The notes under the pieces: generated by a model
Seen by the model: only the letters and a program-made list of their open reading frames with translations
Database searches by the model: none
Told to the model about the DNA's origin: nothing
In this document: one piece after another, positions 1 through 64,000 of the stretch
How positions within the stretch are numbered: position 1 is the stretch's first letter
How the letters are laid out: every line of letters begins with the position of its first letter
Translations under genes and position numbers: made by a program
Assembly (NCBI GenBank): GCA_007376265.1
Contig: VMFW01000002.1
Coordinates: 13,970 to 77,969 of the forward strand
Source: Parcubacteria group bacterium Gr01-1014_20
GTDB taxonomy: Bacteria; Patescibacteriota; Minisyncoccia; UBA6257; 2-01-FULL-56-20
Direction of reading: 5' to 3'
DNA: 64,000 bases

Positions 1-1431
1 ACCCGCGAGGGGTGGCTTGCCCTTCGGCCTATAATCTTCCAAATCGGGCAACACAACCGGCAAATCCTTCTCCGCCACCGGCTGGATTCCGCACTTTACG
101 CAGTGGGTCATCGGAATCGGCACCCCCCAATATCTTTGCCTCGAAACTGACCAATCCCTGATCTTGTACTGAACCTTCTTCTCCCCCTCCATCTCTTTCG
201 TAATCTCCCACCTAGCCTTCTCCGAATCCACACCATCAAACTTTCCTGAATCAACTAGGTGTCCTTCGCCAGGATAAGCCTCATCCAAAACCGGACAAGT
301 CTTCGCTGGATAATGCGGACAAATTACCATCTTTATCGGTAATTCAAATTTCTTCGCAAATTCAAAATCCCTCTCGTCGTGCCCAGGCACTGCCATAATC
401 GCCCCCGTTCCATACGAACCCAAAACGTAGTCCGAGAGCCACACGGGGATTTCTTCCTTGTTTCCAGGATTTACTGCGTACACGCCCGTAAAAACTCCCG
501 TCTTATCTTTTTGATTCTCTAATCTATCCAGCTCCTTTTTGCCCAAACTCTTTCGAATGTACTCTCTCACCTCTTCGCTTGTCTGCCATCCCACGTCAAT
601 CCATTTTTGCGCCAACTCCGGCGAAACCACCAAAAAAGTTGCCCCGAAAAGCGTATCTGGTCGAGTGGTGAAAACTTCCACCGAATGTTTCCGGTCCGGC
701 TGCCCAGGCACCTTGACTAAGGAAAATTTCAGAAGCGCCCCCTCGGATTTTCCAATCCAATCTTTTTGTCGCTTTATCGTCGCCTCCGGCCAATCCAAAT
801 TCTTCAAATCAGAAAGTAATCGCTCGGCATAATCGGTGATTTTCAAAAACCACTGCTCCATATCCTTCTGAACCACCTCTGACTTGCACCGTTCGCATAC
901 ATTTTTGCCGTCTTTCTGAACCACCTGTTCATTCGCCAAAACCGTCATATCGCTCGGACACCAATTCACTTTTGCTTTTGCCCGATACGCCAAACCTTTT
1001 TTATAAAGCTGAATAAAAAGCCACTGGGTCCATTTGTAATATTCGGGGTCGGAGGTATTAATCTCCCTCTCCCAATCATAAGACAGCCCAAACATCTGCA
1101 CCTGCCGCTTAAAGTTTTTGATATTCGCCGCTGCTACTTCCTTCGGATTTTTTCCAACTTTAATCGCGTAGTTTTCTGTAGGCAACCCAAAAGCATCCCA
1201 ACCAATGGAGTATAGAACTTCACGACCCTTCATTCGCATATACCGAGCGTGGACATCTTCGGCGATGTAACCCTTAGGATGACCCACGTGTAAACCTTCC
1301 GCTGAGGGGTAAGGAAAGGTTTCTAGCTGGTAGAACTTGGGCTTTTTCGATTTATCATCAGCTTTAAAGGCCTTAGCTTCAAGCCATCGTTTCTGCCATT
1401 TTTTTTCGATATTTTTAAAGTTATAAGTCAT
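1..1431 (-). CDS. leuS: leucyl-tRNA synthetase, N-terminal part (gene continues past the left edge of the window)
   Basis: My minus-strand translation from the ATG at 1431 reads MTYNFKNIEKKWQKRWLEAKAF...FPYPSAEGLHVGHPKGY (HIGH motif)...DWSVSRQRYWGVPIPM with no stop before position 1. The ORF track omits it because no in-window stop exists; the listed 29..211 ORF is an out-of-frame artefact. Confidence 0.85.
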   Translation of the reverse strand, partial: MTYNFKNIEKKWQKRWLEAKAFKADDKSKKPKFYQLETFPYPSAEGLHVGHPKGYIAEDVHARYMRMKGREVLYSIGWDAFGLPTENYAIKVGKNPKEVAAANIKNFKRQVQMFGLSYDWEREINTSDPEYYKWTQWLFIQLYKKGLAYRAKAKVNWCPSDMTVLANEQVVQKDGKNVCERCKSEVVQKDMEQWFLKITDYAERLLSDLKNLDWPEATIKRQKDWIGKSEGALLKFSLVKVPGQPDRKHSVEVFTTRPDTLFGATFLVVSPELAQKWIDVGWQTSEEVREYIRKSLGKKELDRLENQKDKTGVFTGVYAVNPGNKEEIPVWLSDYVLGSYGTGAIMAVPGHDERDFEFAKKFELPIKMVICPHYPAKTCPVLDEAYPGEGHLVDSGKFDGVDSEKARWEITKEMEGEKKVQYKIRDWSVSRQRYWGVPIPMTHCVKCGIQPVAEKDLPVVLPDLEDYRPKGKPPLAG

Positions 1432-1618
1432 TTTTTATGCTTGCCCGTCCGTAGCTTTACGCGAAGGAGGGCCATTTTTCTCTATTTTCTTAAAGTCGTA
1501 TTTAGCCACGTTTTCTAATGATATTCTAAAAATCAGCTGTTCGCAAAAATTGACCGGACCAGCAAATTAATATACGATCGCAAGAAGTTCATTGAGATAA
1601 AAACCACGGGGAGGGTAA

Positions 1619-2038
1619 ATGAGTGATTGGGTAAAGCGTGGCCTGGGAATTGAGACATCAAATGAAATTGCCACGGCCGTAATCGTAACTGCTCGCGAAG
1701 CCACTAAAATTACTAAAGAAACCCACGAAGCGGTCAACCTAACCATCCCCGACCCCCTTATGATGGGAGACGATATCCTCGATGCGTTCGCAATTATCTG
1801 TTCAAAAAACGGCAGGTCCTTGCCGAGAAAAACCGTAGCTCTGATAGTTGATGACGCCATCTACGAAAACCTGGCCGATGATTCGAAAGAAATCAGAATT
1901 AAACTCTTCGACCCCCAAATCATGTCAATCACCGAAATTGAATTCGGCAAGATTGCGACTAAACTCGGAGTCGATGTTTCCATAGAAATGCCCGAAGAAA
2001 CCTCCGAGACAAGTGACGAGGCTAGCCCAACCGGCTAG
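1619..2038 (+). CDS. hypothetical protein, 139 aa, acidic C-terminus
   Basis: Clean ORF, GGGGAGGG just upstream of the ATG, divergent from leuS; no recognisable domain. Confidence 0.5.
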   Translation: MSDWVKRGLGIETSNEIATAVIVTAREATKITKETHEAVNLTIPDPLMMGDDILDAFAIICSKNGRSLPRKTVALIVDDAIYENLADDSKEIRIKLFDPQIMSITEIEFGKIATKLGVDVSIEMPEETSETSDEASPTG

Positions 2039-2062
2039 CCTCTTTTTTATCGTAAAAACAAA

Positions 2063-2100
2063 AAACCCGTTCCAGTAGCTACCGGAACGGGTCATAAAAA
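2063..2100 (-). terminator. rho-independent terminator hairpin (near-perfect palindrome AACCCGTTCC..TAGCTA..GGAACGGGT) between convergent genes
   Basis: Long inverted repeat centred on TAGCTA; a U-tract follows on the minus strand (TTTTTTGTTTTT), serving the 2116..2418 gene. The same CCCGTTC/GAACGGG stem recurs at 47995..48025. Confidence 0.6.
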
Positions 2101-2115
2101 AACCGACGTCACTCG

Positions 2116-2418
2116 TCACGCAAGGAGCTGTTTTGCCCTAGTGCGAATGGTCTCTTCGACTCTCCCCTTATATCCTCCTGCGAGAAACGGCAGGTTTCCT
2201 TCAACAGTCACATCACGGGCAGTAACCGTTAAGGTACCGGAAATACTGAAACCCATCACTGTAAAACTGAACACCCCCGAGTTACCTCTCCACTCCTCAT
2301 GCAAGTCGTTAACCTTGCCCGCGTACTGCGCTTTGACCTGGTCCAAGAGCTTCTTAGTTCGAGCGAGCGCCTCTTCTTGGGCAAGACAGTGCTTTTCCGT
2401 AACTACGATTTTCGGCAT
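2116..2418 (-). CDS. small conserved protein resembling the PHA-granule-region family (TIGR02610-like pattern IxVxxxHxL...WxGN..F.....G..ISG)
   Basis: 100 aa: MPKIVVTEKHCLAQEEALARTKKLL...EEWRGNSGVFSFTVMGFSISGTLTVTARDVTVEGNLPFL. The family match is recalled from memory, not searched. Confidence 0.4.
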   Translation of the reverse strand: MPKIVVTEKHCLAQEEALARTKKLLDQVKAQYAGKVNDLHEEWRGNSGVFSFTVMGFSISGTLTVTARDVTVEGNLPFLAGGYKGRVEETIRTRAKQLLA

Positions 2419-2520
2419 ACCCCTCCTTCTCCTATTCGCACAGCGTTTGAATTTTCCGACTAGATTTTAGCATAAAAACAAAATATGTCAAACCTGAATT
2501 TTACGATCGCACAATCTAAC

Positions 2521-3399
2521 CTATAACCTGAAAACCGTTTTAGCATTTCCCCAAATTTGATCGGCCATCTCTTCTTCAGAAACTCCTTTAATTTCCGCCA
2601 GCTTCCGAACCACGTAAACCACATACGCCGGTTCATTTCTTTTTCCCCTAAACGGCTCTGGTGCCACATACGGCGCATCCGTCTCTGATAAAATCCGATC
2701 CATCGGAATCATCTTGATCACTTCCTCATAAGCACCAGCCTGCTGCCCGGCCTTCGGCGGGAAAGTTATCACCCCCCCAAATGTAAAGGAAAATCCTAAA
2801 TCCAAAAGTTTCTTAGCGTCCTCGATTGTCCCGGTGAAAAAATGAATAACTCCCGGCTTATCGTTTAACTTAGCCTTATTCACCTCGAGAATTTCAATCA
2901 AATCCGAAAACGCATCTCGACAGTGAATCATGAGTGGCTTTTTAACATCAAACGCCAACTCAATCTGACTCACAAAAGCCTCCGCTTGCCGTTTTTTGCT
3001 CCCCTCTCCCAATCTAAAGTAATCCAATCCACACTCCCCTATCGCCAATGTCTTCGAATCCAATGCTAATTTTTTGTAATATTCGTAATCAAAATCTTCG
3101 CCTCTTGAGGTGAATCCGCCTTCATCACCACCAGCACCCAGCTCCTTAACGTCATGGTAAGATTTCTCCGTATGAATCGGGTGCAAACCCACCACCGCCC
3201 ACACGTCCTCTGCGAATTCATGAGCTACTTCCACTGCCTTCGCCGAAGTGTCTTTCTGCGTCCCAACATTTATAACCGCAACGCCGGCTTCAAGAGCTCG
3301 GCCAATTACTTCTTTATAATCCTCTTTAAACGCCGCAAAATGCGCGTGCGTATGGGCGTCAACGTACTTGGTTTTAGGCATATTTGAAAATATTATCAT
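2521..3399 (-). CDS. tatD: TatD-family metal-dependent hydrolase/DNase
   Basis: YVDAHTHAHF metal-binding motif near the N-terminus, TIM-barrel hydrolase pattern, and GECGLDY. The true start is probably MPKTKYVD at about 3381. Confidence 0.85.
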   Translation of the reverse strand: MIIFSNMPKTKYVDAHTHAHFAAFKEDYKEVIGRALEAGVAVINVGTQKDTSAKAVEVAHEFAEDVWAVVGLHPIHTEKSYHDVKELGAGGDEGGFTSRGEDFDYEYYKKLALDSKTLAIGECGLDYFRLGEGSKKRQAEAFVSQIELAFDVKKPLMIHCRDAFSDLIEILEVNKAKLNDKPGVIHFFTGTIEDAKKLLDLGFSFTFGGVITFPPKAGQQAGAYEEVIKMIPMDRILSETDAPYVAPEPFRGKRNEPAYVVYVVRKLAEIKGVSEEEMADQIWGNAKTVFRL

Positions 3400-3449
3400 A
3401 AGGCGCTAGGATAAAAATAGACCTTAAACAACTAGAAAAGGAGGCAAGC

Positions 3450-4178
3450 ATGACGGCTCAAACCGCAACGGTAACCTGGTATGGCGCTTTTGAACTCAAG
3501 CGAGACTACCAGAAACACCTTCGCTACGGCATCACCTTTGCCGCACTCTTCGCACTGTCAGTACTCGGAGCCTACAAAACTCTCGTCACCGAAACCATCG
3601 CTAAAAACGAAATCATCACTGTTTACGAACCACCACATCCGGTTCCACCGCCCCGAACCAGAGATCGCGTGCCTTTGCCGCCAATAGTCACTAACGCCGC
3701 TCCGCCAGTGCCAGTAATCGGCATCCCCACTCCAGTACCCGATGCAGAAGTTGCAGAATCACCAGTTTTTCCTACGAAGAACGAAATTGCCAACACAGGT
3801 CCTTTCTCTCCTGAAGGCACGGGTACAGGCAATAACGCGATAGTCGACGTCCCCAACGGAAACTTCGGCGACTACTTTCCAACCCCAGACGAATTCATGG
3901 CTGTCGAAGAAATGCCGGTCATGATAAGCAAGGTCTCACCCGTTTATCCCGAGGTTGCCTTACTCACCAATCGAGAGGCTACGGTTTGGATCAAAGCCCT
4001 GATTGACAAAGAAGGCAGGGTTCGGGAAGTGCGCATCGCCAAATCCTCTGGATCAAATGTTGGTTTCGACGAGGCCGCTCTAGACGCTGCCTGGAAAAAC
4101 CTCTACAAACCAGCCATTCAAAACGGCCGCCCGGTTGCGATCTGGGTTACGTACCCAGTCGAGTTCAAACTCAAATAA
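3450..4178 (+). CDS. TonB C-terminal-domain protein (N-terminal TM anchor, Pro-rich spacer, TonB_C domain)
   Basis: TM helix GITFAALFALSVLGAY, spacer PPHPVPPPRTRDRVPLPP, and C-terminal PVYPEVALLTNREATVWIKALIDKEGRVREVRIAKSSG...NGRPVAIWVTYPVEFKL typical of TonB_C. Confidence 0.7.
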   Translation: MTAQTATVTWYGAFELKRDYQKHLRYGITFAALFALSVLGAYKTLVTETIAKNEIITVYEPPHPVPPPRTRDRVPLPPIVTNAAPPVPVIGIPTPVPDAEVAESPVFPTKNEIANTGPFSPEGTGTGNNAIVDVPNGNFGDYFPTPDEFMAVEEMPVMISKVSPVYPEVALLTNREATVWIKALIDKEGRVREVRIAKSSGSNVGFDEAALDAAWKNLYKPAIQNGRPVAIWVTYPVEFKLK

Positions 4179-4244
4179 AGGAGAGGCGTCATGAACCACA
4201 CCTGGGGTAAACGCTGGGCTCGTGTGCTCGGCTAAAACCATAAA

Positions 4245-4271
4245 GGCGCGGAAACAAAACCGCGCCTTTTT
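4245..4271 (+). terminator. rho-independent terminator GGCGCGGAAACAAAACCGCGCC + T5 (copy 1 of a duplicated module)
   Basis: 7-bp GC stem, T-run; identical 28-mer at 5299..5327. Confidence 0.65.
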
Positions 4272-4335
4272 CTTTGACGTAGCAAAGAAAAATCTATAAG
4301 ATACCAAAACCAGCAACTTAACAAGGAGATTATAA

Positions 4336-4998
4336 ATGGATAGTCCCAAACTAGCCGCCTTGGATTGGAACGGCACTACTCTCAACGATCGAAACTCCGC
4401 CTGGAGAGGAATTAAGGCCATTTTCAATCACTATCAGATCCAAGCCCCTCAAGCCGATAACTTTTTCGATAGCTCCCAACCCGACTACCTTCCTGTATAC
4501 CACCAACACGGAATCCCCAAGCACGCCAGCAAAGACGATCTAAATAAAATCTGGCAAAGACATTATGGAGACTACACCAGTGATGGCCAGCTAAGAGAAG
4601 GTGTTATTGAGCTTCTCGAGTTCTTAAAAAATCTGGGCATAAAAACCGCCATCATTAGCGCCGAGTTTGGGCCAGTGCTCGAAAAAAGACTCAATCAATT
4701 GGAACTCCGCGAACTTCTTGATCTGGCCTGGGGTGATTGCCTCGACAAGAGTCTAGCCCTCGCAAAGGCCGCAAATGAACTTGGTATCCCCGCGGCCAAA
4801 GTCATCTACGTCGATGATAACTACCACGGCCTGATCCAAGCTAAGGCGACCAAAGTAATAACCGTTGGCTTTACTGGTGGGTGGCAGTCACCCAGCAAAA
4901 TCAGCCAAGCCAACCCTGACTTTCTAGCTTCCAACTTCTACGAAGTTAGGCAAGTCGTTGAAACCCTTCGGAACCTTCAAGAACAAGGTGCTACATGA
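4336..4998 (+). CDS. HAD-superfamily hydrolase
   Basis: N-terminal LAALDWNGTTLND (HAD motif I variant DxNGT), later KTAIISAEFG and VIYVDDN motifs; RBS AAGGAG. Confidence 0.6.
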   Translation: MDSPKLAALDWNGTTLNDRNSAWRGIKAIFNHYQIQAPQADNFFDSSQPDYLPVYHQHGIPKHASKDDLNKIWQRHYGDYTSDGQLREGVIELLEFLKNLGIKTAIISAEFGPVLEKRLNQLELRELLDLAWGDCLDKSLALAKAANELGIPAAKVIYVDDNYHGLIQAKATKVITVGFTGGWQSPSKISQANPDFLASNFYEVRQVVETLRNLQEQGAT

Positions 4999-5297
4999 AA
5001 TACAACAAACTGGTCCGAGACAAAATACCGGACATCATAAAAACAAAAGGTGGAGACTCAAAGACCCATCTCGCCACACTAGAAGAATACCTATCAAAAC
5101 TCGGAGATAAACTTCGAGAAGAGGTGGAAGAATTCCTGAAAGACAAAAACCCGGAAGAGTTGGCGGATATCCTCGAAGTCATCAAAGCGTTCGCAAATCT
5201 CCAAAGCCTAACACTCGCTGACATCGAAAAAATTCGAGCAAAAAAAGCCGAGGAGCGTGGTGGATTCGAAAAACGAATTATCCTCGAAGAAACCTAG
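4995..5297 (+). CDS. MazG-like / phosphoribosyl-ATP pyrophosphohydrolase-like nucleotide pyrophosphohydrolase
   Basis: 100 aa all-alpha: MKYNKLVRDKIPDIIKTKGG...EELADILEVI, the characteristic KLVRDKIP N-terminus of the PRA-PH/MazG-like family; ATGA overlap with the HAD gene. Confidence 0.65.
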   Translation: MKYNKLVRDKIPDIIKTKGGDSKTHLATLEEYLSKLGDKLREEVEEFLKDKNPEELADILEVIKAFANLQSLTLADIEKIRAKKAEERGGFEKRIILEET

Positions 5298-6751
5298 AGG
5301 CGCGGAAACAAAACCGCGCCTTTTTTTACCTCCAAATTCTTATCGTCTATCCAAACGATACTCTGAGAAATTTTCCCTGCAGTCTCTGGCAAAAACGGCT
5401 TAAGCAACCCCGCCACGTTATCTAAAATTACAACTAAGTTCAAAATTTCCTTTTTCTTAGACTCCGCCTCTTTCCAAACCTCGTGATCATTTACATATTT
5501 ATCGCCGAAAGAAATAAGTTCGTTTATAGCCCCAATCGCCTCGTGTAGTTTAAATTCATGAATTTTCTTGTCGAGCAAATTTCTGGCGGCCTCGATTTTT
5601 TCCTTAACCGAAGTTTCAACCTTCGAAAATTCCACCTCAAATTTTCCAAATTTTGAAGCTAGGCCTAAAACTCTGGCCGAGAAATTGCCTAAACCATTCG
5701 CCAATTCTCCGTTATAAACTCGCTCTAGATTAGCAACGCTAAAATCTCCGTCCTCATGCGACGGCACTTCTTTCAAGAAATAATAGCGCAGAGCGTCCGT
5801 ACCGTATTTTTTGACCAATTCAATTGGGTCAATCACATTGCCAACCGACTTAGACATCTTTGCTCCCTCAATCGTCAGAAATCCATGCACTAAAATGTGT
5901 TTTGGTAACGGCAAACCTGCCGACAAAAGCATCCCCGGCCAAATCGCCGCGTGAAATCTCAAAATATCTTTCCCAATTAATTGCGCATCCGCCGGCCACC
6001 ACTTTTTCCAGTCTTCGTTTCGGCCATATCCAAGCGCTGAAATATAGTTAGTTAACGCATCGCACCACACGTACATCGTCTGACTAGGATCTCCCGGAAC
6101 CGGCACTCCCCAGGGCAAATCCTTACTCGGCCTAGAAAAACTTACATCTTCCAAACCCTCACTAATCAAAGCCAAAATTTCGTTCGCTCGCCCTTCAGGA
6201 ATTATTCGTAATTCATTATTCCTAATTCGTAATTCTATTTCTTTAGAGTATTTTGATAGTCGAAAGAAATAGTTCTCCTCCTCCACTACCTCCGGCTCCC
6301 TCTGGTGATCTCGGCATTTGCCGTCTACTAAATCTTTTTCGGTAATAAACTTCTCGCACCCTACGCAGTAAAGCCCTTTGTAGTTCTTTTTATAAATATC
6401 GCCGGCCTCAACCAGTTTTTTCCAAATCAACTCCACTCCTGGCCAATGCCTTTCTTTATCGCTCGTCCGAATAAAATCGTCCCAGCTTAAATTGAGCGCG
6501 CCTTTTAGCGCCTTGAAACTCTCCACAATTTCATCCGTAAACACCTGCGGCTCTTTCCCGGCCTCTTGGGCTTTTCTGAAAACCTTCACTCCATGTTCGT
6601 CTGTGCCCGTTAAGTAAAAAGTTTCAAAACCCTTAGCCCTATGATACCGCGCCAAAACATCCGCCTGCACCTTTTCAAGCGCGTGCCCGACATGCGGAGG
6701 CGCGTTCGCATAATCAATCGCCGTTGTAATGTAATACTTCTTCTTTTCCAT
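5294..6751 (-). CDS. metG: methionyl-tRNA synthetase (short form)
   Basis: HVGHALE (HIGH-like), CVGCEKF...CRDH zinc knuckle, KMSKS motif, C-terminal LFPRL. Confidence 0.9.
   Translation of the reverse strand: MEKKKYYITTAIDYANAPPHVGHALEKVQADVLARYHRAKGFETFYLTGTDEHGVKVFRKAQEAGKEPQVFTDEIVESFKALKGALNLSWDDFIRTSDKERHWPGVELIWKKLVEAGDIYKKNYKGLYCVGCEKFITEKDLVDGKCRDHQREPEVVEEENYFFRLSKYSKEIELRIRNNELRIIPEGRANEILALISEGLEDVSFSRPSKDLPWGVPVPGDPSQTMYVWCDALTNYISALGYGRNEDWKKWWPADAQLIGKDILRFHAAIWPGMLLSAGLPLPKHILVHGFLTIEGAKMSKSVGNVIDPIELVKKYGTDALRYYFLKEVPSHEDGDFSVANLERVYNGELANGLGNFSARVLGLASKFGKFEVEFSKVETSVKEKIEAARNLLDKKIHEFKLHEAIGAINELISFGDKYVNDHEVWKEAESKKKEILNLVVILDNVAGLLKPFLPETAGKISQSIVWIDDKNLEVKKGAVLFPRL
5299..5327 (+). 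terminator. terminator hairpin GGCGCGGAAACAAAACCGCGCC + T7 (copy 2); it overlaps the last 10 codons of convergent metG
   Basis: Identical 28-mer to 4245..4271; its minus-strand translation gives the metG C-terminus KKGAVLFPRL. Confidence 0.6.
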
Positions 6752-6810
6752 GGGAGTGTTCGCTAATAATGCTAATTCTAACCAAATAACGCAAATAGGT
6801 CTATAAAATA

Positions 6811-6849
6811 AAAAAATGCCCCGCCGGTTATAAAAACCAAACGGGGCAT
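6811..6849 (-). terminator. rho-independent terminator (ATGCCCCG..CGGGGCAT) for the 6854..7420 gene
   Basis: 8-bp stem followed on the minus strand by TTTTTTTATTTT. Confidence 0.7.
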
Positions 6850-6853
6850 GAAG

Positions 6854-7420
6854 TTAGTCGCAGTCCAAAGTCGCTGCATAGAGACCGCTTGAGCAGGTTT
6901 CGAGCCAAACGTACTCGCGAATCCACTTCCCTGCCTCTTGTGGGTGCCATATGCCACCAACCGCCAGATTTCCCTTCCGATCCTGATACGTCGTTGCCAG
7001 AAACAGGATAAGGCAGGCTTCGTTCCAGTCCTCCGGAATCAAATAGGGATATTTGAGCAAATAATCCAAAACATTTCCATTCAAAACCGGCTTTCCCCTA
7101 AATTTCTCCATCATTTCACTTGGGCGACCAAGGTGAAGATCCCACGCTGACCAGAGCTTAACTCCCTTTGGATTCCACATGATGGGCTTGCGCCTAATGT
7201 GGCTGATGATTTCCCAACCTTCTGGCTTTGAAGGTTCAGCGCGACAGTTGATCACGTGCCTGCTCAAGTCAACGTGATGACCAAGCATGAAATCCCGAAC
7301 ATCAGAAGCAGTGTGTCCTTCGCAGAACCGCTTAACCTCGTCACTACTCCAACCAGCCTTTCGAAGCGCCAACTTGATCTCGTTGGCCTGTCCGACATCG
7401 AGTGTTTCAAGCGCACTCAT
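6854..7420 (-). CDS. hypothetical protein, 188 aa, Trp-rich, GC above background
   Basis: Strong RBS GAGAGGAGACGACT before the ATG; no recognisable domain. Confidence 0.55.
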   Translation of the reverse strand: MSALETLDVGQANEIKLALRKAGWSSDEVKRFCEGHTASDVRDFMLGHHVDLSRHVINCRAEPSKPEGWEIISHIRRKPIMWNPKGVKLWSAWDLHLGRPSEMMEKFRGKPVLNGNVLDYLLKYPYLIPEDWNEACLILFLATTYQDRKGNLAVGGIWHPQEAGKWIREYVWLETCSSGLYAATLDCD

Positions 7421-7617
7421 AGTCGTCTCCTCTCATCGCGACAATGTTCTCTAACCACAAGAACTGCGTCGCTTCTAAAGCAGTCGTCCGATTCCGTCGG
7501 AACACGGGATCCTTGGCTCTCAAGGAACTAGCCATCTTATACTACTTCCTAGTCGTCCCGTCAACCGTCCTCCCCCTTCAGTTTCAAGAAGGTTGAGGAC
7601 AAAAGAATAGAAGCTGG

Positions 7618-7757
7618 AAGTTTATTTGAGAAAGCTCTCGGAGGCACAAAAGCTTGGCTCCCCTGACGTTACGTCGGGGGATTTTTGTGCCGAGAGGCAG
7701 CGGGCAATTTTCGCGGGAAAAATTGAACCGCGATTTTGAAAAGAAACTTCCGAGCGA
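7618..7757 (-). repeat. structured intergenic element, copy 1 of 3 (abuts the 3' end of the M16 peptidase gene)
   Basis: Shares TTTATTTTGAGAAAGCTCTCG..GCCGAGAGGCAGCGGGC core with 9071..9196; outer stem CTCTCGGAGGCACAAAA/TTTTGTGCCGAGAG with inner hairpin CCCCTGACG/CGTCGGGGG. Confidence 0.55.
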
Positions 7758-9023
7758 CTAGAATTTCAAAATCTTCCTGAAACTCTCACTTTCTTTGTAT
7801 GGCCCAATCACCGCCAAGTTAAGTCCTCGATCCACAAAAAGCGTCTTCGCCACCGCGCGAATCTCCTCCGCCCTAACCGCTTTCACGTTTTTAATAACTT
7901 CCTCTGGCTCTTTGGTTTTTCTCGTAATTATCTCTTGCCCACCGTAATAGCTGGCCAAATCGTCCGATCCCTCAAGTCCCAAAATAAAATTCCCGATTAA
8001 ATGGTCTTTAGACTTCTGAAGCTCTACCTCCGGCACCAATTCCGTAGTCAATCTTTTCATTTCTTCCAAAACCGCTTTTATAACAATCTCAATTTTTAAG
8101 TGATCCACGCCAGCCGCGACCGACATATACCCATGGTCCAGTGTTAAATCGGAATCAGCTTTCACATAATAGGCCGCCCCTAAATCATCTCTCACCTTGC
8201 GAAACAATCGCGAGCTCATCCCTCCGCCCAGAACGTTCCCCAAAACTTGAAGCGCGTGTCGCCTCTTATCAAAAACATCGAAAGCTCGGACTCCTAGTAC
8301 TAAATGGCTCTGGTCTGACTCTTTAAATTTTATCGAAAGCTCCGGCTTAGACTGTTTTTCAGTTGTCTTCAGCTTCTTAGGCGCCGGCAATTTTTTCAAA
8401 TGGCCAAAAGTTTCCTTGATCTGTCCCAAAACGTTTTTCTCTTGAAATGCTCCGGCCACGACTACCACCGTCTTCGACGCCACATAGTGTTTGGTTCGGT
8501 AAGTTTCAAACTGATCCCGCTTAAGCTCCCTAATCACCTCCTTTCTCCCAGCGATATCCCAACCTGCCGGTTGATCACCATACAAAAGCCCCGAAAAAAG
8601 TTCGTGCACCCTCCTCATCGGCGTGTCTTCATACATGTTAATCTCCTCAATAATCACGCCTCGCTCTTTCTCAATCTCCTCCGGAATAAAAATCGGATTT
8701 AGATATAAATCCGACACCAAATCCAACGCCTTTGCAATTTTCTCTTTCTGAACCTTAGCGTAATAACCCGTATACTGCCCTCCCGTGAAAGCGTTGTACT
8801 CCGCCCCCAAGCTGTCGAGTTCATTGGCAATCATCCCCCGTTTTGGTCGATTTTTAGTGCCTTTAAACATCAAATGTTCCAGGAAGTGGGACAAGCCATT
8901 GATATTTTTCGTTTCGTATTCCGACCCAGCCTCAACCAAAATCAAAACCGTCGCCGCCAAAGTGGATGCCTGCGGCACCAAAATCACCCTCAAACCGTTC
9001 TTTAAAGTTAACTTTTTATGCAT
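7758..9023 (-). CDS. M16-family zinc peptidase (insulinase-like)
   Basis: Inverted zinc motif HFLEHLMFKGT (HxxEH), 421 aa, two-domain M16 layout. Confidence 0.9.
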   Translation of the reverse strand: MHKKLTLKNGLRVILVPQASTLAATVLILVEAGSEYETKNINGLSHFLEHLMFKGTKNRPKRGMIANELDSLGAEYNAFTGGQYTGYYAKVQKEKIAKALDLVSDLYLNPIFIPEEIEKERGVIIEEINMYEDTPMRRVHELFSGLLYGDQPAGWDIAGRKEVIRELKRDQFETYRTKHYVASKTVVVVAGAFQEKNVLGQIKETFGHLKKLPAPKKLKTTEKQSKPELSIKFKESDQSHLVLGVRAFDVFDKRRHALQVLGNVLGGGMSSRLFRKVRDDLGAAYYVKADSDLTLDHGYMSVAAGVDHLKIEIVIKAVLEEMKRLTTELVPEVELQKSKDHLIGNFILGLEGSDDLASYYGGQEIITRKTKEPEEVIKNVKAVRAEEIRAVAKTLFVDRGLNLAVIGPYKESESFRKILKF

Positions 9024-9070
9024 TAAGTCTATTTATACCAGAAAAAACTCGAATACAAAAATTTCGAGGA

Positions 9071-9196
9071 TTTATTTTGAGAAAGCTCTCGAAGGCGCGA
9101 AAAGCTCGGTCTCCGCCAAAGCGGGTTTTTCGCGCCGAGGGGCAGCGGGCGATTCATCACCGGAGTGAATCGAACCTCGGTTTCGAGAAACATATC
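9071..9196 (-). repeat. structured intergenic element, copy 2 of 3 (between the transglycosylase-like gene 3' end and the M16 peptidase start)
   Basis: Homologous to 7618..7757 with compensatory changes in the outer stem (CTCGAAGGCGCGAAAA/TTTTCGCGCCGAGGG versus GGCACAAAA/TTTTGTGCC) and different terminal hairpins. Confidence 0.55.
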
Positions 9197-9208
9197 CTCA
9201 AAATACCT

Positions 9209-9634
9209 CTAGCCAGTGAGCGTTTTTATGTCATCTCTAAATCGGTTCGCGCGACTAACTACCGCTTCTCCATAAGTCCAAAGATAGCTCCTCCAACGAC
9301 CGCCAGCGTAATACTTTGCCGCGGCGCACCTTTCTCGGCTCGTCTGATTAGAATACAGGTCAGTACAACCCCTCATGGCATCTTTAAGATACAAACCCGT
9401 CGCCACAAAAGCGTCAGCATGACTCCAGGGGTTAGCCGGGGAATTGCCGGTTATTTTCGAAACTGCATCCTTATAAAGTTTCCAGGTGGAAGGAATAAAC
9501 TGCGCCGGACCCATTGCGCCGCCATAGGCGCCATCCTTGTTAGCGCAGGAAACGAGAACCGCCGAAGAATCCTTGCTAATCCCAAGCTCTTTTAGTATTT
9601 CCTCAAATATCGGAATGTCCCTCTTGGGATGCAT
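9209..9634 (-). CDS. lytic transglycosylase-like domain (C-terminal segment of a frameshifted gene)
   Basis: [13 protein letters not shown] motif typical of MltB/SLT-type lytic transglycosylases; overlaps 9603..10616 by about 30 nt in the -1 frame. Confidence 0.5.
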
Positions 9635-10616
9635 CGCCGTTGTACAAGATCATCGCGGGATCAATCCCGGTAGACTGCCCGGCCAACTTTGCAAACTTAT
9701 AGGCCTCATCAAAACTTAGTTCTCCTCCGCCAAGAAGTTTGAAAATTCGGCTCCTAATTTCTGCGGCTGTTTTCTTGGTTTCCGTAAGCAAACCTTGATA
9801 CTTACTCTCTTGCCCTTTGGTGATATCGAGCAGACCATTCTTCTGGGTTTTAGTCTTCTCGTTTTCTTGCTTCTGGACCTCCTGGTACTCCCGGAGAGTC
9901 GTCTTGTCGGACTTAGCAAGCGATAGCTTATCCTTTTGGTCCTCTAGCTGATCCCTAAGGTCAGTGACTTTGGAAATAGTTAGCTGCAAATTGTCTTGAA
10001 TGAGAATGATGTTGTTTACATCGTTGAAAAAATCGGACAACTTAGGACTCTTCAAAAAAACCTCCATCAGGCTTGTCTGATCGCTAGCCTGAAGGTTCTT
10101 TATCAAAACCGACAAAGACTCCTTATTTTTTTCAATATCGCCTTCAGTCGTTACAATTTGATACTGGGTCTCTACGATTTTTTTATCCAACTGGCTGATA
10201 GTCAAATTAATCGCCTTTATCTCGAGGCCAATCTTAGAAATTTTATTATTCAAATTACTTATCTCCCCCTTTAATGTTTTACCCTGTTTCTGATAGCTAA
10301 CTATCTGGTCTTCATATTGATCAATCTGGCCCTCAAGTTCTTTAAGCTGAACCTCTAAGGCTTCTCTCTCATTTTCATCCAGAGTATTATTCGCCGCCAA
10401 AGTTGCTGTCGTGGGAGCCACTGCTGAACCCAAAATCAAAAAAGCCATGGCGAAAACCGGCACTATCACTTTCAAGGTGTTGAAAATCGGTATACGCTTG
10501 GCTACATAATACGACAGGTTAATCCTTTTTGGTAAAGGTGAGAAGGAATCACCCCCCCCTACCCTACTCGGTGATTTTATGTCGCGAAGAATCTTTGGTT
10601 TTAACAAATTAGACAT
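9603..10616 (-). CDS. coiled-coil protein with the start of a transglycosylase domain (N-terminal segment of a frameshifted gene)
   Basis: Signal/TM segment [15 protein letters not shown], long heptad coiled coil, ends ...[24 protein letters not shown] then a premature stop. Confidence 0.5.
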
Positions 10617-10682
10617 CCAAGCCTTATTATAACAAAAAAAGCCTCCTTAAGAAGGTGGCCAGAAAACGTTAAAACATAAGGA

Positions 10683-11336
10683 CTATTCCTTCTTTTCTTC
10701 AACCGCCTTTTTGGCGTCGCGCTCGGCTTTCTTCTCTTCTCCCTCAACTTTAACCTCTGAAACATCAACCGCAACCGGCGCCTCCACCTCCTCTTTTACT
10801 GGAACAACCGTAGCAATCACCGTTTCTGGTTCAACCAAAATCTTAACCGCCGCAGGGACCTTAAGATCTCTCGCATAGATACTTTTATCCAAACTATCCA
10901 AAACCGACAAAAGAACCTCAATTCTGTGCGGTAAATCACCCGGCAACGCTTCAACCTCGATCTCCGATACCGCCTTGTTTAAGACTCCAAGTTTCTCTCT
11001 AACCGCCGGTGCCTCCCCGATAAATTCAAGCGGCACATTGGCTTTGATTTTCTCAGTCATCGTCACCCGATAAAAATCAATATGGTTCACCTCCCCGGTT
11101 AAGTAATCCCTTTTAACTTCGTGAATTAAAGTGGGCAACTTATCATTCTCTAAAACCAAATTAACAATCGTATTTTCTCCGGCCTCCCTAAAAACCCTCA
11201 AGAATTCCGGCTTAGAAACCGTTAGGTGCTCATTCTTAAATCCGCGCCCGTAAACCTCGGCTGGAACCAAGCCCTGTTTGACAAGTAGCCGGCTGACTTT
11301 CCCTAGTCGATCTCTTTTTGTGACCAATAAATCCAT
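10683..11336 (-). CDS. rplY: ribosomal protein L25 / general stress protein Ctc
   Basis: N-terminal L25 fold (LVKQGLVPAEVYG...LTVSKPEF...ENTIVNL) and acidic Lys/Glu-rich tail. Confidence 0.85.
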   Translation of the reverse strand: MDLLVTKRDRLGKVSRLLVKQGLVPAEVYGRGFKNEHLTVSKPEFLRVFREAGENTIVNLVLENDKLPTLIHEVKRDYLTGEVNHIDFYRVTMTEKIKANVPLEFIGEAPAVREKLGVLNKAVSEIEVEALPGDLPHRIEVLLSVLDSLDKSIYARDLKVPAAVKILVEPETVIATVVPVKEEVEAPVAVDVSEVKVEGEEKKAERDAKKAVEEKKE

Positions 11337-11383
11337 ATGAATACGTGGACACTATGCTAGCAAAAAATTCTAGTTATGGCAAA

Positions 11384-12289
11384 TTAGACGAGCGAAGCGT
11401 CAAGCTTATTGAATAATTTGAGTCTCTTCAAAACCACCCCCTTCACCCCCTCAAAAGCCAGGGGGAATATTTTATAAGGCGCTACTTCTTTGGGATTAGA
11501 ACTAAGTCCAGCCTCAAGACCCTTCCGCCAAGCCAACCTTATTTCGGTGTTAATATGCACAACCACAACGCCTGCCTGAATCGCCATCCTGAAATCCTCG
11601 TCAGTATTTCCAGAACCGCCATGCAAAACTAGCGGCAACTTAACCGCGTCCTTGATTGCTCTAATGCGAGCTATATCGAGGTTTGGGTCGGGCATATTCG
11701 CAAACATTCCATGCAAATTTCCAACCGCCGGCGCAAGCATATCCACTCCCGTTTCATAAACAAACTGCTTCGCTTCCTCCGGAGTTGTTAAATCCTCCGG
11801 CTTAATCGCGGCTCCCTCTGGAAGCTCCTCTCTCACCTCTGAAGCCGAACCAATATAGCCAACCTCTCCTTCCACAAGGATTTCCGGATTAACCGATTTA
11901 ACATATTCAACCACCTCTTTCGTCTTTTTAACATTTTCCTCGAACGTTAGTTTGCTCCCGTCAAATAAAATTTCATCATAACCGGCCGCCACGGCTTCTT
12001 TAACTTTTTCAAAACTTTTTGTGTGGTCGGAGTTTAAAAAAATCGGATAATCAAATTCTTCGCGCAAAACGCGAACTAATGCGGCCGCTTGTTTCCTTCC
12101 AACAAAATCCCCTTCCCCTTCTGAGGTCCCGATCATGACTGGCACACTAATCTCTCTTGCCGCTTCGAAAATAGCTTTAAGCGCCACTAAGTCCGAGATA
12201 TTAAAATGTCCCACCGCCACTCTTTTCGCCTCTGCCTCTTTCAAAACAACCCTTAAGTTTTTTGCCATCTTTTTAAAGTTAAACCTCAA
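11384..12289 (-). CDS. fba: class II fructose-bisphosphate aldolase
   Basis: GHFNISD, NSDHTKS and LHGGSG motifs; the start is more likely MAKNLRV at 12268. Confidence 0.85.
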   Translation of the reverse strand: MRFNFKKMAKNLRVVLKEAEAKRVAVGHFNISDLVALKAIFEAAREISVPVMIGTSEGEGDFVGRKQAAALVRVLREEFDYPIFLNSDHTKSFEKVKEAVAAGYDEILFDGSKLTFEENVKKTKEVVEYVKSVNPEILVEGEVGYIGSASEVREELPEGAAIKPEDLTTPEEAKQFVYETGVDMLAPAVGNLHGMFANMPDPNLDIARIRAIKDAVKLPLVLHGGSGNTDEDFRMAIQAGVVVVHINTEIRLAWRKGLEAGLSSNPKEVAPYKIFPLAFEGVKGVVLKRLKLFNKLDASLV

Positions 12290-13532
12290 AATATCCCTGC
12301 AACAAATATTCCACCGCCCGCTTCTCCATGTCTTCCCGACCGAAATAAACTGAAAAGATCTGGTTCCACATGGCTTCCTGGTGATGATACAAGTATTTTA
12401 CCATTTCTCGCTGTTTCACTAAGGACATGACCGTATCCACCAAATTGAAACTAACCAAAATATTGTGACCCATCTCGTCCCTAAAATAATCCCCCACCCA
12501 GCCCAACTCACGCCAAAACTCCAAGTCCTTCCCAAGCCCATCCAGGGTCAAACCAACCTTAGATAAGCTATCTTCGGCCTTCAGCCAATGAAGTGCCTCG
12601 GGATTAATGTGGGGCACAAACAGCCTCCAGTCGTTTTCATCATCTTTAGCTAAATACCTCTGAACCACTAACCAGAGCGACCGATCACTGTCTGGAAAGT
12701 GCCGCTCCGTTACATCCCCCCGGAGAAGCGAAGTAAAGTTAGCCGTGAAGGTAATCCTCTCTTCCATTATGTGCTTAAAAATCCGCGAATAAAAAGGCAC
12801 CTCATATAAATAATGCATAACTAGCACAAACATCCGAAGCAACTCACCAGAAATGCCGAGTAGGGCCGGAATAATAAAAACCACGCCCAACTCCTTAAGG
12901 TGGCTAATATTGTGCTTCTTCTTTGAAACAAACTTTTCCGACTCCGCTCCCCACTTCTCACCAAGGGCCTTAACCTGGACTTCCCGCTCCTCAAAATCTT
13001 CGGGTGTCAAAGTTTCATACTGTTTGAAGAAAACTCCGTTCAGCCATTCACTCCCTTCAATAAATCTAAGCGCGCTATAAACCTCAAGCAAATCTTCTTT
13101 TTCGAGCATCTTATCCACCGAATCGTAACCTAAAAACTCCATTACCTTCTTGGGTGGTTCCTTCAACAAAAACTCCCTCGCCTTATCAAGTTTCAAAAAA
13201 AATCCTTTGGGGGGATTAATAATTCTTCTAGCCACATCCCCTATTCTCTGGCAATCGCCCACTAATTTAAAATTAGGGCTGCCAAACGCCTGAAATATTT
13301 GCCGATCATCCGACTCGATTTTTGAAATCAAAGCATCATAAATCTCCTTCGCATCCGCGCTCGACGAAACCCCTAAACGCAAAAGCCGATCCTTCATGAG
13401 CTCCTCGTTCTCCTGAACAATTGCCTCCATCATGGAACTCTTGCCGGTTACCGCCGCAAATCTCTTCTCAATATCCAAAATATAATCCTTATCCGTCCTT
13501 AAAATCTTGGCTATTTTTTCGTAAGCGTTCAT
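12279..13532 (-). CDS. hypothetical protein, 417 aa
   Basis: Uninterrupted ORF in an operon with fba and the pfkB kinase; no recognisable motif. Confidence 0.55.
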   Translation of the reverse strand: MNAYEKIAKILRTDKDYILDIEKRFAAVTGKSSMMEAIVQENEELMKDRLLRLGVSSSADAKEIYDALISKIESDDRQIFQAFGSPNFKLVGDCQRIGDVARRIINPPKGFFLKLDKAREFLLKEPPKKVMEFLGYDSVDKMLEKEDLLEVYSALRFIEGSEWLNGVFFKQYETLTPEDFEEREVQVKALGEKWGAESEKFVSKKKHNISHLKELGVVFIIPALLGISGELLRMFVLVMHYLYEVPFYSRIFKHIMEERITFTANFTSLLRGDVTERHFPDSDRSLWLVVQRYLAKDDENDWRLFVPHINPEALHWLKAEDSLSKVGLTLDGLGKDLEFWRELGWVGDYFRDEMGHNILVSFNLVDTVMSLVKQREMVKYLYHHQEAMWNQIFSVYFGREDMEKRAVEYLLQGYFEV

Positions 13533-13538
13533 AAAAAA

Positions 13539-14606
13539 TTAAATCTTGAAAGTTTTAACTGATAAGTTTTTCCACCTCGCTTGAGTTTCAAACTGACGCC
13601 GAGTTAGAATCCCCGATTGTGCCCCGACCTCTTCAACATTCGAAGTCGCATTAGCGCTTCCCAACCGAATCGCATACTCTATATCCTCTTCTTTAAAAAT
13701 TTTATTTCTCCCGTCTCTTGATGCTTGATGCTTGATGCTTGATGCTTGCCGGAGTAATCCGGCTGTAAATCCCGAACCAAAGGAATCTCCCGCGCCAGTT
13801 CGGTCAGCTACTCGTTTTTCTCTGTAAATTCCTGCCTTATAAATCCGTCTGCCATCCGAAACCGCGACTCCTTTCGGGCCATCGGTCATCACCGCCAACC
13901 CCCCCACCATCTCATCAAATTTTTTAAAAATCCCTTTTTCATCCTCATATTTCTTCCCTGTCAAAGCCGCCCCTTCGTCTCGATTCAAAATAATAATATC
14001 TGTGAAGTCAAAAAGAGGTCGGAGCTTTTTAGCGCCCAAATCAATGTAGTGACGTGACGGATTCATGGCCACCATCACACCCCTCTTTTTTAACTTTTTT
14101 AAAATACTCACAATCACCGAAACGCCTATTCGGCCGGGCACAACGTACGCTGCGTCCACATTGAAATCTCTTCTAGGAACCTCTGTGATTCGTAAATCCT
14201 GAGAGGCTCCATGATAGCTTAGAATGGTCCTTTCTCCTTCAGCAGAAAGAAATATCACCGAATAAGCCGTGCCTCTCACCTTGTCAAAAATTACTACCGG
14301 TCCAACTTTTTCTTTCTTTAAAGCTGTCATGATTTCCTCCCCATTGGGGTCGTTTCCAATCTTAATTAAAGCCTCGGTTTTGAACCCCTGTCTCGCAAAA
14401 GTAATCGCCGCATTGGCCGCTCCCCCACCCAGGGCAAAAATCGGCTCTTGAATCTCAATTTTCCCTCCCAATCCCAAAGCAAAGCATTGGGCCTCACCTG
14501 TCGGAAAACCGGCTTTTTTTAAGTGGCCTGGGTCGTGCACCACCTTAAAAAAATCGCCCCGAAGGACCACATCCCTCGTTGCCGTTCCAATCGTAAGAAC
14601 TCTCAT
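13539..14606 (-). CDS. PfkB-family carbohydrate/nucleoside kinase (ribokinase-like)
   Basis: GGGAANAA N-terminal motif and DRTGAGDSFGSGF (the DTxGAGD anion hole); an insertion encoded by a heptanucleotide tandem repeat sits after it. Confidence 0.8.
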   Translation of the reverse strand: MRVLTIGTATRDVVLRGDFFKVVHDPGHLKKAGFPTGEAQCFALGLGGKIEIQEPIFALGGGAANAAITFARQGFKTEALIKIGNDPNGEEIMTALKKEKVGPVVIFDKVRGTAYSVIFLSAEGERTILSYHGASQDLRITEVPRRDFNVDAAYVVPGRIGVSVIVSILKKLKKRGVMVAMNPSRHYIDLGAKKLRPLFDFTDIIILNRDEGAALTGKKYEDEKGIFKKFDEMVGGLAVMTDGPKGVAVSDGRRIYKAGIYREKRVADRTGAGDSFGSGFTAGLLRQASSIKHQASRDGRNKIFKEEDIEYAIRLGSANATSNVEEVGAQSGILTRRQFETQARWKNLSVKTFKI

Positions 14607-14678
14607 TGGCCATAATTATAGCAGTTTTCAAATAAAAACCCGAGCGCTTAAGCTCGGGTCGACGGTTAGTCGATAAAG

Positions 14679-15791
14679 TCATTCCTGGTCAGAATCCTCA
14701 ATGTCTTTCCGGAGTCGTTTAAACTTGACTTCGATTCTCCGGAGTCTCGTTAGTTCCGCTTCGGTTTCAGTATCAACCGTAGGTCTTTCTAAAAACCGAT
14801 CAAGAACCCCGGCTAATCGTTCAATAGCCGGACCCATCAGATCCATAGCGGCCTTTACTTCCGATATAGAGGAACGAACCTCGTCAGAAAACGTATCCGT
14901 ATCTGGAGTTTCGGTTGACAAATCCTGGTGAACCGGGGGATCTCCACTCGCAACGCTCCGAACAATCTTCGCTCCTTCAGTTGAAACACGTCTCGTTTTT
15001 AAGTATCCGTCTGGATCTTTCCTCCATGCGTAGTAAAGAACCTGCAGATACTGTGGCGTGGTTTCTATGTCCTCCACTACCGCCAGAGCGCAGACACGGT
15101 GGGCTTCATCCCCGGCCGTGCCATTACCTATTCGAAAGTGCTTGTAAGCAAAAGCTTTGATCGATCCGCGTTTCTGCTTGACCACAACTTTGGTTTCCGC
15201 CGGTTTTAACACTGGAGCATCACCACCTCTCTCTTCTTCAAGCTCATCGTGAGCCACCAATTCTTCTTCCGAAATCGTTTCTCGATCTGGAACAGTGGAA
15301 TTTCCTTCATGAGCAACAACCACATAATCAGATACCACGCTTTTTGAAACTTGAGGGGGAAAAATCAACGAAAAATCCCTAGTCTCGACGGCTTTGAGTT
15401 TGGCTAGTGCGGCAAGGGCCGCCTCTCGAGATGGCAGGATAGAGGCGACTAACCTTCTGGCCTCACCGGTTTGCATTGCGTGCGACAGAAACCACACCCC
15501 CCCGCTCTTCGCGTAATCCTTCACCTTGAGGTACCACGCCGTAGAAAGAAATTTCAAGAAGATAACTACGACCACACCCTTGGGGATATTTGGTTTTTTT
15601 CTGGCTGAAGGATCGTGAGAATCCCAAAATACCATTTGGGGGTGATTTCGAATATCATTTGGAAAATTACCGTCCTTGGAACCGACTACGAGTATCTTAG
15701 ATCTCGGATCGTCACGCAGTTTCTCGATGACCGCTTTGCTCGGCTGCAACAATTCCACTAGAAAACACCTCCCCTCTTCGGAAAATGACAA
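14679..15791 (-). CDS. hypothetical protein, 370 aa, GC above background
   Basis: Long clean ORF with no known motif. Confidence 0.5.
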   Translation of the reverse strand: MSFSEEGRCFLVELLQPSKAVIEKLRDDPRSKILVVGSKDGNFPNDIRNHPQMVFWDSHDPSARKKPNIPKGVVVVIFLKFLSTAWYLKVKDYAKSGGVWFLSHAMQTGEARRLVASILPSREAALAALAKLKAVETRDFSLIFPPQVSKSVVSDYVVVAHEGNSTVPDRETISEEELVAHDELEEERGGDAPVLKPAETKVVVKQKRGSIKAFAYKHFRIGNGTAGDEAHRVCALAVVEDIETTPQYLQVLYYAWRKDPDGYLKTRRVSTEGAKIVRSVASGDPPVHQDLSTETPDTDTFSDEVRSSISEVKAAMDLMGPAIERLAGVLDRFLERPTVDTETEAELTRLRRIEVKFKRLRKDIEDSDQE

Positions 15792-15838
15792 ATATCTCCC
15801 ATTCTTCTAACACAAAGAAAACCTTACGTCAAACAACT

Positions 15839-16855
15839 TTATTCAGGCAAGTAGGGCTGAAAATCACTGTTTATTTTAAATTTAACCGGTTTAACGTTAG
15901 TTATTTTCTTGTCAGTAACTTTAAGTTCGACTGACATTCCCCCCATTGTCTCCTCCGAAAAACCCTGATCAAAAACGAAATTCCCGAGGCTATAAAATAT
16001 CCAGGAACCTTCATATTCCTCAACTTCCTGTGGCACGTGTGGATGGTGACCAACAACCACGTCGGCTCCAGCGTCAACTAGTGATCGGGCTGTTTTTTTC
16101 TGCCAGTCGCTCGCATTGGTTTTATACTCCTCCCCCCAATGCAAAGAAACTACCACTAAGTCCGCCCGGCTTTTTACCTCCTCTACTCTCTCTCGAATTT
16201 TTTCCAAATCAAAATCACTCACCCCAGAAGAATCTGCCTCAGCCGCTAGACCATTAGGGTAAAGATTGGTGTAGGCCAAAAACGCGACGCGCAAATTCTT
16301 AACATCATAAAAATAAGCTTGATTCGCCTCTTCGTAATTTCGTCCCGCGCCAACCGTTCCAATTCCCACTCCAGCTAAATTAGAAAGGGTGTCTGAAATC
16401 GCTTCTGCGCCCCAATCCCAAATGTGATTATTAGCAAGAGATAATACTCCAAAACCCGCATCTTTGAGCGCAAGAGCTACCTCCGGCTTGAACCGGAACG
16501 AGTAAATACTTCCTTGATTTTTTCCTCGATCGGAGATTGGCCCTTCAAGATTGCCGAAAACCAAATCCGCCTGCCTCAAGTAGTCTTTAACCTTTAAGAA
16601 TGGAAGATGAAAGTCCGAGCTGTTTTTTGAAATCTTCCACTCTACTCCTCGTCCCAGCATAATGTCGCCTACAAAAATTAATGTGGTTTCTATTTTTTCC
16701 GACTTTTTGTTTACGGCAACTGACTGCAAATCTGCTATTCCGCCGGAAAAGCCTTCTGGCTTATCCGAAACAAGTCTAATCTCCTTGATCAGAAAACCCG
16801 AATAAAAAGCCGCAAACCCAACCAAAACAAAAAACCAGTAATAACCTGATTTCAT
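15839..16855 (-). CDS. capA: CapA/PgsA-family metallophosphatase (poly-gamma-glutamate capsule biosynthesis-like)
   Basis: N-terminal TM, then DIMLGRGV, GNLEGP, ANNH and GHHPHV motifs. Confidence 0.8.
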   Translation of the reverse strand: MKSGYYWFFVLVGFAAFYSGFLIKEIRLVSDKPEGFSGGIADLQSVAVNKKSEKIETTLIFVGDIMLGRGVEWKISKNSSDFHLPFLKVKDYLRQADLVFGNLEGPISDRGKNQGSIYSFRFKPEVALALKDAGFGVLSLANNHIWDWGAEAISDTLSNLAGVGIGTVGAGRNYEEANQAYFYDVKNLRVAFLAYTNLYPNGLAAEADSSGVSDFDLEKIRERVEEVKSRADLVVVSLHWGEEYKTNASDWQKKTARSLVDAGADVVVGHHPHVPQEVEEYEGSWIFYSLGNFVFDQGFSEETMGGMSVELKVTDKKITNVKPVKFKINSDFQPYLPE

Positions 16856-16892
16856 CTCTATCGAATTCTAGTTCAAGAAAAGCAAAAACCAA

Positions 16893-16936
16893 AACCCCAT
16901 TCTTTGGTTTCGACCAAAGAATGGGGTTAGGAAAAC
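16893..16936 (-). terminator. rho-independent terminator (AACCCCATTCTTTGG..CCAAAGAATGGGGTT) after the 608-aa surface protein gene
   Basis: 15-bp stem with a U-tract on the minus strand. Confidence 0.7.
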
Positions 16937-16948
16937 CAACTGCAAAAC

Positions 16949-18775
16949 CTATCTAAGGACCTGCAAGAGTTGCTGTAACTGTTGACTAATCTGGCTTAGC
17001 TGGGTCGAAAAAGATTGGATCACTGACGCCGACGGAGTCGCGCCGGTATTAACCCCACCGCCAGAAGAACCCGCTTCACAGGTCGGCGCCGGACCGCCTC
17101 GAAGTGCGTAATCGTCAATCAGGGTCTTGTCTAAAATGTCCACCTTGCCATCGCCATTCACGTCGGCATTCACCCCAGTCGGAATTTGAGTGCTCTGGAG
17201 GGTATAAAGCTGGATCAAAGTGACATCAACAACGTTTACAACCCCATCACCATTTAAGTCTCCGCAAACCCCAGAAACAGACACTGGCGCAATTTTGGTG
17301 ATGAAATCTTCCGCAGCGTAACCTTTATAGCGATTATCCCAATGGATACTCGCCGACCAAGAATCACCACTTAAACTCGATAGGCCGGCCACCGTGCCTT
17401 TTGTTCCAACCGCAATAGTTGTAGAAATATCGCCATCGGGAGTTTTCCTAAGTGGGAACGCTTCTTTCGCCTGCACCCTATCTCCAACCGCTAAACCCAA
17501 GCTGGTCTTAGTTAATAGTTTATTGTCGCAAGTCGGCGCCGGCCCTCCGCGATTCAAGTAGTTAACGAGAGTGGTTACATCCAAAATATCCGGCCTCCCG
17601 TCGCCATTTAAGTCCACCTTAAGCCCGGTCGGGATCGGCACTCCACCAAACACATAGTCGGTTATATCGGTAGTGCTGGAAGGATTATCGAGATCGTTCT
17701 GATCAATCACTCCATTGCCATCTATGTCGCCGCAATCACCCGCCGAAACCTTCGGCAAGACCGTCTCGTCCTTAGAAGTTTTCGTGAGCCAATCTTCCGC
17801 CGACCACCCATCTTCACCTGTATCGTAGTTCACTGCCCACCACCAACGACCCAAGATTGACCAAACCGGCCCACCAGTGATTGTTCCCCTAGCGTTAGGA
17901 AGTTGTATCCCAATATGTACTCCGCTCGGACCAGTTCTGACGTTTAAATTATCGGTGGTTATAACTGAGTCTCCCACTTTGAACTTTACGCTCGGTTGGC
18001 TAAGCACTGCATTCGCGTCAATCACATCCACCGTCAAAAACCTCGAAGCCGTAAACCCGCTGATGTCCGTAACTTTTGCTTCTATCTTATACGTTCCGCC
18101 ATTTTTATAAACGTGAGTAGCCGCGATATCACCACCGCTTAAAAGGTTGTAAGTATTTGAAGTGCCGTCACCCCAGCTTACTAAATAAACCAGAGTCCCC
18201 CCTTCTGGGTCATGGCCTTTCACCCTCCACCAATTGCTGTGCCCGGCACCTACGCTCGTTGGGCTTACAAAAGAGTCCACCGCAAAATATGGTGACTTGC
18301 TAAACTCGGCTGACAATCCCGAACCCGCTGTATCTTTTTTGTCCATCCAATCTTCTACTGACCAACCTGAATTGCCCTTGCTCCACTTAACCTGCCACCA
18401 CCAGTATGCGCCTTGTTGCACAGAGCCACCAATAATCACCCCATCATAACCAGGATTCGCCACCGAAGTTGCCGGACCCCCTGGATTCTCTCGAATATTT
18501 AAATAATCCACCGCTTGTACGCTCTCTCCGACGATAAATTTTTGACCGGGTGTAACCGTCACTGTCGGACCAATCGATACCGCAGGTGGTACATAAACAG
18601 ATCCGGCACCTTCCGCCGCTGAAAGCTGCGCTTGAAGCTGTCGAATCTGCTCCAAAAGCAACTGAATTTGTGCCCGAAGATCTTGGGCCGTAAGCTCACT
18701 CGTTTGAGCTAAACCTCGACCAGGCACAGAAACCAAAAACAAAAACACTAAACCCAAAACAATGAGTTTCTTCAT
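16949..18775 (-). CDS. secreted surface protein: signal peptide, N-terminal heptad helix, SH3b-like x3, PKD, two dockerin-like repeat pairs, C-terminal amphipathic helix
   Basis: Dockerin Ca-loop pairs CGDIDGNGVIDQNDL/DLNGDGRPDILDVTTLVNYLNRGGPAPTCD and CGDLNGDGVVNVVDVTLIQ/DVNGDGKVDILDKTLIDDYALRGGPAPTCE; PKD motif SWGDGTS; SH3b-like GESVQAVDYLNIRENPGG; C-terminus QLSQISQQLQQLLQVLR. Confidence 0.8.
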   Translation of the reverse strand: MKKLIVLGLVFLFLVSVPGRGLAQTSELTAQDLRAQIQLLLEQIRQLQAQLSAAEGAGSVYVPPAVSIGPTVTVTPGQKFIVGESVQAVDYLNIRENPGGPATSVANPGYDGVIIGGSVQQGAYWWWQVKWSKGNSGWSVEDWMDKKDTAGSGLSAEFSKSPYFAVDSFVSPTSVGAGHSNWWRVKGHDPEGGTLVYLVSWGDGTSNTYNLLSGGDIAATHVYKNGGTYKIEAKVTDISGFTASRFLTVDVIDANAVLSQPSVKFKVGDSVITTDNLNVRTGPSGVHIGIQLPNARGTITGGPVWSILGRWWWAVNYDTGEDGWSAEDWLTKTSKDETVLPKVSAGDCGDIDGNGVIDQNDLDNPSSTTDITDYVFGGVPIPTGLKVDLNGDGRPDILDVTTLVNYLNRGGPAPTCDNKLLTKTSLGLAVGDRVQAKEAFPLRKTPDGDISTTIAVGTKGTVAGLSSLSGDSWSASIHWDNRYKGYAAEDFITKIAPVSVSGVCGDLNGDGVVNVVDVTLIQLYTLQSTQIPTGVNADVNGDGKVDILDKTLIDDYALRGGPAPTCEAGSSGGGVNTGATPSASVIQSFSTQLSQISQQLQQLLQVLR

Positions 18776-18869
18776 TTTTAAAATATTTAAAATATTTTTT
18801 AGTAAAACCCGACTACCAATATTGTATCAAAAAACCACCTCCGAAACCAAGGGGCAAAAAACCACCAAA

Positions 18870-21800
18870 CTAAGGTTGAACGATTCTCAAAAGTGATTGG
18901 AGCTGCCTGGCAACCCCCTCTAGCTGGGCGCCAATTGATTCAATGAGCGATGATGAAAGTGGCTGCCCTATTGGTAATTTAGGAGGTAATTTTGGAGACG
19001 TTGGAGATGTCTTCGTCGGGAAACCTGTCGGCACCCTTAAAATCTTCTCATCGAGGGAAACAGCGCCAAGAATCTTCACAGTCGATGCATCGACCCCTGA
19101 AACTTTGGGTCTAAATTTTAAATTTACCACACCGGTAGAACCCGAAGGAACCCTTACTCCACCTTCCTGATCGTAGATACCCACCTTAGCCCCGCCTCCC
19201 TGAACACCCGTTTGAACCTCGAAATCTTGGAACTGGGAGTTTTTTTCCACTCCGACAAATTCAAGTTTGTTCAGGTCAAATGAAAAATTAATTTGTAAAC
19301 CAATAAGGGGCGCATTCGTGTTTACACTCAAGGGAACCGAAATTAGTCCGTCTGCACTTGTAGTTCCTGAACTCAAACTCACCGAAGCCGAAGCGGTACT
19401 CTCTGGATCAGCCGTGCAATCCGGCACCGGCCCGCCCCTAAAAGCATGATCTATGAGATGAACCACATCGATAATATTAATCACACCGTCAGCATTCAAG
19501 TCCCCAATCCACCTTGGACTTGGTTCCGGCCCGCCCCTAAAAGCATGATCTATGAGATGAACCACATCGATAATATTAATCACACCATTATTATCAAGAT
19601 CCCCGCAACGAAAACCGCCGGTCAAATCAAGAGAATAAAGATCAAGTGCATAACCTCCTTGAATATCCGAATTTCTAGCATCCGGCCAAACAACTCGAGT
19701 CCCGTAAATTACTGGCGTCGTCTGGGCCGACCCTTCGTAAGTAACTCGGCTTTCAGTGTTAGTTGAAAGATCGTACATATAAACGTCATCATTTCCTGTA
19801 GTGTCCAAATACCAAACTATCTTACTTCCATAAATATCCGGCCTAAGTTTTTTACTTGTTCCAGAACTAATTCTAGTCTCAAGCCCAGTTGCAATGTCAT
19901 ACATATAAATATTTTCGTTCGTGCCATCGCGCTTATCCTCATAAACCACTTTGTCACCATAAATTGCCGGGTTAGTCTGGTTAGCGGTGCTGGTTGTTAA
20001 CCTCGTCATAGCCACAGTCGAAACATCGTACATATAAATATCGAAGTTGCCATTCCGGTTGTCCTCCCAAACAATTCTATTTCCCCAAATATCCGGCGCG
20101 CGTTGGAAAGCCGTGCTAGTTGTAATCCGAGTTTCAAAAAAGGTAGAAAGTTTTCGCATATAAATATCCGGAACCCCACTGCCAGACCACCTTTCGTCCG
20201 CCCAGACTACATAATCCCCATAAATCGCCGGAGCTTCCTGATCCTTGAGGCTCGTCGAAATCGCCGTTTCAACCCCAGTTGAGAGGTTTTTCATGTAAAT
20301 ATCGCCGCCGTTTGATGCGTCATTTCGGTGATCTTCCCAAACCACCAGATCTTCATAGACAGCAGGCAAAACCGTGCCGTAGATTGGGTGTGAAGCCACC
20401 TCCGTCGTTGTCCCACTTAAAAGGTTATAAAGATAAATCCGCCTCACCCCGTTGCTCCAATCTTCGTACACCACCTTATCACCCCATATTGCTGGCGATT
20501 GTTGGTTGTCATAGCCACTCACAACTTTAGTGATCTGATTCAACAAAGACGCCTTCCTCTGGGTTGTTAGTCCGGCATAAGTCGTTATAACCTTGACCTC
20601 CTTATCGTACTGACCCGGAGAAACAATCGAGGTTGAGTAATCGGTTCCCGAAGCAGCCTGCAAAACCCCGTCCTCGTACCACTGATAGGTGCACCCACTA
20701 CAAGTGCCCGGTAGACTGCCCGGACTCGTCGAAAACGCCCTAAAGTAAACCGCCTGACCAGAAATGACCTGAAGCTCACGGTTCGTGCTAGTGGGGTTGG
20801 GACTAAAACCTGCGTAAAGATCAACCTTGGGCGTCCCCTTAACTTTCAAGGCAACCATGTCTCGCCCCGAATTACCCTGCATATCCGTCACGGTTAGACG
20901 CAGAATATAATAACCGTCATTAACTAAACCGGACGTGTCCCAACCGGAAAAAAGCAACTCAGTGGGTGGCAAAACATTTGACGAGTGAATCGGAATCCAA
21001 TTGTTAGTTTGATAATCCGTTGATTTTATGTAATCCAAACTGTAACTCGCAAAATCCGGCCCTTCAACCCGACCCTGAATGTCCGTAAGTCCTGAAACAA
21101 TTCCGTAGCTATAACTTGAAGTCGGCACCTCGAGCTTTGCAAAAAGCGAAAAATCTTTGGTAAGTGAATCCAAAGCGTCAATTCTTCCCCATCCTCCCGT
21201 AAAGATGGGATGTCCAACATTGTGAGTGCCGTTTTTGATAGCGTAGACTATTCTTTCTGATGACCAGGCAGGGTGAGCTTGTTTCAAAAGTGCCGCCAGC
21301 CCCGCTACGTGAGGCGTCGCCATACTTGTCGCTCCATTCTGAAAGTGCAGGGTATCAAAACACGGCTGTAGGTCCGGATTACTAATCCACGGCTCTACAC
21401 TGTCCCATCTTGCTGAACAAATAAAGGCGCCTGGCGCCACCAGGTCCGGTTTTAAAACTATCCCATCAGCCTGACTTCCAGTCTTGTAGTAAGCCGGACC
21501 GCGAGAGCTAATCGCTAAAATCTGGTCTTGAACTGGGTTAATGTCGTAATCATAAAAGAAAGAGCTGGAAGGATAGTTAATTTTGTAAGCAGCTCCAACT
21601 GCTATAACTTTGACCGCATCGGCCGGACTAGTCACCGCGTTCTCACCGCTATCCACGTCACCGTTTCCATAATTCCCAGCCGAAGCCACTACCACCACCC
21701 CCAAAGCTACTGCGTTATCTGCCGCAACCGACGTAGGAGAGTTGGGCGAGTGCAAGCCCCCTAAACTTAAATTAATCACGTCGAGATGATCTGCAAAATC

Positions 21801-22874
21801 ACCGTCCTGATTCGGGTCAACCGATCGTTCTATGGCCGCAATAACGTTTGGTATATAACCCAAGTTTTGAGAATTTAGAACCTTATAAACGTAGATGGTC
21901 GAGCTCGGCGCTACTCCCCTCAAAACACCATCGGCGGCGGCAATCCCAGCCACATGTGTGCCGTGATAATGATCGTCCATCGGGTCGGCGTCGTTGTTCA
22001 CAAAATCCCACCCTCCCCCAATCTTCGGGCAAGTTCCAGCCAAAATTTGCGGCGTGGTGCAGGATCCAAAATCCGGATGAGTGTAATCAATACCGCTATC
22101 AATCACTCCAATCCGAGCTCCCTGACCATTCAAACACGGCTGCCCCGAAGTCGCGCAACTCGCACCGTTTGCGTCCAATCCCCAAGACAAGTCCGCCTTT
22201 ATAAGCGGCACCGAATCCATAAGCGCGCCATAAAAAACATACTCCGGGTAAACCGCCTCCACCTCCGGCATCTTTTCAATTTTCTTAATATCCTCCGCCG
22301 AAAGAACGTTGACTGAAAAACCATTAAACACGTCCTTAAATTCACGAATTACCTTAACGCGAGAAACCGACTTAGAGAGAGTTGGCAGAAAAGATTTGTG
22401 CTTACTCAAAACGGCCGAACGATAATTCTTAACCTCTTGCTTCAAACTCTGTTGGACACTGAACAAATTAGCTGATTGGCTGACGGCCACCTCCTTTTCT
22501 CGCCTCACCTTATACTCTGAAACAGACGGGTCCTTAAGTTTAATTGTGTATCCGACAATCTCTCGCTCTTTTGGTAAACCGAGTGCTCGAACCGAGGCGC
22601 TTTTCGGCGGAACAGCTGACTCCTGAAGACTGACGAGCATCGATAAATCGCTAACCTTTTTCTTCAACTCCTCAATCTGTAATCTCAGACCATCCAAGTT
22701 CAAGGCAGTAGGAGAAAAAGTGGGACTCACAACCTTAGTCGAACCATCAATGGGTTGCTTCTTAATACTGTAGGGGTCGCTTTTGGAATACGGTACGTTT
22801 AAAGCCGAAACAAACCCCGGCAAAATGAAAATCGCCAAAAGACCAAAGAACAAAAACCTAAAAAATGTTCTCAT
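18870..22874 (-). CDS. giant secreted S8 subtilisin-like protease with ~8 TolB-type beta-propeller repeats, a dockerin-like pair, a cohesin-like domain and a C-terminal amphipathic helix
   Basis: Catalytic triad motifs IGVIDSGIDYTHPDF, HGTHVAGIAAADG and GTSMATPHVAGLAALL; repeats of the PAIWGDKVVYED/IYxxxL type; CGDLDNNGVINIIDVVHLIDHAFRGGP x2; cohesin-like LISVPLSVNTNAPLIGLQINFSFDLNKLEFVGVE; 4-nt ATGA overlap with tktC. Confidence 0.85.
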   Translation of the reverse strand: MRTFFRFLFFGLLAIFILPGFVSALNVPYSKSDPYSIKKQPIDGSTKVVSPTFSPTALNLDGLRLQIEELKKKVSDLSMLVSLQESAVPPKSASVRALGLPKEREIVGYTIKLKDPSVSEYKVRREKEVAVSQSANLFSVQQSLKQEVKNYRSAVLSKHKSFLPTLSKSVSRVKVIREFKDVFNGFSVNVLSAEDIKKIEKMPEVEAVYPEYVFYGALMDSVPLIKADLSWGLDANGASCATSGQPCLNGQGARIGVIDSGIDYTHPDFGSCTTPQILAGTCPKIGGGWDFVNNDADPMDDHYHGTHVAGIAAADGVLRGVAPSSTIYVYKVLNSQNLGYIPNVIAAIERSVDPNQDGDFADHLDVINLSLGGLHSPNSPTSVAADNAVALGVVVVASAGNYGNGDVDSGENAVTSPADAVKVIAVGAAYKINYPSSSFFYDYDINPVQDQILAISSRGPAYYKTGSQADGIVLKPDLVAPGAFICSARWDSVEPWISNPDLQPCFDTLHFQNGATSMATPHVAGLAALLKQAHPAWSSERIVYAIKNGTHNVGHPIFTGGWGRIDALDSLTKDFSLFAKLEVPTSSYSYGIVSGLTDIQGRVEGPDFASYSLDYIKSTDYQTNNWIPIHSSNVLPPTELLFSGWDTSGLVNDGYYILRLTVTDMQGNSGRDMVALKVKGTPKVDLYAGFSPNPTSTNRELQVISGQAVYFRAFSTSPGSLPGTCSGCTYQWYEDGVLQAASGTDYSTSIVSPGQYDKEVKVITTYAGLTTQRKASLLNQITKVVSGYDNQQSPAIWGDKVVYEDWSNGVRRIYLYNLLSGTTTEVASHPIYGTVLPAVYEDLVVWEDHRNDASNGGDIYMKNLSTGVETAISTSLKDQEAPAIYGDYVVWADERWSGSGVPDIYMRKLSTFFETRITTSTAFQRAPDIWGNRIVWEDNRNGNFDIYMYDVSTVAMTRLTTSTANQTNPAIYGDKVVYEDKRDGTNENIYMYDIATGLETRISSGTSKKLRPDIYGSKIVWYLDTTGNDDVYMYDLSTNTESRVTYEGSAQTTPVIYGTRVVWPDARNSDIQGGYALDLYSLDLTGGFRCGDLDNNGVINIIDVVHLIDHAFRGGPEPSPRWIGDLNADGVINIIDVVHLIDHAFRGGPVPDCTADPESTASASVSLSSGTTSADGLISVPLSVNTNAPLIGLQINFSFDLNKLEFVGVEKNSQFQDFEVQTGVQGGGAKVGIYDQEGGVRVPSGSTGVVNLKFRPKVSGVDASTVKILGAVSLDEKILRVPTGFPTKTSPTSPKLPPKLPIGQPLSSSLIESIGAQLEGVARQLQSLLRIVQP

Positions 22875-23872
22875 TTCCTCCTTACAACCCTTTTAACCGC
22901 CGCCTTAATATCCTTCACTCCCATCTCATACTTCTCAATTAATTCTACCGCTTTTCCGGATTCCCCAAAAGTGTCTTGCATCCCTATAAACTCTATCGGC
23001 GTTGGGGCGTGTTTCGCCAAAACTTCGGCCACTGCCCCGCCCAAACCTCCAATAACCTGGTGCTCCTCAACGGTCACCACCGCCCGAGCTTTTTTTGCCA
23101 GTTCAATAATTTTCTTCCCATCCAACGGCTTTATGGTGTGGCAATTCAAAACCACCGAACTAATTTTATCTTTCTCTAAGTCCCTGGCCGCCACTAGGAC
23201 ATTATATAAAAGGGGTCCCGCTCCAATAATCAAAACATCCGGATTTTTCCTACCTGGAGTCTCCCATAAAACTTCAGCCTTTCCCGGAGTAAACGAAGAA
23301 TTCTCCGTCGTAAAAAGATGGGTTTTTTCTCTGCCTACTCGCAGATAAATCGGTCCAAAAACCTTGGCCGCCGCGAGCGTGGCTTTCTTGGCTTCAATCG
23401 CGTCGCACGGCACGAACACCTTCATATTCGCCATCACCCGCATGGTTGTAATATCTTCAATCGCCTGATGCGTCGCACCGTCTGGTCCCACTGAAATCCC
23501 AGAGTGCGCCCCAACAATTTTCACGTTTGAATTATTATAAGCAATCGTAGTTCTAATCTGTTCCCAATTTCTACCTGGACTGAAAGTCGCGTATGAAGCA
23601 ATGAAAGGAATCTTTCCCGAAACCCCCAAACCAGATCCAATCGTCGCCAAATTCTGTTCCGCCACCCCCATCTCAAAAAATCTCTCCGGAAACTTTTTAG
23701 CGAACGCCTCCATCCGAGTCGATTCAGTAAGGTCCGCGCAGAGTGCCACCACATTTTTATCTTTTTCTCCGGCCATGATTAATCCTTCACCAAATCCGTC
23801 ACGGGTGGCCACCATCTTTACTTTTTTATCGTCAAACAAATCCGGATTAAGTTTTGCTAATGGGTTCAACAT
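22871..23872 (-). CDS. tktB: transketolase, C-terminal subunit (pyrimidine-binding and C-terminal domains)
   Basis: Split-transketolase C half: FEMGVAEQNLATIGSGL...GISVGPDGATHQAIEDI. Confidence 0.9.
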   Translation of the reverse strand: MLNPLAKLNPDLFDDKKVKMVATRDGFGEGLIMAGEKDKNVVALCADLTESTRMEAFAKKFPERFFEMGVAEQNLATIGSGLGVSGKIPFIASYATFSPGRNWEQIRTTIAYNNSNVKIVGAHSGISVGPDGATHQAIEDITTMRVMANMKVFVPCDAIEAKKATLAAAKVFGPIYLRVGREKTHLFTTENSSFTPGKAEVLWETPGRKNPDVLIIGAGPLLYNVLVAARDLEKDKISSVVLNCHTIKPLDGKKIIELAKKARAVVTVEEHQVIGGLGGAVAEVLAKHAPTPIEFIGMQDTFGESGKAVELIEKYEMGVKDIKAAVKRVVRRK

Positions 23873-23906
23873 AAAATTGTCTCAAATAAAGTAATTTCAG
23901 AAAAAT

Positions 23907-24779
23907 TTAGCCACCATGAATTTTTCGACCAATTGCTTCTAATTCTTTTAACGCTAACCTGGCCTGTTCCGCGTTAGGCGGTATCCCGTGCCATTTGTAA
24001 TCGTTTTCCATAAAACTCACGCCTTTCCCGGGGATGGTGTGCGCAATAATCATCGTTGGTTTCTCGTGAATCGCTTTGGCTTCCGCCACAGCATCCACAA
24101 TGTGTTCAAAATTATGTCCGTCAATTTCAATCACGTGCCAATTAAAAGCCTCATACTTTGCCCGAAAAGGCTCAAGTGGCATTATCTCTTCCGTGTTGCC
24201 GTCAATCTGAATATTGTTCCGGTCAACCACGGCTGTGAGGTTGCTCAAGCGATACTTGCCGGCAAACATCACCGCCTCCCATGTATTTCCCTCCTGGTGC
24301 TCGCCATCCGAGGTTAAGCAATAAGTTCGATATTTTTTACCATCCAGTCTTCCAGCCAAAGTTATGCCGATTGCTTGAGAAAGCCCCGAACCCAAAGGCC
24401 CGGAGGTTGTTTCCAGTCCCGGTAGGGCTGTTCGGTGAGGATGACCCTGTAGCCTTGAGTTAATTTTTCGCAAGGTTTTTAGCTCTTCAATAGGAAAATA
24501 CCCAGCTCGCGCCATTGTTGCATATAAAACGGGGCAAATGTGGCCGTTCGAAAGCACGAGCCTATCCCTATCTGGCCAGCCTGGTTTCTTGGGGTTTTGA
24601 TTTAAAATATGAAAATAAAAAGCCGTAAAAATATCGGCCATCCCCAAAGGCCCAGCCGAATGCCCTGAACCAGCCTCAAGAAGCATCCGAATAATATCCT
24701 GGCGAATCCGGTTCGCCGTCATCTCCAAAAACTCTATCTTCTTATCGTTTAATCCTTGCATAAAATTAAAACTGCTCAA
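23907..24779 (-). CDS. tktA: transketolase, N-terminal subunit (TPP-binding)
   Basis: GHSAGPLGMADIF, GDGE and HTIPGKGVSFMEN motifs. Confidence 0.9.
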   Translation of the reverse strand: MSSFNFMQGLNDKKIEFLEMTANRIRQDIIRMLLEAGSGHSAGPLGMADIFTAFYFHILNQNPKKPGWPDRDRLVLSNGHICPVLYATMARAGYFPIEELKTLRKINSRLQGHPHRTALPGLETTSGPLGSGLSQAIGITLAGRLDGKKYRTYCLTSDGEHQEGNTWEAVMFAGKYRLSNLTAVVDRNNIQIDGNTEEIMPLEPFRAKYEAFNWHVIEIDGHNFEHIVDAVAEAKAIHEKPTMIIAHTIPGKGVSFMENDYKWHGIPPNAEQARLALKELEAIGRKIHGG

Positions 24780-24805
24780 AATCTAAAAAGAATAAATTAC
24801 GCCGT

Positions 24806-25495
24806 TCAAATCTTCGCCAACTCGGCGTAAGCCGCTGTCGGATTCTTGGCTTGAAAAATATAGTTCGCGGCTATCAAAACATCAGCCCCAGCCTCACGAC
24901 ACAACTTACCAGTTTCCAAATTAATACCACCGTCAACTTCAATTATAGCATCACGTCTAGAATGCCTAATAAATCTTATCTTATCGATTGCTACCGGCAA
25001 AAACTTCTGCCCAGCCAACCCTGGCCTTACCGCTAAAACTTGGAAGAAGGAAAAAAAGTTCAGATACCTTTCTAAAAAGCCAATTGGGGTTTCGGGGTTG
25101 TTCGAAAGCATAAGCTGAATCCCTTCCTTTCGGCACAACTCGACTGTTTCTTCAATAATTTTATCCGGATCAAATTTTTGCTTTCTAAAACGCGGATCAA
25201 TGAGAGCCTCTAAATGAACGAGGATTCTTTTCGCTCCTCCGGCAATCCAATCTTTAATTACCGCCTCTGGCTCCTCAACCATCAGATGAATCTCGGTGTT
25301 AAACTCGAGTTCGGGGTGAGCCTCAAAAAGCGCGGTGAGCTCCTTCGGATTTCCCCAGGTTTTATTGTAGGTAAATTTTGCGTCCGCTACATCAATATGA
25401 ATCCACCCATCTTTCGGTAAAAAACTTTTTGCCTTGAGCAACTTCTCGGAAACACAGGGCAGATCCAAACAATTTATCGCTGGTATCACCTGCAT
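24806..25495 (-). CDS. rpe: ribulose-phosphate 3-epimerase
   Basis: TIM-barrel RPE pattern: PAINCLD, HIDVAD, HLMVEEP, VDGGIN. Confidence 0.8.
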   Translation of the reverse strand: MQVIPAINCLDLPCVSEKLLKAKSFLPKDGWIHIDVADAKFTYNKTWGNPKELTALFEAHPELEFNTEIHLMVEEPEAVIKDWIAGGAKRILVHLEALIDPRFRKQKFDPDKIIEETVELCRKEGIQLMLSNNPETPIGFLERYLNFFSFFQVLAVRPGLAGQKFLPVAIDKIRFIRHSRRDAIIEVDGGINLETGKLCREAGADVLIAANYIFQAKNPTAAYAELAKI

Positions 25496-25500
25496 GATTT

Positions 25501-25962
25501 TTAGCTGTTTTTTATCTCCTCCTCAATTTGGGAAATCTTGTCTAACCTTCTTTGATATCTCTCCTCGCCACCAAATTGAGTTTCCAAAAAAACCTGAACC
25601 ATTTTCTTGGCGTCTTCTTCGTTAGTAAAGGTAGATGAAATCGAAAGAATATTCACGCCGTCATCGTGTTTGGCGTCATAAACTTGATCCGAAGTTATTC
25701 CTAAAACCGACCTGGCTCCGGGAAATTTATTAGCCACAATGTCTACCCCCGCCCCCGAGCCACAAACCAAAACCCCAATCGTGCTATCCCCGCCCAAGGA
25801 AACCTTTTTGGCCACTCCGCTCGCAAAGTCTGGATAATCATCGTCTTTATCGTAATGATCGTTCCCAACATCCACCACCTCAAACCCCTGATCCTTAACA
25901 AAACTTTTCAAAGTTTCTTTTAAAGTAAATCCCCGATGATCCGCTCCAAAATAAATAACCAT
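25501..25962 (-). CDS. rpiB: ribose-5-phosphate isomerase B
   Basis: MVIYFGADHRGF...GVLVCGSGAGVDIVANKFPGARS (RpiB/LacAB family). Confidence 0.85.
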   Translation of the reverse strand: MVIYFGADHRGFTLKETLKSFVKDQGFEVVDVGNDHYDKDDDYPDFASGVAKKVSLGGDSTIGVLVCGSGAGVDIVANKFPGARSVLGITSDQVYDAKHDDGVNILSISSTFTNEEDAKKMVQVFLETQFGGEERYQRRLDKISQIEEEIKNS

Positions 25963-25984
25963 TGATAAAATTATAGCACAACCA

Positions 25985-26012
25985 AAAAACTCCGGTTCGC
26001 GGAGTTTTTTGG
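25985..26012. terminator. bidirectional hairpin AAAAAACTCCG-GTTCG-CGGAGTTTTTT
   Basis: A- and T-runs flank a 7-bp stem; lies between the 825-aa protein gene end and the rpiB start. Confidence 0.6.
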
Positions 26013-26030
26013 TTAAAGTCTATACTAAAC

Positions 26031-28508
26031 CTACTGCGGAAAAGTAAAGCTTACGTCTTCCTTAACAATAATCTCGTAACCTTTGCTAGGCTTTAAATTA
26101 GTCAGACCCAAATTTGATCCGGGAATCCAAAAATCTCCTTTGATGTCTTTAACAATGCTGATCTTATCTTTAATAGAAGAAAAAAAGCTCTCAACTCCGG
26201 TCTCAAAAGTTAACGGGTACCCGATGTAGTTGGGAAAACTATCACCTTTGTAAAGTTTTGTTGTAAGCCCCACCGGTCCGTAACCATAAATATACATCGA
26301 GAAAGCCCTAGTGGTGTAAAGTTTATAACCCTTACCAAACTCTACCACCTTGAGAGTCTCAATATTCTTTGATGGTTCGAAAACCAAATCTTGCGTCCCC
26401 TCGGTTGTTTTTATTACATCTATGTAGCTCAACCAATCCTTAAATATGCTTCGCACCTCCCTGCCCGAACCCTCCGGCAACCGGTGAAAAGAAATAAAAT
26501 TCCAACCTGGATCGACATTGATCGCTTGATAGCCAGCCGTCTGCCCAGATACGTTCACATTAAAACTATGAGTATCTAATCCTCCTTTCCCGTCTTGTAC
26601 CGTTACCGCTACTTTGTAAGTGCCAGCGAAAGACCAAGCGTGAGAGACATTCATTGTTCCACAGGTATCGGTTGTAAGTTCAGTAGCCGAAACGGCGCAA
26701 GCCATTCCCATGCCTGGCGAACCATCTCCCCAACCTACCGACCAACTCATCACGTCTCCATCAGGATCTTTCGCACTCCACGAAAAATTGACGGCCTGCC
26801 CAACCAAAATTTGCGAAGGAATGGATGGCACTCCCACAATTTCTGGAGAATGGTTAGTTGAAACTGAACCACCCACCACCACACTCATACTCGTCTTCGC
26901 TTGTTGTCCCTTGTCATCCGTCACGTAGAAAATCGGCGTATAGGTTCCTCCATTGCTATACGAATGAGTGAAGGTAGCTGTGTTCTGAACAGACAAAGCT
27001 TTCGGCGCAGCGCCAAGATAATTATTTGCGGTAGGTTCATCCCCCCAAATCACCGAATAACTCAAACTGCCATTTTCCGGATCATAGGCTTTCACCGTCC
27101 AAGTTCCCATCTCGCTAACTTTTAAAGTCGTCGGCCCGCTCACCCCCGAAACCACCGGCGGCAAATTATTTGGATTTATTATTGACTCGCCAATCACAAA
27201 CACCGCGCTCCGGCCACTCATTCCTCCATCCGCTGCTGAAACGGTGATAATCACTTTGTTCCGATATTGTTGTCCCAAATCCACCGGAACCGTCCATTCA
27301 AAAAGCCCGTCATTATCCGTTTTTTCAGAAATCACATACGGCATCGGCTCGGCCATCAAACATGCTACTTGTGGATTGTCGTATAAACAAGAAATGTATT
27401 TATGAAGTGTGATCTTCACCGCCCCAATCGGAGCAAAAGTTGTATTGGCTACCCCTGCCGATACAGACCCCTGTCCACTCACCGTTGGTTCACCCAAGGG
27501 TTTTAAGCTAGTCAAGGTCGGCCACACCTGACTCCAAGCAATTTTGTAAGTCTGTCCTGGTTGCCAAGTTTCTCCCGATGAAGGCGAGTAAACTTTGAAC
27601 CCACCCTGCTCTGGCCATGGTCGTGGCGTCGGCGGAATCGGGCAACGCATTGTCACTCCAGGAACAGACCCCGACCCCGTTGACTGCAATACTCCCACCC
27701 CTCCCGAACCGGATCCGACCGATCCATCCGACACTACTTCCAGCTTCGCCTCAATTCGTTGTTTAGTTTCGATGTCTAGTACGCCCGTTGCGGAAAGTCC
27801 CGCTTGAGTCTGGAATTTTGTGACTGCCTTCGCAGTCAGAGGTCCATAATAACCCGTCACCAATCCTTCGGGATAAATCGTGGGATCAATTTTCAAAAAT
27901 TCCTGAACGACTTTCACCGATTCACCACTGTAACCGACTTTGGTTCCAGCCTCCGGCAAAACACATCCTGCCATACCTAAAATCACTTTCTTCGCTGTGA
28001 ATCCCCAAAAGCCACCCTCAATGTTGTGCCACTGCAACTGTCCCCAAAGCGTCACCCTCTGGCCCTCTGATTTCTTGAGTTCTACCAACACTTGGTCGTT
28101 CACCGCCTTCACCAAATAACTCTTTCCGCCTTGAGTCGGATAAGTCAATCTCGTCGGTTCAACAATTTTATGTGTCCCCCACATATAAATCGACAATAAC
28201 CCATCGGATCCTTGTGCCGAAAGCACTCCGCTTATGGTATCCCACCCCCGCTCCGGTTCTATCGGTTTAACCACTGTCGGAAAAATGGGTTTGCTCTGTC
28301 CCCGCAAAGAATCCAGCTGTGCTTGCAAACTCTTAATAAGCTCCATCAGGGAGTTTATCTGTTTTTGCATGGCTTCAATGGATGCATTGCTATTTCGGCT
28401 CTGCATTTCCTCTTCTATATTCACCGTAGCCGACACCCGAGCCATCGGGGCGACAAGCGTTAACACCATCGCTCCTAACACCAAACCACCAATTACTTTT
28501 TTGCTCAT
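26031..28508 (-). CDS. secreted 825-aa protein: signal peptide, N-terminal heptad helix, peptidoglycan-binding-like domain, PKD-like repeats, unknown C-terminal domain
   Basis: IEAMQKQINSLMELIKSLQAQLDSLRG after the signal peptide; PG_binding_1-like GYSGESVKVVQEFLKID...GPLTAKAVTKFQ; SWSVGWGDGSPG PKD motif. Confidence 0.8.
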   Translation of the reverse strand: MSKKVIGGLVLGAMVLTLVAPMARVSATVNIEEEMQSRNSNASIEAMQKQINSLMELIKSLQAQLDSLRGQSKPIFPTVVKPIEPERGWDTISGVLSAQGSDGLLSIYMWGTHKIVEPTRLTYPTQGGKSYLVKAVNDQVLVELKKSEGQRVTLWGQLQWHNIEGGFWGFTAKKVILGMAGCVLPEAGTKVGYSGESVKVVQEFLKIDPTIYPEGLVTGYYGPLTAKAVTKFQTQAGLSATGVLDIETKQRIEAKLEVVSDGSVGSGSGGVGVLQSTGSGSVPGVTMRCPIPPTPRPWPEQGGFKVYSPSSGETWQPGQTYKIAWSQVWPTLTSLKPLGEPTVSGQGSVSAGVANTTFAPIGAVKITLHKYISCLYDNPQVACLMAEPMPYVISEKTDNDGLFEWTVPVDLGQQYRNKVIITVSAADGGMSGRSAVFVIGESIINPNNLPPVVSGVSGPTTLKVSEMGTWTVKAYDPENGSLSYSVIWGDEPTANNYLGAAPKALSVQNTATFTHSYSNGGTYTPIFYVTDDKGQQAKTSMSVVVGGSVSTNHSPEIVGVPSIPSQILVGQAVNFSWSAKDPDGDVMSWSVGWGDGSPGMGMACAVSATELTTDTCGTMNVSHAWSFAGTYKVAVTVQDGKGGLDTHSFNVNVSGQTAGYQAINVDPGWNFISFHRLPEGSGREVRSIFKDWLSYIDVIKTTEGTQDLVFEPSKNIETLKVVEFGKGYKLYTTRAFSMYIYGYGPVGLTTKLYKGDSFPNYIGYPLTFETGVESFFSSIKDKISIVKDIKGDFWIPGSNLGLTNLKPSKGYEIIVKEDVSFTFPQ

Positions 28509-28679
28509 ATTTTTTATTAAAACTTAAGACCTTTTTTATATACGTCCTGCTTCATGATTCACGTTGCATGACCCATGTCTATGCCTAATTATACGCCAAA
28601 AATCTGCAAATGTTACCAACAAAATACAGACGGGGTTTACCGTCTGCATTTTGCCCATAAAGCAACTGAGCTAACTACT

Positions 28680-31600
28680 CTACCTAACGTTGACCTCGAA
28701 AATAATGCTCTTTACCCCTCCCCTCGCATTAGTAGCCGTCACTTGAATCGTTTTTATCCCAGCCTGACTGTAAATATGTCTTGGATCAGGCGTCACAAAA
28801 ACCCCACTGTCCCCGCTATAACTATTAGAGACTCCGTCTCCCCAATTTACAACGTAACTAATCGGACCATATCCCGTACTCACCGCTTTAACTCTCCAAG
28901 AACCTTGTTGATTGGGCGTTAGACTATTAGAACCGGTTATAGTCAATGTCGTTGGAGCTGGCGCATATAGACTTGCCTTCTCAAGCCAATTATCAGCTGT
29001 GTACCCAACTGGCGGGACGGTAGGGGGATTACCAGTCACATATCTAATCTTATACCAACAGTAGCCTCCTCCGAGCACGGGTCCCTCTAAAGCCTTTCCA
29101 GTTGTTCCCGCCCCCATACCCACGAGCGCGCTCCCAGTCGGAGAAGCTGTACTCCTCACAGTAATACCAGCAGTGGTAACGACATCCTCACCATAGGGAT
29201 AAACTGGATTAACCGTAAACCTTGCCGCACAAGCAGTCTTCACCGGAAAAGAAACATTAACCGCAAGACTGCGACTAGCCCGGAGCGCCCCAGAGTCAAC
29301 CGCTGTCACTCTGATTGTGTAGGGATCGTCCATTTTGTAAGTGTGCGTGATGTTCACAGCGACACCACTGTTTCCGGTGTAGGCGCTAAAATTTCCATCA
29401 CCCCAATCAACTTGATAGTTGAGTAAGCCTCCTTCTGCATCAGCTCCCGTAACTACCCAGTTCCCCTGCACTCCAACCCCGAGAGCGGTCGGTCCCGTCA
29501 GGCTAGCAACGGTTGGCGCTCCATTGGCTGCGCCCACTGTTACCGTTTTTGACTGAGTCGTCACCTGACCCACTTTTTGCCCCCTAACCGTCACCGAAAT
29601 ATTTTTCTGGCCAGTAGTCAAATACGTATGGGAGAAAGTTTTTGTCTCTCCACTTAACCAAATAGAGCCGGTCAGCAATGGACCGCCGTCGCCCCAATCA
29701 ACCGAATACGTCATCGTGGTCGAAGCCGTCGCCGTAACCTGCCAAGTTCCAAGTATGTTTGCTGGTAATGTGGTGGGTCCAGTAAAACTGGAGATTACAG
29801 GAACAGAAAGCGCCAAAACCTTAATATTGTACGTCTGCGTAGTTGATAGTTGCCCATCACTCACAGTAACCGTCATCACATAATCTCCCGGAGTTTTGTA
29901 CGTATGGATCGGGCCTTCAGTTGTAACACCACTCGAACCAATAATTCCGGTGCGGGTGGTGGAACTTCCGTCTCCAAAATCAATATTATAGGTAATCGTA
30001 ACCGTTGGAATATTTGGCGAGTTTGCCGTATCTCTCACCGAAAGCTGCCAGGAATTACTATCAAACACATACACTTGAGTCGGTCCAGCAATAGTCAGAA
30101 CAGGCGGCAAGTTAACAACCGTTGAGCTCACCATCACCACCAAGGATTCCGTATCCGAAAGTTGACCATCAGAAGCCGTTACGGTGATAGTGCGGCTCCC
30201 ACTCTGCGTGAAAGTGTGTTGGGCAGGTACACTTTGTCCGCTCGCAATATTCGGAAATGTCGAAGCAGCTGTCCCATCTCCCCAATTGAACGTATAACTT
30301 AGAGCCGTTCCGTCTGGGTCAACCGCTTTCGCCTGCCAAGTTGTATTTACGTTCACGGTCGCCTGATTCGGAGTCGTAAAAGGATCAAGCACCGGCGGAC
30401 GATTGGGGCCAGCGGCTCCTACCACACTAACTGAAAAACTTTCCGTGTCGGTTAACTGTCCATCCGAAACCGTCACGGTAAATGTTTTTGTTCCGGATTG
30501 AGTGTAGGTGTGAGAAATGCTGATCGCCTGTCCGCTCGCGCCTGTGTAGGTTGTGTTGCTCGTACCATCCCCCCAGTTCACATTGTACGCAAGAGCTGGA
30601 GAATCGGCATCGAGTGCCATCACTTGCCAAGAGCCGGATGTATTAACATTAATCGTGTTTACACCAGTCGGCACCCCCAAAACAGGCGCCTGATTTGGCG
30701 GCGGAGGGCAAACTACTATAAGTAGGAAGTTTTCTACCGACCAACCGTCATAATTACCCGGAAAATCCATTCTCCACCAAGTGTATCCATTCGCCGAAAC
30801 TGGTCCGTCAACAATTAACCCTTCGGTCCCTAGCGGCACTGTTCCCACCACCGTCGCTCCGGTTGAAGCCGACACCCGCACATTCAAGTTAGCTGCTGTT
30901 CGAACAGTACAACCTCTCGCAAAACCTCCCACTGTGCCGCCACCACCAGCCTGATTCAGTCCTCCAGAACCACCTTGAGTTGTGATGGTAAACGTTCGGC
31001 TTGTGCTGTTTATTCCTCCCGCCTCAACATTCCCAGCGTAAATCGCAATTGCAAAACTAGTTCCTTCCAATATTTGGCCGTTAAACTCCTGCGGAACTGT
31101 CCATACGTAAACTCCATCATTCGGTTCGTCTTGAGCCAAAAGTCCAACTCCGGCCAGGTAAATATGTACTCTCGTTACACTCGATGGTGCCGTCCACCTA
31201 ATTGTAATCGGCTCTCCTGGATGCCATATGTCACCCGCCGCTGGAGAAATAATAGTAATCGCTCCGCCCACAGACTGATTCCCACCCGAAACTAATTCCA
31301 GCCAATAAACTCCTCCACCCGCCTCTGCCGACCAACCCCTCGGACCGCCATCATAATCTATTCGCCACCAGCAATAACCAACCGTCGCGCCAGGACCTCC
31401 AATAATAGTCCCCATCGCTCCATTCGCTTTGTTACCTAAAATCGTCCCGTTCGGAGTTTCTCTAACTCTTAAGTCCTGCTCGGCGCTCGTATTCACCACT
31501 CGCACCCTATCCCCAATTTGAAATCGCGTACTGCACGGCGCGGCCACCTGCGTGGTGAGAACTGATTCAGCCGAAAGCCCACCACCATCTGTCACGGTAA

Positions 31601-34040
31601 GCTTGATATTGAAACTCCCGACTTGAGCGTAAGCGTGAGAGAGTTCTTGAGTCACCGAGGCTCCAGTGATTGCAACTGGTGCTACAGCGCTACCATCGCC
31701 CCAATCAACTTTGTATGAAGCTAGCGCCCCTTCTAAGTCAGTCGCCTGAAATCGCCAAGTGTTTGGAATATTTGTAAATGAACTGGTTGAACCATTGAAA
31801 CTCACGATGGTTGGCGGTTGATTGCCCCGCCCATACTTACATCTATACCCCACCCATCTAAACGGGGGGGCATCGGAAATGGCTTGGCAGTTCCAGGCAC
31901 CACCGGTTGCGGCCGCCATGCCTGCGGCGTCGAGAGAATTTCGAGCCGGCTCACTCGGTATCGAGACCTGCCCATTCTCAACAAAGTAATAATAGGCTTC
32001 TGTAAAAACGCTTCCCTGACTCGGCTGGATTTTCCTCCCCAAGATGTTATCCCCTGTAAACGCCCACTCGCCAGTTAAGTGTCCGATTGAACTTAAGTAG
32101 TCCATCACCGACCACCCATCTGGCCCGTAATCGTAATTAACTTTGACCCAAGTGTAACCACCAACGGTTTGCGGTGCTTCTATCACCACTCCCTTAGCCG
32201 GCGCAAACTGCCTAAACCCAGAATACAAAATGTCCTTGTATTGAGTGCCTAAAACGTAACTGCCATTTGCCTCCACTCGAACATTTACGTTCGCCGTAAC
32301 CACCACTCTATCGCCCACCCCAATCGGACCCCCTCCACCCTGGGCTGTCACCGTAACCGTAAACGGGTATTGAGCGCTTAAACCGGCGGCGTCCTTAACC
32401 CTAAACATCAAAGAATAGGTCCCCGCCACTGTAAACGTATGCGTCAAAGCCGCCACCGTTCCGGCTGGAGTCGCGCTTCCATCTCCCCAGGTCGCCTCGT
32501 ATGTCAACACATCCCCAGTCGCGTCTATTGCTACTATCGTCCAGGTCCCACCCTGCCCAACATTCAAACTGGTCGGCCCGTCCACTCGAGAAATCACTGG
32601 CGGTTGATTGTTGTCCCCGCCAGGAACTGGGTCACCAATCGTGAACTGATTACTTAAAATAGTATTCGGTGAGCTTGTGTCTCTCCGATTAACCGTCGCC
32701 TTTATTTTATAAGTGCCATTTGCAATCGTAGTCGGAATTACCCAGCTAAAATCTCCTCCCCCCTGAATACTGACTGGGATATTGTCTTTAACAATCGCGA
32801 TGCTGTTCAAATTGTTTCCATTCGCATCAACTAAAATTAGCGATACCTCGCTCACGTTCCAAGCCGTTGGAGTATTCCACCCAATTCGATGAGTTTGACC
32901 CTTAGCCCAACTCTCTCCGCCTACGGGAGAGGAAAAACTACCCTCCCCTGTGGGTGTTGATGTCGGATTTCCGCCGGGCGGCGCCGTACCAGAAATCCTG
33001 AAAGCGCCACTAATAGAGTTTCGATCGCTTCCATTCCCGCTGTAATCGGCCGTCGCCTTAACCACGTACAAACCATCTTTAACATCCGAGGCGATCATCC
33101 AACTCGAACCAGTCGTATAGCCACCACTATTATTCCCTGGATTAACCTCGCTTCCTTTTGTGATGATCACCCTCTCGGTAGGAGCAGTAGTTGAATCGTT
33201 ATACGGACCAGCCAACTTCGCAGTTAATCCAACCGGAGCGTAATATTGATAGACCGGCAATGTACCCCAGCTAACGGGCAAATTCGTTCCTTTTTGATAA
33301 GTCGCCCCACCGGATGGTTGAGATAATGTGAAATCTCCTCCCGCGCTTGGCGGCGGAACGTTAGTGTTGCTCGGCAAAGTAACTTTTGCCAACCACATGG
33401 TTCCATCAGTCGCCGCCTCCGCTGACCAACCGATTAAATCCGTACAACTCGTAATCCCATTGGGACAATAACGCCCCCAATTAATCTTCCACCAAATATA
33501 ACCATCCTGATAATAAGGCCCTTCCTCAATCACTTTCCCACCTAAAATAAACGGCCCGTCCAAAACCTTTCCCTTATTACCCACGTAAATGGTAGTAATG
33601 ACATTATCAACACGGTTAAGTCCCTCGTAAACTTGAGATAAAATAGACGGCTGTCTTCTCACCCTCAAGGTATCCGATAAAACCTCAACCTCATCGTCCT
33701 TCACAAATCTAGGTTGAAGTTTAGAAATTCCAGATTCGGCCACCCATCCGTCTGGGTTCTCGTCAAAATCGACATTCCAATACCAAACATTTCCGCTATT
33801 ACTCGGACCAGCAATCACTGTTCCAATCGAACGATTGGGCTGGCTACCTAAATCAGCGCTAGTCGCCGTCGGAAACTCCTTAACCTTCAGGTTGGCGTTA
33901 GGCGCTGCTACCACTTGAACTCTATCGTCAATCGAAAACGTTGTGTTTGGTAGAACTTGTGCCTCAGCCATCCCGAGAAACCAAGGCGTCGACCCGAACA
34001 AAAACCCCGCTAAAACCGCAAAAACAATTGCTTTTTTCAT
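28680..34040 (-). CDS. giant (1786 aa) secreted protein with multiple SH3b-like and PKD-like (xWGDG) repeats
   Basis: Signal peptide; at least 5 SH3b-like modules (GDRVQVVAAPNANLKVKEFP, GVGDRVVVTANVNVRV, FQIGDRVRVVNTSAEQDLRVRETPNG); about 8 PKD-like modules with the WGDGS/T signature. Confidence 0.85.
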   Translation of the reverse strand: MKKAIVFAVLAGFLFGSTPWFLGMAEAQVLPNTTFSIDDRVQVVAAPNANLKVKEFPTATSADLGSQPNRSIGTVIAGPSNSGNVWYWNVDFDENPDGWVAESGISKLQPRFVKDDEVEVLSDTLRVRRQPSILSQVYEGLNRVDNVITTIYVGNKGKVLDGPFILGGKVIEEGPYYQDGYIWWKINWGRYCPNGITSCTDLIGWSAEAATDGTMWLAKVTLPSNTNVPPPSAGGDFTLSQPSGGATYQKGTNLPVSWGTLPVYQYYAPVGLTAKLAGPYNDSTTAPTERVIITKGSEVNPGNNSGGYTTGSSWMIASDVKDGLYVVKATADYSGNGSDRNSISGAFRISGTAPPGGNPTSTPTGEGSFSSPVGGESWAKGQTHRIGWNTPTAWNVSEVSLILVDANGNNLNSIAIVKDNIPVSIQGGGDFSWVIPTTIANGTYKIKATVNRRDTSSPNTILSNQFTIGDPVPGGDNNQPPVISRVDGPTSLNVGQGGTWTIVAIDATGDVLTYEATWGDGSATPAGTVAALTHTFTVAGTYSLMFRVKDAAGLSAQYPFTVTVTAQGGGGPIGVGDRVVVTANVNVRVEANGSYVLGTQYKDILYSGFRQFAPAKGVVIEAPQTVGGYTWVKVNYDYGPDGWSVMDYLSSIGHLTGEWAFTGDNILGRKIQPSQGSVFTEAYYYFVENGQVSIPSEPARNSLDAAGMAAATGGAWNCQAISDAPPFRWVGYRCKYGRGNQPPTIVSFNGSTSSFTNIPNTWRFQATDLEGALASYKVDWGDGSAVAPVAITGASVTQELSHAYAQVGSFNIKLTVTDGGGLSAESVLTTQVAAPCSTRFQIGDRVRVVNTSAEQDLRVRETPNGTILGNKANGAMGTIIGGPGATVGYCWWRIDYDGGPRGWSAEAGGGVYWLELVSGGNQSVGGAITIISPAAGDIWHPGEPITIRWTAPSSVTRVHIYLAGVGLLAQDEPNDGVYVWTVPQEFNGQILEGTSFAIAIYAGNVEAGGINSTSRTFTITTQGGSGGLNQAGGGGTVGGFARGCTVRTAANLNVRVSASTGATVVGTVPLGTEGLIVDGPVSANGYTWWRMDFPGNYDGWSVENFLLIVVCPPPPNQAPVLGVPTGVNTINVNTSGSWQVMALDADSPALAYNVNWGDGTSNTTYTGASGQAISISHTYTQSGTKTFTVTVSDGQLTDTESFSVSVVGAAGPNRPPVLDPFTTPNQATVNVNTTWQAKAVDPDGTALSYTFNWGDGTAASTFPNIASGQSVPAQHTFTQSGSRTITVTASDGQLSDTESLVVMVSSTVVNLPPVLTIAGPTQVYVFDSNSWQLSVRDTANSPNIPTVTITYNIDFGDGSSTTRTGIIGSSGVTTEGPIHTYKTPGDYVMTVTVSDGQLSTTQTYNIKVLALSVPVISSFTGPTTLPANILGTWQVTATASTTMTYSVDWGDGGPLLTGSIWLSGETKTFSHTYLTTGQKNISVTVRGQKVGQVTTQSKTVTVGAANGAPTVASLTGPTALGVGVQGNWVVTGADAEGGLLNYQVDWGDGNFSAYTGNSGVAVNITHTYKMDDPYTIRVTAVDSGALRASRSLAVNVSFPVKTACAARFTVNPVYPYGEDVVTTAGITVRSTASPTGSALVGMGAGTTGKALEGPVLGGGYCWYKIRYVTGNPPTVPPVGYTADNWLEKASLYAPAPTTLTITGSNSLTPNQQGSWRVKAVSTGYGPISYVVNWGDGVSNSYSGDSGVFVTPDPRHIYSQAGIKTIQVTATNARGGVKSIIFEVNVR

Positions 34041-34169
34041 GTATAAATTATTAAAAAGACCTTTCTTCTATTATATACGTCTAAAAAGTCAAAGGTAATA
34101 CTCCTTATCCCCAACTAAAAACCAAAATTCCCTCGCCAAAAGCGAGGGAATAAACTTCAAACCCGACTC

Positions 34170-35513
34170 CTATCTAACTATATTATCCAACTGAGCCAGC
34201 ATTTGAACCAGCTGATTTCTAACAGAATCCAAAATCACCAACATCGTCGCTAATTCTGAATTTGAATCACTCTCGTTTATCACCCCCAACTCTGAACCAG
34301 ATGAGTTTTCAATCATCGCCGAACCTGACCTTTGCACAAGCCAGTTTTCCGCCGACCAACCCAAAAAACCATCAGCCCATATTATCTTCCACCAAACATA
34401 CCCATCCCCTATCGCTGGGCCTTCAACCACCCTCCCTCTTGCTCCACCTTTTTCCTGAGTAACAACTTCCCCTCCCTTGGTTTTCGGTAAAGATCTCACA
34501 AAAAGACCATTGACACCAGCCACCACTTCAACTGAATCACCGGCATTAAATTTCACTTTCTCTGGGCCAACAGTCACCTGAAAAGTTTCAATATCAGATA
34601 ATTGTCCATCAGAAACAGTAACTTTAAAGGTGTAAGCCCCTCCTTTGGAGTAAATATGACCAACCGCAGCGCTTCTTCCAAGACCTGCCTGTCCAAGATC
34701 AATTGATTTTCCATCTCCAAAATCCACCCAAAAATTCACGGATCCGGACTCAGACCCAGGGTCGGTTACTGACAAACCCCAACCTCCTTTTTCATTTATC
34801 CTGAGACTCCTGGGCCCAGTAATTTCCCCCAAAATTGGAGCATAATTTTTTGGAGGTTCCACAGTTCCACCTGGCCTAACCGCAACATTAACTATCAAGG
34901 ATTTCGAATCTTTTAATTGCCCGTCTGAAACCGTAACGGTGATAGTCTTGTTCCCAACTTCAGTATAGGTATGAGTTATAAAAAACGAATTTCCACTTTC
35001 TCTTTGATATGTCGAGTTAGGAGTTCCATCTCCCCAGGCCACCGTGTAACTCAAATTTTTTGAGTCACTGTCAGTCGCTAAAACTGTCCAGGATTCGGTC
35101 GAACGCAGGGCAATACTAGCTCTTCCCGAAATCGCTGACAAAACAGGAGCTGCCGGTGTATTCGGCGTAGCTATTGGGGGGAGCGGAGGAGTTGTTGTCG
35201 ACGTAGTATTGGATGGAGTAGTTGTTTGGGTAACAGCTTTCATTAAATAACCTCCCGCCGACCATCCCTCCAAACCAATATCCCATCTGACTTTCCACCA
35301 ACCAGAAGTCGGCCCGCCAATCACCGTTCCCAAATAACCCGGCCAAACCGATCCCAAAGCCGTTTGAGACGTCCCCGCTATTGGCCTCACATTTAGATTA
35401 TTCCCATTTGCTGTCACCTTCACCCTTTCTCCGGCCACAAACTGTGCCTGTACGGACGACACAACTGCAAAAAATGCGAACCCCACTAAACCAATAAATA
35501 AAAACTTCTTCAT
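34170..35513 (-). CDS. secreted 447-aa protein: SH3b-like, PKD x2, SH3b-like, C-terminal amphipathic helix
   Basis: Signal peptide, FVAGERVKVTANGNNLNVRP, two xWGDG PKD units, C-terminus SVRNQLVQMLAQLDNIVR. Confidence 0.8.
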   Translation of the reverse strand: MKKFLFIGLVGFAFFAVVSSVQAQFVAGERVKVTANGNNLNVRPIAGTSQTALGSVWPGYLGTVIGGPTSGWWKVRWDIGLEGWSAGGYLMKAVTQTTTPSNTTSTTTPPLPPIATPNTPAAPVLSAISGRASIALRSTESWTVLATDSDSKNLSYTVAWGDGTPNSTYQRESGNSFFITHTYTEVGNKTITVTVSDGQLKDSKSLIVNVAVRPGGTVEPPKNYAPILGEITGPRSLRINEKGGWGLSVTDPGSESGSVNFWVDFGDGKSIDLGQAGLGRSAAVGHIYSKGGAYTFKVTVSDGQLSDIETFQVTVGPEKVKFNAGDSVEVVAGVNGLFVRSLPKTKGGEVVTQEKGGARGRVVEGPAIGDGYVWWKIIWADGFLGWSAENWLVQRSGSAMIENSSGSELGVINESDSNSELATMLVILDSVRNQLVQMLAQLDNIVR

Positions 35514-35563
35514 CTTTATTTTTGTTTTTAAAAGATTGCCACCGACCAGTGGCTAATGAAAAC

Positions 35564-36577
35564 TTATAGTTTCGAAACCGCTGCCACGTGCCTTACAAGC
35601 GTCGAAACATACCCGGCCTCATTGTCATACCAAGAAAGAACTTTCACTAAATCGCCATCAATCACTTTGGTGAAATTTAAGTCCACAATCGCTCCGTAAG
35701 GCATCCCCAAAATATCTGATGAAACGAGTTGTTCTCGCGTTACCTTCATAATTCCTTGCCACCTGTAAGAATGAGCGGCATTCGTTAAAATCTCATTTAT
35801 CTCCTCTACTGTTGTTTTTCTTTTTGCCAAAAAGGTAATGTCCGCAATCGATCCTGCCACCACCGGCACCCGAAAAGCCACCCCGTCAAACTTCCCTCCC
35901 AGTTCTTTGATTGCTCTTGTCACCGAAATCGCCGCGCCAGTCGTCGAAGGCGTAATGTTTTGCGCCGCCGCTCGCCCTCGCCTAAAATCACTCCCCTTGA
36001 CCGGCCCATCCACGATTGATTGGGTCGCGGTGTAGCCATGAACCGTACTTAAGATGGCTTTCACGATTCCCGGATTTTCGGATAAAACCTGAATCACCGG
36101 CGAGGCGGCGTTCGTTGTACACGACCCATTCGAAGTCAAAGCTACGCCACCCAACTCGCCCTCATTCACTCCCATCAAAACGGTTTTTCCCAAAGTTCCG
36201 TCTTCATCTTTCGCCGGCGCCGTGATTACCACCCGCTTTGCCCCGGCGTCAATGTGCACCTTAGCTTTTTCGTAAGACTCAAAAACTCCCGTTGCTTCAA
36301 TGACAACATCAATCCCCAAACTTTTCCATGGTAACTGTGTCGCATCTTTAATTTGCGTAAACTGAATCTCTTCGCCATCGGCCACCAACTTTCCATCCTT
36401 AACTTGAACCTCTTTATCCCAAGTTCCATAAACCGTGTCGTACTTTAATAAGTAAGCCAGATTCTCCAAATCCCCTAAGTCATTTATCGCCACCACCTCA
36501 AAATCTTTATTATCTAGAGAAGAACGCAAAAACAACCTCCCAATCCTCCCAAAACCATTAATAGCTACTTTCTTCAT
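35564..36577 (-). CDS. gap: glyceraldehyde-3-phosphate dehydrogenase
   Basis: MKKVAINGFGRIGR NAD motif, catalytic SCTTNA. Confidence 0.9.
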   Translation of the reverse strand: MKKVAINGFGRIGRLFLRSSLDNKDFEVVAINDLGDLENLAYLLKYDTVYGTWDKEVQVKDGKLVADGEEIQFTQIKDATQLPWKSLGIDVVIEATGVFESYEKAKVHIDAGAKRVVITAPAKDEDGTLGKTVLMGVNEGELGGVALTSNGSCTTNAASPVIQVLSENPGIVKAILSTVHGYTATQSIVDGPVKGSDFRRGRAAAQNITPSTTGAAISVTRAIKELGGKFDGVAFRVPVVAGSIADITFLAKRKTTVEEINEILTNAAHSYRWQGIMKVTREQLVSSDILGMPYGAIVDLNFTKVIDGDLVKVLSWYDNEAGYVSTLVRHVAAVSKL

Positions 36578-36635
36578 ACTTCTATTATATAAGAAGAAAA
36601 CTTTCTCTCGAAACTAAACTTGTCCCCAATGTCAC

Positions 36636-37910
36636 TCAACTACCAGAGTCATTCTTTGCAAATCTAATTAAATGAGAATATTTAGGATAGGCCTCCTTAA
36701 AACCCTCCATCCCAAACTCATCTTCTGGGTAATTAACGATAATCTCTTTAATATACGACATATCAATTCCTCCTAATACCTGCGCTTCAATATATTGAAC
36801 CGCCTTAGCTCCAGGCAACTCGTCTTCCCTACCCTTACCATAGTGGGGTTTTTCCAACTCTCGACTTAGATTATAAATCGCTTTCGCAATTTGAGCATGA
36901 TCTCTATTTAGCAATCTATGCTCAAGGCCATGCCTATCTGACTGATTTTCTTTTCCTCGTATTGCATCAATCATTCCCATCGGATTCATTGAATCACCCT
37001 CGGTAAAAATTACTCGGTCTCTCAGTTTGCTATCTTCAAGAACTAACACTAATTCCCCATACTGCGGCGCCGCCCCTCTCTCCAAACTCCAATCGCTTCC
37101 TCCTGCCAAAGCCGCATAAACCGGTTTATTTCCTGTCTTCGGGTAAATCCCCAACAACTCTTCAGATGCTTTTCTTTTATCCTCATAACTATCAACTTTA
37201 AACCCAAATATTCCAGGAATAACTGGTCCCTCCTTTCTCATCTTTGATCTCACTTCTTCTGATTGTTCAGTCATGGGTAAAATTTTACCTGTTTCAAAGA
37301 TTTTTTCTAAAGAATCAAAATCGACATTGTAAGTTAAGACTGACTTTTCTTTAATTTTAGCCAACTCTTTAGAAAGCTTAGTGACAACCTCTTCTTTATC
37401 AAAAACAATTCTATTTTCTCCCAAGTATTCCCTAGGGAACAAAGCATCGACCCTACTCTTTACCTCCCTTCCATTCTCCCAATCAGATAAGGGTCTGTTC
37501 TTACTATCAATCTTCTCACCTTCAATACTAGTTCGACCTCCCTCTTCTTGCCAAAAATCGCTCCAAACTTTTTCCTCGGCCTCCTTTCTTTCCGTTCTCA
37601 TTTTTTCATGATCATATATTCCATTCTTGCAATAGAAATCTAAAAACATCCTGATTGAGTCTCGAATATTCGAAAAAGAAGTTCTATCAACTTTATCCAT
37701 CAACTCTTGATTATCTTGATGCTCAACAGTTTCAAGATACTTTTTTTCATCCTCAAGGGTTACTCCGAGATTAGTAAAAACTTCTTTTTCTAAAAAACTT
37801 TCAAAATCTAAGTCTGTATTTTCTTTCTTAGATTCAAGAACCTCACCTCGAACGGGAACTTGCTCGCTCTGCTCCTCTATATCCCCGCTCGGAAAACTTT
37901 CAAAACCCAT
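36636..37910 (-). CDS. hypothetical Glu/Lys-rich protein, 424 aa, markedly AT-rich gene
   Basis: Clean ORF with no known motif; GC about 38-40% against about 47% in flanking gap and guaA. Confidence 0.5.
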   Translation of the reverse strand: MGFESFPSGDIEEQSEQVPVRGEVLESKKENTDLDFESFLEKEVFTNLGVTLEDEKKYLETVEHQDNQELMDKVDRTSFSNIRDSIRMFLDFYCKNGIYDHEKMRTERKEAEEKVWSDFWQEEGGRTSIEGEKIDSKNRPLSDWENGREVKSRVDALFPREYLGENRIVFDKEEVVTKLSKELAKIKEKSVLTYNVDFDSLEKIFETGKILPMTEQSEEVRSKMRKEGPVIPGIFGFKVDSYEDKRKASEELLGIYPKTGNKPVYAALAGGSDWSLERGAAPQYGELVLVLEDSKLRDRVIFTEGDSMNPMGMIDAIRGKENQSDRHGLEHRLLNRDHAQIAKAIYNLSRELEKPHYGKGREDELPGAKAVQYIEAQVLGGIDMSYIKEIIVNYPEDEFGMEGFKEAYPKYSHLIRFAKNDSGS

Positions 37911-37911
37911 A

Positions 37912-38379
37912 TTACTTATTTAAGTACACCGAATCGCCGACCTTAAATCCATACTTCGCCACCGTCCCCGCGTTTACCTCGAGCACCCGATCCACCGCTT
38001 CCGGCGGGTAATAAGTTTTTAAACCAAAAACCGACTTCTCCGGCTCCGGTTTTGCATTTTCTTGAAACCCCACAATCCGCTCACCCTTGATCCAAATAAT
38101 ATCAATCGCAAACTTCATGTCCTTCATCCAAAACCCATGATTTCCCGGCGAGTCAAAAACAAAAAACATCCCCTCGCTATCCTCCAGTTTTTCCCGCCCC
38201 GAAAGCCCTTGCGACCGACTCATCATGGTATCTGCCACATCCACGCTAAAAGTTTGATCATTAATCCTCACCTCCCCTTTCCCAAGGTTAGCTTTCCCTT
38301 TAAAACCAAAAAACCAGCCCCCGACCACCACCAAAACCACAATTGTAATTAGAGACCAAATCAATTTTCTATTTCTCAT
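37912..38379 (-). CDS. DUF192 (COG1430) family protein with N-terminal TM anchor
   Basis: GLSGRE..L....GMFFVF......FWMKDMKFAIDIIWI pattern of DUF192. Confidence 0.75.
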   Translation of the reverse strand: MRNRKLIWSLITIVVLVVVGGWFFGFKGKANLGKGEVRINDQTFSVDVADTMMSRSQGLSGREKLEDSEGMFFVFDSPGNHGFWMKDMKFAIDIIWIKGERIVGFQENAKPEPEKSVFGLKTYYPPEAVDRVLEVNAGTVAKYGFKVGDSVYLNK

Positions 38380-38873
38380 TATCTTTCTACTAGTAAATTA
38401 TACACCACAATCCCCGCCGCGACCGATACATTCAAAGACTCTTTCTTCCCTCGCATCGGAATCTCCAAAATTTTGTCGCACTTATCCAAAACCAATTTCG
38501 GCAACCCTTTGGTTTCTTCGCCAAGAACGAGAGCTATTTTCTTATTCTTAACTTGTCTCTTGTCTCTACTTAACTTGTAACTATAGTACGGCACCGATCG
38601 CTTATCCTGCTCCACTGCCAAAATATCGTATTCATCAGACTTCAACTCTTTTAACAATAAACTTGTCCCTTGTCTCTTTTCCCATGTCACTGTTCGCTCT
38701 GCCCCGAGCGCCACCTTCGCAAAATCCGCCCGAAATTTCTTAAATCGATCCAAAGGTGTCGGCGTCACCCCCACCAAATAAATCTTCGAAACTCCCGCCC
38801 CATCGGCAGTTCTGAATATCGAAGCTACATTATATACACTCCGAATATTATGGAGGATGAGTGTTAAATTCAT
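38379..38873 (-). CDS. SpoU/TrmH-family RNA 2'-O-methyltransferase (TrmL-like)
   Basis: LILHNIRSVYNVASIFRTADGAG, LVLGEETKGLP and IPMRGKKESLNVSVAAGIVVY (SPOUT knot motifs). Confidence 0.8.
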   Translation of the reverse strand: MNLTLILHNIRSVYNVASIFRTADGAGVSKIYLVGVTPTPLDRFKKFRADFAKVALGAERTVTWEKRQGTSLLLKELKSDEYDILAVEQDKRSVPYYSYKLSRDKRQVKNKKIALVLGEETKGLPKLVLDKCDKILEIPMRGKKESLNVSVAAGIVVYNLLVER

Positions 38874-38896
38874 GCTTGATTTGTCTCAGCAAAAAT

Positions 38897-38960
38897 TTTT
38901 ATTTTTGAGAAGCTATCGGAGGTAACGTAGGTGGCCGAGATGCAGGCAAATTTTCAGTAG
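38897..38960 (-). repeat. structured intergenic element, copy 3 of 3 (short deletion variant, abuts the guaA 3' end)
   Basis: TTTATTTTTGAGAAGCTATCGGAGG...GGCCGAGATGCAGGC retains both ends of the 7618 and 9071 elements with the internal hairpin deleted. Confidence 0.45.
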
Positions 38961-38997
38961 AAAATTATGCCGGTTCTCAAAAAGAAAAGTTTGAGCG

Positions 38998-40563
38998 TTA
39001 TTCGTATTCGACAGTCGCCGGTGGTTTTTGAGTAACATCGTACAAAACTCTATTCACTCCCCGCACTTCGCGCACAATTCGACTAGAAACCTTCTCCAAA
39101 ACTTCAACAGGCATCTTATGCCAATCCGCACTCATCCCGTCCACCGAATCGACCGCCCGAAGTGAAATCATGTATTCATAAGTTCTTGCGTCCCCCATCA
39201 CTCCAACTGTTTTTAGTGGCAGAAGCACCGCAAACGCCTGCCAAATTTTTTCATACTCACCCGCTCCCTCGAGCTCTTCCATATAGATACTATCGGCCTC
39301 TCTCAAAATCCTTAGTCTATCTGGTGTCACTTCACCAACAATTCGCACCGCTAGTCCCGGCCCCGGAAAAGGATGCCGCCACAAAAGATCCTTCGGCAAA
39401 CCCAAAAGCTTTCCCAACCTCCTAACTTCATCTTTATATAAGTCGCGAATCGGTTCAACTACCTCAAAACCCAATTTGGCCGGCAAAGTTAAGTTGTGAT
39501 GGCTTTTTATTTTTGAAGCGTGCCCACCTGGCTCGGCTGACTCAATCCTGTCCGGATAAATCGTTCCTTGGGCAAAGTATTTTATCTTGTGCTTAGATAA
39601 CTTAGTTTTTATGAACTTCTCAAAAACCTCAATAAAAGTGTGACCGATGATTTTTCGTTTCTTTTCCGGATCGGTCACCCCCTGAAGCCTTTTTAAGAAA
39701 AGATCTTTCGCTCCAAGTAGATGAAAATTCTTTAGCCTAAGATCCTTAAATACCTTTACAACTTGTTCTGCCTCACCTTTGCGAAGTAGTCCCGTATCCA
39801 CAAAAACCGCATGGCAGCTTCCTCCAACTGCCTCATTCAATAGCGTCGCCACCACGAGTGAATCAACCCCACCTGAAACCCCAACCAATATGTGATTTTC
39901 GCCAATTTTCCTCTTGAGCGACTGGGTTAAACCGCTTCTAACCGAGGCAATTTTCCAGTCTTGTTTAGCCCTACAAACCTGAAAAACAAAGTTCGAAATT
40001 ATCCTTATGCCACTTACCGTGTGGGTCACCTCCGGGTGAAACTGAACCCCCCAAATCCGCCTCTTAAGGTCCGCAACTCCAGCATTTGGACAACCCAAAG
40101 TCGAAGCTAATCTTATAAAACCTTTAGGTAACCCAGTAACCTGATCACCGTGCGAGAACCAAACTGTTTCTTCTTTTGAAAGTCCTAAAAAAATTCCTGT
40201 TCTATCCAAAACACTCAAAGTTTCCTTTCCAAACTCCCTTCTCGTTCCGGCCTTAACTTTTCCACCCAACATCTCGGCTATCACCTGCTCGCCATAACAA
40301 ATTCCCAAAATTGGAACTCCTAAATCAAAAATTCTCCTGTCGGGTCTCGGACTACCTTTTTCTAGAACCGATGCCGGCCCACCTGACAGAATTATACCCG
40401 CTGGCTTTAATTCCTGAATCTTCAAGGCGGGAACATCAAAACGCAAAATCTCGGCCCGAACGCCGAGATCTCTTACTCTCCTCGCAATTAAATGCGCAAA
40501 CTGGCTACCGAAATTTAATACTAATACCATACTCAACTGTATCAAAAATCCGTTGAAAATCAA
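38998..40563 (-). CDS. guaA: GMP synthase (glutamine-hydrolysing)
   Basis: GATase-1 domain, then ATP-PPase VGVSGGVDSLVVATLL and the C-terminal dimerisation domain ending ...PATVEYE; real start probably MVLVLNFGSQ (~40530). Confidence 0.9.
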   Translation of the reverse strand: MIFNGFLIQLSMVLVLNFGSQFAHLIARRVRDLGVRAEILRFDVPALKIQELKPAGIILSGGPASVLEKGSPRPDRRIFDLGVPILGICYGEQVIAEMLGGKVKAGTRREFGKETLSVLDRTGIFLGLSKEETVWFSHGDQVTGLPKGFIRLASTLGCPNAGVADLKRRIWGVQFHPEVTHTVSGIRIISNFVFQVCRAKQDWKIASVRSGLTQSLKRKIGENHILVGVSGGVDSLVVATLLNEAVGGSCHAVFVDTGLLRKGEAEQVVKVFKDLRLKNFHLLGAKDLFLKRLQGVTDPEKKRKIIGHTFIEVFEKFIKTKLSKHKIKYFAQGTIYPDRIESAEPGGHASKIKSHHNLTLPAKLGFEVVEPIRDLYKDEVRRLGKLLGLPKDLLWRHPFPGPGLAVRIVGEVTPDRLRILREADSIYMEELEGAGEYEKIWQAFAVLLPLKTVGVMGDARTYEYMISLRAVDSVDGMSADWHKMPVEVLEKVSSRIVREVRGVNRVLYDVTQKPPATVEYE

Positions 40564-40571
40564 ACCAAAAA

Positions 40572-41432
40572 CTACTCCTGTGAATTCTGAGGGCTCGGCA
40601 CATCAACCAGTCCAAACTCTGCCGAAATATCCAAACTCACTCGTGCGTAACTTTTGTTTTTAGAAATCTTAGTCCACCTAACTTCGTCCACCACTTCTCC
40701 ATTCGCGTTTAAAGTTATCAAAGAATTATTTTCGTAAGCGAGCTCGTACGACTTCGGCCAAAAAATATCCGGCGTCACTTTCCCGCGATACTCCTCGCTC
40801 ACCATCAAAAAGTATTTTCGGCTCGGAATAATTTTACCCTGAAATCTTTTCGAAGAGATCAAAACCGATTCCGTCCCACTCGCGCTTTTTTTCTTGACCG
40901 ACCAGCCCGTTAAATCCACCGAAGTCTCATTCGGGTTGTAAATTTCCACAAATTCGTCGTCCGTTGAAGCACTCGACCCCACGGCCACCTCGGTGATAAA
41001 AACTTTTTGAAGAACTGCGACGCGATTGCTCTCGCTTACAGTCGGAAGTTTCGTGTTTGATTCACTGCTCACCGTTTCTCTCGCAAAAGTTTTCATCTCA
41101 AAACTACTGGGATTTGAGAGTTTCTCCCTTGAAGTGTTCGAGGGCGCGGCGCCACGAGCGGCTGAATCCGAATTGGCAGTATTTCCATCTTCAATTCCAT
41201 CCTTTTCATTTCCCAACTCGCTAAGATCAAGTTCATAAATCGATTTTTCATGCCTTACTCCAAAAACATCCTGCAAGGTTTGAGAAATCGAAGCCGAAAA
41301 ATTCGATAATAGGTAATTTCGATCAGAAAATTTTACAACTAAGAAGACAGCGAGTATCACAACTACAAAACCGCCAACTCCAAACAAAAATTTCGACTGC
41401 TTCCAAGTTTTCTTATCTTCAAAACCCTCCAT
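40572..41432 (-). CDS. membrane-anchored protein with C-terminal lamin-tail domain (LTD)
   Basis: N-terminal TM; LTD-like DEFVEIYNPNETSVDLTGWSV...LITLNANGEVVDEV. Confidence 0.55.
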   Translation of the reverse strand: MEGFEDKKTWKQSKFLFGVGGFVVVILAVFLVVKFSDRNYLLSNFSASISQTLQDVFGVRHEKSIYELDLSELGNEKDGIEDGNTANSDSAARGAAPSNTSREKLSNPSSFEMKTFARETVSSESNTKLPTVSESNRVAVLQKVFITEVAVGSSASTDDEFVEIYNPNETSVDLTGWSVKKKSASGTESVLISSKRFQGKIIPSRKYFLMVSEEYRGKVTPDIFWPKSYELAYENNSLITLNANGEVVDEVRWTKISKNKSYARVSLDISAEFGLVDVPSPQNSQE

Positions 41433-41762
41433 TTGCCAAAAATTAGAGAAAATTTTTTAAAGTCTAACTCCTCAAAAACCTGTCAATAGGAAAAAGGACC
41501 TCCCCCCACCAAGCGGGCAACCCTGTCGCCAAACGCCACCTTTGAAACGTCAGGTTTTACAGACTCCAAGCCCGAGTCCACTCCCAAATAATACTTACTT
41601 CCACCCGAGTCGGCAAATTTTTGAGAGTTATCCCCAAAGTGGGAAATTTTCGGCACTTTGCTCGGTGGTAAACTTATCGGGTGCAAAAATTCTTGCCCTG
41701 CGAGATGGCAAAAAAATAGAAAAAATAAAAAGTCGTCGGCAAAGTAAAAAGATATAAAAATC

Positions 41763-44060
41763 ATGTTCACCAAAAAGCATCACTTCGCTGAAGTGAGAAA
41801 AAGGGACGGTCGCATCGCTCCGTTTGATCAAAGTCGAATCACTAGAGCCATCTCGCGCGCCATGCAAGCCGTGAATGAAGGCGATCCAATCAAGGATGCG
41901 GAACGGGTCACCGAACAAGTCATGGCGACATTATCAAAAAAATACCCCGAAGGGGTGCTTCCCGGTATCGAAGGCATCCAGGACGTCGTTGAATCGCAAT
42001 TAATCTTGATGGATTTCGCCAAAACCGCTAAAGCCTACATTCTCTATCGAAGTGAAAGATCAAAAATCAGGAACCAAAAACGCGACATCCCTGAAAATAT
42101 TAAAAAGCTCGCCGACGAAAGCAAAAAACATTTTAGAAACCCGCTTGCTGAATTTATCTACTACCGCACCTACTCACGTTGGATAGAAAACGAAGGCCGC
42201 CGAGAAACCTGGATCGAAACGGTTGATCGTTATATGCATTTCATGATTGAAAATTTGGGAAATAAACTGGACGACCAAGAATACTCTGATGTCCGGGAAG
42301 CAATTCTGCGCCAAGAAGTAATGCCGTCGATGCGCCTCATGTGGGCCGCTGGCAAAGCGGCAAGAAGTTCAAATGTTGCCGCATTCAACTGTTCCTACAT
42401 CGCCCCATCAAAAATCGAAGACTTCGCCGAGATTATGTACATCTTAATGTGCGGCACGGGCGTTGGTTTCTCGGTTGAATCTCAAACCGTTCAAGAACTT
42501 CCCCAAATCAAAAAAAGAAACGGTCATCCTATCAAAATTCATGAATACGTAATCGAAGACTCCAAAGAAGGTTGGGCTGACGCTTTCACTTTTGGACTCA
42601 AAGCCTGGTGGAATGCGGAGGATGTAAAATTTGATTATTCAAAAATTCGTGCGGCCGGGGAAAGACTTCACACTATGGGTGGCCGAAGCTCCGGCCCCGA
42701 ACCCCTTCGAGCCCTCCTTGAATTTTCTCGGCACAAAATTTTATCTAAACAAGGCAAGCGTCTTTCCAACATCGACGTCCACGACGTTATTTGTAAAACC
42801 GGCGAAGTTGTCGTAATGGGCGGGGTCAGAAGATCAGCTCTAATCTCTCTCTCCGACCTAGATGATCCCGAAATGCGCGATGCCAAAAAAGGCGCCTTCT
42901 ACAACAAAGAACCCCAAAGAGCGTTGGCCAATAATTCTGCCGCCTACAACGAAAAACCGACCGCCACCCAATTCATGGAAGAGTGGTTGGCGCTCGCCCA
43001 AAGCGGTTCTGGTGAGCGGGGCATTTTCAACCGCGGCGGACTAAAAAAACAACTGCCGGAACGCCGCTGGAAAGTTTTTGAAGAAGACTCGCACACCTCC
43101 GGCACTAATCCCTGCGGTGAAATCGTCCTAAAGTCAAAGGAATTCTGCAATCTCTCCGAAGTAGTCTGTCGTCTCGAAGACACAGAAGATACATTGCTCA
43201 GAAAGACTCGTTTGGCCACCATTTTAGGTACCTATCAGTCCACCCTGACCAATTTTCCCTACCTTTCAAAGGACTGGAAGAAAAACTGCGACGAGGAGCG
43301 TCTCCTGGGCGTCTCTATTACTGGCCAGTGGGATTCTCCTGGCGTGAGAAACCCCGAAACCCTCAAAAAAATGAAGGCGGAAGCCATCAAAACCAATCAA
43401 GAGTTTGCCAAAAAGATGGGCGTGAATATTTCAACCTGCATCACCTGCGTGAAACCATCCGGCACCGTCTCCCAATTAGTTGATGCCTCCTCCGGTGGCC
43501 ACGCCCGCCATGCCAAACACTACATCCGGCGCGTCCGCATTGCCGCAACCGACACCCTCTTCCAGATGATGAAGGACCAAAAAGTTACTTACTACCCCGA
43601 AGTCGGCCAAACCGCCGGCGCGGCTAGCACCTATGTTTTAGAATTTCCAGTTAAAGCGCCGGAGGGTTCAGTTTTCAAAAACGACTTAACCGCCAAACAA
43701 CAACTCGAACACTGGAAGATGGTTAAGGAAAATTTCACCGAGCACAATCCCTCCGTCACCATCTCCGTTGGCGACAACGAATGGATTGGCGTTTCAAACT
43801 GGCTTTATGATAATTGGGATATGCTGGGCGGCCTATCCTTCCTCCCTCGCGACAACCACGTCTACGCTCTCGCCCCCTACGAAGAAATTACTGAAGAGCG
43901 CTACGAGGAAATGATGAGCAAATTCCCGGAAATCGATTTCTCTCAAATCATTATTTACGAACACGACGATCAAACCCAAGGCGCCAAAGAATTGGCTTGT
44001 GTCTCTGGCGTCTGCGAAATAGACTCTGTCCCTACCGAAAAGAACATGGTCAGCATCTAA
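41763..44060 (+). CDS. nrdJ: class II (adenosylcobalamin-dependent) ribonucleotide reductase with N-terminal ATP-cone
   Basis: ATP-cone (VRKRDGRIAPFDQSRITRAISRA) and the NPCGEIVL motif of class II RNR with the catalytic Cys region. Confidence 0.85.
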   Translation: MFTKKHHFAEVRKRDGRIAPFDQSRITRAISRAMQAVNEGDPIKDAERVTEQVMATLSKKYPEGVLPGIEGIQDVVESQLILMDFAKTAKAYILYRSERSKIRNQKRDIPENIKKLADESKKHFRNPLAEFIYYRTYSRWIENEGRRETWIETVDRYMHFMIENLGNKLDDQEYSDVREAILRQEVMPSMRLMWAAGKAARSSNVAAFNCSYIAPSKIEDFAEIMYILMCGTGVGFSVESQTVQELPQIKKRNGHPIKIHEYVIEDSKEGWADAFTFGLKAWWNAEDVKFDYSKIRAAGERLHTMGGRSSGPEPLRALLEFSRHKILSKQGKRLSNIDVHDVICKTGEVVVMGGVRRSALISLSDLDDPEMRDAKKGAFYNKEPQRALANNSAAYNEKPTATQFMEEWLALAQSGSGERGIFNRGGLKKQLPERRWKVFEEDSHTSGTNPCGEIVLKSKEFCNLSEVVCRLEDTEDTLLRKTRLATILGTYQSTLTNFPYLSKDWKKNCDEERLLGVSITGQWDSPGVRNPETLKKMKAEAIKTNQEFAKKMGVNISTCITCVKPSGTVSQLVDASSGGHARHAKHYIRRVRIAATDTLFQMMKDQKVTYYPEVGQTAGAASTYVLEFPVKAPEGSVFKNDLTAKQQLEHWKMVKENFTEHNPSVTISVGDNEWIGVSNWLYDNWDMLGGLSFLPRDNHVYALAPYEEITEERYEEMMSKFPEIDFSQIIIYEHDDQTQGAKELACVSGVCEIDSVPTEKNMVSI

Positions 44061-44087
44061 GCGCCAAAATCTAGAACCAACAAGTTC

Positions 44088-45053
44088 CTAGAGGACCGCC
44101 GCTACCGCCTCGACCAGCTCATTGTTGAAAACAACAACCCATAAAATAATGAGTAACATAAACACCCCGTTCAAGATAAGATCGGGGTGTTGAATTTTTA
44201 TTTTTATTAGAATCTTCAAAAGCAAGGCAAAGCCCACCACAGCGGCAAATATCAAGTAAACATAATTCGTAAGAGTTTTAGGTTGCGACGCTATGCGTTC
44301 GATGGGAGATGCTAAAGACAAAACCGGGGTCTCTAGGACATCGCTAATTTTGTCGTCGATAAACTCTGCCCCCTGAACCGCAACGAAAGTTTCACTTGGG
44401 TGGGCGGCAATCTGATTTTCCTCTGGGCTAACTTCGCGAGGAGGTACAGTCAAAACAACTTGAAGTTCCTCCGAAATAACTGCCGGCATCGGTCGGCCAA
44501 AAAATTGCACCACAAAAAATGCGTTCCTCCCTTCATACAAACCCTCGGCTACGCCAATCCCAACTTCAGTAAAATGATTGTTTAGTATATTCGCTCGATG
44601 GGTTGGTGAGGCCAGCCACGCGTTAGTTACCTCTCTCGAGTCAGTAAAATTGATGGCTAGATTCTCTCCCGCGTAAACAAAATTATAATCAGCTTGATCA
44701 AACCAATACCAGGGCGTAACCCCTTCTGGGCTTACGTGGGCAAAATACCCCCTCGCCGCCATATCTTCTGCCTTCATTTGTGCCCCTTTAGCGAGATTGG
44801 GGTCCAATTTAAGTAAAACTAGACTTTGACCTCCTCTCGCCTCATTCGCGTAATCCACCAATACGTTTGGAAGAATCGCTGCCAGAAATTTAGACTGGGG
44901 AAAAACCAGAAAGTTTCCTAAAAGAAACAGGGTTTCAAATATTACAAGTAGGGCAATCGCGTAAACGACCCTTTCCCTTCTCAAGAAATGTGGACGATGG
45001 TCATTCTCAGCGTGGGGAATAAAATATTTTTTGAATAGTTGTTTTAGATCCAT
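44088..45053 (-). CDS. CAP/SCP (PR-1-like) domain protein with TM segments
   Basis: YFAHVSPEG...GENLA...AWLASPTHRANIL CAP signature, flanked by hydrophobic helices. Confidence 0.7.
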   Translation of the reverse strand: MDLKQLFKKYFIPHAENDHRPHFLRRERVVYAIALLVIFETLFLLGNFLVFPQSKFLAAILPNVLVDYANEARGGQSLVLLKLDPNLAKGAQMKAEDMAARGYFAHVSPEGVTPWYWFDQADYNFVYAGENLAINFTDSREVTNAWLASPTHRANILNNHFTEVGIGVAEGLYEGRNAFFVVQFFGRPMPAVISEELQVVLTVPPREVSPEENQIAAHPSETFVAVQGAEFIDDKISDVLETPVLSLASPIERIASQPKTLTNYVYLIFAAVVGFALLLKILIKIKIQHPDLILNGVFMLLIILWVVVFNNELVEAVAAVL

Positions 45054-45109
45054 AAAACTAATCTAGCGGAGAACGCTCTCCCTTACTTTATACTACAAAT
45101 TATGAAAAA

Positions 45110-45141
45110 AAGCAACCCCTAGTAAGATCCTAGGGGTTGCT
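45110..45141 (-). terminator. rho-independent terminator CAACCCCTA..TAGGGGTTG after the 793-aa protein gene
   Basis: 9-bp stem with a minus-strand U-run (TTTTTTTCAT). Confidence 0.7.
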
Positions 45142-45158
45142 ATAGCTTCGATTTCTTC

Positions 45159-47540
45159 TTACGGCAAAAGTGGAATCGGTAGATTGAGCGCTGGGCAAGC
45201 CAAGTTGTTGAGAGCCCGACGGGTTGTTTTGTAAACATACCCAGTTGAACTCGTGCCGTCATGACCAAATGGAACCCAAGGAAGAAGTACGTCTTTAGCA
45301 TTCTTCACTTGGAACCTTCGAACCGCCCCTTCCGTCAAAGAACCATAGAAACCCGTGAGCGGAAGACTTTCGCCCTCAAAGTTATTCAAAAACTCCTGGA
45401 GTTTTACAACTTGAAGTATGTCATTATTCGCTCCTCTCCTAATAAAAGAGCCTAGATGCACGCCACAAGTTGTACTGTCACCCAAGACCTGACCAATGGG
45501 GGTTCCCGTGTTTACACCAAGCACCTCTCCGCTCGGAGCCGAACCTCCCCCACCCCCACCACCAGTAAGGATAACGGTTGGATTTTCACCACCCCCACCA
45601 CCGTTTCCACCATCGCCTCCACCACCAGTATCATCATCCCCAGGCGGCGTAACAGCCACGTCATCAAAAGTCAGTTGGCAACTCTTAGTTTCTCCGGCCG
45701 CGATCGTCCCACTGCATTCACTAGACACACCAACCGTGTAGCCAGTTAAACTCCCTGAGACCGCATAAGAACCCGGCGCCAAGGTCACCTCGGTTGGAGA
45801 AGTGTTTCCCGGAAAGCTAGGGTTCGAAACATCAGTTCCGGTTACAGTGACTCCAGCATCGGAAGGAAGCTTCACCCCTCCATCGTTATTCGTCATCCCC
45901 ACCGTGACGTTGAGTTTAGGCATGAAAGCGGAGCAATCTGGATCGTTTAAATCAGTAAGCTCGTCGCCATCGTTATCTTGGCTGTCAGTGCAACGTTCTA
46001 AATTATTCTCCTCCACTGTTTCAGCTACGGGGTCGTTGTTAACTATCGTACAGGTCTTGCTTTCACCAACCGCGATCGTCCCAGAACAATTTTCGCCCGA
46101 GGTTTTCAAGTAACCAAAACTGTCTTCCTCGTCCACTGAATAAATTCCCGGCAAAAGCGTGACTAAAGTTCCCGCGCCCGATCCAGCGAAGGAGGGAGTG
46201 GAGACGCCAGTTCCCGTAACCATTAAAGTGAAATCGGAAGCTAATTTTACGCCACCGTTGTCATTTATTACCTCTTTAATAACCGTAAGTCTAGGCAGAA
46301 AAGACGAGCAGTCGGGATCGTTTAAATCCACCAACTCATCGTCATCATTATCTTCACCGTCAGTGCAGAACTCCAAAGTATTTTCCTCTCCCGGCTCAAC
46401 CACCGCAACGTCATCATTGGTAATGGTACAGGTTCTTGAATCACCGATTCCGATACTCCCAGAGCAATCAGCGCTCAAAGATTTGCTATAGCCCTGCGCA
46501 TCTACTTCGTCCACGCTGTAAGAACCAGGATCGAGCGTAATTACAGTCCCCACCTCCGAACCGGGAAAGCTCGAAGGGTTAGCGTCAGAGCCAATCACCG
46601 AGATTGTGAAATCGGAAGCTAATTTTACTCCGCCGTTGTCATTAATAACGTGTTTCACAACCGTGAGTTTTGGAATAAACGTGCTACAATCCGGATCGTC
46701 AAGATCCACCCTACTATCATTGTCGTTGTCAATCGTATCCGAGCAAAGCAAGAGGGTGTTTTCCACCGCTTGTACCACCACCCTCACCGTTCTCTGAGCA
46801 CTAGCCCAAACCTCCTGGGAGTCTAGGACCATATAGGTCCGAATGTAATCACCCAAAACGCCGGTGTTAACCGCGCCGCTCGCAAGAATACCAGAAGTTA
46901 AATCCCCGTCCTCTGAATCTAAAGCGGTGGCTCCTGGATCAGTAAAAATAGAACTCTGAGATACAATAAGGGGGTTGTCACCCAAAAGAGTGATGACTGG
47001 TGGCAAATTCTCTCCGTTGTCATCGGGATCAGAACACCCATCATCATTCGAATCAACTTCACCATCGCCATCGTTATCAAGCGCATCGGAGCACTGTGGA
47101 GGAATAACAACCGTGATGGTAACGACCGCATCACCCGACGCCTCCGCGCCCGGTGGATTGCCATGGTAAATCTTTGCCGTCACACCATAAGTTCCTGCGC
47201 TATTATATTGATGCGAATTACTCCAGGAACCAGAGAAGTTGCTACCGGAGCCAATCAAGCTTAGGGGCGAAGTGTTGCTTACCAATCCATCACCCCATCG
47301 AACTTGAACATTATGCTGACTAAGCTGCCCAGCAAAATTGGTTGAACTAGCTAGACCAGTCAAACTCAATATCTGATGAGCATTAACTGAGCTGTTTGTT
47401 ATTGAAATAAAGTACTCTGGCTTGGCTGCATCCGCCCTTTCACTAAATTTTAAAACCCCAAAGACTAGGCCCAAAAAAAACAATGCAAGGAACGCCCTCC
47501 TCATTGAAAAACCATCAACCTTTTTATTTAAAACACCCAT
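45159..47540 (-). CDS. secreted repetitive 793-aa protein: three ~120-aa Asp-rich calcium-binding-like/beta-sandwich repeats, Gly-rich linker, C-terminal peptidoglycan-binding-like domain
   Basis: Signal peptide; the unit ...CSDxxDNDxDxxVDxNDPDCSxFxPKLTVxKxVINDNGGVKLASDFT... occurs three times with a DNA period of about 370 bp; C-terminal VVKLQEFLNNFEGESLPLTGFYGSLTEGAVRRFQ. Confidence 0.75.
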   Translation of the reverse strand: MGVLNKKVDGFSMRRAFLALFFLGLVFGVLKFSERADAAKPEYFISITNSSVNAHQILSLTGLASSTNFAGQLSQHNVQVRWGDGLVSNTSPLSLIGSGSNFSGSWSNSHQYNSAGTYGVTAKIYHGNPPGAEASGDAVVTITVVIPPQCSDALDNDGDGEVDSNDDGCSDPDDNGENLPPVITLLGDNPLIVSQSSIFTDPGATALDSEDGDLTSGILASGAVNTGVLGDYIRTYMVLDSQEVWASAQRTVRVVVQAVENTLLLCSDTIDNDNDSRVDLDDPDCSTFIPKLTVVKHVINDNGGVKLASDFTISVIGSDANPSSFPGSEVGTVITLDPGSYSVDEVDAQGYSKSLSADCSGSIGIGDSRTCTITNDDVAVVEPGEENTLEFCTDGEDNDDDELVDLNDPDCSSFLPRLTVIKEVINDNGGVKLASDFTLMVTGTGVSTPSFAGSGAGTLVTLLPGIYSVDEEDSFGYLKTSGENCSGTIAVGESKTCTIVNNDPVAETVEENNLERCTDSQDNDGDELTDLNDPDCSAFMPKLNVTVGMTNNDGGVKLPSDAGVTVTGTDVSNPSFPGNTSPTEVTLAPGSYAVSGSLTGYTVGVSSECSGTIAAGETKSCQLTFDDVAVTPPGDDDTGGGGDGGNGGGGGENPTVILTGGGGGGGSAPSGEVLGVNTGTPIGQVLGDSTTCGVHLGSFIRRGANNDILQVVKLQEFLNNFEGESLPLTGFYGSLTEGAVRRFQVKNAKDVLLPWVPFGHDGTSSTGYVYKTTRRALNNLACPALNLPIPLLP

Positions 47541-47673
47541 TGGATTTTTTATCCGTGGTTTTTTCCGACATAAAACTTATACCCCATACCCTCATAGACT
47601 GTCAAATAGCCCCCCGTTGCCAAAAAACCAAAAACCAGCTACATTAACTACCAGCAACCAAAAGGAGGGGTTT

Positions 47674-47985
47674 GTGAAAATCACTGCGCAAGCGAAGGAA
47701 AAACCAAGGAAAAGAAACACGACGAAGCCTAAGTACGCTTGGTGGATCGAACCGATTGATGACATCACCAACCAAGCCATTGTTGACGAATTGCCCACCT
47801 CAAACATCGAACTGATCGAGATTGAGGGAGAAAGAAAAAGGCGTGCCTGGCCCTGTAGTTCAGATCTGATTCATAGGCTCAAAAAAGCCATGCAGACATC
47901 CCAAATCACTCTTCGCTACTACGTTTACAATCGCCGCGGCCAGGGCCAAATTCGCCGCGTTCCCATCTTTGAACCCACCAGATAA
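47674..47985 (+). CDS. hypothetical small basic protein (~103 aa, GTG start)
   Basis: RBS AAAGGAGGGG 5 nt before the GTG at 47674; the 187-aa ORF in the track is an upstream extension overlapping the convergent gene start. Confidence 0.45.
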   Translation: MKITAQAKEKPRKRNTTKPKYAWWIEPIDDITNQAIVDELPTSNIELIEIEGERKRRAWPCSSDLIHRLKKAMQTSQITLRYYVYNRRGQGQIRRVPIFEPTR

Positions 47986-47994
47986 AAAAACAAA

Positions 47995-48033
47995 AACCCG
48001 TTCCGACAATTTGTCAGAACGGGTTTATTTTTT
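47995..48033. terminator. bidirectional terminator AACCCGTTCCGACAATTTGTCAGAACGGGTT flanked by A- and T-runs
   Basis: Serves the convergent genes 47674..47985 (+) and 48043..48387 (-). Confidence 0.7.
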
Positions 48034-48042
48034 CCTTCAATC

Positions 48043-48387
48043 TCAAACTAAATGATGATCTTCGAGCGTCCAAGCCGGTGAACTAAAAACCAAAACCCTC
48101 GCTGGGTGTTCTCGGCCATAATGACTCCAAGCCGAATGCACCTGACCCGGGAAAATCTGAATCGATTGACCTTCTACAGAAAGAAGAAAAACTCGATCAT
48201 CAATTCTTACGGCTAACATACCCTCGACGAGAGTATAGGTTTCGATCATTTTTTCATGTCGGTGAGGTTTAGATTGAATAATATCAGCCACCGCAATCCC
48301 AAAACCGGTCCCGTCTCCCGAAGTCACAACCTCATACACCGTCTCGTTCCCATCCGGCGCCTCAAACTTCGACTTGTACCAAGTCAC
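48043..48387 (-). CDS. cupin-domain protein
   Basis: Small beta-barrel pattern with a His cluster (HRHE...H). Confidence 0.6.
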   Translation of the reverse strand: MTWYKSKFEAPDGNETVYEVVTSGDGTGFGIAVADIIQSKPHRHEKMIETYTLVEGMLAVRIDDRVFLLSVEGQSIQIFPGQVHSAWSHYGREHPARVLVFSSPAWTLEDHHLV

Positions 48388-48581
48388 ATCCTCTCCTTTT
48401 TTAGAGTGAAATTTCTGCCCCCATCATGGCACACCCACATCTAATTTTCAAATCAATTTCCATTGACAAAAATTCTTAAAAAACACAAAATAAGGCGTCT
48501 CGAAAAAAGCTCCAAACAGGAAGCCAAACGAGAAGAAGTACCTTGAAATAAAAATACTAACGGATACGAAAGGAGTAATTA

Positions 48582-49613
48582 GTGCCAAAGCCACGATCAC
48601 CCAGAAATCCCACCAACAAAGATCACTACGGGATCCTCGAAGTAAATCCTCGAGCTAGCCAAGAAGTCATCAAGGCTGCTTTTCATGCCCTAATGAAGGT
48701 TCATCATCCAGACAAACATGGTGATGAAACCTTGGCTAGAAAAATAACCATAGCCTACGAGATCTTGGGCGACCCAGATAAACGGGCTACTTACGATGAG
48801 ACCAGAAAAGTAAAAACCGGAACCATGATTGGCAACTATCGAGTTATTGAGAAAATTGCCGAAGGTGGATTCGGCACCACTTATCTTGGCGAACATGCAA
48901 TCCTCCAAGAACCGGTCTGCATTAAACACTGCGGTCAAGTCGACCCACAACATGATTCCATCCTTATCGAAGAAGCCAAATCGATTTGGAATCTCCGCCA
49001 CTACGGCCTGCCCGTCATGCAAAACCTGGAACGCCTACCCGACGGTAGCCTTGCTCTCGTCATGACCTACGTTCCAGGAAAAACTTTGCGTAAGGTTGTT
49101 GACAAGGTCGGCCGCCTCGAAGCTGAGCACGTTGCGTGGATTACCGAAAGGATCTTAAACGTTCTTAAATACCTCCACTTCAACGGCGTCGTTCACGGAG
49201 ATTTGAAGCCAGACAACATTATCGTTCAACACGAAAGCCACATGGTTGTTCTCGTTGACTTCGGCCTTGCCATGGTAAAGCCAACCAGCAAGAGCACCGC
49301 AAAAGGATTCACTGAATTCTTCGCTCCTCCCGAACAACTAGCCGGCCTCGCTTTAATTCCCGAATCCGATTTCTACAGCTTGGGCATGACCATGCTCTAC
49401 GCCCTAAGCGGCAATCTAAAGTCTCTCGAGCGAAAAGAAGTTCCGAGCGACGTACCCGATCCCCTGTGCGATTTTATTCGAAAACTTATCACCCGCGACC
49501 CAATGTCACGACCACGGTGGGAGAACGTAGACCTTTTTGCTGAAATTCAAAAAGTTCGCGAACAATCCTTTGGGCGTAGCCGATCTGGAATGAAACCAAT
49601 CCCTGGTGCCTAA
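48582..49613 (+). CDS. J-domain (DnaJ-like) fused to a Ser/Thr protein kinase domain
   Basis: J domain DHYGILEV...VHHPDKHGD...YEILGDPDKRATYD (HPD motif); kinase GGFGTTYLG, VCIKH, HGDLKPDNII, DFGLA, APPE; GTG start after GAAAGGAG. Confidence 0.8.
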   Translation: MPKPRSPRNPTNKDHYGILEVNPRASQEVIKAAFHALMKVHHPDKHGDETLARKITIAYEILGDPDKRATYDETRKVKTGTMIGNYRVIEKIAEGGFGTTYLGEHAILQEPVCIKHCGQVDPQHDSILIEEAKSIWNLRHYGLPVMQNLERLPDGSLALVMTYVPGKTLRKVVDKVGRLEAEHVAWITERILNVLKYLHFNGVVHGDLKPDNIIVQHESHMVVLVDFGLAMVKPTSKSTAKGFTEFFAPPEQLAGLALIPESDFYSLGMTMLYALSGNLKSLERKEVPSDVPDPLCDFIRKLITRDPMSRPRWENVDLFAEIQKVREQSFGRSRSGMKPIPGA

Positions 49614-49635
49614 ACCCTAACGGAAGGAAAAACAA

Positions 49636-50607
49636 ATGTCAGAAAGTGCCGATTTTGATCCCGGCGTATGGAGAGGACACGACTTCAGAAGTGCCCGGGC
49701 AGTTTATGACGCGCACGTTGGCCGAAGCTACGTAGATGCCACCGCCGCCGGCAAGAAAAACGCCGACCTCATCCCTTCCAGCATCACCACTCAGAGCCCG
49801 GCGCCACTTGCTATTCTTTGTGACGTAACCGGTTCTATGGGCGAGTGGCCCGCCACCATCTTTTCCAAGCTCCCCTATCTCGAACTCGAGGGGCAGGAAT
49901 ACCTTGGAAAAGAGATGGAAATTTGTTTCGCCGCCGTCGGGGACGCCTACACAGACCAGTACCCTATCCAGGTTCGCCCGTTCGCAAAAGGAACCGATCT
50001 CAAGAAACAGCTCAAAGAACTGGTCATTGAGGGCCACGGTGGCAACCAGCAAACTGAAAGCTATGAACTCTCCGCTCTCTACTTTGCAAGAAACGTCAGT
50101 ATGCCCAACGCCATCAGCCCCATCCTCATTTTCATCGGCGACGAGCAACCCTACGACTTCGTAGACAAAAGCCAAGCAAAATCTTTGGCATACGTCGATC
50201 TTCAGACTCGATTGAGCACAGACGAGATCTTCGAGGAACTGAAGAGAAAGTACTCCGTTTATTTGATCCGCAAACCGTACAGACTCACCGGTCGCAATGA
50301 CATCAGCGAAGAAGACGTCCGCATCAGAAAGGCCTGGGTCAAACTCCTCGGCGAAGATCACATCTCTGATCTGCCCGAAGCCGGGCGGGTTGTCGACGTT
50401 ATCTTCGGCATCCTCGCGAAAGAAACCGGTCGAGTTGAATACTTCGAGAAAGAATTGACCGAGCGCCAAAAGCCCGATCAAATCAAAACCGTCATGAAGT
50501 CTCTGGCAAGCGTGCATCTGTTGCCACCGCCGAGCAAGAGCAAGAAATCCGGCCAATCAACTCTGCGCAATCCCGGCACCGGTCGCAAAACCCAACCTCT
50601 AGTTTAA
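49636..50607 (+). CDS. von Willebrand factor A (vWA) domain protein with intact MIDAS
   Basis: LAILCDVTGSMG (DxTGS MIDAS) and downstream vWA strands (ILIFIGDEQP); RBS GGAAGGA. Confidence 0.75.
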   Translation: MSESADFDPGVWRGHDFRSARAVYDAHVGRSYVDATAAGKKNADLIPSSITTQSPAPLAILCDVTGSMGEWPATIFSKLPYLELEGQEYLGKEMEICFAAVGDAYTDQYPIQVRPFAKGTDLKKQLKELVIEGHGGNQQTESYELSALYFARNVSMPNAISPILIFIGDEQPYDFVDKSQAKSLAYVDLQTRLSTDEIFEELKRKYSVYLIRKPYRLTGRNDISEEDVRIRKAWVKLLGEDHISDLPEAGRVVDVIFGILAKETGRVEYFEKELTERQKPDQIKTVMKSLASVHLLPPPSKSKKSGQSTLRNPGTGRKTQPLV

Positions 50608-50658
50608 ACTCAAATAGAGCGCACCGATCGTAAAGATCGGTGCGCTCAAGGAGTCTTC

Positions 50659-51645
50659 ATGCCACAACCAGAACTCTTTGTTACTCTCTGGCCAAGTTTC
50701 CCCCATTTCGATCGCTTCTCTAGAGATTCCCGTATCGCTGGTATTCGCTTAAACAGCGCCATGATCTCAAACCCAGAATTAGAGAAAGAGCTAGTACTTG
50801 TAAAAGATTCCAAAACCGAAATCCCGATGTACTTTGACGCAAAAGCAAGACAACTTCGAGTCGAAGAAGTTCATGAAAATCCCGACTATCTCGACATAAG
50901 CCTGAACCACCCGATCTCCGTCCAGACTCCCTGCATCGTACTTTTCAAGCAAGAAATCGATCAAGCCATGCTAGCGGAAGTCACCGAAGGCGGCAGACGT
51001 CTCAAGTTCTCGCTCAATCCTCGCTATAACGTAAGACCTGGTGAATCCCTTCATATCCGACACTCCAGCCTGCAAGTCCACGGTCCAAACTTTACCGACA
51101 TCGAAAAGGAAAAAATCCGGCGTGTCCGAGAATTCGGCTTCCGTCGATATTTTCTATCCTACGTCGAAAACCAATCCATCATTGATGAATTCCTCGAAAT
51201 GGTGGGCAGCGACGCTGAGGTTTTTCTGAAAATCGAAAACGAGCGCGGTCTTGAATTCGTGGCGAGTGAGTTCCAAAAAAGAGATGGTCTCTATCTAGTG
51301 GCCGCCAGGGGCGATCTTTATGTAGAGCTAGATCGTCCTCATAAAATCCTGCAAGCCCTCAAGCTGATCATCAGCAAAGACCCAGAAGCCTGTGTCGGCT
51401 CAAGGATCCTGTTGTCCATAATCGGTGACCCCGTTCCTTCCTGTGCCGACTTTCTCGAGCTGGCTTGGCTCTACGACATCGGTTATCGAAAAATGATGCT
51501 CTGCGACGAAATCTGTCTTAGGGAAGAGTGGCTTGGAACCGCTATCAATGCCTTTGATAGTTTCCGAAACTCTTATCCTGAAGACCAAATCACTCTCGAC
51601 CTTCGGGATGAAACTGAAATCTCTCCTATAGAATCAATTGCATAA
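50659..51645 (+). CDS. divergent pyruvate-kinase-like TIM-barrel protein (PK barrel without the C-terminal regulatory domain)
   Basis: Matches the PK barrel landmarks: VTLWPS (cf. CTIGPAS), AGIRLNSA (cf. ARLNFSHG), LKIENERG (cf. SKIENQEG), AARGDLYVEL (cf. ARGDLGVEI), MMLCDEIC (cf. VMLSGESA); RBS AAGGAG. Confidence 0.65.
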   Translation: MPQPELFVTLWPSFPHFDRFSRDSRIAGIRLNSAMISNPELEKELVLVKDSKTEIPMYFDAKARQLRVEEVHENPDYLDISLNHPISVQTPCIVLFKQEIDQAMLAEVTEGGRRLKFSLNPRYNVRPGESLHIRHSSLQVHGPNFTDIEKEKIRRVREFGFRRYFLSYVENQSIIDEFLEMVGSDAEVFLKIENERGLEFVASEFQKRDGLYLVAARGDLYVELDRPHKILQALKLIISKDPEACVGSRILLSIIGDPVPSCADFLELAWLYDIGYRKMMLCDEICLREEWLGTAINAFDSFRNSYPEDQITLDLRDETEISPIESIA

Positions 51646-51649
51646 AAAC

Positions 51650-51682
51650 AGCCCGGGCGCCTCGCTCCCGGGCTTTTATTTC
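51650..51682 (+). terminator. rho-independent terminator GCCCGGG..CCCGGGC + TTTTATTT
   Basis: GC-rich 7-bp stem immediately after the stop of 50659..51645. Confidence 0.7.
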
Positions 51683-51739
51683 CCCACTACATACTCATTC
51701 TTGAAAAAAAAGCTTTTTTTGATACACTAACCATTGCAT

Positions 51740-52011
51740 TCCCCGGTAGCTCAGCGGTAGAGCGGATCCCTGTCGGATAGGCAGCCTATAAGAGTAATCT
51801 TATTTGAAAATTTCGGGATAACGGTGAACCCTTCGATATGCTTTTTGGGCATATAAAGGTAACACCGTGGGAACCCCGCCGAGGCGGGGGCACCGTAGAG
51901 ACTAGATACCGAAACATCCCACCCAGGATGATGATATAGTCCACGCCCTTTGGAAACTTTGGGATAAGTGTAAGGATAAGGTCGTAGGTTCGAATCCTAC
52001 CCGGGGAGCCA
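51740..52011 (+). tRNA. tRNA-Asn(GUU) interrupted in the anticodon loop (after U35) by a group I intron; exons 51740..51773 and 51971..52011, CCA encoded
   Basis: Exon 1 is TCCCCGGTAGCTCAGCGGTAGAGCGGATCCCTGT. Exon 2 is TAAGGATAAGGTCGTAGGTTCGAATCCTACCCGGGGAGCCA. The joined product folds as a canonical tRNA with anticodon loop CUGUUAA and is nearly identical in D- and T-arms to Bacillus-type tRNA-Asn. Confidence 0.7.
51774..51970 (+). ncRNA. group I intron (~197 nt, small IC3-like, no ORF) within tRNA-Asn
   Basis: 5' exon ends in U paired to a GCAG internal guide (U.G wobble), intron ends in G; P7 from R-like CCGTAGAGACTAGA and S-like GATATAGTCC; stable hairpins TATAAGA/TCTTATA, ATATGC/GCATAT, CCCCGCC/GGCGGGG; resembles the 205-nt Azoarcus tRNA-Ile intron. 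Confidence 0.7.
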
Positions 52012-52048
52012 AATAAAAATACTCGATGTTCGATCGGGTATTTTTGTT

Positions 52049-52067
52049 TCTCGGGTAGGATTCAAAC
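52049..52067 (-). repeat. inverted partial copy of the tRNA-Asn 3' end (TCTCGGGTAGGATTCAAAC)
   Basis: 15 of 16 match to the reverse complement of GTTCGAATCCTACCCGGG. Confidence 0.35.
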
Positions 52068-52155
52068 AGGGAAAGGGGTCGGGAAAACGGGAGTTTTCCT
52101 GTGGCGGAAGCATTGAAACCGCTGGGTTTCAAAAAATTTGTGATAGCAAATTTTG

Positions 52156-52179
52156 TTCGATTGCCTACCCGGGGAGCCA
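52156..52179 (+). repeat. direct repeat of the tRNA-Asn 3' end (att-like): TTCGATTGCCTACCCGGGGAGCCA
   Basis: 23 of 24 nt shared with tRNA positions 51989..52011 (TTCGAATCCTACCCGGGGAGCCA), 145 bp downstream of the tRNA. Confidence 0.6.
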
Positions 52180-52273
52180 GTAGAAAACTTAGGTCAGTTT
52201 TAGGAAAATTTACGCGATAAAAAACGCCCAGTTCGTATTTGAGCCAGGCGTCAAATTTTTGATCTGGGCGAGT

Positions 52274-53371
52274 TCATGGCATTACTCCAGTAAGCTCGTC
52301 CATTAATTCGTCTACGGAAAGAATGCGGTCCACGCGAGATGCATTTGTCCCCACGGTAAAAATCGGAAGGTCAGAAGTGTCGTTGGAATCCGCTGCACTC
52401 AAGAGTGCATTACAGATACAAAAAGCTTCATAGCCTTCCAACGCAAGGCAAGTCATACGGCCATCCTCACCCCCGTGGAGTAGATATTGTTTGTCGCAAA
52501 GAAGCGGTCGTCCACGCGAAAGCGCTTGCTGATATCCTGGTGAGCTTTTGATGATTCGGAAAGGCATACCCGCTGGCGATCCAGGATTTGTCACAACCTC
52601 GATATCTTCCTCTCGCGCGGCAACAATGGCCCGCTTGAACTCTTCTGATGCGCCACTTTCATCTGTTGCGGCAAATCGAGTGCCAATTTGTACACCATCA
52701 GCTCCAACGTTCATCCAACGCACAATGTCTTCGCGCGCATAGATACCACCCGCTACGACAACCGGGAAATCTCCGTTTTTCTGAGCCACTTCCTTCACTG
52801 GCCCAAAAAGTTCTTCGAGCCGGAACTCGGGTTTGGAAATATCTTCGACGTTAAAACCCAGGTGCCCACCTGCAAGCGGTCCCTCAAGAACCACTGCATC
52901 CGGCATTCGTCCGTAACGGCTCCAGCGACGGCAGATAAGTTCTAGCGCCCGGCCAGAAGAGATAATCGGGACAAGCGCTATCTGCGCATCTCCCACTATC
53001 TCCGGCAAAGTCATCGGTAAACCTGCGCCCGCGATAATAGCGTTCACTCCACCCTCAATTGCGCCTTCGATAGAAGGAATGTAAGTCTTTTCAATCAGGA
53101 CCATGCAATTGATAGCAACTACACCATTGTTTCCTGATAGTCGCCTTGCTTCTTCAATCTCGAGCTTGGCTGCTTCACGATGGCTTACCTTAAAGCCAGT
53201 TCTTCTTTCAACCATCCTGTCTAAGGCAATGAAGGATACTGTCCCTACGCCACCTCTAAGCGCAACAGCTCCGGCAAGGCGTGCGAGCGATACACCCGCG
53301 CCCATGCCTCCCTGAATAAGGATTACCCCCCGATCCAACCCCCGGACGGCAATTTTCGGCAACTCCACCAT
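52274..53371 (-). CDS. nitronate monooxygenase / NAD(P)H-dependent flavin oxidoreductase (NMO/FabK-like), high-GC gene
   Basis: GGMGAGVS FMN-binding N-terminus, VVAGGI, TIM-barrel NPD pattern; GC about 58%. Confidence 0.75.
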   Translation of the reverse strand: MVELPKIAVRGLDRGVILIQGGMGAGVSLARLAGAVALRGGVGTVSFIALDRMVERRTGFKVSHREAAKLEIEEARRLSGNNGVVAINCMVLIEKTYIPSIEGAIEGGVNAIIAGAGLPMTLPEIVGDAQIALVPIISSGRALELICRRWSRYGRMPDAVVLEGPLAGGHLGFNVEDISKPEFRLEELFGPVKEVAQKNGDFPVVVAGGIYAREDIVRWMNVGADGVQIGTRFAATDESGASEEFKRAIVAAREEDIEVVTNPGSPAGMPFRIIKSSPGYQQALSRGRPLLCDKQYLLHGGEDGRMTCLALEGYEAFCICNALLSAADSNDTSDLPIFTVGTNASRVDRILSVDELMDELTGVMP

Positions 53372-53545
53372 AGTCTTACCTCCCCTTTTCTTCTATTCTC
53401 ATGTAGACCCGATTGCTGGCTTAAGCCTAACATTTGTTAAAAATATTACGCAATACGTACACGTACGTTCCGCTACTAACAGGCGTAAGTCCGTAGCATT
53501 TAAGCACAGCGCAATCCTGAGCAAAACCGAAGACTATTAGTGAAA

Positions 53546-53565
53546 CTCCTACCCGTGGAGCAAAT
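53546..53565 (+). repeat. degenerate third direct copy of the tRNA-Asn 3' end (CTCCTACCCGTGGAGCAAAT)
   Basis: 17 of 20 match to ATCCTACCCGGGGAGCCAAAT; with 52156..52179 it brackets the NMO-like gene. Confidence 0.45.
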
Positions 53566-53608
53566 TTCTCTTGGTTAACTCCGAACGATTGCGGTATGAT
53601 TCTTTATT

Positions 53609-53776
53609 ATGAATAAAAGCAGGGTAATATACTCCGTTCTCGCAATATTATTCGGGGCATTTATGTTTGTATATGGTGAATTTGATGATAGTCCCGGAGG
53701 GCAACTGATCGGACTTCTCATAGGTATTATCGGTATTATAGGCGTGATAAAGAGCAAGAAGAAAAATTCTGGTTAA
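53609..53776 (+). CDS. possible small membrane protein (55 aa, two hydrophobic helices)
   Basis: MNKSRVIYSVLAILFGAFMFVYGEFDDSPGGQLIGLLIGIIGIIGVIKSKKKNSG; below the 60-aa cut-off of the ORF track. Confidence 0.3.
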   Translation: MNKSRVIYSVLAILFGAFMFVYGEFDDSPGGQLIGLLIGIIGIIGVIKSKKKNSG

Positions 53777-53830
53777 GCCAGATTTTAATACTTTCGTTTA
53801 GGCGAAGCAGATTTCAGATTTTTGATTAAC

Positions 53831-54082
53831 TTAACGATGAGGACAGCCGGCCCAACAACAAGGTCGGCGCATTCCGCCCTTAAGCTTAGAGAGTGCCTTC
53901 TCGATGCGGATACCTCTTGTCTCCACTTTCTTGCCTGATGTAATCCAGCAAATCCACTCATTGCGCGCGAGTGGGGTAATATCTTCCCATACTAATTTTG
54001 CCGCTCCGGAAGAAGCAAGAGCTTTTCGTAAATCCGCTGGCATACCATGCACCCCGCTAAGAGCGGTTTCTTTTTTTCCCAC
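53831..54082 (-). CDS. YdeI/OmpD-associated (bacteriocin-protection-like) family protein
   Basis: PADLRKALASSGAAKLVWEDITPLARNEWICWITSGKKVETRGIRIEKALSKL matches the YdeI-family signature. Confidence 0.55.
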   Translation of the reverse strand: MGKKETALSGVHGMPADLRKALASSGAAKLVWEDITPLARNEWICWITSGKKVETRGIRIEKALSKLKGGMRRPCCWAGCPHR

Positions 54083-54377
54083 AAAATCATTCTATCAAAT
54101 CAGAGATAGCAAAAAAATTAGCCTTTTTTGCCCCAGGAAGTAGCATTTGACAAGTCCAACATAGTATGCTACAATTCAAATCCTGAGTTTAAGTACCTCT
54201 CTTGCGAGCCATTCAGGTCTCAACTAAGCCAGTATCTCGTATCTCTAGTAGATTCTAACCTCCTGTCTTCAGGCATAGACGCATCAAGTCGTTTTCAGGC
54301 CTTTCAGAAACATAAGTTAGATATTGGTTTTGTTGAGCTCTTTGATCAGGAATTCAAAAACGAAAGGAGTCCCAAAA

Positions 54378-54614
54378 GTGACACAAAAAGCCTTCCTGGT
54401 GGGAACCCACAGGTTTTCCTTCCAGGCTGGTAAGCCCGCAGAGATTGTGGGAGTAACATTCGTCACTCCCGAGGGTCTCGAAACTCGCCCTTGTTATCAA
54501 ATTCGGTTTGATGACGGCAGAAACGACTTAGTCCCCCTGTCCGAATCTCACCACTTTGAAATCATTTCAGAGCAAGACGTGGCGACCGGAAAGATACCAG
54601 CGGTCACTCACTAA
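54378..54614 (+). CDS. hypothetical small protein (78 aa from the GTG; possibly extended to 54324)
   Basis: RBS GAAAGGAG 6 nt before the GTG; terminator follows. Confidence 0.4.
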   Translation: MTQKAFLVGTHRFSFQAGKPAEIVGVTFVTPEGLETRPCYQIRFDDGRNDLVPLSESHHFEIISEQDVATGKIPAVTH

Positions 54615-54631
54615 CACCTCGCATAAAAGAC

Positions 54632-54672
54632 GAAAACCCCGCTTCGCCTGATGCGAGGTTTTCTTTTTCTAA
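54632..54672. terminator. bidirectional terminator (GAAAACC..GGTTTTC with inner GC hairpin) between convergent genes
   Basis: U-runs on both strands. Confidence 0.55.
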
Positions 54673-54707
54673 AAAATAGAAACGCTTAGACTATTGTGAG
54701 ATAAGTT

Positions 54708-56381
54708 CTATTGGTTTTTCAAGAACTCAAGTCCACGAACTTCAACGTTTCCTGCTGGCGCGTTGATGTTCGGAGCGGGAACCTTCTTTACCGGCTTATC
54801 CTTCACTTTTCCATAACCGCACTGTGGGCCCGGATCGGACACCTTGGTTCCATCAGTCGCAGTCACAACACCCTGCGCCGCGTGCCAATGTTCGGCGCCA
54901 CAACCCACCTCGTCCTCTATAATAAGTTGGCCGACTGGCAAATATTTTCCTTTATATTCGATCACCTCGATTAGTCCCTCCGCCGCCGTCACAGTTATCG
55001 AAACGTTAAACGGGATGGTGTTGACGAGCTCGTTGGCGGCATTCTTGACCGTTATGCTCCCGTTTACGGTATACGTCCCTGGACCAAAACCCTGAACCGT
55101 GTTGCATGAGTAGGTTACATTCACCTTCGCTGGTAAAGAGCCACCGGGTTTATCAATGTGTAGCCAATTCGGAATGTTACCAACGATCGCATAGCGCGCC
55201 GAATCGGACGTAGCCTGTTTCAAATTCAACACTTGCAGATTCTGTGAGCACGAACCAGCTTCCGGAATAGTCCTGCTAATATACACGCCGTCTTGCTGTT
55301 GCACACCCGTATCGGGCGCAACGCAGGCCGCAGGCTTCCCAGCGCAGATTTCCGGATCAACGCAATCCTTCTTCTCGGATGCGCATACGCCCGCATCGCA
55401 GTAAGCACGGCCAACTTGTTTTCCACTGCAACACACCGGTTCTGGATTACCGCAATCGGCATCCACCTTACAGGTTCTTTCGGAATCCTTTAATTCCTGT
55501 CGTAAATCGTCCAAAGCTCCTTGGATGTGATCTATACCGGAAAGCCCCTCTCTCAACCCAGCTGCTTTTGCTTTCTGTAATTGATTCTCGAGGTCTGTAA
55601 TCTGCCTCTGCAAATCAGGATTATTACCACTAAACACGCCAGTGCACGCCAAACTGTTGGGTTGGATAGGCGTACCCGTACCGCCCGTATTAATCGCGCC
55701 GACATTCACATTCGATGTCCCACCTGGTTCTTTGCATTTCTTCTCTATGGCATCGAGTATTGCGGACTTCTCTTGATGCGCCGACTGCGCTTTTAGGACG
55801 GCTTCATCGTACCTTGTTTTTGCCGCTGCTTCTTTTGCTTGACGATCAACTTGGTTAGCTTCTCGGCCCGCCGCAAGCGTGGCATCACACACGGTTTCTT
55901 TTTCTTTATAAAAATCTGGTTTGTGTGTATCTTCGACACAATCATTGTATCTTTTCTTCGCTGCCTCCCGCTCGTTAAACTTCGCTTCGTTAAAACCCTT
56001 ACCAGCATCAAAATCCGCCATTATCTCTTCATATAGTCGGCCCACCTCCTCAAACGGCTTCTTGCATGGATCGGCAGTCAACGCTCGAGAAATACATGCG
56101 TGGTGCTCCGCCTCGAGAGCTCGATTCTTATCCCAATACGCGTCGCTTATCGTCTCCCGCTCCGCGTCAAGCGCCTCTTGCGCCGCAAGCTTTCGTTCCT
56201 CTAATTCGTTCCCAATCGCAATCCTAGCAGACGCCAAATCCTCGCAAGCGGTATTCCGCACATCAACTCCGCCATCGGCAAACTGATTGTTAAAAACGCC
56301 ACCCAAAGAAGCGGCTATGATCCCCAGCACGGCAACGCCTCCGATTAGAGTGGCCAACTTCCCAAAAGACATTGTCCCCAT
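54708..56381 (-). CDS. secreted cysteine-rich hypothetical protein, 557 aa, GC above background
   Basis: N-terminal TM/signal (LATLIGGVAVLGIIAASLGG), Glu/Ala-rich helical region, Cys-rich core (CKVDADCGNPEPVCCSGKQVGRAYCDAGVCASEKKDCVDPEICAGKPAAC), beta-rich C-terminus. Confidence 0.65.
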   Translation of the reverse strand: MGTMSFGKLATLIGGVAVLGIIAASLGGVFNNQFADGGVDVRNTACEDLASARIAIGNELEERKLAAQEALDAERETISDAYWDKNRALEAEHHACISRALTADPCKKPFEEVGRLYEEIMADFDAGKGFNEAKFNEREAAKKRYNDCVEDTHKPDFYKEKETVCDATLAAGREANQVDRQAKEAAAKTRYDEAVLKAQSAHQEKSAILDAIEKKCKEPGGTSNVNVGAINTGGTGTPIQPNSLACTGVFSGNNPDLQRQITDLENQLQKAKAAGLREGLSGIDHIQGALDDLRQELKDSERTCKVDADCGNPEPVCCSGKQVGRAYCDAGVCASEKKDCVDPEICAGKPAACVAPDTGVQQQDGVYISRTIPEAGSCSQNLQVLNLKQATSDSARYAIVGNIPNWLHIDKPGGSLPAKVNVTYSCNTVQGFGPGTYTVNGSITVKNAANELVNTIPFNVSITVTAAEGLIEVIEYKGKYLPVGQLIIEDEVGCGAEHWHAAQGVVTATDGTKVSDPGPQCGYGKVKDKPVKKVPAPNINAPAGNVEVRGLEFLKNQ

Positions 56382-56497
56382 ATGACTGTTTTATTAATTT
56401 TTGATTATCAGGCCCGACGAGTGCCCCTTTATAAATTTACTTAAATACTAGAATAGTCGAATAAAAAAATCAAAACTCCAGAATATCTAAGCATGTC

Positions 56498-57421
56498 TTG
56501 TGTATGTCTGGGTATGCTAAAATTAAATCCGTGAAAACACCCAAAATAAAAGGTGTCTACCTGGCGTTCGGTCTAATGACTGCCATAGTGGTCCTCCTCG
56601 CCTACGGCGGATATCGCTATTGGGAATTTAACGAATCAAAAATATTCAGACTCGAGCAACTTCTTTCAATCAACCAAAATAAACTCTTAATATTTGAAAA
56701 GGAAAACACCGACCTAACCGAAGCCCTACATAACGAACAAGCCAAAAACCAGCTTTACGAAGCCCAGATCAAAAACATCTTCGAAGTCGTTGGCGAACTC
56801 TCCGGCACCGTGGGTGTTCTAAAAAAATTGAGCCAAACCGATCCAGAGCTCCTCAAAAAATATTCCAAAGTTTACTTTCTAAACGAACACTACACGCCCA
56901 CTCGTCTCGAAATCATAGACTCAAAGTACATCTACGACAAAAACATTCCACAACAAATCCATATAAACGCCGCGCCGTTCCTCGAAAGAATGTTGGCCTC
57001 GGCAAGCAACGCTAGCGTAACTCTCAAAATTGCTTCAGCCTATCGCTCGTTTGGTACTCAAGCAGTCGTAAAATCTGGATACAAAGTTACCTACGGCGCT
57101 GGCACAGCCAATCAATTCTCCGCCGAACAGGGCTATTCGGAACATCAACTTGGCACAGCCCTAGATTTTAACTCCCCAGAAACCAAAGAAGTATTCCTTG
57201 GATTTGAGAAAACCAAAAACTACAAATGGTTGACTGAAAATGCCTACCAGTATGGTTTTGTGCTCTCCTACCCACCCAACAACATCTATTACCAATTCGA
57301 GCCTTGGCACTGGCGATTTGTCGGCGTCGCTCTCGCGAGCAAACTCCACGATGAAAACAAATATTTTTACGATCTCCCCCAACGCGATATCGATAACTAC
57401 CTCGTAAACATCTTCGACTGA
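56498..57421 (+). CDS. VanY-type D-alanyl-D-alanine carboxypeptidase (peptidase M15B) with N-terminal TM and coiled coil
   Basis: SAYRSF...SEHQLGTALDF...YGFVLSYP...EPWHWRFVG zinc-peptidase M15 motifs. Confidence 0.8.
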   Translation: MCMSGYAKIKSVKTPKIKGVYLAFGLMTAIVVLLAYGGYRYWEFNESKIFRLEQLLSINQNKLLIFEKENTDLTEALHNEQAKNQLYEAQIKNIFEVVGELSGTVGVLKKLSQTDPELLKKYSKVYFLNEHYTPTRLEIIDSKYIYDKNIPQQIHINAAPFLERMLASASNASVTLKIASAYRSFGTQAVVKSGYKVTYGAGTANQFSAEQGYSEHQLGTALDFNSPETKEVFLGFEKTKNYKWLTENAYQYGFVLSYPPNNIYYQFEPWHWRFVGVALASKLHDENKYFYDLPQRDIDNYLVNIFD

Positions 57422-57499
57422 TCCCGATTGACATTCTGTTTTAATATTGTAGAATATAGAACTTAGTAATTTAACATAAAACAAAGAGGAGGTTAGAGA

Positions 57500-58528
57500 G
57501 TGGCAGATCTGCTTTCAAGATTTCAAGGCTGTCTTTTGGGTGGAGCTATTGGCGATGCGCTTGGCATGCCGGTTGAGACCATGACTCACGAAGAAATCAT
57601 GGTGCTAAACAATGGCCAAGGCGTTATCGACTTTATGGATCCAGTCCAGAGAAAGTTTAAGGACGCCGCCAAACTCCCGGCTGGCGCTACTACTGACGAC
57701 ACTCAACTTACTATAATCGTAGCTGAATCCCTCATCCACTCTGGCGGCACTCTCGATATAAACGACTGCGCCCAACGACACGTCGAAGAATGGCGCAAGA
57801 ATCACATGACCTGGGGCGGATCCACTCGGAGTGCCATCGCCGAAATTGCCGAAGGCAAACGCGATCCAAAAACCCCTCCAGCAGTTACCGAAAAAACCGG
57901 GCTCGGAAACGGCGTCGCCATGAAGATTGCGCCATTGGGACTCTTAGCCTCCAACCCGCATCGGCTGGATGATGGAAACCTCGCACTCTTTAGAGAGTGT
58001 TGCGAGCTTGGCTATATCACTCACGGAGATCCAAGAGCCAGTATCGCCGCTTTTGCCGTTGCTGACACCATCCGATTTATTTTGCAAAAAGGAATTAATC
58101 AAAGTCTGTATGGTGGAATCTGGGGCTGCCTAGAAAACACAATTGTACGCACCACACTAGCCGAAGATTTCGTAGGCCGCCCCAGATGGGACAAAAACGA
58201 AGTTTCCGAACGACTCCGATTAATCCTAAGCGGTATTGATGATCCGGATAAACTCCGCGAAAATGTAGGCTGTGGCTTTACATCTCTCGAAACTGCACCC
58301 TTTACACTCGGCACCTTCATGCGTCATCCAACTGACTTCAGGGCTGGCATACTCGAGGCTGTAAATGCCGGGGGTGATGCCGACACCAACGCCGCCATCG
58401 TTGGCAATTTAATCGGCGCCAATCTCGGCATCGAAGGCATCCCACCCACTTGGATCAAACAGTTCCCGGCTCGTGACGAGATCCTAGGAGTCGCCAACCG
58501 ACTCTTTGAAATCTCAACTAGTAATTAA
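57500..58528 (+). CDS. ADP-ribosylglycohydrolase (DraG/ARH family)
   Basis: LLGGAIGDALGMPVE...TDDT and C-terminal GGDADTNAAIVGNLIGA; GTG start after AGAGGAGG. Confidence 0.85.
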   Translation: MADLLSRFQGCLLGGAIGDALGMPVETMTHEEIMVLNNGQGVIDFMDPVQRKFKDAAKLPAGATTDDTQLTIIVAESLIHSGGTLDINDCAQRHVEEWRKNHMTWGGSTRSAIAEIAEGKRDPKTPPAVTEKTGLGNGVAMKIAPLGLLASNPHRLDDGNLALFRECCELGYITHGDPRASIAAFAVADTIRFILQKGINQSLYGGIWGCLENTIVRTTLAEDFVGRPRWDKNEVSERLRLILSGIDDPDKLRENVGCGFTSLETAPFTLGTFMRHPTDFRAGILEAVNAGGDADTNAAIVGNLIGANLGIEGIPPTWIKQFPARDEILGVANRLFEISTSN

Positions 58529-58536
58529 CAGCTTCA

Positions 58537-58570
58537 AAGCCGCCCGAATTATCTAAAGGCGGCTTTTTTT
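58537..58570 (+). terminator. rho-independent terminator AAAGCCGCC..GGCGGCTTT + T7
   Basis: Perfect 9-bp stem. Confidence 0.75.
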
Positions 58571-58577
58571 CACCAAC

Positions 58578-58605
58578 TTGACAAAATGCATGGATTTGTT
58601 ATAAT
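58578..58605 (+). promoter_or_regulatory. sigma70-like promoter: TTGACA - 16 nt - TATAAT
   Basis: Consensus -35 (58578..58583) and -10 (58600..58605) about 50 nt upstream of the 58658 start, whose RBS is TAAGGAG. Confidence 0.55.
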
Positions 58606-58657
58606 GACAGCCTAAACTAAGTAATCGAAATTTCACATCTAAATTAAGGAGCTTGTT

Positions 58658-59131
58658 ATGGAAGACCTCAAGTTTGTTCTTCCTCAAGGGTCAGTCATTA
58701 CCGACCAGAGTAACTTCCCCATTCAGCCCGAAGACATTGATGCATCGAGTCACCTATGGGACGCCTTTGAAAACATGGAAACCGAAGTCTCCGCCGGCTG
58801 GGTCATTAAGTTCCTGCAAGAACGTGGGAAAGGCTGGGCAGAGTTCTCTGCCGAAGAAATTGAAGCTTTCTACGCGCGCAAACACAAAGACGGCTTCCGA
58901 TTCAATCGTCTGGTCAAACCCCAAGCCGTCCCCAAGAGTCTTGCCCAATACTTTGCAGAAGGCCTGCACTACCAAGGGGGGTTCATACCAAAAGGCGGCG
59001 GCTGGATCGTCCTCGCTCCTAGTGGTAAATACCAAGTGACTAGCGACTTCATCGAGCGCTGTCACCGCTCATCTCCCAAACCGAACCCGGAGGCAAACCC
59101 GACAACCACTCCTGCCTCCATCAGCAACTAA
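58658..59131 (+). CDS. hypothetical protein, 157 aa
   Basis: Strong promoter, RBS and terminator context; no domain recognised. Confidence 0.55.
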   Translation: MEDLKFVLPQGSVITDQSNFPIQPEDIDASSHLWDAFENMETEVSAGWVIKFLQERGKGWAEFSAEEIEAFYARKHKDGFRFNRLVKPQAVPKSLAQYFAEGLHYQGGFIPKGGGWIVLAPSGKYQVTSDFIERCHRSSPKPNPEANPTTTPASISN

Positions 59132-59137
59132 CCGCCG

Positions 59138-59170
59138 AAGAACCGCCTGTGTTCCCGGCGGTTCTTTTTT
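59138..59170 (+). terminator. rho-independent terminator GAACCGCC..GGCGGTTC + T6
   Basis: 8-bp stem with T-run. Confidence 0.7.
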
Positions 59171-59217
59171 AATAAAAAAATCCCCACCCGTCGAGCGAGT
59201 AGGGACTCTAAATCTAT

Positions 59218-59733
59218 TTAGGCAACCAAAGAGGTGTAAACCCTCTGAAGAGATAAGCGAAGTTTATTAACATCAAAAACAATCCAACCACCGCTCTGGA
59301 GAATAAAATGCTCAACCTGCAGGTTAACCACACTGCCTTCGTTATCCGAGCTTAAGCGAAAATCACCCCGGTAGCCAATGATCTTCTTGCCAAGCGCAAA
59401 ACCGAAGCCCACCTCCGAGGCCGTGCCACTGTCCACGTCCACGCCATCGAGTACCGCCATGATCACATCCGACTCCCTGATGGCCTCAGCGTTTCTCTCG
59501 CCCATCACTCGATTCAACTCAAACCATCTCTCGCGCCGTTCTTCCGCCCGAGGCATTTTTGAAACCGCCTCAATCTCCTCTTCTGAAGTTAGCGCCCAAG
59601 GATCACGGACGTCGTACCCAATTTCACCAACCATCGGTAAAACCACCTGCTCGTGAAACAGGCGCCCCACTTCCGAAAATCCCAGTGGCCCCGCCAGGTA
59701 AATAATCGGCTTCTTCATTCCCTCCCCTTTCAA
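59218..59733 (-). CDS. nucleoside 2-deoxyribosyltransferase-family protein
   Basis: PIIYLAGPLGF N-terminal motif and DSGTASEVGFGFALGKKIIG (catalytic Glu region). Confidence 0.7.
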   Translation of the reverse strand: MKGEGMKKPIIYLAGPLGFSEVGRLFHEQVVLPMVGEIGYDVRDPWALTSEEEIEAVSKMPRAEERRERWFELNRVMGERNAEAIRESDVIMAVLDGVDVDSGTASEVGFGFALGKKIIGYRGDFRLSSDNEGSVVNLQVEHFILQSGGWIVFDVNKLRLSLQRVYTSLVA

Positions 59734-59821
59734 AGTTAAAGTTCTAAAATATCTTATACTCCACCCTCAAATTAAAATCAACAAAAAACCGCCCCCAAAA
59801 CTAGCGGGCGGTTTAAACTAT

Positions 59822-61138
59822 TCAACCAAGATCACGATCGATACTGGCTTGGCAAAACGTGTAACCGTTCCCAAGGAACTTTACGACCTTTGCCGCATCT
59901 CGCTTGGCGTTTGCCAAACAGACCGAGGCCCCCGGCGATGGTGTGGTGTTGAAAATGCAACGATCACCAGTGATCGTTACGTCCCCCATCACCAAGCTCT
60001 TGGTTCGCAAGTCCACGATCTGCGGCCGAATTCCACCCGCTCCCCGTCGAAGTTTCAAATCACGGTAGCGAATAGTGGGCACAATCGGTCGCACCGCTCG
60101 AAGGAAAAGCCACGGGCCAATGATCGGCAAGTCGTACAGGGTGTTTTTGATCACGTAACCGATCATCCCCTTGCTTGCAAGAATCCGAGTCATACTGAGG
60201 AACCCGCGAAGCGAGACAAGCGGCAACTTGATGAAATCAAAAAAAGTCTTGTAGCGATGTCGCTCCATGAGTGGTAGGGGCTTCGTGGTCGGGCCAAATC
60301 GCGTATCCGCAAGATTCAAAATGTCTGGATCGCCGTGGATTGCCGCGAAGGGCATCCCCGGAATCTGCACCCGATAGACTTTGCCCTTCAGGAGATTGCC
60401 GCCGGAGTAAAAACTTCCGGCCACCGGCAAAATCGCGTACTCGGTTCCGTAGCCCATCTGTTGGGCGAAGTACAAACTATAAGAACCAGCCGCGAAAACC
60501 ACCACCCGCGAATCAAGCCGGCCTTGGCTGGTCTCCAAAACAAAGTCTTCTTCTTCGCGCCGAATGGAGTCCACCGTCACGTTGAAAACCAGTTCGAGTT
60601 CAGGATTAATCACCCGAGCATCCGAAAGCATCGATTCCGCCAGTCGCTGATAGTTAATCATATAGCCTTCGTTACTCACGAGGCCACAAACTGGCTCCTT
60701 CGGACCTCTGCCTTTCATAAGCATTGGCTCAATCCGGGAAAGCTCTTCCGGTCCAATGAGGGATAGATCGGGATAGTGAGTCCAAAACTCCATGTAACGA
60801 TTCTTGAGCGTCTCGACCTCTTCGGCGCCGACTCCTAACACCATTCGGTGGGTCTTGAAGGACAAAAGCGGATCGTTCTTAGAGAGAACGTACCGTCGAA
60901 GCATCGTCGCCGCGGCCTTAACCTCGAGCGCGTGGTGTAACGTGTAGTTAGTTTCCGTTCCTCCATCGTGTGAGGTTTGAGCATTGTTCATGGGATTGGA
61001 GTTCACCTCCGCTACCCACGAATTCTTCTCAAGTATCAAGATCCGCTTCACGTTGCTGTAGGATGAGAGTACGTACGCAAGCGCCGTACCCGTCACCCCA
61101 GCTCCAACGATGATTAGATCGTACTTCTTTCCACCCAT
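59822..61138 (-). CDS. FAD-dependent oxidoreductase, malate:quinone-oxidoreductase-like (Mqo family) or related hydroxy-acid oxidase
   Basis: YDLIIVGAGVTGTALAY dinucleotide fold; GGIRPQIVDL...VMGD...NTTPSPGASVCLANA C-terminal pattern. Confidence 0.55.
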   Translation of the reverse strand: MGGKKYDLIIVGAGVTGTALAYVLSSYSNVKRILILEKNSWVAEVNSNPMNNAQTSHDGGTETNYTLHHALEVKAAATMLRRYVLSKNDPLLSFKTHRMVLGVGAEEVETLKNRYMEFWTHYPDLSLIGPEELSRIEPMLMKGRGPKEPVCGLVSNEGYMINYQRLAESMLSDARVINPELELVFNVTVDSIRREEEDFVLETSQGRLDSRVVVFAAGSYSLYFAQQMGYGTEYAILPVAGSFYSGGNLLKGKVYRVQIPGMPFAAIHGDPDILNLADTRFGPTTKPLPLMERHRYKTFFDFIKLPLVSLRGFLSMTRILASKGMIGYVIKNTLYDLPIIGPWLFLRAVRPIVPTIRYRDLKLRRGAGGIRPQIVDLRTKSLVMGDVTITGDRCIFNTTPSPGASVCLANAKRDAAKVVKFLGNGYTFCQASIDRDLG

Positions 61139-61234
61139 ATCGGCCCTCCTCCTTTATATATTTCGATCGTTTTATACCTGTAAATTAACCGACTAAAGTT
61201 TAACAAAAAACGAGTAAAAAGTCAATAGAGAAAA

Positions 61235-61263
61235 TTGACAAAATCAACTGTATTGAATATCAT
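61235..61263 (+). promoter_or_regulatory. candidate sigma70 promoter TTGACA - 17 nt - TATCAT
   Basis: Located about 40 nt upstream of the GTG start at 61301 (RBS GGAGG). Confidence 0.4.
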
Positions 61264-61300
61264 ATGGCCAGTCATTTGAACTTAAAACCCGGAGGAAAAC

Positions 61301-61672
61301 GTGATCATTGCCGACGAAAAACACCTGCTCTTCATTGAGCCAAAAAATCCAGCATCACCCGAACCAGTCATCGACGAGTTCACCCGCATGATGACAGCGG
61401 CATTCCTTCTGTCAAAACGCGAGCACAGTTACCGCGGTTGGCACACCTGCCTATGCGGTGCCGATAGTTCTAACTGCGACCACGTCCTTCCAAGCGGAGT
61501 GATAACCAATTCACTCTGCATTCATTATCTCGCCTACCATCGAGACGAAGTACCCCAAGCAGAACTCGAAAAAGTCAGTCGGCTGAACCTAGGTGAAGAA
61601 GTCCCCGATGCTTCGCTCTTAAGAAAGCCTGGCAAAAAATTTATTCCAGAAAAACCAGTGTATCGGAGCTAG
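61301..61672 (+). CDS. hypothetical Cys/His-rich protein, 123 aa
   Basis: H-x-C-x-C...C-x-H...C-x-H spacing suggests metal binding; GTG start with RBS. Confidence 0.5.
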   Translation: MIIADEKHLLFIEPKNPASPEPVIDEFTRMMTAAFLLSKREHSYRGWHTCLCGADSSNCDHVLPSGVITNSLCIHYLAYHRDEVPQAELEKVSRLNLGEEVPDASLLRKPGKKFIPEKPVYRS

Positions 61673-61720
61673 AAAGTTGTCCCGCGTCGAAATAACCTCA
61701 ACCCAAAAGGAGATCAGTCT

Positions 61721-61915
61721 GTGGCAAAAACGAAGAAAACCCCTAACCCCCAGAAAGTCCATGCTAAAGCTCTCTATGGAACCATGAAGACCTACATGAA
61801 AGCTGGCTTCACTCGCAAGGAAGCCTTCCTTCTGGTCACACACGGAGTTACTGGGAAAAAAGGTTCCAACAAAGCCGCGGCAAAAAATCCAAGGAAGACT
61901 GGCGAGCGCCGGTAA
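61721..61915 (+). CDS. hypothetical small basic protein, 64 aa
   Basis: RBS AAAAGGAG, GTG start, strong terminator 61921..61955 (AACCCGAGC..GCTCGGGTT + T8). Confidence 0.45.
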   Translation: MAKTKKTPNPQKVHAKALYGTMKTYMKAGFTRKEAFLLVTHGVTGKKGSNKAAAKNPRKTGERR

Positions 61916-61920
61916 ATAAA

Positions 61921-61955
61921 TTCAACCCGAGCACTTTTTTGCTCGGGTTTTTTTA
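61921..61955 (+). terminator. rho-independent terminator AACCCGAGC..GCTCGGGTT + T8
   Basis: 9-bp stem with T-run. Confidence 0.75.
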
Positions 61956-61996
61956 AAGATCAAAGCTTTCAATTAGGACGTAAATATTGTAAACTC

Positions 61997-63568
61997 ATGA
62001 ATCAAAAACTCATGAAGGCTCACCTAAAAAAAATCCTAAGGCCCGAGAATAAACTGGTTCCGCTAGTTATAATCGGCCTTATTGTGATCGTAATCTTCGT
62101 TTCTATTTTTAAAAAAGGCAACGGTGGGAGCGATGTGGTTGAAGTTAAAAGAGGTTCTGTGGTCCAGCAGATAATCGTCACTGGAAAAACCAAGCCAGCT
62201 GAAGTCATTAATTTAGCCTTCGAGAAATCTGGAAAAGTAAGCTACGTGAACTTGAAAGTTAGCGACAAGGTAAAAGCAGGCGAAGTCGTCGTCAAGCTGG
62301 AAACAAGCGAACTTGAAGCCAACCTCCTTGAAACCGAAGCTAATCTCGAGACCCAGGAGGTAAAGTTAGACGAGATAAAAAAGGGGTCTCGTCCAGAAGA
62401 AATTGAGATTCAGGAGGCAAAACTTGCGAACACCAAATCTAACCTGGAAGACTCAAGAAAAAACCTCGTCGACAAAATAACTGATGCCTACGTGAAAGCC
62501 GATGATGCCACGAGAAATAAAACTGACCAATTATTTTCAGGCGGAGATAGTGCCAGCCCCCAACTAACATTTCCCGTGGCAAATACTGAAGTCGAATCCA
62601 AAATCGAATGGGGTCGATTTATGGTCGGAAGATCCTTAAACGCCTGGTCGGTCGGAATCACCAGTTTAAATTCAGAAAGTGATCTTGCCGCAAACACCAA
62701 AACCGCTAAAGATAATCTAAGCTTAGTGAAAACCCTTCTCGAAGATGCTGGGGTTGCCCTAAGCTCAGTTTCTCCAAGCCAAAACCTCTCCCAATCCACT
62801 CTCGACAGTTATAAGACTGACATCTCAACTGCGAGGGTAAACGTAAGCACCGCCATCAACAACCTTACTACCGCCGAAGAAAAATTAAAAACTGCTGAGT
62901 CAAATGTTTCGATTGCCGAAAAAGAACTGGCTCTCAAAAGATCCGGTTCCACCCTCGAGCAAATAAAATACCAAGAAGCCCAAATTAAACAGGCGGAAGC
63001 CAAAGTTCTCGCCGTCCGGGCTCAAATCGGGAAAAACATTCTTCGCTCACCTATCAATGGTCTTATCACCAAGCAAGATGCCAAACCTGGCGAAATCGTG
63101 GCCCCAAACATCACTCTCGTTTCCATCATGAGCGAGAACGATCTTGAGATTGAGGTTAATATTTCAGAAATTAACATTGAAAATATAAGCCTGGGTAACC
63201 CCGTAAAAATTACTTTCGATGCCCTTATGGAAGAAACATTCTCTGGCCAAGTTTCAGAAATCGATCCGGCCGAAACCATCATCAATGGGGTGGTAAACTT
63301 TAAAACTAAGATAACTCTACTAAACCCAAACCCCAAACTCAAAAGTGGTCTCACGGCCAATCTTGAGATAGAAACTTTTAGAAAAGATAACGTTCTCGTT
63401 CTTCCAAAATTCGCTCTTATTGAAGAGGGTGGGTCAATATTCGTCAACAAGCTAATTAACGGAAAAACTGAAAAAACTCCAGTTATAGTCGGTCTCAAAA
63501 GCCGGGATGGTTCTGTGGAAATTTTATCGGGAGTAGACGAAGGTAATTCCGTGATAGTAGCAAACTGA
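61997..63568 (+). CDS. HlyD/MacA-type periplasmic adaptor (membrane fusion protein) with long coiled-coil hairpin
   Basis: N-terminal TM; biotin-lipoyl-like halves VVQQIIVTGKTKP and ILRSPINGLI; beta-barrel domain; followed 10 nt later by an FtsX-like permease gene. Confidence 0.8.
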   Translation: MNQKLMKAHLKKILRPENKLVPLVIIGLIVIVIFVSIFKKGNGGSDVVEVKRGSVVQQIIVTGKTKPAEVINLAFEKSGKVSYVNLKVSDKVKAGEVVVKLETSELEANLLETEANLETQEVKLDEIKKGSRPEEIEIQEAKLANTKSNLEDSRKNLVDKITDAYVKADDATRNKTDQLFSGGDSASPQLTFPVANTEVESKIEWGRFMVGRSLNAWSVGITSLNSESDLAANTKTAKDNLSLVKTLLEDAGVALSSVSPSQNLSQSTLDSYKTDISTARVNVSTAINNLTTAEEKLKTAESNVSIAEKELALKRSGSTLEQIKYQEAQIKQAEAKVLAVRAQIGKNILRSPINGLITKQDAKPGEIVAPNITLVSIMSENDLEIEVNISEINIENISLGNPVKITFDALMEETFSGQVSEIDPAETIINGVVNFKTKITLLNPNPKLKSGLTANLEIETFRKDNVLVLPKFALIEEGGSIFVNKLINGKTEKTPVIVGLKSRDGSVEILSGVDEGNSVIVAN

Positions 63569-63577
63569 AACTAGCAA

Positions 63578-64000
63578 GTGGCTAAAACTCAAAAAAGTAA
63601 CTCGAGTGGGATAGAAAACCTGGTCAGGGTCGGCTTTTTCCTGGCCGTTCGTCAAGTAAAGAGAAGTAACATCTGGACCAACGTTTTGATCGTCTCAATT
63701 ATGACGCTCACTTTTCTGAACTTGGTCATTGTGAGCGGAATTTTAGTTGGCCTGATCGAAGGGGCGGTCACGGCTGTAAAAAGCCATTACCTGGGAGATA
63801 TCTTTATTTCTAATCTCAAAAACAAATCCTACATCGAACAGAGCTCCCAAATTATCAAAGCCGCCCAAAACCTACCTAGCGTCGAAGCAGTCGCCGCTCG
63901 CTACATTGAAACCGGCAAGGTTGAATCAGACTACAAAGAGAACAAAAAGAGGGTCACCGACCTCGACGAAAGTGTTGGAACTTCCATCGTTGGAATCGAT
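63578..64000 (+). CDS. ABC-transporter FtsX/MacB-like permease, N-terminal part (continues beyond the window)
   Basis: GTG start 10 nt after the MFP stop; first TM helix IWTNVLIVSIMTLTFLNLVIVSGILVGLIEG typical of FtsX-family permeases. Confidence 0.5.
   Translation, partial: MAKTQKSNSSGIENLVRVGFFLAVRQVKRSNIWTNVLIVSIMTLTFLNLVIVSGILVGLIEGAVTAVKSHYLGDIFISNLKNKSYIEQSSQIIKAAQNLPSVEAVAARYIETGKVESDYKENKKRVTDLDESVGTSIVGID

Follow-up and report, generated by a model that had tools for sequence, protein, structure and literature searches.

Here, we report a previously uncatalogued family of folded repeats of about 135 bases, three copies of which lie in the window (the whole 64-kb stretch of DNA analysed here). 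Folding is under selection on the strand that is antisense to the genes next to it. Close relatives differ by gain and loss of copies, and one copy lies within the reading frame of mnmA. Our leading interpretation, held tentatively, is that of a structure-dependent intragenomic repeat similar to REPINs or to Rickettsia palindromic elements (RPEs), whose active form would be the antisense single strand. Patescibacteria genomes are among the smallest and most streamlined in bacteria, and a repeat that occupies about 0.6% of the window and is kept folded in such genomes needs explaining.

We built a covariance model from 35 members of the family, and it recovered the three copies where the first-pass annotation had placed them, all on the plus strand (Table 1). 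The third, reported at 38897..38960, is present and extends to 38992. No fourth copy was found in the window, the next match reaching only 24 bits; this match (51989-52066) was rejected as the 3' end of a tRNA gene followed by a terminator hairpin and an inverted tRNA end. ARAGORN assigned no tRNA or tmRNA identity to the copies. The sequence motifs that had drawn attention to the copies occur far above chance, with two matches to their 20-mer against 0.01 expected. Copy 1 has a predicted folding energy of -61.6 kcal/mol on the plus strand and -51.1 on the minus strand. In copy 3 the P3 arm is shortened to a small hairpin, and a tetraloop AGUA stands where the conserved P5 loop is expected. 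On the minus strand, a hairpin followed by T6 can be read straight from the sequence after copy 2.

Table 1. Repeat copies, structural parts of copy 1 and adjoining genes in the window
Feature	Position	Strand	Match or remark
Copy 1, complete with closing stem	7613..7756	+	covariance-model match 7615-7752; 103.9 bits
Copy 1, closing stem P1+P2, 5' strand, GCUGGAAGUUU A UUUGAGAA	7613..7631	+	partner 7733-7755
Copy 1, 5' core AAGCUCUCGGAGG: junction, short helix P2b, bulged G, tandem G.A	7632..7644	+	invariant columns
Copy 1, arm P3: stem P3a GGCACAAAA/UUUUGUGCC, 7-nt bulge GCUUGGC (7652-7658), hairpin P3b (7659-7681), then U run	7643..7691	+	
Copy 1, 3' core CCGAGAGGCAG	7690..7700	+	conserved
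Copy 1, arm P4/P5, 7-nt loop CGCGGGA (7712-7718)	7701..7730	+	family consensus of loop CGCUGGA
Copy 2, complete; between SLT-like gene and M16 peptidase gene	9066..9199	+	100.4 bits
Copy 3, reduced variant; occupies guaA-SpoU spacer	38893..38992	+	66.6 bits
M16 peptidase gene	7758..9023	-	stop codon 5 nt from copy 1 3' end; start 42 nt from copy 2 5' end
SLT-domain gene, 3' part	9209..9634	-	stop codon 9 nt from copy 2 3' end
guaA	38998..40563	-	stop codon 5 nt from copy 3 3' end
SpoU methylase gene	38379..38873	-	start 19 nt from copy 3 5' end

The element is an imperfect palindrome. Its closing stem, P1+P2, is about 20 bp long (18-24 bp in relatives) and surrounds a three-way junction from which two arms extend. 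The near-invariant bases, about 45 in number, are those of the junction, the 7-nt bulge GCUUGGU and the 7-nt loop of the P4/P5 arm, while all stems vary in sequence and keep their pairing intact. Among 35 sequences aligned with MAFFT, 89.8% of cells were paired, against 39-50% when the partners were slid, and double changes were seen at 45 of the 52 pairs; none of 500 shuffles matched the observed values. The closing stem (helix 1) had double changes in 18 of its 19 pairs. The covariation thus supports a structured fold on one strand and bears out the earlier proposal of a structured family with compensatory changes. The pair-preserving change then described, GGCACAAAA/TTTTGTGCC versus GGCGCGAAAA/TTTTCGCGCC, is real but belongs to the basal stem P3a of one arm and not to the outermost stem. 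A simple register pairing CUCUCGG with CCGAGAG was rejected because an A/U variant breaks it; a register shifted by two is preferred, as it accounts for the alternation of pair N29-K89 between C-G and A-U. Stem variants, GGCGAAAAAG/CUUUUUCGCC and GGCAAUUCGAG/UCGAAUUGCC among them, turn up repeatedly in different genomes. P3a has a marked bias towards A on its 5' side and U on its 3' side, and the commonest P3b loops are triloops such as C-GAA-G, triloops making up half of all. Candidate pseudoknot partners of the GCUUGGU bulge (AGC of the junction, or CCGAG) occupy invariant positions, and no covariation can thus be read from them. The outer ends vary from copy to copy, semi-conservation being limited to the inner UUUUGAGAA/UUCUCAAAA, and no direct repeats indicative of target-site duplication were seen at the ends of the closing stem.

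The strand that folds, plus in the window, is antisense to the flanking genes. On this strand G.U/U.G combinations outnumber A.C/C.A by 72 (plus an invariant U.G) to 34, and G.A/A.G outnumber C.U/U.C by 78 to 16. Of 52 copies, 50 were predicted to be more stable in the folded sense, the mean margin being 7.7 kcal/mol; the mRNA-sense strand is also stable, at a mean of -57 kcal/mol. In the copies G exceeds C, on a strand that elsewhere is strongly rich in C; for the strand statistics, the local mutational skew would predict the opposite. The mRNA strand of the element does not show the G+C-rich hairpin directly followed by a U run that marks an intrinsic terminator; P3b with its U run has this appearance on the folded strand, where 19 of 47 copies (40%) possess it. 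Upstream of 50 copies, no positional signal of a promoter motif at a fixed distance was detected on the folded strand.

Position and orientation are likewise biased. Twenty-five copies are antisense to both neighbours and 5 are sense (binomial p about 3e-4 by our own calculation). In 17 copies a convergent stop codon is found no more than 30 nt from the 3' end, and in 2 the start of a same-strand gene is that close; the spacer on the 5' side has a median of about 90 nt and also houses the promoter of the next gene. The three window copies do adjoin minus-strand stop codons, as had been noted (Table 1), but the assertion that the element always lies 3' of genes fails beyond the window, where 6 copies have the same sense as the upstream gene, 5 lie between divergent genes and one site is inside mnmA. 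The flanking genes share no function, and their families are almost all singletons. The gene downstream is mostly convergent and no gene set recurs, unlike what is expected of a riboswitch or other cis-regulatory leader. A Pfam scan of the 40 window ORFs revealed no transposase, reverse transcriptase or recombinase.

Two checks proposed in the first-pass annotation, a covariance-model search and an Rfam scan, have been carried out. The former identified over 60 relatives. Nearly all come from MAGs of Patescibacteria, among them Liptonbacteria, Wolfebacteria, Colwellbacteria, Harrisonbacteria, Spechtbacterales and further MAGs of the Paceibacteria type. In the latter, no Rfam 15 family reached its gathering threshold in the 64 kb, and the best matches at E up to 10 were noise below 18 bits. 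Many pattern matches in high-GC genomes (Phenylobacterium, Streptomyces and others) were rejected as members, as they lie inside ORFs and fail the covariance model. Viral contigs held no copy, their single pattern match scoring 7 bits.

The occurrence of the element varies between close relatives. At an M16 locus with 95% protein identity, both flanking copies are absent and the spacers are unrelated. The intergenic position of copy 2 is filled in relative L106 and empty in L124 and L125, and the EF-P/mnmA spacer holds an element in L122 and none in L121. No clean empty site was found in the closest relative, L124, where the spacers are unrelated and the insertion boundaries are thus undefined. 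Across 80 M16 loci (364 kb) only 1 element was present, compared with 3 in the 64-kb window. Several genomes have 2-3 sampled copies, some pairs lying within 2 kb of each other. The closest pair of sampled copies is only 83% identical, and the sample thus gives no sign of a recent burst.

Inside mnmA, the only in-frame site seen, an antisense, stop-free copy is carried in frame by at least 11 genomes. It has been inherited vertically across many lineages with its stems compensated: the 11 orthologous copies show double changes at 42 of 49 pairs, and the compensated changes are gradual, as between L114 and L207. Such vertical, compensated evolution is the pattern predicted by a function at the level of the host and would be unexpected for a passive selfish relic. 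The family thus resembles the RPEs in being a palindromic repeat found in a conserved protein gene as well as in spacers.

RPEs are reportedly palindromic, about 100-150 bp long and located both in spacers and in frame in conserved protein genes, to which they add about 45 residues; they are also said to be old and diverged and to be without transposase, conserved termini or target duplication. The Patescibacteria element, which likewise adds about 45 residues where it is in frame, has the same distribution between spacers and coding sequence, is old and diverged, and is similarly devoid of conserved termini and target duplication. It differs from RPEs in its unrelated host phylum and probably has no sequence relation to RPE-1 to RPE-8; further, its stems covary round an invariant core, the strand that folds runs antisense to the host gene, and a single in-frame site was seen. 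With the RAYT-mobilised REPs and REPINs of Pseudomonas and E. coli it has in common that dispersed, non-coding hairpin repeats sit between genes, often at gene 3' ends, in many diverged copies per genome that persist for long and are thought to act as folded single strands. However, REPs are 20-40 nt palindromes tagged at the 5' end with GTAG or CGTC, and REPINs are simple inverted doublets, whereas the copies described here have no tag and form a 135-nt three-way junction with the ~45-nt core; nor was a RAYT gene seen among the 40 window ORFs. MITEs such as Correia, ERIC, BOX and RUP are comparable in size, inverted-repeat ends, intergenic position and presence/absence polymorphism, but their terminal inverted repeats are conserved, target-site duplications flank them and their copies are nearly identical, and the Patescibacteria element shows none of these traits. 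tRNA-derived SINEs, T-box antiterminators, retron msr-msd, TnpB omega RNA and IS110 bridge RNA were set aside, as in each case the architecture or the genomic setting was judged not to fit.

As a REPIN- or RPE-like repeat, the element would be a non-autonomous replicator that is copied to new places in the genome. Copies would survive where they are harmless, either right behind a stop codon or as an in-frame part of an MnmA loop that tolerates them. The antisense orientation may have arisen because the sense orientation would burden host mRNAs with a hairpin resembling a terminator and with a fold of very high stability. The folded single strand, either antisense RNA or single-stranded DNA, could be recognised by a putative trans-acting factor. 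Gain and loss at individual loci, multiple copies per genome, recurring stem variants and unrelated flanking genes all argue for a replicator. Against it count the lack of conserved termini, of target-site duplication and of a recent burst, the absence of a mobility gene from the 40 scanned window ORFs and of copies from viral contigs, and an invariant core more intricate than those of the known REP, RPE and MITE families.

The main rival reading, possible though we lean against it, is that the copies are cis-encoded antisense RNA modules, the folded strand being transcribed, for example, divergently from the promoter region of the next gene. Such modules could act as terminators or insulators against antisense transcription entering the upstream gene, or could head the antisense transcript as a regulated attenuator, ribozyme or protein-binding scaffold. 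This would accommodate selection on the antisense strand contrary to the local skew, a 3' end that abuts a convergent stop codon with the next gene's promoter retained in the 5' spacer, the U run behind P3b in 40% of copies and the A/U bias of P3a. The compensated vertical evolution within mnmA is also consistent with it, as is the combination of an invariant core and free stems, a pattern known from ribozymes and aptamers. However, no promoter-like motif stands at a fixed distance upstream, the closing stem is not followed by a U run, and the same loci in close relatives lack the element. The unrelated flanking genes, a mid-ORF copy with no obvious source of antisense transcription, and the triloops of P3b, which are unusual for selected RNA hairpins, also speak against it.

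A rather unlikely candidate is a new class of functional RNA antisense to host genes, which would either cleave itself as a ribozyme or provide a scaffold for a protein specific to Patescibacteria. The element would then have been under long purifying selection even in the mnmA frame, one strand encoding a protein loop and the other a three-way-junction RNA. Like orphan multi-copy RNAs and self-cleaving ribozymes (hammerhead, twister, hatchet, pistol), it keeps the core of its junction and loops invariant and lets its stems covary freely, occurs sporadically in multiple copies and has no consistent gene association; in contrast to these, it matches no Rfam model at E up to 10, and its long closing stem and abutment on stop codons are atypical.

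The first-pass annotation had viewed the repeat as a complex terminator, mRNA stabiliser or REP-like element. The last designation is apt for a dispersed palindromic repeat, but a 3'-UTR structure of mRNA is at odds with a folded strand that is antisense. We regard it as quite improbable that the reverse complement, in the 3' UTR or intercistronic part of an mRNA, is the functional form, whether it ends transcripts as a complex terminator, blocks 3' exonucleases or is a site for RNase III. The element does lie 3-12 nt after stop codons in many genomes, its mRNA-sense fold is stable, and the hairpin and T6 behind copy 2 have the appropriate strand. The SpoU start leaves little room for a promoter of its own beside copy 3, and the reverse complement of this copy is therefore probably part of a guaA-SpoU transcript. 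Yet the wobble and G.A statistics and the stability comparison favour the opposite strand, a 7-nt bulge separates the U run from the P3b hairpin on the mRNA strand, and neither the copies in the sense of the upstream gene, those between divergent genes nor the copy within mnmA fit this role. Termination or stabilisation on the mRNA strand may possibly occur as a side effect, but the pattern of conservation points elsewhere.

Most improbable is a single-stranded DNA site of the integron attC kind, whose folded hairpin would be recognised by a recombinase or HUH enzyme: the geometry is attC-like (folded strand opposite to the upstream ORF, element at its stop codon, structure kept more than sequence, length within the attC range), genes and elements alternate (SLT - copy 2 - M16 - copy 1) and triloops of the C-GAA-G type are very stable in DNA, but the RYYYAAC/GTTRRRY core sites are missing (the termini are TTTTGAGAA/TTCTCAAAA), the flanking genes are housekeeping genes, one copy lies within an ORF, no integrase was found in the window and the folded strand, judging from GC skew, is the leading-strand template and would rarely be single-stranded.

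If the repeat is a replicator, it would be the first REPIN- or RPE-like system described in the large uncultured Patescibacteria, with an unusually elaborate recognition structure and a putative mobilising enzyme. If it is instead an RNA, it would constitute a new and well-supported motif with more than 60 members and more than 40 covarying pairs, and a protein loop and a structured RNA would, as is rare, be encoded by one and the same DNA. Either way, the covariance model provides a marker for annotation and guards against miscalled ORFs and apparent MnmA 'insertions'.

The three stretches that the first-pass annotation singled out are all present where it had placed them. A 20-mer common to the copies (TTTGAGAAAGCTCTCGGAGG) has two matches in the window at no more than one mismatch against 0.01 expected, and a covariance model (CM) of the element family, built from 35 copies, recovered exactly three members there, each on the + strand. 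The next match is not a member, its score being caused by an inverted copy of a tRNA 3' end. Run over the entire window at gathering thresholds, Rfam 15 gave no match; with E values of up to 10 allowed around copies 1 and 2, no hit exceeded 18 bits. ARAGORN found neither tRNA nor tmRNA. The family is new to Rfam. A scan for AGCTNTCGRAGG-N16-46-CCGAGRKGCAG in one genome per GTDB species returned at least 118 loci, and among the matches listed about forty are true relatives, the remaining loci being chance matches within ORFs of high-GC genomes. The relatives come from MAGs labelled Liptonbacteria, Colwellbacteria, Harrisonbacteria, Spechtbacterales, Paceibacterota, Parcubacteria, Peribacteria, 'Patescibacteria group' and 'Saccharibacteria', and two loci counted with them (L005 and L002) are labelled as other than Patescibacteria. 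The CM identified 49 copies in the first 100 sources and six more in the rest of the loci, with still more in loci fetched later; several genomes contributed two to three sampled copies each, and two copies are found together in seven loci no longer than 8 kb. No copy was found in viral contigs.

Coordinates of the element copies and of other features described in the text
Feature	Sequence	Position	Strand	Remarks
Copy 1	window	7615-7752	+	103.9 bits; 5 nt from stop codon; G/C 41/27
Copy 2	window	9066-9199	+	100.4 bits; 9 nt from stop codon; G/C 40/33
Copy 3	window	38893-38992	+	66.6 bits; 5 nt from stop codon; G/C 24/12
Rejected fourth copy	window	51989-52066		24 bits
Split tRNA-Asp(GUC)-like gene	window	51743-52013	+	
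tRNA 3'-end copies	window	52050-52063 and 52157-52182		inverted and second direct copy
SLT-domain ORFs	window	9209-9634 and 9603-10616		overlapping
Terminator-like hairpins	window	4236-4271 and 5290-5325		92% identical
Palindrome after M16	L124	3836-3915		~80 nt
Paired copies	L099	2832-2964	-	
Paired copies	L099	3300-3432	+	335 nt from the other

The region of the rejected match holds an apparent tRNA-Asp(GUC)-like gene, interrupted 3' of the anticodon loop by ~200 nt of inserted sequence that scores 42.4 bits (E 1.8e-9) against the Rfam group I intron, just missing the gathering score of 50; the gene was missed both by ARAGORN and by the Rfam gathering run. Its 3' end (CTACCCGGGGAGCCA) recurs ~40 and 150 nt downstream, and these extra copies may be remnants of integration at the tRNA gene.

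The fold is a three-way junction on the + strand. A closing stem of 18-24 bp, variable in its outer part (P1) and semi-conserved in its inner part (P2, UUUUGAGAA/UUCUCAAAA), is separated by the conserved stretch AAGCU(C/A)UCGGAGG from arm P3. This arm comprises stem P3a (10 bp), hairpin P3b and, confined to the 5' side, the conserved 7-nt bulge GCUUGGU. A second conserved stretch, CCGAGA(G/U)GCAG, lies 3' of this arm; the other arm is a helix of 3-4 bp (P4) bearing hairpin P5, with the conserved loop CGCUGGA, and the 3' part of the element runs through GA(A), P4', CGGUU, P2' and P1'. Between them these stretches make up a 4-bp helix, a bulged G and a tandem G.A/A.G adjoining P3a, and their variable positions pair with each other (C-G in 19 sequences, A-U in 14). 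In a MAFFT alignment, fitted to no structure, 89.8% of cells are paired against 39-50% with partners slid, and 45 of 52 pairs show double changes, values reached by none of 500 shuffles; aligned with the CM, 49 copies reach 91.7%, with double changes in 46 of 49 pairs. By these values the fold has support equal to that of good Rfam families. The compensatory changes first spotted are real and lie in the stem that is P3a. Triloops make up about half of the P3b loops, C-GAA-G and C-AAA-G being the most frequent. Some stem variants reappear in other genomes, suggesting that the element falls into sub-lineages.

With the M16 peptidase as query, a metagenome scan yielded 80 loci of 51-95% protein identity, whose 364 kb contain just one element by CM, not adjoining M16. 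The closest relative, L124 (95% protein identity, 85-88% in coding DNA, same gene order), lacks both copy 1 and copy 2, has unrelated spacers and carries an additional 174-aa ORF after M16. Another locus, L106, has a copy in the SLT-M16 spacer and none after M16, and the EF-P/mnmA spacer holds a 115-bit copy in L122 against 8 nt only in L121. Copies are thus gained and lost over short evolutionary scales. Because the invariant core of ~45 nt cannot repeatedly arise from scratch, copying of the element to new sites is inferred. Pairwise identity of copies reaches 83% at most (median 51%), neither conserved termini nor a target duplication was found, and a scan of 40 window ORFs turned up no mobility gene.

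Several side observations concern the make-up of these loci. In L124 a different palindrome (CAAATTGGATGGC ... GCCATCCAATTTG around a CCCCGCCAAAGCGGGG hairpin, with a T run, then the 174-aa ORF) stands in place of copy 1 and may belong to another repeat family. Two opposite-facing copies in locus L099 have nearly identical P3 arms and differ in their closing stems and P5 arms; as regards arm sharing, L055 and L075, two loci with a copy inside mnmA, are the converse, their P3 arms being identical and their P5 arms wholly different, each still fully paired. Both patterns hint that whole arms are exchanged between copies. In several Liptonbacteria-type loci (L004, L024, L051, L105 and L118) the element sits within a further conserved imperfect inverted repeat (5' side GGCCTCGCTCGC...CCGC, 3' side GGCGGAGC...CCCGCTCGGCC), which suggests that it is nested in, or extended by, a second repeat.

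In L055, L075, L094 and L114 the element lies within mnmA (tRNA 2-thiouridylase), antisense, in frame and stop-free, between the conserved ATGHYVR and KDQSYFL motifs. A search with the L055 MnmA protein returned 120 close Patescibacteria homologues, and in the 112 with both motifs locatable the spacing is minimal (27-33 residues) in 15 and 67-80 residues in 47; a single one (P0102, 446 aa) has 120 residues from ATGHY to KDQSYFL, as if two elements, or the element and another insert, stood in tandem at the site. Both antisense-translated peptide signatures (TG.. from CGGUUC, PA from the CGCUGGAG loop, DQA from the AGCUUGGU bulge, SE[ST]F from GAAGCUNUCGGAGG) occur in 17 homologues and one signature in nine. 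In DNA from nine of these homologues the element is present every time, antisense and at the identical site, with CM scores from 131 down to 28 bits. Among 11 well-preserved orthologous copies, in a model-fitted alignment, 90.9% of cells are paired, 42 of 49 pairs show double changes, and the ratios of G.U to A.C and of G.A to C.U are 23:10 and 25:5. Close copies diverge by stepwise compensation, P3a being GGGCGUUCGG/CCGAACGCCC in L114 and GGAUAUUCGG/CCGAAUGUCC in L207. The mnmA insertion is thus old and vertically inherited; several lineages have maintained its fold, and in others (L121, L122) it has decayed.

These features are best, if tentatively, accommodated by a REPIN- or RPE-like intragenomic repeat that is non-autonomous and structure-dependent. 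Such a repeat does not fully account for two findings, the gradual, compensated way in which the mnmA copy evolves and the elaborateness of the invariant core. A function at the host or RNA level would predict both, and a family of cis-antisense RNA modules, acting as terminator/insulator, attenuator, ribozyme or protein scaffold, is therefore a possible, less probable account.

Outside mnmA, with copies classed by the orientation of both neighbouring genes in our own ORF calls, 25 are antisense to both neighbours and five sense to both (binomial p about 3e-4, our own calculation), six lie between convergent and five between divergent genes. The 3' end of the folded strand is within 30 nt of the convergent gene's stop codon in 17 copies, mostly at 3-12 nt, and equally near a same-strand gene in only two; the closing stem often reaches right to the stop codon. 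On the other side the spacer has a median of about 90 nt, and in two loci (L064, L066) it is there that the next gene has an extended -10 box. No promoter-like motif at a fixed distance was found upstream of the copies on the folded strand. Flanking gene families are nearly all singletons with no functional theme, the window neighbours being the M16 peptidase, an SLT-domain protein, guaA, a SpoU methylase and a 188-aa protein without Pfam match. The initial description of a structured REP-like family next to stop codons holds for the family and was incomplete in its contexts, which include mnmA and other orientations. The SLT-domain gene is a single 486-aa ORF in the public contig L001 and in L124 and is split in two in the window (at about 9603-9645), which an indel near 9645 and one substitution set apart from L001; either the gene is a frameshift variant or the assemblies differ.

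The folded strand is antisense to the flanking genes. Read in the + strand sense, paired columns contain 72 G.U/U.G, plus one invariant U.G, against 34 A.C/C.A, and 78 G.A/A.G, frequently as tandem pairs within P5 or P3a, against 16 C.U/U.C. As RNA this sense is the more stable in 50 of 52 copies (mean -65.0 kcal/mol) and the other strand in two (mean -57.3 kcal/mol). GC skew of the + strand is very strong and uniform over 1-64000 (-0.12 to -0.30, even under + strand genes), so that it is probably the lagging strand, and all three window copies have more G than C on it. Since the usual leading-strand C-to-T bias would yield A.C, not G.U, on the + strand, mutation bias would not account for the asymmetry. 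Only on the folded strand does arm P3 resemble an intrinsic terminator: P3b has a U run behind it in 19 of 47 copies, and P3a is strongly biased, with A favoured on the 5' side and U on the 3' side. Elsewhere in the window a simple terminator-like hairpin (GGCGCGG AAACAAAA CCGCGCC TTTTT) is present in two copies, and the genome therefore uses ordinary hairpin terminators too. The mRNA 3'-UTR structure proposed in the first-pass annotation is improbable, being contradicted by a folding strand that is antisense to the genes in question, and an attC-like single-stranded-DNA site is more improbable still.

A REPIN- or RPE-like repeat would be one tolerated right after stop codons and, once, in frame within a protein loop. 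Its antisense orientation may plausibly result from the harm of the sense orientation, which would burden host transcripts with a fold of about -65 kcal/mol and an arm resembling a terminator. In a literature coverage that is incomplete, we found no account either of such an element in Patescibacteria or of palindromic elements that lie in frame in Candidate Phyla Radiation genomes; an earlier description is possible. Dispersed palindromic repeats are a kind already known, and a new functional RNA class is rather unlikely, if by no means negligibly so. An intragenomic repeat and a cis-antisense RNA are not mutually exclusive, and REPINs have been argued to be long-lived, selected residents of genomes.

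Follow-up and report, generated by a model that had tools for sequence, protein, structure and literature searches.

A probable non-cellulosomal cohesin-dockerin docking system in two of five large envelope proteins of a Parcubacterium

Do five giant proteins encoded within less than 19 kb of a Parcubacterium genome form a single cohesin-dockerin assembly, and has their docking anything to do with cellulose? The question is raised by a locus of the tiny, uncultured Parcubacteria group bacterium Gr01-1014_20, examined here as a window of 64,000 nucleotides (the whole stretch of DNA analysed: assembly GCA_007376265.1, contig VMFW01000002.1, positions 13,970 to 77,969, forward strand), in which no tRNA or Rfam element was found. 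Five ORFs (608, 1334, 825, 1786 and 447 aa) are located on its minus strand, each with a signal-peptide-like N-terminus, and the five giant secreted proteins of the original prediction are thus indeed present. That prediction had placed dockerins on three of them and had read the whole set as a cellulosome-like scaffold repurposed at the cell surface. The locus is devoid of cellulolytic enzymes and its cohesin and dockerin modules are genuine, therefore the protein-docking system is real yet not related to cellulose. We lean towards reading it as a non-cellulosomal cohesin-dockerin docking system of the Parcubacterium envelope that involves only two of the five flagged proteins.

The 1334-aa protein is central to this reading, and its features are the following.

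18870..22874, minus strand: S8 protease gene, 1334 aa (translation, Pfam/NCBIfam, AF2)
22803..22874, minus strand: signal peptide, residues 1-24, MRTFFRFLFFGLLAIFILPGFVSA (read from the translation)
22236..22430, minus strand: Inhibitor_I9 propeptide, residues 149-213 (Pfam, 36.8 bits)
21189..22127, minus strand: Peptidase_S8 catalytic domain, residues 250-562 (Pfam, 163.8 bits)
19620..20516, minus strand: seven-bladed beta-propeller of the TIGR04275 type, residues 787-1085 (290.2 bits, cut-off 85)
19416..19607, minus strand: dockerin with Cys on both sides, residues 1090-1153 (Pfam Dockerin_1)
19023..19409, minus strand: cohesin, residues 1156-1284, the sole cohesin found in the window (Pfam, profile search, AF2/Foldseek)
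18879..18953, minus strand: C-terminal amphipathic helix, residues 1308-1332, SSLIESIGAQLEGVARQLQSLLRIV (AF2; conserved in the relative P0123)

The order of the domains is signal peptide, N-terminal coil, I9 propeptide, S8, Ig-like middle region, propeller, dockerin, cohesin and C-terminal helix. The domain HMM, the I9 propeptide and the triad motifs read from the translation (DSGID at 259 for Asp, HGTHVAG at 304 for His and GATSMATPHVAG for Ser) identify the protein as a subtilase (peptidase family S8), predicted to be secreted by the Sec pathway. About eight TolB-like blades had been expected in the propeller. Actually, seven were counted, their motifs beginning at residues 794, 837, 882, 927, 969, 1012 and 1054, and the TolB model (TIGR02800) reached only 64.8 bits against an equivalog cut-off of 343, so this identity was rejected.

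The dockerin scored 25.9 bits against the Dockerin_1 (PF00404) cut-off of 22.9. Like the other dockerins it has the expected pair of 12-residue, EF-hand-like Ca loops (loops such as DLDNNGVINIID and DLNADGVINIID show D/N at positions 1, 3 and 5 and D at 12 across these modules), each followed by a helix, here predicted at 17-29 and 50-62 of the AF2 model of the C-terminal region. At the DNA level, 61 nt of one half recur unchanged in the other (19427-19487 versus 19526-19586). The bracketing by Cys residues is common to all the dockerins.

Immediately after the dockerin comes the domain that had been described as cohesin-like, and its identity is confirmed in three ways. The Pfam Cohesin (PF00963) match at residues 1166-1276 is marginal taken alone (24.8 bits, cut-off 24.1). 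An exhaustive search (E<=1e-3) with a profile built from this domain and that of the related protein P0002 matched 385 proteins and reached scaffoldins; 128 of the 150 best carry at least two cohesins, and one of the proteins matched, P0121, is a scaffoldin with six Pfam cohesins (269.8 bits) and SLH. Furthermore, the region was modelled by AF2 as a nine-stranded beta jelly-roll (pLDDT 87.5 over the whole C-terminal model, >90 over the cohesin strands 79-191), and of the 50 best Foldseek matches in the PDB almost all were solved cohesins (E ~3e-8, probability 1.0). The non-cellulosomal cohesin of A. fulgidus, 2xdh, ranked second among the structural matches and first among the cohesins matched by sequence profile. 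Cohesin and dockerins alike are type I modules.

The other carrier of dockerins is the non-catalytic protein encoded next to the protease, here p608.

16949..18775, minus strand: p608, 608 aa, non-catalytic (Pfam, module profile, AF2)
17528..17734, minus strand: p608 dockerin 1, residues 348-416 (Pfam Dockerin_1)
17078..17266, minus strand: p608 dockerin 2, residues 504-566 (Pfam Dockerin_1)

It consists of a signal peptide, an N-terminal coil, SH3b, a PKD-like module, SH3b, dockerin 1, SH3b, dockerin 2 and a C-terminal helix. In each of its dockerins two loops of the form D-x-[ND]-x-[DN]-G precede a terminal RGGPAPTC, as had been noticed originally, and the two modules together gave 50.2 bits with Dockerin_1 (cut-off 22.9). 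The AF2 model of p608 is of low confidence (pLDDT 56.8), with dockerin helices predicted at 371-376/397-409 and 515-525/547-559. These dockerins are just 38-43% identical to those that accompany the cohesin in the protease and its relatives (the dockerin-cohesin cassette), indicating that p608 may not be a ligand of the cohesin.

The remaining three large proteins lie upstream, two of them beyond a run of pentose-phosphate genes and p825.

22871..25962, minus strand: rpiB, rpe and the tkt genes for the N and C subunits, immediately preceding the protease gene (domain scan)
26031..28508, minus strand: p825, with signal peptide, N-terminal coil, PG_binding_1 (residues 194-251), two PKD and an unassigned C-terminal domain (Pfam)
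28616-28588, minus strand: promoter-like site upstream of p825 (predicted)
28680..34040, minus strand: p1786, with six SH3b-like, at least eight PKD and two Kre9_KNH Ig-like modules (Pfam, module profile)
34151-34127, minus strand: strong terminator-like hairpin after p447, parting p447 from the remaining genes (hairpin scan)
34170..35513, minus strand: p447, with SH3b, PKD, PKD, SH3b and a C-terminal helix (Pfam, module profile)
16893..16928, minus strand: strong terminator-like hairpin (16-bp stem, T tail) just past the p608 stop (hairpin scan)

HMM scans with E up to 100 found neither cohesin nor dockerin in p825, p1786 or p447, hence dockerins are carried by two of the five large proteins, one in the protease and two in p608, and not by three. 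The stacks of SH3b and PKD modules attributed to these three partners hold for p1786 and p447, and PKD modules were found by Pfam in four of the five large proteins; no SH3b module was found in p825, which does contain the peptidoglycan-binding domain assigned to one of the partners. SH3b-like modules number six in p1786, three in p608 and two in p447. Pfam SH3_3 (PF08239) gave 27.1 bits in p1786 with a cut-off of 27, and a profile made from ten of the modules matched the solved SH3b domains 2kt8 (E 1.7e-5) and 2kyb (E 3.2e-5) as well as cell-wall hydrolases. Terminal helices together with SH3b/PKD modules are common among the five. An identity with PamR (NF058578) of the CPR Pam pilus was rejected, since it scored 31-110 bits, all within a single Ig/PKD-like stretch of the model, against an equivalog cut-off of 300, and the published chaperone-pilin system is unlike the present locus. 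The three are wall-associated SH3b/PKD/PG-binding proteins of a conserved envelope-gene neighbourhood and are not docked through cohesin and dockerin.

The stop of tktC overlaps the start of the protease gene as ATGA, as had been reported, with AGGAGG upstream, which supports translational coupling of the protease to tktC. No terminator-like site was found within the run p825-rpiB-rpe-tktN-tktC-S8-p608 before the hairpin at 16928-16893, the predicted end of the transcription unit. To this extent the proposed transcriptional fusion of the protease gene with the pentose-phosphate operon is supported, but a special functional tie to these genes is not. In the related genome L024 a multi-dockerin gene follows tktC, with no protease and with the neighbourhood otherwise conserved, indicating that the protease is a variable insert in a slot conserved for surface-protein genes. 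A check of synteny, as originally suggested, showed a dockerin-bearing surface-protein gene directly after tktC in two related Parcubacteria. Around P0123 the order is tktC, an S8-Doc-Coh gene, a propeller-Doc gene and a protein with five to six dockerins. No cohesin gene was found in 22 kb at the L024 locus, and no pentose-phosphate synteny at the locus of P0002.

Comparison with P0123 gave 63% identity over the dockerin, cohesin and tail, against 28% over the catalytic heads; judged from such alignments, the cassette is the conserved part of the protease. A single dockerin-cohesin tandem with a short linker was present in 16 of the 150 best cohesin relatives, on heads of the S8, M36, lipase-like and beta-helix kinds, the named carriers being DPANN archaea. 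The cassette dockerins make up one class, with 53-62% identity across CPR and DPANN. The relatives of p608 have two to six dockerins each and no cohesin, and one Woesearchaeota MAG encodes both a dockerin-cohesin protein and a three-dockerin protein. A metagenome scan with the cassette recovered nearly exclusively dockerin-only loci and added one redundant cassette locus; tandems in the reverse order, cohesin then dockerin, were also seen in it.

The same cassette occurs in the DPANN hydrolases P0002, P0122 (Pacearchaeota), P0132 (Nanoarchaeota) and P0133 (Micrarchaeota), and P0002 and P0122 have an architecture identical to that of the window protease (S8, TIGR04275 propeller, dockerin, cohesin). 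The DPANN proteins P0002, P0122, P0124 and P0132 start with a longer hydrophobic segment, probably a membrane anchor, and end ~13-16 residues past the cohesin. The Parcubacteria versions, in contrast, begin with a short signal-peptide-like sequence and possess an N-terminal coil as well as a C-terminal helix; coil and helix, both conserved, could be a second, lineage-specific code for assembly or sorting.

The locus is a variation on known non-cellulosomal cohesin-dockerin systems. A. fulgidus AF2375 is said to carry cohesin and dockerin on one protein, and strong binding between the two modules has reportedly been observed. Non-cellulosomal modules were surveyed by Peer et al. 2009 (cited in PMC9012536 and PMC10066038). 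The likeness to such modules, including A. fulgidus 2xdh, lies in a non-cellulolytic organism, few copies, no multi-cohesin scaffoldin and the ability of cohesin and dockerin to share one polypeptide. Different from those known are the carrier, an S8 protease with a propeller, the CPR host, the fixed C-terminal order of dockerin then cohesin, and the neighbouring gene for a multi-dockerin SH3b protein. In ANME archaea, scaffoldin-like proteins have up to five cohesins, dockerins are mostly found on ABC-transporter binding proteins and the assembly of surface protein complexes is discussed (PMC9012536), while an Omnitrophota genome encodes a giant nine-dockerin protein for which cell-cell adhesion is discussed (PMC10066038). 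These are also uncultured, partner-dependent microbes with the modules on surface proteins; unlike in ANME archaea, the cohesin is here single and on a protease. No account of this system in Parcubacteria or DPANN turned up in our literature searches.

With the clostridial cellulosome (type I, e.g. 1ohz, 2ccl) the locus shares both folds and the duplicated Ca-loop/helix segment of each dockerin, and the internal identity of the two dockerin halves in the protease is reminiscent of the dual binding mode of cellulosomal dockerins. The polarity is inverted, though, with the cohesin on the enzyme and several dockerins on a non-catalytic protein. The dockerins are bracketed by Cys, and scaffoldin, CAZyme, CBM and SLH anchor are missing. 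Pfam scans, which covered the ORFs of the neighbourhood and the large ones in the rest of the window, gave no GH or CBM family, and the translations gave no SLH hit or LPXTG-type C-terminus, SH3b and PG_binding_1 modules being found instead. The census of docking modules covered ~81 kb of the contig, i.e. the window in a six-frame scan, which gave a single cohesin, that of the protease, and a further ~17 kb with no additional cohesin or dockerin; no multi-cohesin protein or scaffoldin was found in these ~81 kb. The cellulosome-like repurposing first proposed thus survives as docking modules on a protease and an SH3b/PKD protein in the absence of cellulolytic enzymes, but neither its scaffold nor its scope of five proteins does.

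Once exported, the single cohesin would most likely serve to capture a dockerin in trans, by binding that should depend on Ca. The ligand might be the cassette dockerin of a second protease molecule, giving head-to-tail chains. Alternatively, p608 would supply the dockerin and, through its SH3b modules, fasten the protease to the peptidoglycan of the cell itself or of a host; chaining, tethering or both may take place. Either ligand would concentrate proteolysis at the surface of a cell that must scavenge amino acids. Counting against docking in trans are the ratio of one cohesin per three dockerins and the multi-dockerin gene that L024 keeps without a cohesin gene nearby.

Could the contacts extend to all five large proteins, in one cellulosome-like surface assembly? 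Their genes lie on one strand within less than 19 kb, SH3b/PKD modules and terminal helices are shared, and the neighbourhood is conserved in L024, but neither module was found in p825, p1786 or p447 at E values as lenient as 100, the ~81 kb of contig contain a single cohesin and lack a scaffoldin, and the strong hairpin past p447 separates that gene, so we regard this as very unlikely. A true polysaccharide-degrading cellulosome, which only the type I kind of cohesin and dockerin would suggest, is hardly credible: the Pfam scans of the neighbourhood and of the other large ORFs of the window gave no glycoside hydrolase, CBM or scaffoldin, and the docking proteins contain no catalytic domain besides that of the S8 protease.

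Two other readings concern the modules themselves. The dockerin and cohesin of the protease might bind each other within one molecule, as a self-cap, a stabilising clasp or an autoinhibited state, leaving the p608 dockerins to another partner, e.g. a cohesin elsewhere in the genome. The two modules always lie side by side, joined by a short linker, and are inherited as a unit, their dockerin class is distinct from that of p608, and the L024 multi-dockerin gene has no cohesin nearby. The same short linker, however, probably makes it difficult for the dockerin to reach the binding face. As far as is known, the cohesin-dockerin pairs that have been characterised all bind between molecules; self-capping runs counter to this, and we consider it unlikely. 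It is still less probable, though not as improbable as the five-protein assembly, that the dockerins, those of p608 and its relatives especially, are orphan Ca-binding adhesion modules for glycans or proteins of the host surface, with no cohesin as their target, and that the cohesin-like domain is a mere Ig-like surface domain. The two to six dockerins without cohesin in p608 relatives would fit; non-cellulosomal dockerins have been treated as possible adhesins (PMC10066038), and in a cultivated Saccharibacteria epibiont one dockerin protein is essential, its authors speculating that such proteins target host-cell glycans (PMC10633639). But the cohesin is close to scaffoldin cohesins by profile, and unless the two modules interact, its direct fusion with a dockerin in 16 protein clusters would be difficult to account for.

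Docking in trans remains our preferred reading. A broader proposal, which we put forward as possible but doubtful, treats the dockerin-then-cohesin cassette as a portable tag for assembly, complementary to itself and shared by CPR bacteria and DPANN archaea, by which secreted hydrolases (S8, M36, lipase-like, beta-helix) would form scaffoldin-free daisy chains on ultra-small, host-dependent cells, the multi-dockerin SH3b proteins acting as wall-bound organisers with the cellulosome polarity inverted. The locus is small, well defined and testable, with one protease carrying both docking modules and one predicted wall-binding partner carrying two dockerins, and has clear relatives in both domains of life. 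Should the cassette be self-complementary, it would offer a way to assemble enzyme chains in the absence of a scaffoldin, as well as a compact tag for use in protein engineering; otherwise, the multi-dockerin SH3b proteins would become candidate host adhesins.

Pfam assigns to the 1334-aa protein (18870-22874, minus strand) the domains Inhibitor_I9, Peptidase_S8 and one Dockerin_1, together with a Cohesin barely above the cut-off. The region nevertheless models as a genuine cohesin, as the original prediction had it. Residues 1085-1334 were modelled with AF2 from an alignment of 37 sequences (mean pLDDT 87.5). The model has a pair of dockerin helices, then a beta sandwich predicted with pLDDT >90, and a further helix at the C-terminus. 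Nearly all of its Foldseek matches in the PDB were cohesins with probability 1.0, among them classical type I cohesins and 2xdh, which comes from A. fulgidus and is non-cellulosomal. When 1.84 billion representatives were searched exhaustively by HMMER with a profile made from two sequences of the domain, 385 proteins matched. Most of these have multiple cohesins, and one carries six Pfam cohesins plus SLH modules. The propeller of the same protease, thought to be TolB-like with about eight blades, belongs by NCBIfam to the TIGR04275 repeat type (290 bits) and has seven countable blade motifs, so that a TolB identity was rejected.

Two Dockerin_1 modules were identified by Pfam in p608, the 608-aa protein (16949-18775, minus strand), and the paired Ca loops of the dockerins match the canonical pattern. 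HMMs built from the local dockerins and cohesins recognized p608 and the protease only, with nothing in p825 (26031-28508), p1786 (28680-34040) or p447 (34170-35513) even at E up to 100; therefore the dockerin-bearing proteins are two and not the three proposed. Every dockerin in the window (19416-19607, 17528-17734 and 17078-17266) has a Cys at both ends, starting with CGD or CAD and ending with PxPxC. The same start and end are found in the cassette dockerins of the relatives examined, with both Cys invariant in the alignment of the cassettes, and the pair may form a disulfide clasp joining the dockerin ends. The protease dockerin holds a 61-nt exact direct repeat (19427-19487 and 19526-19586) that makes its Ca-loop/helix halves identical in DNA, suggesting a recent gene conversion that keeps it internally symmetric.

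The SH3b-like modules proposed for the partner proteins, whose profile matches solved SH3b domains, are present in p1786 (six) and p447 (two) and absent from p825; p608 has three. In p825, residues about 85-180 and 655-825 matched no Pfam or NCBIfam family, and the unmatched N-terminal stretch is conserved in the orthologue of a related Parcubacterium (locus L024). Another large secreted wall-associated protein of 793 aa (45159-47540) has SpaA_2 prealbumin-like, Ig-like and PG_binding_1 domains and a Ca-loop-like motif, DNDGDGEVD; an HMM scan found no dockerin or cohesin in it. Several of the flagged proteins share terminal helices:

18611-18700, minus strand, p608: N-terminal coil, a Q/L-rich heptad helix behind the signal peptide
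22617-22703, minus strand, protease: N-terminal coil of the same type
28299-28388, minus strand, p825: N-terminal coil of the same type
16955-17029, minus strand, p608: amphipathic helix at the extreme C-terminus, [SA]xx[LI]xS[IL]xxQLxx[IV]xxQLxxLL...
18879-18953, minus strand, protease: C-terminal helix of the same type
34173-34256, minus strand, p447: C-terminal helix of the same type

Both helices are kept in Parcubacteria relatives, a Liptonbacteria protein included, and none of the DPANN versions examined has them. They may act as a sorting signal specific to the lineage, or as a code for assembly through coiled coils.

The window lies within a 152-kb metagenomic contig (ena:ERZ27284378:k139_471004), and its proteins are assigned by NCBI to Parcubacteria group bacterium Gr01-1014_20. 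The minus strand carries nearly every gene from 5 to 41 kb. Across the whole window (1-64000) GC skew is strongly negative, and scans for tRNA, rRNA and other Rfam families found none. Housekeeping genes lie among the five flagged ORFs, the order being GAPDH, p447, p1786, p825, rpiB, rpe, tkt N-subunit, tkt C-subunit (tktC), S8 protease, p608, PGA_cap, PfkB and others. The ATGA overlap between the tktC stop and the protease start was confirmed, with AGGAGG before it and a clear signal peptide after it. A terminator scan gave two strong coding-strand hairpins, one immediately behind p608 (16928-16893) and the other immediately behind p447 (34151-34127), and no terminator-like site in the run p825-rpiB-rpe-tkt-S8-p608, upstream of which, before p825, there is a promoter-like site. 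From this, co-transcription with the pentose-phosphate genes is predicted for the protease, as had been proposed, and for p608, and separate transcription for p447, both predictions resting on consensus matches, not proof.

The closest relative of the cassette, P0123, belongs to a Parcubacterium with 79% identity in tktC. At its locus tktC is followed by an S8-FG-GAP propeller-Doc-Coh protein, a duplicated 78-aa 3' tktC fragment, a propeller-dockerin protein and a protein of 739 aa that combines SH3b and PKD with five to six dockerins. The catalytic domains of the window protease and P0123 (L005 730-4809) are only 28% identical versus 63% for the dockerin, cohesin and tail, and the propeller families differ (TIGR04275 versus FG-GAP). 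By these comparisons it is the Doc-Coh cassette that is conserved, and domain shuffling has exchanged the enzymatic head. The tktC fragment (L005 4870-5106, also L006 5371-5664) separates the protease gene from the dockerin gene that follows, has 79% DNA identity to the end of the real tktC of that contig, and looks like a recombination scar marking the site after tktC as one where surface-protein genes are swapped. The L024 locus retains the whole gene order (GAPDH, SH3b/PKD protein, PG_binding_1 protein, rpiB, rpe, tkt, three-dockerin protein, PGA_cap, PfkB and onward) and has no protease or cohesin gene. The slot after tktC is thus a conserved site for dockerin-bearing surface-protein genes with the protease as a variable occupant, and therefore the pentose-phosphate link looks less like functional coupling than like gene order conserved in a compact genome. 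The PGA_cap (CapA-like) gene is directly 3' of the multi-dockerin gene in the window (15839-16855), at L024 (12781-13827) and in a more distant CPR MAG (L012 5688-6737). A signal peptide, the N-terminal coil, at least one SH3b and two or three dockerins occur in each of seven homologues of p608 (P0271-P0277), and none of these has a cohesin.

Complete cassettes were also found in DPANN MAGs of Micrarchaeota, Woesearchaeota, Pacearchaeota and Nanoarchaeota, behind heads that include S8 with the same propeller as in the window, M36, a lipase-like hydrolase and beta-helix/laminin-G. One Woesearchaeota MAG encodes a three-dockerin protein in addition to its cassette protein. Cassette dockerins form one class, 53-62% identical across CPR and DPANN, versus only 38-43% identity to the p608 dockerins of the same genome. 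The DPANN proteins P0002 and P0122 share the head architecture of the window protease, a hint of CPR-DPANN transfer. The reverse order, Coh-Doc at the protein C-terminus, occurs in marine and other metagenome contigs (L036, L040, L054 with two genes, L063, L068 and L084), and therefore single polypeptides with both modules seem widespread in uncultured lineages.

The window contains a single cohesin, and ~17 kb more of its contig added no other. Neither scaffoldin nor CAZyme was found at the locus, so this is not a cellulosome, and the cellulosome-like scaffold that had been suggested is not supported. Cohesins and dockerins outside cellulosomes have been known since the A. fulgidus case and the survey of Peer et al. 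2009, which PMC9012536 and PMC10066038 cite. ANME archaea and Omnitrophota have many of them (PMC9012536, PMC10066038), and a Saccharibacteria epibiont has an essential dockerin protein (PMC10633639). In the literature, of which our coverage is incomplete, we found no description of the cassette on Parcubacteria or DPANN hydrolases or of paired multi-dockerin SH3b proteins.

The domain identities, secretion signals, gene coupling and conservation pattern are established here; by inference, the protease cohesin would bind a dockerin in trans. A single Doc-Coh tandem with a very short linker is present in 16 of the best 150 of the 385 cohesin relatives. A co-inherited unit with so short a linker is most simply explained by self-complementarity between molecules, which would produce head-to-tail chains. 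Alternatively or additionally, the cohesin could bind the multi-dockerin SH3b protein encoded downstream and so hold the protease on peptidoglycan. The dockerin and cohesin of one protease molecule may instead cap each other, and orphan dockerins may serve as adhesins.

Follow-up and report, generated by a model that had tools for sequence, protein, structure and literature searches.

What is the function of a short heptad helix that recurs at the extreme ends of otherwise dissimilar exported proteins? This question is raised by a 64,000-nucleotide stretch of DNA (hereafter the window) from an ultra-small bacterium of the Parcubacteria, in which a preliminary description had noticed related amphipathic helices at the termini of several giant secreted proteins, suggesting that they could zip the proteins head-to-tail into a surface polymer or act as a dedicated C-terminal sorting signal. 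On reanalysis the 608-, 1334- and 447-residue proteins were indeed found to end in a heptad helix of about 25 residues, with the sequences and at the coordinates first reported. Here we examine the distribution, conservation and chemistry of these helices and weigh the roles that they may play on the cell surface.

Terminal heptad helices on the exported proteins of the window

Four of the six surface proteins with signal peptides encoded in the 64-kb window carry a terminal helix of this type, termed here the QL-zipper or QL helix, and all of the tagged proteins begin with a signal peptide of the K/R-hydrophobic-AXA kind. The 608-residue protein p608 (16949..18775, on the reverse strand, as are all features described below), which matches a hypothetical protein from Parcubacteria group bacterium Gr01-1014_20 with 100% identity, is a surface protein with a Sec signal, SH3-like modules, PKD and two dockerins (Pfam PKD_4 and Dockerin_1), and has a QL helix at both ends. 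Its N-terminal helix (aa 31-55, QDLRAQIQLLLEQIRQLQAQLSAAE; 18611..18685, given earlier as 18640..18710) begins about eight residues past the predicted signal-peptidase site, which falls between GLA and QT, scores 52 bits against the N-helix profile and is helical in an AlphaFold2 model. The C-terminal tail (aa 583-608, SVIQSFSTQLSQISQQLQQLLQVLR; 16952..17029) extends up to the stop codon and is recognized by the sequence pattern, the heptad register and the AlphaFold2 helix; the tail region together with the stop codon (16949..17040) corresponds to ATPSASVIQSFSTQLSQISQQLQQLLQVLR.

The neighboring p1334 (18870..22874) combines, according to Pfam and NCBIfam, an I9 propeptide, an S8 subtilase domain, seven beta-propeller repeats, a dockerin and a cohesin with a Pro-rich linker and a tail (aa 1309-1334, SLIESIGAQLEGVARQLQSLLRIVQP; 18873..18950, or 18870..18950 with the stop codon) identified by the pattern, the tail profile and the register. 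The preliminary description had also seen a related helix directly after the signal peptide in p608, p825 and this protease; the first two stand, whereas the N-terminal amphipathic segment of the protease (LRLQIEELKKKVSDL; 22644..22688) is a charged E/K-rich heptad that scores below 2 bits against the N-helix profile and lies outside the QL-helix family. As this segment is located upstream of the I9 propeptide (aa 149-213), it is probably lost on maturation. In p825 (26031..28508) the signal peptide is followed by an N-terminal QL helix (aa 44-69, IEAMQKQINSLMELIKSLQAQLDSLR; 28302..28379, within 28290..28400) that scores 56.8 bits against the N-helix profile, and by Pfam PG_binding_1 and PKD domains; there is no C-terminal tail. 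The reverse arrangement is seen in p447 (34170..35513), where the signal peptide, an SH3-like domain, two PKD domains (Pfam), a second SH3-like domain and a linker precede a tail of four heptads (aa 420-447, ELATMLVILDSVRNQLVQMLAQLDNIVR; 34173..34256; pattern, tail profile and register), with no N-terminal helix; the tail region including the stop codon (34170..34260) corresponds to NSELATMLVILDSVRNQLVQMLAQLDNIVR. Between them, the giant PKD/SH3 surface protein p1786 (28680..34040; Pfam) has neither helix in the profile scan and serves as an internal negative.

The bodies to which the tag is attached are very diverse, including dockerin, cohesin, SH3-like and PG_binding_1 domains as well as a large uncharacterized N-terminal region (L046/L061). 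The N-terminal helix is often found upstream of PG_binding_1: a word-indexed search with the signal peptide and the N-helix profile recovered this arrangement in P0015, P0017, P0020 and P0022, among 12 short fragments that are too few for a census.

Terminal placement and conservation of the QL helix

Among the 749 six-frame ORFs with a length of 40 aa or more, only three contain the reduced pattern QL..[IVLM]..QL..[LIVM], each time 2-6 residues before the stop codon. A tail profile built from eight tails was run, with a cut-off of at least 9 bits, against 2,523 ORFs of the window and 75 related loci, a sample that is biased because the loci were recruited via the SH3-like 'DGWSAE' motif; it returned 11 matches (E <0.2), all of them 0-7 residues from the stop codon, while residue-shuffled copies of the ORFs yielded about 0.3 such matches per replicate. 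The non-training, non-redundant matches (5/5) lie at most 6 residues from the stop codon, with a joint p of ~1e-10 under a uniform-position null. When 1.84 billion proteins were compared with the same profile, 15 matches were obtained at E<=1e-3, comprising seven training sequences, three unrelated repeat proteins and five new true matches (P0026, P0027, P0028, P0031 and P0032), each 0-1 residue from the C-terminus. The matches of the N-helix profile with E <0.02 are likewise confined to the position directly after the signal peptide or to the extreme C-terminus, with none internal. The next match of this profile (E 0.028) falls at the beginning of an apparently spurious ORF of 70 aa. Iteration caused the tail profile to drift into the preceding SH3-like 'DGWSAE' region; the iterated version was used as a pointer to further C-terminal helices and its scores were set aside. 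A word-indexed protein search with the tail alignment produced 74 candidates and no scoring match, the motif being too short for this method. An origin at the DNA level, as a repeat or a translated terminator, was rejected: no DNA repeat is common to the three tails, and the terminator is located downstream of the p608 stop codon.

Comparison of homologs shows that the N-terminal helix is retained in all six homologs of p608 and the C-terminal helix in four of the six (as a shorter variant in P0006), with the tail missing from P0002 and P0005. Two additional proteins, P0008 and P0013, resemble p608 only in part, yet have the tail at their C-terminus. The N-helix is 54-75% identical in P0002-P0005 and P0007, against 32-62% for the body of the protein; the corresponding values for P0006 are 33% and 38%. 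Orthologs of p825 in three other genomes (about 52% identity; L001, 602 aa; L002, 644 aa; L076, 506 aa) also keep the N-helix. Since P0002 and P0005 lack the tail and p1786 lacks both helices, the tag is dispensable for some proteins of this kind. On the two points by which a generic coiled coil could be told from a terminal signal, the motif is present in homologs and its matches are terminal rather than internal. These observations support the view that the helices form a terminal module that is conserved and specific in its position, as opposed to a generic internal coiled coil.

The helices also exchange between ends. For example, a 732-aa protein of L076 is the syntenic homolog of p447 (E 4e-36) and can be aligned with it through the last SH3-like domain; it has its helix after the signal peptide and stops where the linker and tail of p447 start. 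Conversely, the extreme C-termini of proteins from L041 and L031 and of P0016 are helices of the N-type. The N-helix and C-tail profiles align in one register with hhalign, and the helices at both ends are about 25 residues long. This supports the N- and C-terminal helices being the same kind of element, usable at either end.

Heptad chemistry and possible roles of the helices

Across 24 C-terminal tails and 19 N-terminal helices the heptads are unbroken over 3.5-4 repeats, with L/I/V/M/F at 99-100% of the a positions and 97-100% of the d positions (93-100% as an overall figure for a/d), Gln at 57-59% of the g positions and a Q+N content of 24-28%. Hydrophobic residues amount to 38% and aromatic ones to 0.5-1.4%, the hydrophobic moment is 0.31-0.37, the net charge is -0.3 to -0.4, and each helix contains about 1.5 K+R. 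The core preferences are a=I and d=L in N-helices, and a=L and d=L/I in C-tails. AlphaFold2 and DSSP place the helices of p608 at residues 31-55 and 583-607, with a pLDDT of only ~55 from a shallow alignment; low-confidence linkers (residues 51-77 and 568-592; pLDDT <50) set them off from the globular domains, and the helices are predicted to sit on flexible linkers.

In the PDB, the tail profile is matched best by the de novo designed antiparallel coiled-coil tetramers sc-apCC-4 and apCC-Tet (PDB 8a3g, 8a3i, 8a3k), along with CC-Type2-(QgLaId)4; the closest known class is that of short designed and natural oligomerization peptides, to which the core variants of the GCN4 leucine zipper also belong. 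The design rule of apCC-Tet, which is stable at three heptads, is Gln at g, Leu at a, Ile at d and Ala at e (PMC9533478). The natural helices share with these peptides the unbroken 3-4 heptads, Leu/Ile at a and d and Gln at g, and the p608-type tails follow g=Q, a=L, d=I and a small e (S/G/A) in two heptads (QLSQISQ, QLxxIS). Nevertheless, the fit to apCC-Tet is partial: with all tails taken together, L occupies a in 67% and Q occupies g in 57%, d is L (52%) at least as often as I (34%), and e is mixed (L/Q/S/G), often Leu or Gln. Furthermore, the helices of the Candidate Phyla Radiation (CPR) proteins are natural, extracellular and part of multidomain surface proteins, and lack a bar-magnet charge pattern; the likeness is a convergent pattern and not homology.

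Judged by their composition, the helices are better read as short coiled-coil tags for association or docking than as a sorting signal or a membrane anchor. On balance we consider it probable that the helices are short association tags (3.5-4 heptads, ~25 residues) on Sec-exported CPR surface proteins, which most likely let their carriers stick to each other or to another partner on the cell surface. Each tag would be located at the very N-terminus of the mature protein or at the very C-terminus, joined to the body by a flexible Gly/Ser/Thr/Pro linker, and outside the cell the free helices would bundle, probably as 2-4 strands, with like helices of other copies or of other tagged proteins. Such bundling could cluster weak wall-, glycan- or partner-binding modules (SH3-like, PG_binding_1, PKD, dockerin and cohesin), raising avidity and giving rise to a non-covalent surface network. 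Oligomerization, the number of strands and the partner, be it the protein itself, another tagged protein or a scaffold, are inferences. A natural counterpart might be sought among the short extracytoplasmic coiled coils close to peptidoglycan, such as the Braun lipoprotein Lpp, which are likewise short, Q/N/S-rich heptad coils of the envelope tied to peptidoglycan-binding; the N-terminus of p825 even gives a faint match to the NCBIfam model of the major outer membrane lipoprotein (E 1.1). However, Lpp is a lipidated, stand-alone trimer attached covalently to peptidoglycan in diderms, whereas the QL helix has no lipobox and is carried as a tag by large proteins in a CPR cell of the monoderm type.

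The conserved polar Gln positions could instead reflect recognition by a specific partner. In the form that this would take, the helices zip onto a membrane- or S-layer-anchored coiled-coil scaffold protein, producing a cohesin-dockerin-like display from single helices, a possibility we hold to be unlikely. It would account for Gln at the polar e and g positions being as strongly conserved as the core and for the presence of the same helix on many unrelated bodies, at either end; modular docking is, moreover, already at work in these proteins, with dockerin and cohesin domains found alongside the QL tags. However, no scaffold with multiple matching helices, or with a TM segment plus a helix, was found in the 64-kb window, 20 kb of flank and ~875 kb of related loci, which represent a small part of any genome. 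The tag is reminiscent of the dockerin-cohesin pairs of cellulosome-type systems, which are likewise small modules for docking that secreted multidomain proteins carry at their ends on flexible linkers; but a dockerin is a Ca-binding duplicated loop-helix fold of ~60 residues that binds a beta-sandwich cohesin, while the QL tag is a single heptad helix of 25 residues. It is also conceivable, though again we think it improbable, that the helices serve for docking in a surface-display system that is specific to the Patescibacteria and independent of sortase, a one-helix analog of the cellulosome whose network would serve episymbiont-host contact.

The head-to-tail polymer of the preliminary description, in which each subunit would join its N-helix to the C-tail of its neighbor to form a filament or lattice, in the manner of the axial heptad helices of flagellin, appears quite improbable. 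Both helices are present in the p608 family (p608, P0003, P0004, P0007 and P0032), both are 25 residues long in the AlphaFold2 model of p608, and their profiles align in the same register; but their co-occurrence is restricted to this family, and an obligatory pairing is contradicted by the single helix of most tagged proteins, which is a tail in p447, L001-418 and P0008 and an N-helix in p825 and its three orthologs, with L002-846 and L041 further cases of one helix. In addition, the N and C types show no charge complementarity and differ in their core preferences, and the AlphaFold2 confidence in the helices is not high. Flagellin, hook and other axial proteins (D0 domain) do resemble the p608 family in having heptad helices at both termini only, which associate on assembly. 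However, axial proteins always have both helices and are exported by the flagellar type III route with no Sec signal, whereas the QL-tagged proteins have a Sec signal and mostly one helix.

Even less probable is an in-plane amphipathic anchor that would lie on the outer leaflet of the cytoplasmic membrane and so retain the protein, as does the C-terminal helix of the low-molecular-weight PBPs (PBP5/6 type). In both cases a Sec-exported envelope protein ends in an amphipathic helix of ~20-25 residues, and the hydrophobic moment and hydrophobic content given above would suit an anchor. Aromatic and basic residues abound in the PBP5/6-type anchors. The QL helices, in contrast, are Gln-rich, nearly uncharged to slightly negative, almost free of the interfacial aromatics and poor in K/R, and they also occur at the N-terminus; their hydrophobic stripe is a narrow, coiled-coil-like a/d seam flanked by Gln, and their best matches are soluble designed bundles.

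Least credible of all is the dedicated C-terminal sorting or processing signal, by which a sortase-, exosortase- or T1SS-like machine, or a protease such as p1334, would recognize the helix for removal or targeting: the strictly terminal location, a conserved small-residue box, [TS]P[SA]A[SN], just before the tail as a possible cleavage site and the clustering of the subtilase gene with tagged genes speak for it, but a Pro/Ser helix N-cap would explain the box equally well, Sec signal peptides are already present on the proteins, no candidate processing-enzyme gene other than p1334 lies beside a tagged gene within the window or at the syntenic locus L076, and a machine dependent on the C-terminus is disfavored because the p447 homolog carries its helix at the N-terminus instead. 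Nor do the tails, with no TM segment, basic tail or known motif, match any Pfam or NCBIfam sorting-signal model. In agreement with the preliminary description, scans of the proteins and of their termini with these libraries revealed no LPXTG, PEP-CTERM, T9SS CTD or SLH. LPXTG/sortase signals are at odds with amphipathic tails that have Gln every 3-4 residues and 0-1 terminal basic residue, and no sortase-like gene was seen in the window; PEP-CTERM and the exosortase, archaeosortase and rhombosortase signals with tails devoid of their motif, TM helix and Arg cluster; the T9SS CTD, a beta-sandwich of ~80 residues, with a single 25-residue helix; the ~55-residue SLH module with the lack of a Pfam match when eight proteins, and the termini on their own, were scanned; and a type I secretion signal with the Sec signals of all tagged proteins and their lack of RTX repeats. 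The NCBIfam matches to rhombosortase- and myxosortase-dependent M36 models are confined to PKD regions. Matches to the NCBIfam model CPR_pilus_PamR similarly cover PKD-like domains only, and Pam pili assemble by donor-strand exchange, leaving these matches irrelevant to the helices. The isolated termini gave only sub-threshold, generic coiled-coil noise against Pfam and NCBIfam, neither of which has a model for the motif; titles and abstracts in the literature offered no description of it, and further papers could exist.

Implications for the surface proteins of CPR bacteria

A large part of bacterial diversity belongs to the CPR/Patescibacteria, and to our knowledge the organization of their surface proteins is largely obscure. 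Should the QL helix bring about mere homo-oligomerization, it would be a useful annotation, namely a new terminal coiled-coil family, and not new biology. If the display system were real, single 25-residue tags, usable at either terminus of an exported protein, would connect proteases, wall-binding proteins and adhesin-like PKD/SH3 proteins with one another or with a coiled-coil scaffold, and if the helices formed orthogonal natural zipper pairs, they might provide parts for protein engineering. A small, recognizable tag would offer a handle for cataloging the CPR surface proteome and for predicting which proteins co-assemble, and would guide simple peptide-level experiments in these mostly unculturable organisms.

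Terminal helices of the window's surface proteins

All genes of interest lie on the minus strand, and those for the surface proteins, named here by their length in amino acids, each begin with a K/R-hydrophobic-AXA signal peptide as read from the sequence. By Pfam and NCBIfam, p608 (16949..18775), whose 100% match to a "hypothetical protein" from Parcubacteria group bacterium Gr01-1014_20 identifies the window as CPR/Patescibacteria DNA, contains SH3-like modules, a PKD domain and two dockerins; p1334 (18870..22874) an I9 propeptide, an S8 subtilase domain, seven TIGR04275-type beta-propeller repeats, a dockerin and a cohesin; p825 (26031..28508) PG_binding_1 and PKD domains; p1786 (28680..34040) eight PKD domains and an SH3 domain; and p447 (34170..35513) an SH3-like domain, two PKD domains and a further SH3-like domain, in that order. 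As p1334 combines a dockerin and a cohesin in one subtilase, it could conceivably dock to itself or bind the dockerins of p608. The same strand encodes an SLT_2 lytic transglycosylase (9209..10616) with an N-terminal TM segment followed by a long coiled coil. A frameshift of assembly or strain origin splits it into two overlapping ORFs of 337 and 141 aa; in the ENA version of the contig it is a single 486-aa gene, which differs from this one by an indel near 9644. A 557-aa protein (54708..56381, minus strand) without a Pfam match combines a hydrophobic, signal- or anchor-like N-terminal segment with a coiled-coil region, and its C-terminal half is Cys-rich. The negative GC skew throughout 1..64000 and the nearly exclusive minus-strand coding of the first 41 kb are consistent with one replichore with lagging-strand numbering.

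A preliminary description had placed a Gln/Leu heptad helix (the C-tail) at the extreme C-terminus of p608, p1334 and p447, and translation reproduces these peptides exactly. Of 749 six-frame ORFs 40 aa or longer, only these three contain the pattern QL..[IVLM]..QL..[LIVM], with a stop codon 2-6 residues away in each. No DNA repeat is common to the three tails and a terminator with a 16-bp stem (16928..16893) lies downstream of the p608 stop codon; their similarity is therefore at the protein level. A related helix directly after the signal peptide (the N-helix) had been claimed for p608, p825 and the protease p1334. It stands for the first two, but the p1334 segment, an E/K-rich amphipathic helix upstream of the I9 propeptide, obtains no score with the N-helix profile and was excluded from the family.

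The motif is retained in p608 homologues and p825 orthologues. After the signal peptide, the helix LQAQIQALLxQIxQLQAQL persists in each of the six p608 homologues whose alignment starts at the N-terminus (P0002-P0007), and in five it is more conserved than the protein body (54-75% versus 32-62% identity), the exception being the most distant, P0006 (33% versus 38%). The tail is present in P0003, P0004 (79% identity versus 48% for the body) and P0007, is a short variant in P0006 and is missing from P0002 and P0005; it also occurs in P0008 (Candidatus Liptonbacteria) and P0013, which have only part of p608 in common. Orthologues of p825, with about 52% identity to it, retain the N-helix in 3 of 3 other genomes (L001, 602 aa; L002, 644 aa; L076, 506 aa). 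Just downstream of the P0004 gene, a 67-aa ORF without a signal peptide (L020 8740..8943, plus strand) ends in a near-perfect tail, TPSASVIDSLQAQLLQISQQLNALLLQLGR. It may represent what is left of a gene, a gene with a wrongly called start, or a tail peptide that exists on its own.

Pfam and NCBIfam hold no model for either helix, whether whole proteins or isolated termini are scanned. NCBIfam PamR matches were rejected as an explanation, being confined to PKD-like domains; Pam pilus assembly is by donor-strand exchange. Full-text search, seen through titles and abstracts and with incomplete coverage, found no published description of the motif, which is weak evidence of absence.

Terminal placement and use of either end

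We searched 18 genome and 57 metagenome loci encoding relatives, together with the window (875 kb; 2,523 non-redundant ORFs, minimum length 60 aa), a sample of loci biased by recruitment through an SH3-like motif. A profile built from eight tails gave 11 matches at E<0.2, compared to about 0.3 in each of ten residue-shuffled databases; every one lies 0-7 residues from a stop codon, and there was no internal match. Against a null of uniform positions, the joint p for the positions of the five non-training, non-redundant matches is ~1e-10. Similar but weaker C-terminal helices occur in L061/L063, L031, L064, L041 and L060. Among 1.84 billion representative proteins, HMMER recovered 15 matches at E<=1e-3, of which 7 were training sequences, 5 were new and 3 were discarded as false positives (Clp_N or low-complexity repeats). 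Divergent helices are too short for reliable detection in very large databases, and the taxonomic breadth may be greater than these matches show. The five new proteins are CPR-type dockerin/SH3/PKD proteins with the motif 0-1 residue from the C-terminus. From both searches, the motif is a terminal one, as first proposed, and not a generic internal coiled coil.

At E<0.02 the N-helix profile matches only two types of site: directly after the signal peptide (p825, p608, L001 915 and 602 aa, L020 921 aa, L002 644 aa, L006 296 aa, L058, L076 732 and 506 aa, L079) or at the extreme C-terminus (L041, E 1e-5; L031). The next match (E 0.028) is at the start of a spurious-looking 70-aa ORF. An N-type helix also ends P0016, a 72-aa fragment without a Pfam match, where it follows sequence that reads as peptidoglycan-binding-type. 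Alignment of the two profiles by hhalign is weak (probability 51%, E 1.5e-4) and in the same heptad register. The helices of both ends belong to a single type of module.

Locus L076, from a related genome, shares its gene order with the window, both running from gap through a surface protein, a PG_binding_1 protein, rpiB, rpe, a split transketolase and a second surface protein to PGA_cap and pfkB. In this syntenic arrangement (22871..35513 and L076 1350..13827) the genes for surface proteins are interspersed among gap, rpiB, rpe, the split transketolase and pfkB, and in corresponding slots these proteins differ in size, domain number and helix-bearing end. The 732-aa L076 protein, with its helix after the signal peptide, is homologous to p447 as far as the final SH3-like domain (E 4e-36) and ends there; p447 instead lacks an N-helix and continues into a linker and tail. 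The helix therefore serves its purpose whichever end it occupies, which argues against mechanisms tied to C-terminal topology or the Sec step.

Giant proteins of 1,434-3,499 aa from Saccharibacteria and Sungiibacteriota (L004 1733..6115, L014 4067..11809, L012 144..10643) and a metagenome contig (L068 1597..5901) offer a glimpse, not an established case, of a weaker short heptad helix immediately after the signal peptide (e.g. SLLAQIAQLIA, IFSQLQSIAQLIQSLF); such helices may be far more widespread in CPR. P0012 (818 aa; amidase_2 and SH3b) is rich in Ala, Gly and Pro, a composition like that of actinobacteria, and has at its C-terminus an amphipathic helix of another type, DAIVEAIIRIIRDILSGSAG; terminal helices on wall-binding proteins may extend beyond CPR.

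Heptad chemistry and predicted structure

With the register assigned automatically on 24 tails and 19 N-helices, heptads are unbroken across 3.5-4 repeats. Position a is L 67%, I 23% in tails and I 54%, L 25%, V 20% in N-helices; d is L 52%, I 34% and L 88%; g is Q 57% and Q 59%; and e is mixed L/Q/S/G and Q 55%, respectively, p608-type tails having a small residue at e in heptads 1-2. In GCN4 core variants, Harbury and colleagues reportedly found in 1993 a preference for dimers when a=I and d=L, and for tetramers when a=L and d=I; by this analogy, N-helices and C-tails may differ in stoichiometry. Both classes average 25.6 residues, with 38% hydrophobic residues, 24-28% Q+N, 0.5-1.4% aromatics, roughly 1.5 K/R per helix and a net charge near -0.4. 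This is the chemistry of a coiled coil and not of a helix lying at a membrane interface.

In the PDB, the tail profile best matches the de novo antiparallel coiled-coil tetramers sc-apCC-4 (E 4e-7, four repeats) and apCC-Tet, and CC-Type2-(QgLaId)4; no natural family matched in this search. The p608-type tail (…Q-L-S-Q-I-S-Q-Q-L-Q-Q-L-L…) is in keeping over two heptads with the apCC-Tet/sc-apCC-4 design rule of Gln at g, Leu at a, Ile at d and Ala at e, and such designs are still stable after cutting to three heptads (PMC9533478). An AlphaFold2 model of p608 (8-sequence alignment, mean pLDDT 56.8) predicts 25-residue helices at 31-55 and 583-607 (pLDDT ~55), set apart from the globular domains by low-confidence linkers (51-77 and 568-592, pLDDT <50). 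This prediction fits free helices on tethers, and the model gives no sign of the N-helix packing against the C-tail.

Possible roles of the helices

In the best-supported reading, which we consider somewhat more likely than not, the helices form a short terminal coiled-coil association tag. By oligomerisation it would multimerise Sec-exported surface proteins, or cross-link them, the bodies of these proteins being modules that bind weakly; the tag is modular, being gained, lost and shifted from one end to the other. A close variant, in which the tag docks onto some scaffold, is considerably less likely; no scaffold was found in the available sequence (window, flanks and related loci, a small part of any genome). 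Head-to-tail polymerisation, as suggested in the preliminary description, could apply to the p608 family only and is improbable, as many proteins have a single helix and complementarity between N-helix and C-tail is missing. A membrane anchor is slightly less probable still, given the composition, the absence of TM, basic and motif features and the either-end behaviour. The same observations make a sorting or processing signal, of which the preliminary description had suggested a C-terminal sorting form, the least credible reading.

Follow-up and report, generated by a model that had tools for sequence, protein, structure and literature searches.

A probable self-splicing group I intron between U35 and U36 of a Parcubacteria tRNA-Asn(GUU) gene

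The classical group I introns of bacterial tRNA genes belong to the IC3 subgroup and are known from tRNA-Leu(UAA) of Anabaena/Nostoc (between positions 34 and 35), tRNA-Ile2(CAU) of Azoarcus, tRNA-fMet of cyanobacteria (33/34) and tRNA-Arg of Agrobacterium. The IC3 plan, which reportedly goes back to Michel and Westhof in 1990 and to later structures, is said to consist of a compact core with a P2 helix, with no P2.1 and no P5abc, and with GNRA loops on L2 and L9. The hallmark of the IA subgroup is a set of extra helices, P7.1/P7.2, located between the 3′ strand of P3 and P8.

The mapping of 5,292 group I introns that interrupt tRNA genes raised the number of known classes from 4 to 21 (Williams 2020, bioRxiv 10.1101/2020.01.27.920355). 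The class residing in tRNA-Asn was named ‘Asn.4Ug' in that work, as it is cited in a study by Nakagawa et al. (PMC13011429; posted as a preprint in July 2025 and published in mSystems in 2026). In 95 complete Patescibacteria genomes, Nakagawa et al. described introns between anticodon positions 35 and 36 (hereafter 35/36 introns) in 15 tRNA-Asn and 3 tRNA-Asp genes. Two 35/36 introns, one from tRNA-Asn and one from tRNA-Asp, self-splice precisely in vitro with GTP alone, and a C in place of the terminal G blocked ligation (PMC13011429). The same authors found group I introns in ∼40% of Patescibacteria genomes and reported that default tools miss the 35/36 introns, while ARAGORN and tFind often call such genes tRNA-Thr(UGU) with an intron at 33/34 (PMC13011429).

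The interrupted tRNA-Asn gene and its host

The locus analysed here, part of a 64-kb stretch of DNA that we call the window, adds a member to the published Asn.4Ug class and opens no new question. It is identical to the Patescibacteria 35/36 class in host tRNA, insertion site and phylum, as well as in the U that precedes the splice site and the terminal G of the intron. Default tools likewise fail on it, and ARAGORN likewise miscalls it as tRNA-Thr(UGU) interrupted at 33/34. The window's copy, however, comes from the draft metagenome-assembled genome (MAG) Gr01-1014_20, whereas the surveys used complete genomes or 2017 assemblies and probably did not cover it; no mention of Gr01-1014_20 was found in the accessible portion of the supplement text of PMC13011429.

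An earlier note on this DNA, made from the sequence alone, had presented tRNA-Asn as an undescribed host for such introns and self-splicing introns as rare in reduced genomes of this kind. The argument for novelty fails, because the class was published in 2020 and in vitro spliced members were reported in 2025/2026; besides the 15 published tRNA-Asn genes, at least about 30 more were found in our own scan (see below). Rarity is contradicted by the ∼40% of Patescibacteria genomes that carry group I introns. The guess that the genome was a reduced one proved right, the host being a member of the Parcubacteria according to the identity of its GMP synthase. The GuaA protein encoded in the window shows 100% identity to its counterpart in Parcubacteria group bacterium Gr01-1014_20, and the next matches come from Paceibacterota, Kaiserbacteria and Minisyncoccia. 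The host of the intron belongs to the Patescibacteria. The contig also occurs in ENA ERZ27284378 and in Logan SRR8863434.

The tRNA-Asn(GUU) gene occupies positions 51740–52011 of the window on the plus strand, and its two exons, of 34 nt (5′) and 41 nt (3′), are separated by an intron of 197 nt. The 5′ exon (51740–51773, tRNA positions 1–35) contains the D arm and the 5′ strands of both the acceptor and the anticodon stems, and its last bases are C32 U33 G34 U35 (...CCCUGU). The 3′ exon (51971–52011, tRNA positions 36–76) begins with UAAGG, which includes U36 A37 A38, and continues via the T arm to the discriminator G73 and an encoded CCA. The intron is thus inserted within the anticodon, between positions 35 and 36 (U35/U36). 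When joined, the exons form a 75-nt cloverleaf with U1–A72, G73 and CCA that ARAGORN calls tRNA-Asn(gtt). A G27·A43 mismatch in the joined product is common to uninterrupted homologues.

The joined exons were 100% identical to intron-less tRNA-Asn genes in five metagenome contigs, in agreement with the canonical tRNA-Asn with anticodon loop CUGUUAA that the earlier note had proposed. In two of these contigs, the 3′ half of the intron-less gene matched the 3′ exon with 100% identity. A 29-mer from the 5′ exon ending in CCCTGT was found in 24 metagenome contigs, most of them representing uninterrupted tRNA-Asn genes. No tRNA was found in the 64-kb window by ARAGORN with default settings. The analysis covered 64 kb of the genome, whose sole tRNA-Asn gene is probably the interrupted one. 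[quoted passage not shown]

A consensus scan revealed a promoter-like site upstream of the gene, at 51701–51728 on the plus strand, in which TTGAAA and TG-TACACT are separated by a 16-nt spacer and whose end lies 11 nt before the tRNA. This consensus match makes it a candidate promoter, and a TTGAAA...TACACT pair is also found upstream of the homologous tRNA-Asn gene in metagenome contig L142. On the other side, an inverted repeat at 52011–52049 (plus strand; I2) could form a hairpin with 17-nt arms, 88% complementary, and a T-rich end. This hairpin is likely to be the terminator of the tRNA-Asn gene, although it was not detected in a stricter terminator scan. Fragments of tRNA 3′ ends are located downstream of the gene, showing that the locus has been rearranged. 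A minus-strand ORF of 76 amino acids (51902–52132), which extends across intron and 3′ exon sequence, had no family match and was discarded as spurious.

Anatomy and statistical support of the intron

The intron (51774–51970, plus strand) is 197 nt long, has no ORF and is identified by Rfam RF00028, by a family model from which it had been left out and by covariation. It starts with CGGAUAGGCAGCC and ends with AAGUG, the last base being the terminal omega-G (G51970), a position that hardly varies among family members. P1 is formed by CUGU|C (51770–51774) and the guide GGCAG (51780–51784), and U35 makes a U·G wobble with G51781 at the 5′ splice site. The two P7 strings were located at 51895–51906 (GTAGAGACTAGA) and 51933–51942 (GATATAGTCC). 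A U35 wobble to an internal guide GCAG, a terminal G and a P7 built from these very strings had all been read from the sequence in the earlier note, and each of these readings stands.

The remaining helices complete a compact core. P2 (51789–51802) is a UAAGA/UCUUA hairpin with a GUAA loop of the GNRA type, obtained from the minimum free energy (MFE) fold and paired in the family-model alignment. P3 joins UUUCGG (51811–51816) to CCGAAA (51909–51914) by six pairs, all of them with compensatory changes. P4 (ACGGUG/CACCGU), P5 (CCUU/AAGG) and P5a (AUAUGC/GCAUAU) lie within 51821–51868, and P6 (GG/CC) and P6a (CCCCGC/GCGGGG) within 51869–51894; both groups are given by the MFE fold and by covariation. 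In P7, the guanosine-binding helix, GAGACUA (51898–51904, with a bulged A51899) pairs with UAGUCC (51937–51942). P8 (51915–51930) is a CAUCC/GGAUG hairpin with compensatory changes in four of its five pairs, and in the Rfam alignment it is followed by J8/7 (AUGAUA) and the 3′ strand of P7, UAGUCC (51931–51942). P9 (51946–51963) is a CCCUUUG/CUUUGGG hairpin with a GAAA loop and three consecutive U·U mismatches in its stem. Tandem U·U pairs recur here in the family, with two mismatches in 21 of 75 members; the three in a row seen in the window are the most of any. P10 has at best two pairs, which counts against activity. The MFE fold of the precursor alone gives P1, P2, P3, P4, P5, P5a, P6 and P8.

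With the classical IC3 tRNA introns, the window's intron shares a site in the anticodon loop, a length of ∼200 nt, the lack of an ORF, a compact core of nine helices in which P2 and P9 have GNRA loops, and the P7 motif GUAGAGACUA...GAUAUAGUC; the exons are likewise held together by the anticodon stem. By contrast, its 35/36 site, its guide GCAG opposite CUGU and its P3–P6 sequences all differ from theirs. Its resemblance to the Azoarcus intron may go beyond the P7 string.

The anatomy of the window's intron, with GNRA loops on L2 and L9, fits the IC3 plan, whereas the published typing places none in IC. In that typing, made by best-scoring model, zero Patescibacteria tRNA introns fell in IC and 25 of the 28 35/36 introns fell in IA (PMC13011429). 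Although the class is thus mostly typed as IA, P7.1/P7.2 are absent from the window's intron, because zero bases separate the 3′ strand of P3 (51909–51914) from P8 (51915–51930); J7/3 consists of four bases. The assayed tRNA-Asn intron is drawn with a P7.1 helix, according to the methods note of PMC13011429, and the window's intron differs from it in having none. In addition, the window's lineage differs from the two in vitro spliced 35/36 introns in the P4, P6 and P7–P3 segments.

Rfam Intron_gpI (RF00028) matched positions 51706–51963 with 42.4 bits and an E-value of 1.9e-7 in E-value mode over the 64-kb window, and the E-value was 1.8e-9 when 601 nt were searched. It was the sole Rfam match at E ≤ 0.1 in the window. 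The search with this model, which the earlier note had proposed as a check, therefore returned the expected family as a unique match but with a score below the gathering score of 50, and for that reason nothing was reported when the window was scanned at gathering thresholds. The Rfam alignment placed P3, P4, P5, P6, P8 and the P7 strings correctly, and wrongly put P1 on an upstream hairpin. The RF00028 seed contains zero bacterial sequences (Williams 2020, bioRxiv 10.1101/2020.01.27.920355).

A covariance model of the family itself (R1) was built from 64 homologous introns of tRNA-Asn, tRNA-Asp and tRNA-Tyr, leaving the window out. This model matched the window with 171.3 bits (E 3.6e-51) at 51766–51978, end to end over all its 224 positions, and its second-best match in the window had an E-value of 0.29. 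Together with the Intron_gpI match and the ARAGORN call on the joined exons, this result confirms the central claim of the earlier note, namely a 197-nt group I intron in tRNA-Asn(GUU).

Covariation was analysed in a MAFFT alignment of 75 35/36 introns, tested against the structure derived from the window. Paired cells amounted to 85.9%, versus 73.5% in shuffles and 37–47% with slid partners. Compensatory changes were present in 41 of the 58 pairs, and 0 of 500 shuffles reached the observed values. P3 was paired in 99.3% of cells, with all six pairs covarying, and P4 in 99.8%. Across the 75 sequences, covariation supports P3, P4, P5, P5a, P6, P6a, P8 and P9. In P1, the guide GCAG and its partner CUG do not vary among the 75 homologues, and covariation is seen in the pair on the intron side (AU in 44, CG in 15 and GC in 8). 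P7 neither supports nor opposes the structure by covariation because it never varies, an invariance partly due to the search pattern, which demanded it. The figure for P2 (53.9% paired) is lowered because MAFFT shifts the window's P2 by one column with respect to the others; the family-model alignment pairs P2. All the columns that are invariant in the 74 other family members are kept in the window.

Splice register and predicted splicing

Taken together, these data indicate that the locus is, in all likelihood, a Parcubacteria tRNA-Asn(GUU) gene interrupted at U35/U36 by a compact, ORF-less, self-splicing group I ribozyme. Transcription from its own putative promoter would give a precursor of ∼272 nt, in which C32–U35 and the first intron base would pair with the guide GGCAG to form P1, leaving U35 in the U·G wobble. 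Free guanosine, bound in P7, would attack after U35; the terminal G51970 would then replace the guanosine in P7, and the 5′ exon would attack after G51970. The anticodon loop CUGUUAA would be joined in this step and the 75-nt tRNA-Asn released, with the predicted junction sequence ...GAUCCCUGUUAAGGAUA.... The window's lineage is most likely catalytically active by homology with the in vitro spliced 35/36 introns, from which we infer its activity because the two assayed introns belong to other sequence lineages.

The splice register deserves separate consideration since, with introns allowed, ARAGORN reports tRNA-Thr(tgt) i(33,197). The intron-tolerant ARAGORN search thus recovered the 197-nt intron but assigned it to a different tRNA. 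Under this reading the gene would be a tRNA-Thr(UGU) with the same 197-nt intron two bases earlier, at position 33/34. The tRNA-Thr register likewise has a U before the intron and a G at its end, because the GU dinucleotide is repeated at both boundaries. In the shifted register, however, the nucleotide preceding the splice site forms a pair with A instead of a U·G wobble, and P1 is reduced to two pairs; the 35/36 register is the only one to combine the U·G wobble at the splice site and the terminal G with a 5-bp P1. Furthermore, the tRNA body is of the Asn type (U1–A72, G73), uninterrupted genes with the loop CTGTTAA have exactly the sequence of the joined exons, and the identical Thr miscall was corrected in homologous introns by sequencing the spliced products (PMC13011429). 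We consider a tRNA-Thr gene hardly credible. The practical consequence is that default annotation misses the tRNA, and ARAGORN with introns allowed names the wrong amino acid; therefore, the MAG would be scored either without tRNA-Asn or with an extra tRNA-Thr. Such miscalls affect completeness estimates and genetic-code inference, a point already made in the literature.

Two other readings accept the 35/36 register and dispute the activity of the intron. The intron might be a decayed, inactive relic and this copy a tRNA pseudogene, with a separate intact tRNA-Asn serving the cell. An Rfam score below gathering (42.4 versus 50), the three U·U mismatches in P9 and the tRNA fragments of the rearranged downstream region point in that direction, but the family-invariant columns are all kept and the core helices intact, relatives have uninterrupted tRNA-Asn genes that look functional and are identical to the exons, and the gene is flanked by a promoter-like site and a terminal hairpin. 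The 64 kb also contain zero other tRNAs, and copies with and without an intron for one anticodon are rarely found together in a genome (PMC13011429). A relic is therefore very improbable. Somewhat less improbable, though still unlikely, is a real intron that is not autonomous in the cell, either because it depends on a protein or chaperone of the host or because conditional splicing tunes the supply of tRNA-Asn. The weak P10 and the weakened P9 would agree with such a dependence, and regulatory roles for these introns have been put forward, as speculation, by Nakagawa et al. (PMC13011429). Nevertheless, the intron has no ORF, no maturase-like gene adjoins it, no sensor domain or extra helix was found beyond the standard core, and the related 35/36 introns splice in vitro with GTP alone (PMC13011429). 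An autonomous ribozyme in tRNA-Asn(GUU) remains our preferred reading.

Relatives, host tRNAs and movement

When species-representative genomes were searched for the pattern AGACTA..GATATAGTC..T-loop, at least 119 stretches were obtained, the majority belonging to Patescibacteria MAGs. After correction of the register, 35/36 introns were assigned to at least 31 tRNA-Asn genes (one being the window's own contig), at least 29 tRNA-Asp, at least 17 tRNA-Tyr and at least 1 tRNA-His. At least nine further introns lie at 33/34 in tRNAs that have the anticodon CAU and, in most cases, an acceptor stem of the initiator type, and tRNA-fMet 33/34 introns with identical P7 strings are among the matches listed. 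The closest relatives of the window's intron among the matches listed are two tRNA-Asn introns from MAGs labelled Saccharibacteria (79% and 74% identity). The window's intron is also 76% identical to the Paceibacteria tRNA-Asn intron of GCA_030583765.1, which is listed in Table S3 of PMC13011429, and both form one sequence lineage.

Among the matches listed, the hosts of the 35/36 introns are exactly the tRNAs with C32–U33–G34–U35, that is, Asn, Asp, Tyr and one His. The nearest neighbour resides in the same host tRNA for 63 of the 75 introns, versus 25 expected, and mixing of hosts is exemplified by a tRNA-Tyr intron that pairs with a tRNA-Asn intron. This clustering by host agrees with largely vertical descent in which introns occasionally switched from one GUN tRNA to another. 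More tentatively, and with considerable doubt, the compact P7.1-less lineage with guide GCAG may have moved among the GUN-anticodon tRNAs (Asn, Asp, Tyr and His) by retargeting under the direction of the guide, either through reverse splicing or through homing assisted by an endonuclease, and may act as a checkpoint on tRNA supply too, a role conceivable because the intron interrupts what is probably the sole gene for its tRNA. In the papers on 35/36 introns cited here, neither the guide and the CUGU site common to the hosts nor reverse splicing is discussed.

A related intron with an endonuclease is present in contig L142 (Ga0209518_1064215), at the same insertion site and behind a 5′ exon identical over the compared stretch. 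The 3′ part of that intron aligns with the window's at 86%, whereas its P3–P6 core differs, and it passes the Rfam gathering threshold at 65.7 bits. It is ∼560 nt long and carries in its P1 loop a 132-amino-acid ORF for an HNH endonuclease (PHROG 2255, E 5e-29), in contrast to the ORF-less intron of the window; a Pfam search of this ORF gave no match. The L142 intron matches the HNH-bearing tRNA-Asn introns of PMC13011429, where 35/36 tRNA-Asn introns carrying an HNH endonuclease are described in four Patescibacteria genomes. Without an endonuclease, the window's intron is probably immobile by itself.

A Logan contig that ends exactly at the 5′ splice site was considered as a sign of presence/absence polymorphism of the intron, which it does not establish: the 5′ exon k-mer, common to the tRNA-Asn genes of many organisms, can alone break a de Bruijn assembly and so explain where the contig ends. 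A contig from Hainich groundwater (L126), one of the five mentioned above, contains the uninterrupted tRNA-Asn gene identical to the joined exons followed by an NMO gene (84% amino acid identity). As tRNA-Asn and the downstream NMO are shared by the window and L126, one lineage has the intron and a related lineage lacks it, and the two loci constitute a pair for studying intron gain and loss.

The locus without its intron

A natural counterpart of the window locus that lacks the intron is found in L126, a 21-kb contig from the Hainich H43 metagenome assembly ERZ1292629. Its tRNA-Asn gene (positions 3663-3739) is uninterrupted and shows 100% identity to the two joined exons of the window (51740-51773 and 51971-52011). 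As in the window, a nitronate-monooxygenase-family (NMO) gene lies downstream (84% amino-acid identity); ∼0.9 kb of additional sequence separates the tRNA from this gene.

A metagenome contig from the same organism as the window (L002, Logan SRR8863434_95596) ends at the equivalent of window position 51773, the final base of the 5' exon. This break could reflect the coexistence in the sample of alleles with and without the intron. A simpler explanation is that tRNA-Asn genes of other organisms share the 5' exon k-mer, which would likewise break the assembly at 51773.

Structure and hosts of introns at position 35/36

Among the matches listed from the genome contig scan (L003-L121), every tRNA interrupted between anticodon positions 35 and 36 carries a GUN anticodon (Asn, Asp, Tyr and a single His), and the internal guide GCAG is invariant. 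A few of the host metagenome-assembled genomes in this set are labelled Omnitrophota, Gammaproteobacteria, Bdellovibrionales, Ignavibacteriota or Terriglobia, labels that may indicate either genuine spread beyond Patescibacteria or mis-binning.

In many family members, helix P9 contains tandem U.U mismatches at its middle: 21 of the 75 homologous introns aligned have two (columns 304-321), and the window has three (51946-51963). Their recurrence across the family and the conserved GAAA loop that tops them suggest a structured motif rather than decay.

A larger intron was detected in metagenome contig L142 (Ga0209518_1064215, ∼574-1135, minus strand), where ∼560 nt are inserted at 35/36 between tRNA-Asn exons the same as those of the window (Rfam Intron_gpI, 65.7 bits). 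Its P1 loop encodes an HNH endonuclease ORF of 132 amino acids (PHROG 2255, E-value 5e-29; no match in Pfam), which extends into the guide sequence. An additional hairpin (UCUCGAAAGAGA) lies directly 3' of the P7 5' strand.

Surroundings of the tRNA-Asn gene

Downstream of the gene, the tRNA-Asn 3' end recurs in three partial copies, well above the 0.01 expected by chance. The longest (52155-52179, 144 nt past the tRNA) spans 25 nt from the T-loop to CCA with 24 of 25 bases matching; another (53547-53563, 15-17 nt, 1-2 mismatches) immediately follows the NMO gene, and a 16-nt copy (52050-52067) is inverted. These copies resemble scars of att sites, left by integrative elements for which the tRNA-Asn gene was the target; none occur in the intron-less relative L126.

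Upstream, the stop of ORF 50659-51645 is directly followed by a GC-rich hairpin with a T run after it (AGCCCGGGCGC...GCUCCCGGGCUUUUAUUU, 51644-51680). This hairpin is probably the terminator of that ORF and explains several weak matches to sRNA families when Rfam is scanned by E-value.

GC skew stays strongly negative from one end of the window to the other (1-64000; -0.03 to -0.39 per 2 kb), and the minus strand holds the majority of long ORFs as far as ∼47 kb. Several very large proteins are encoded (1786, 1334 and 825 amino acids), with weak matches to the CPR pilus protein PamR, beta-propeller repeats and subtilisin-like proteases.
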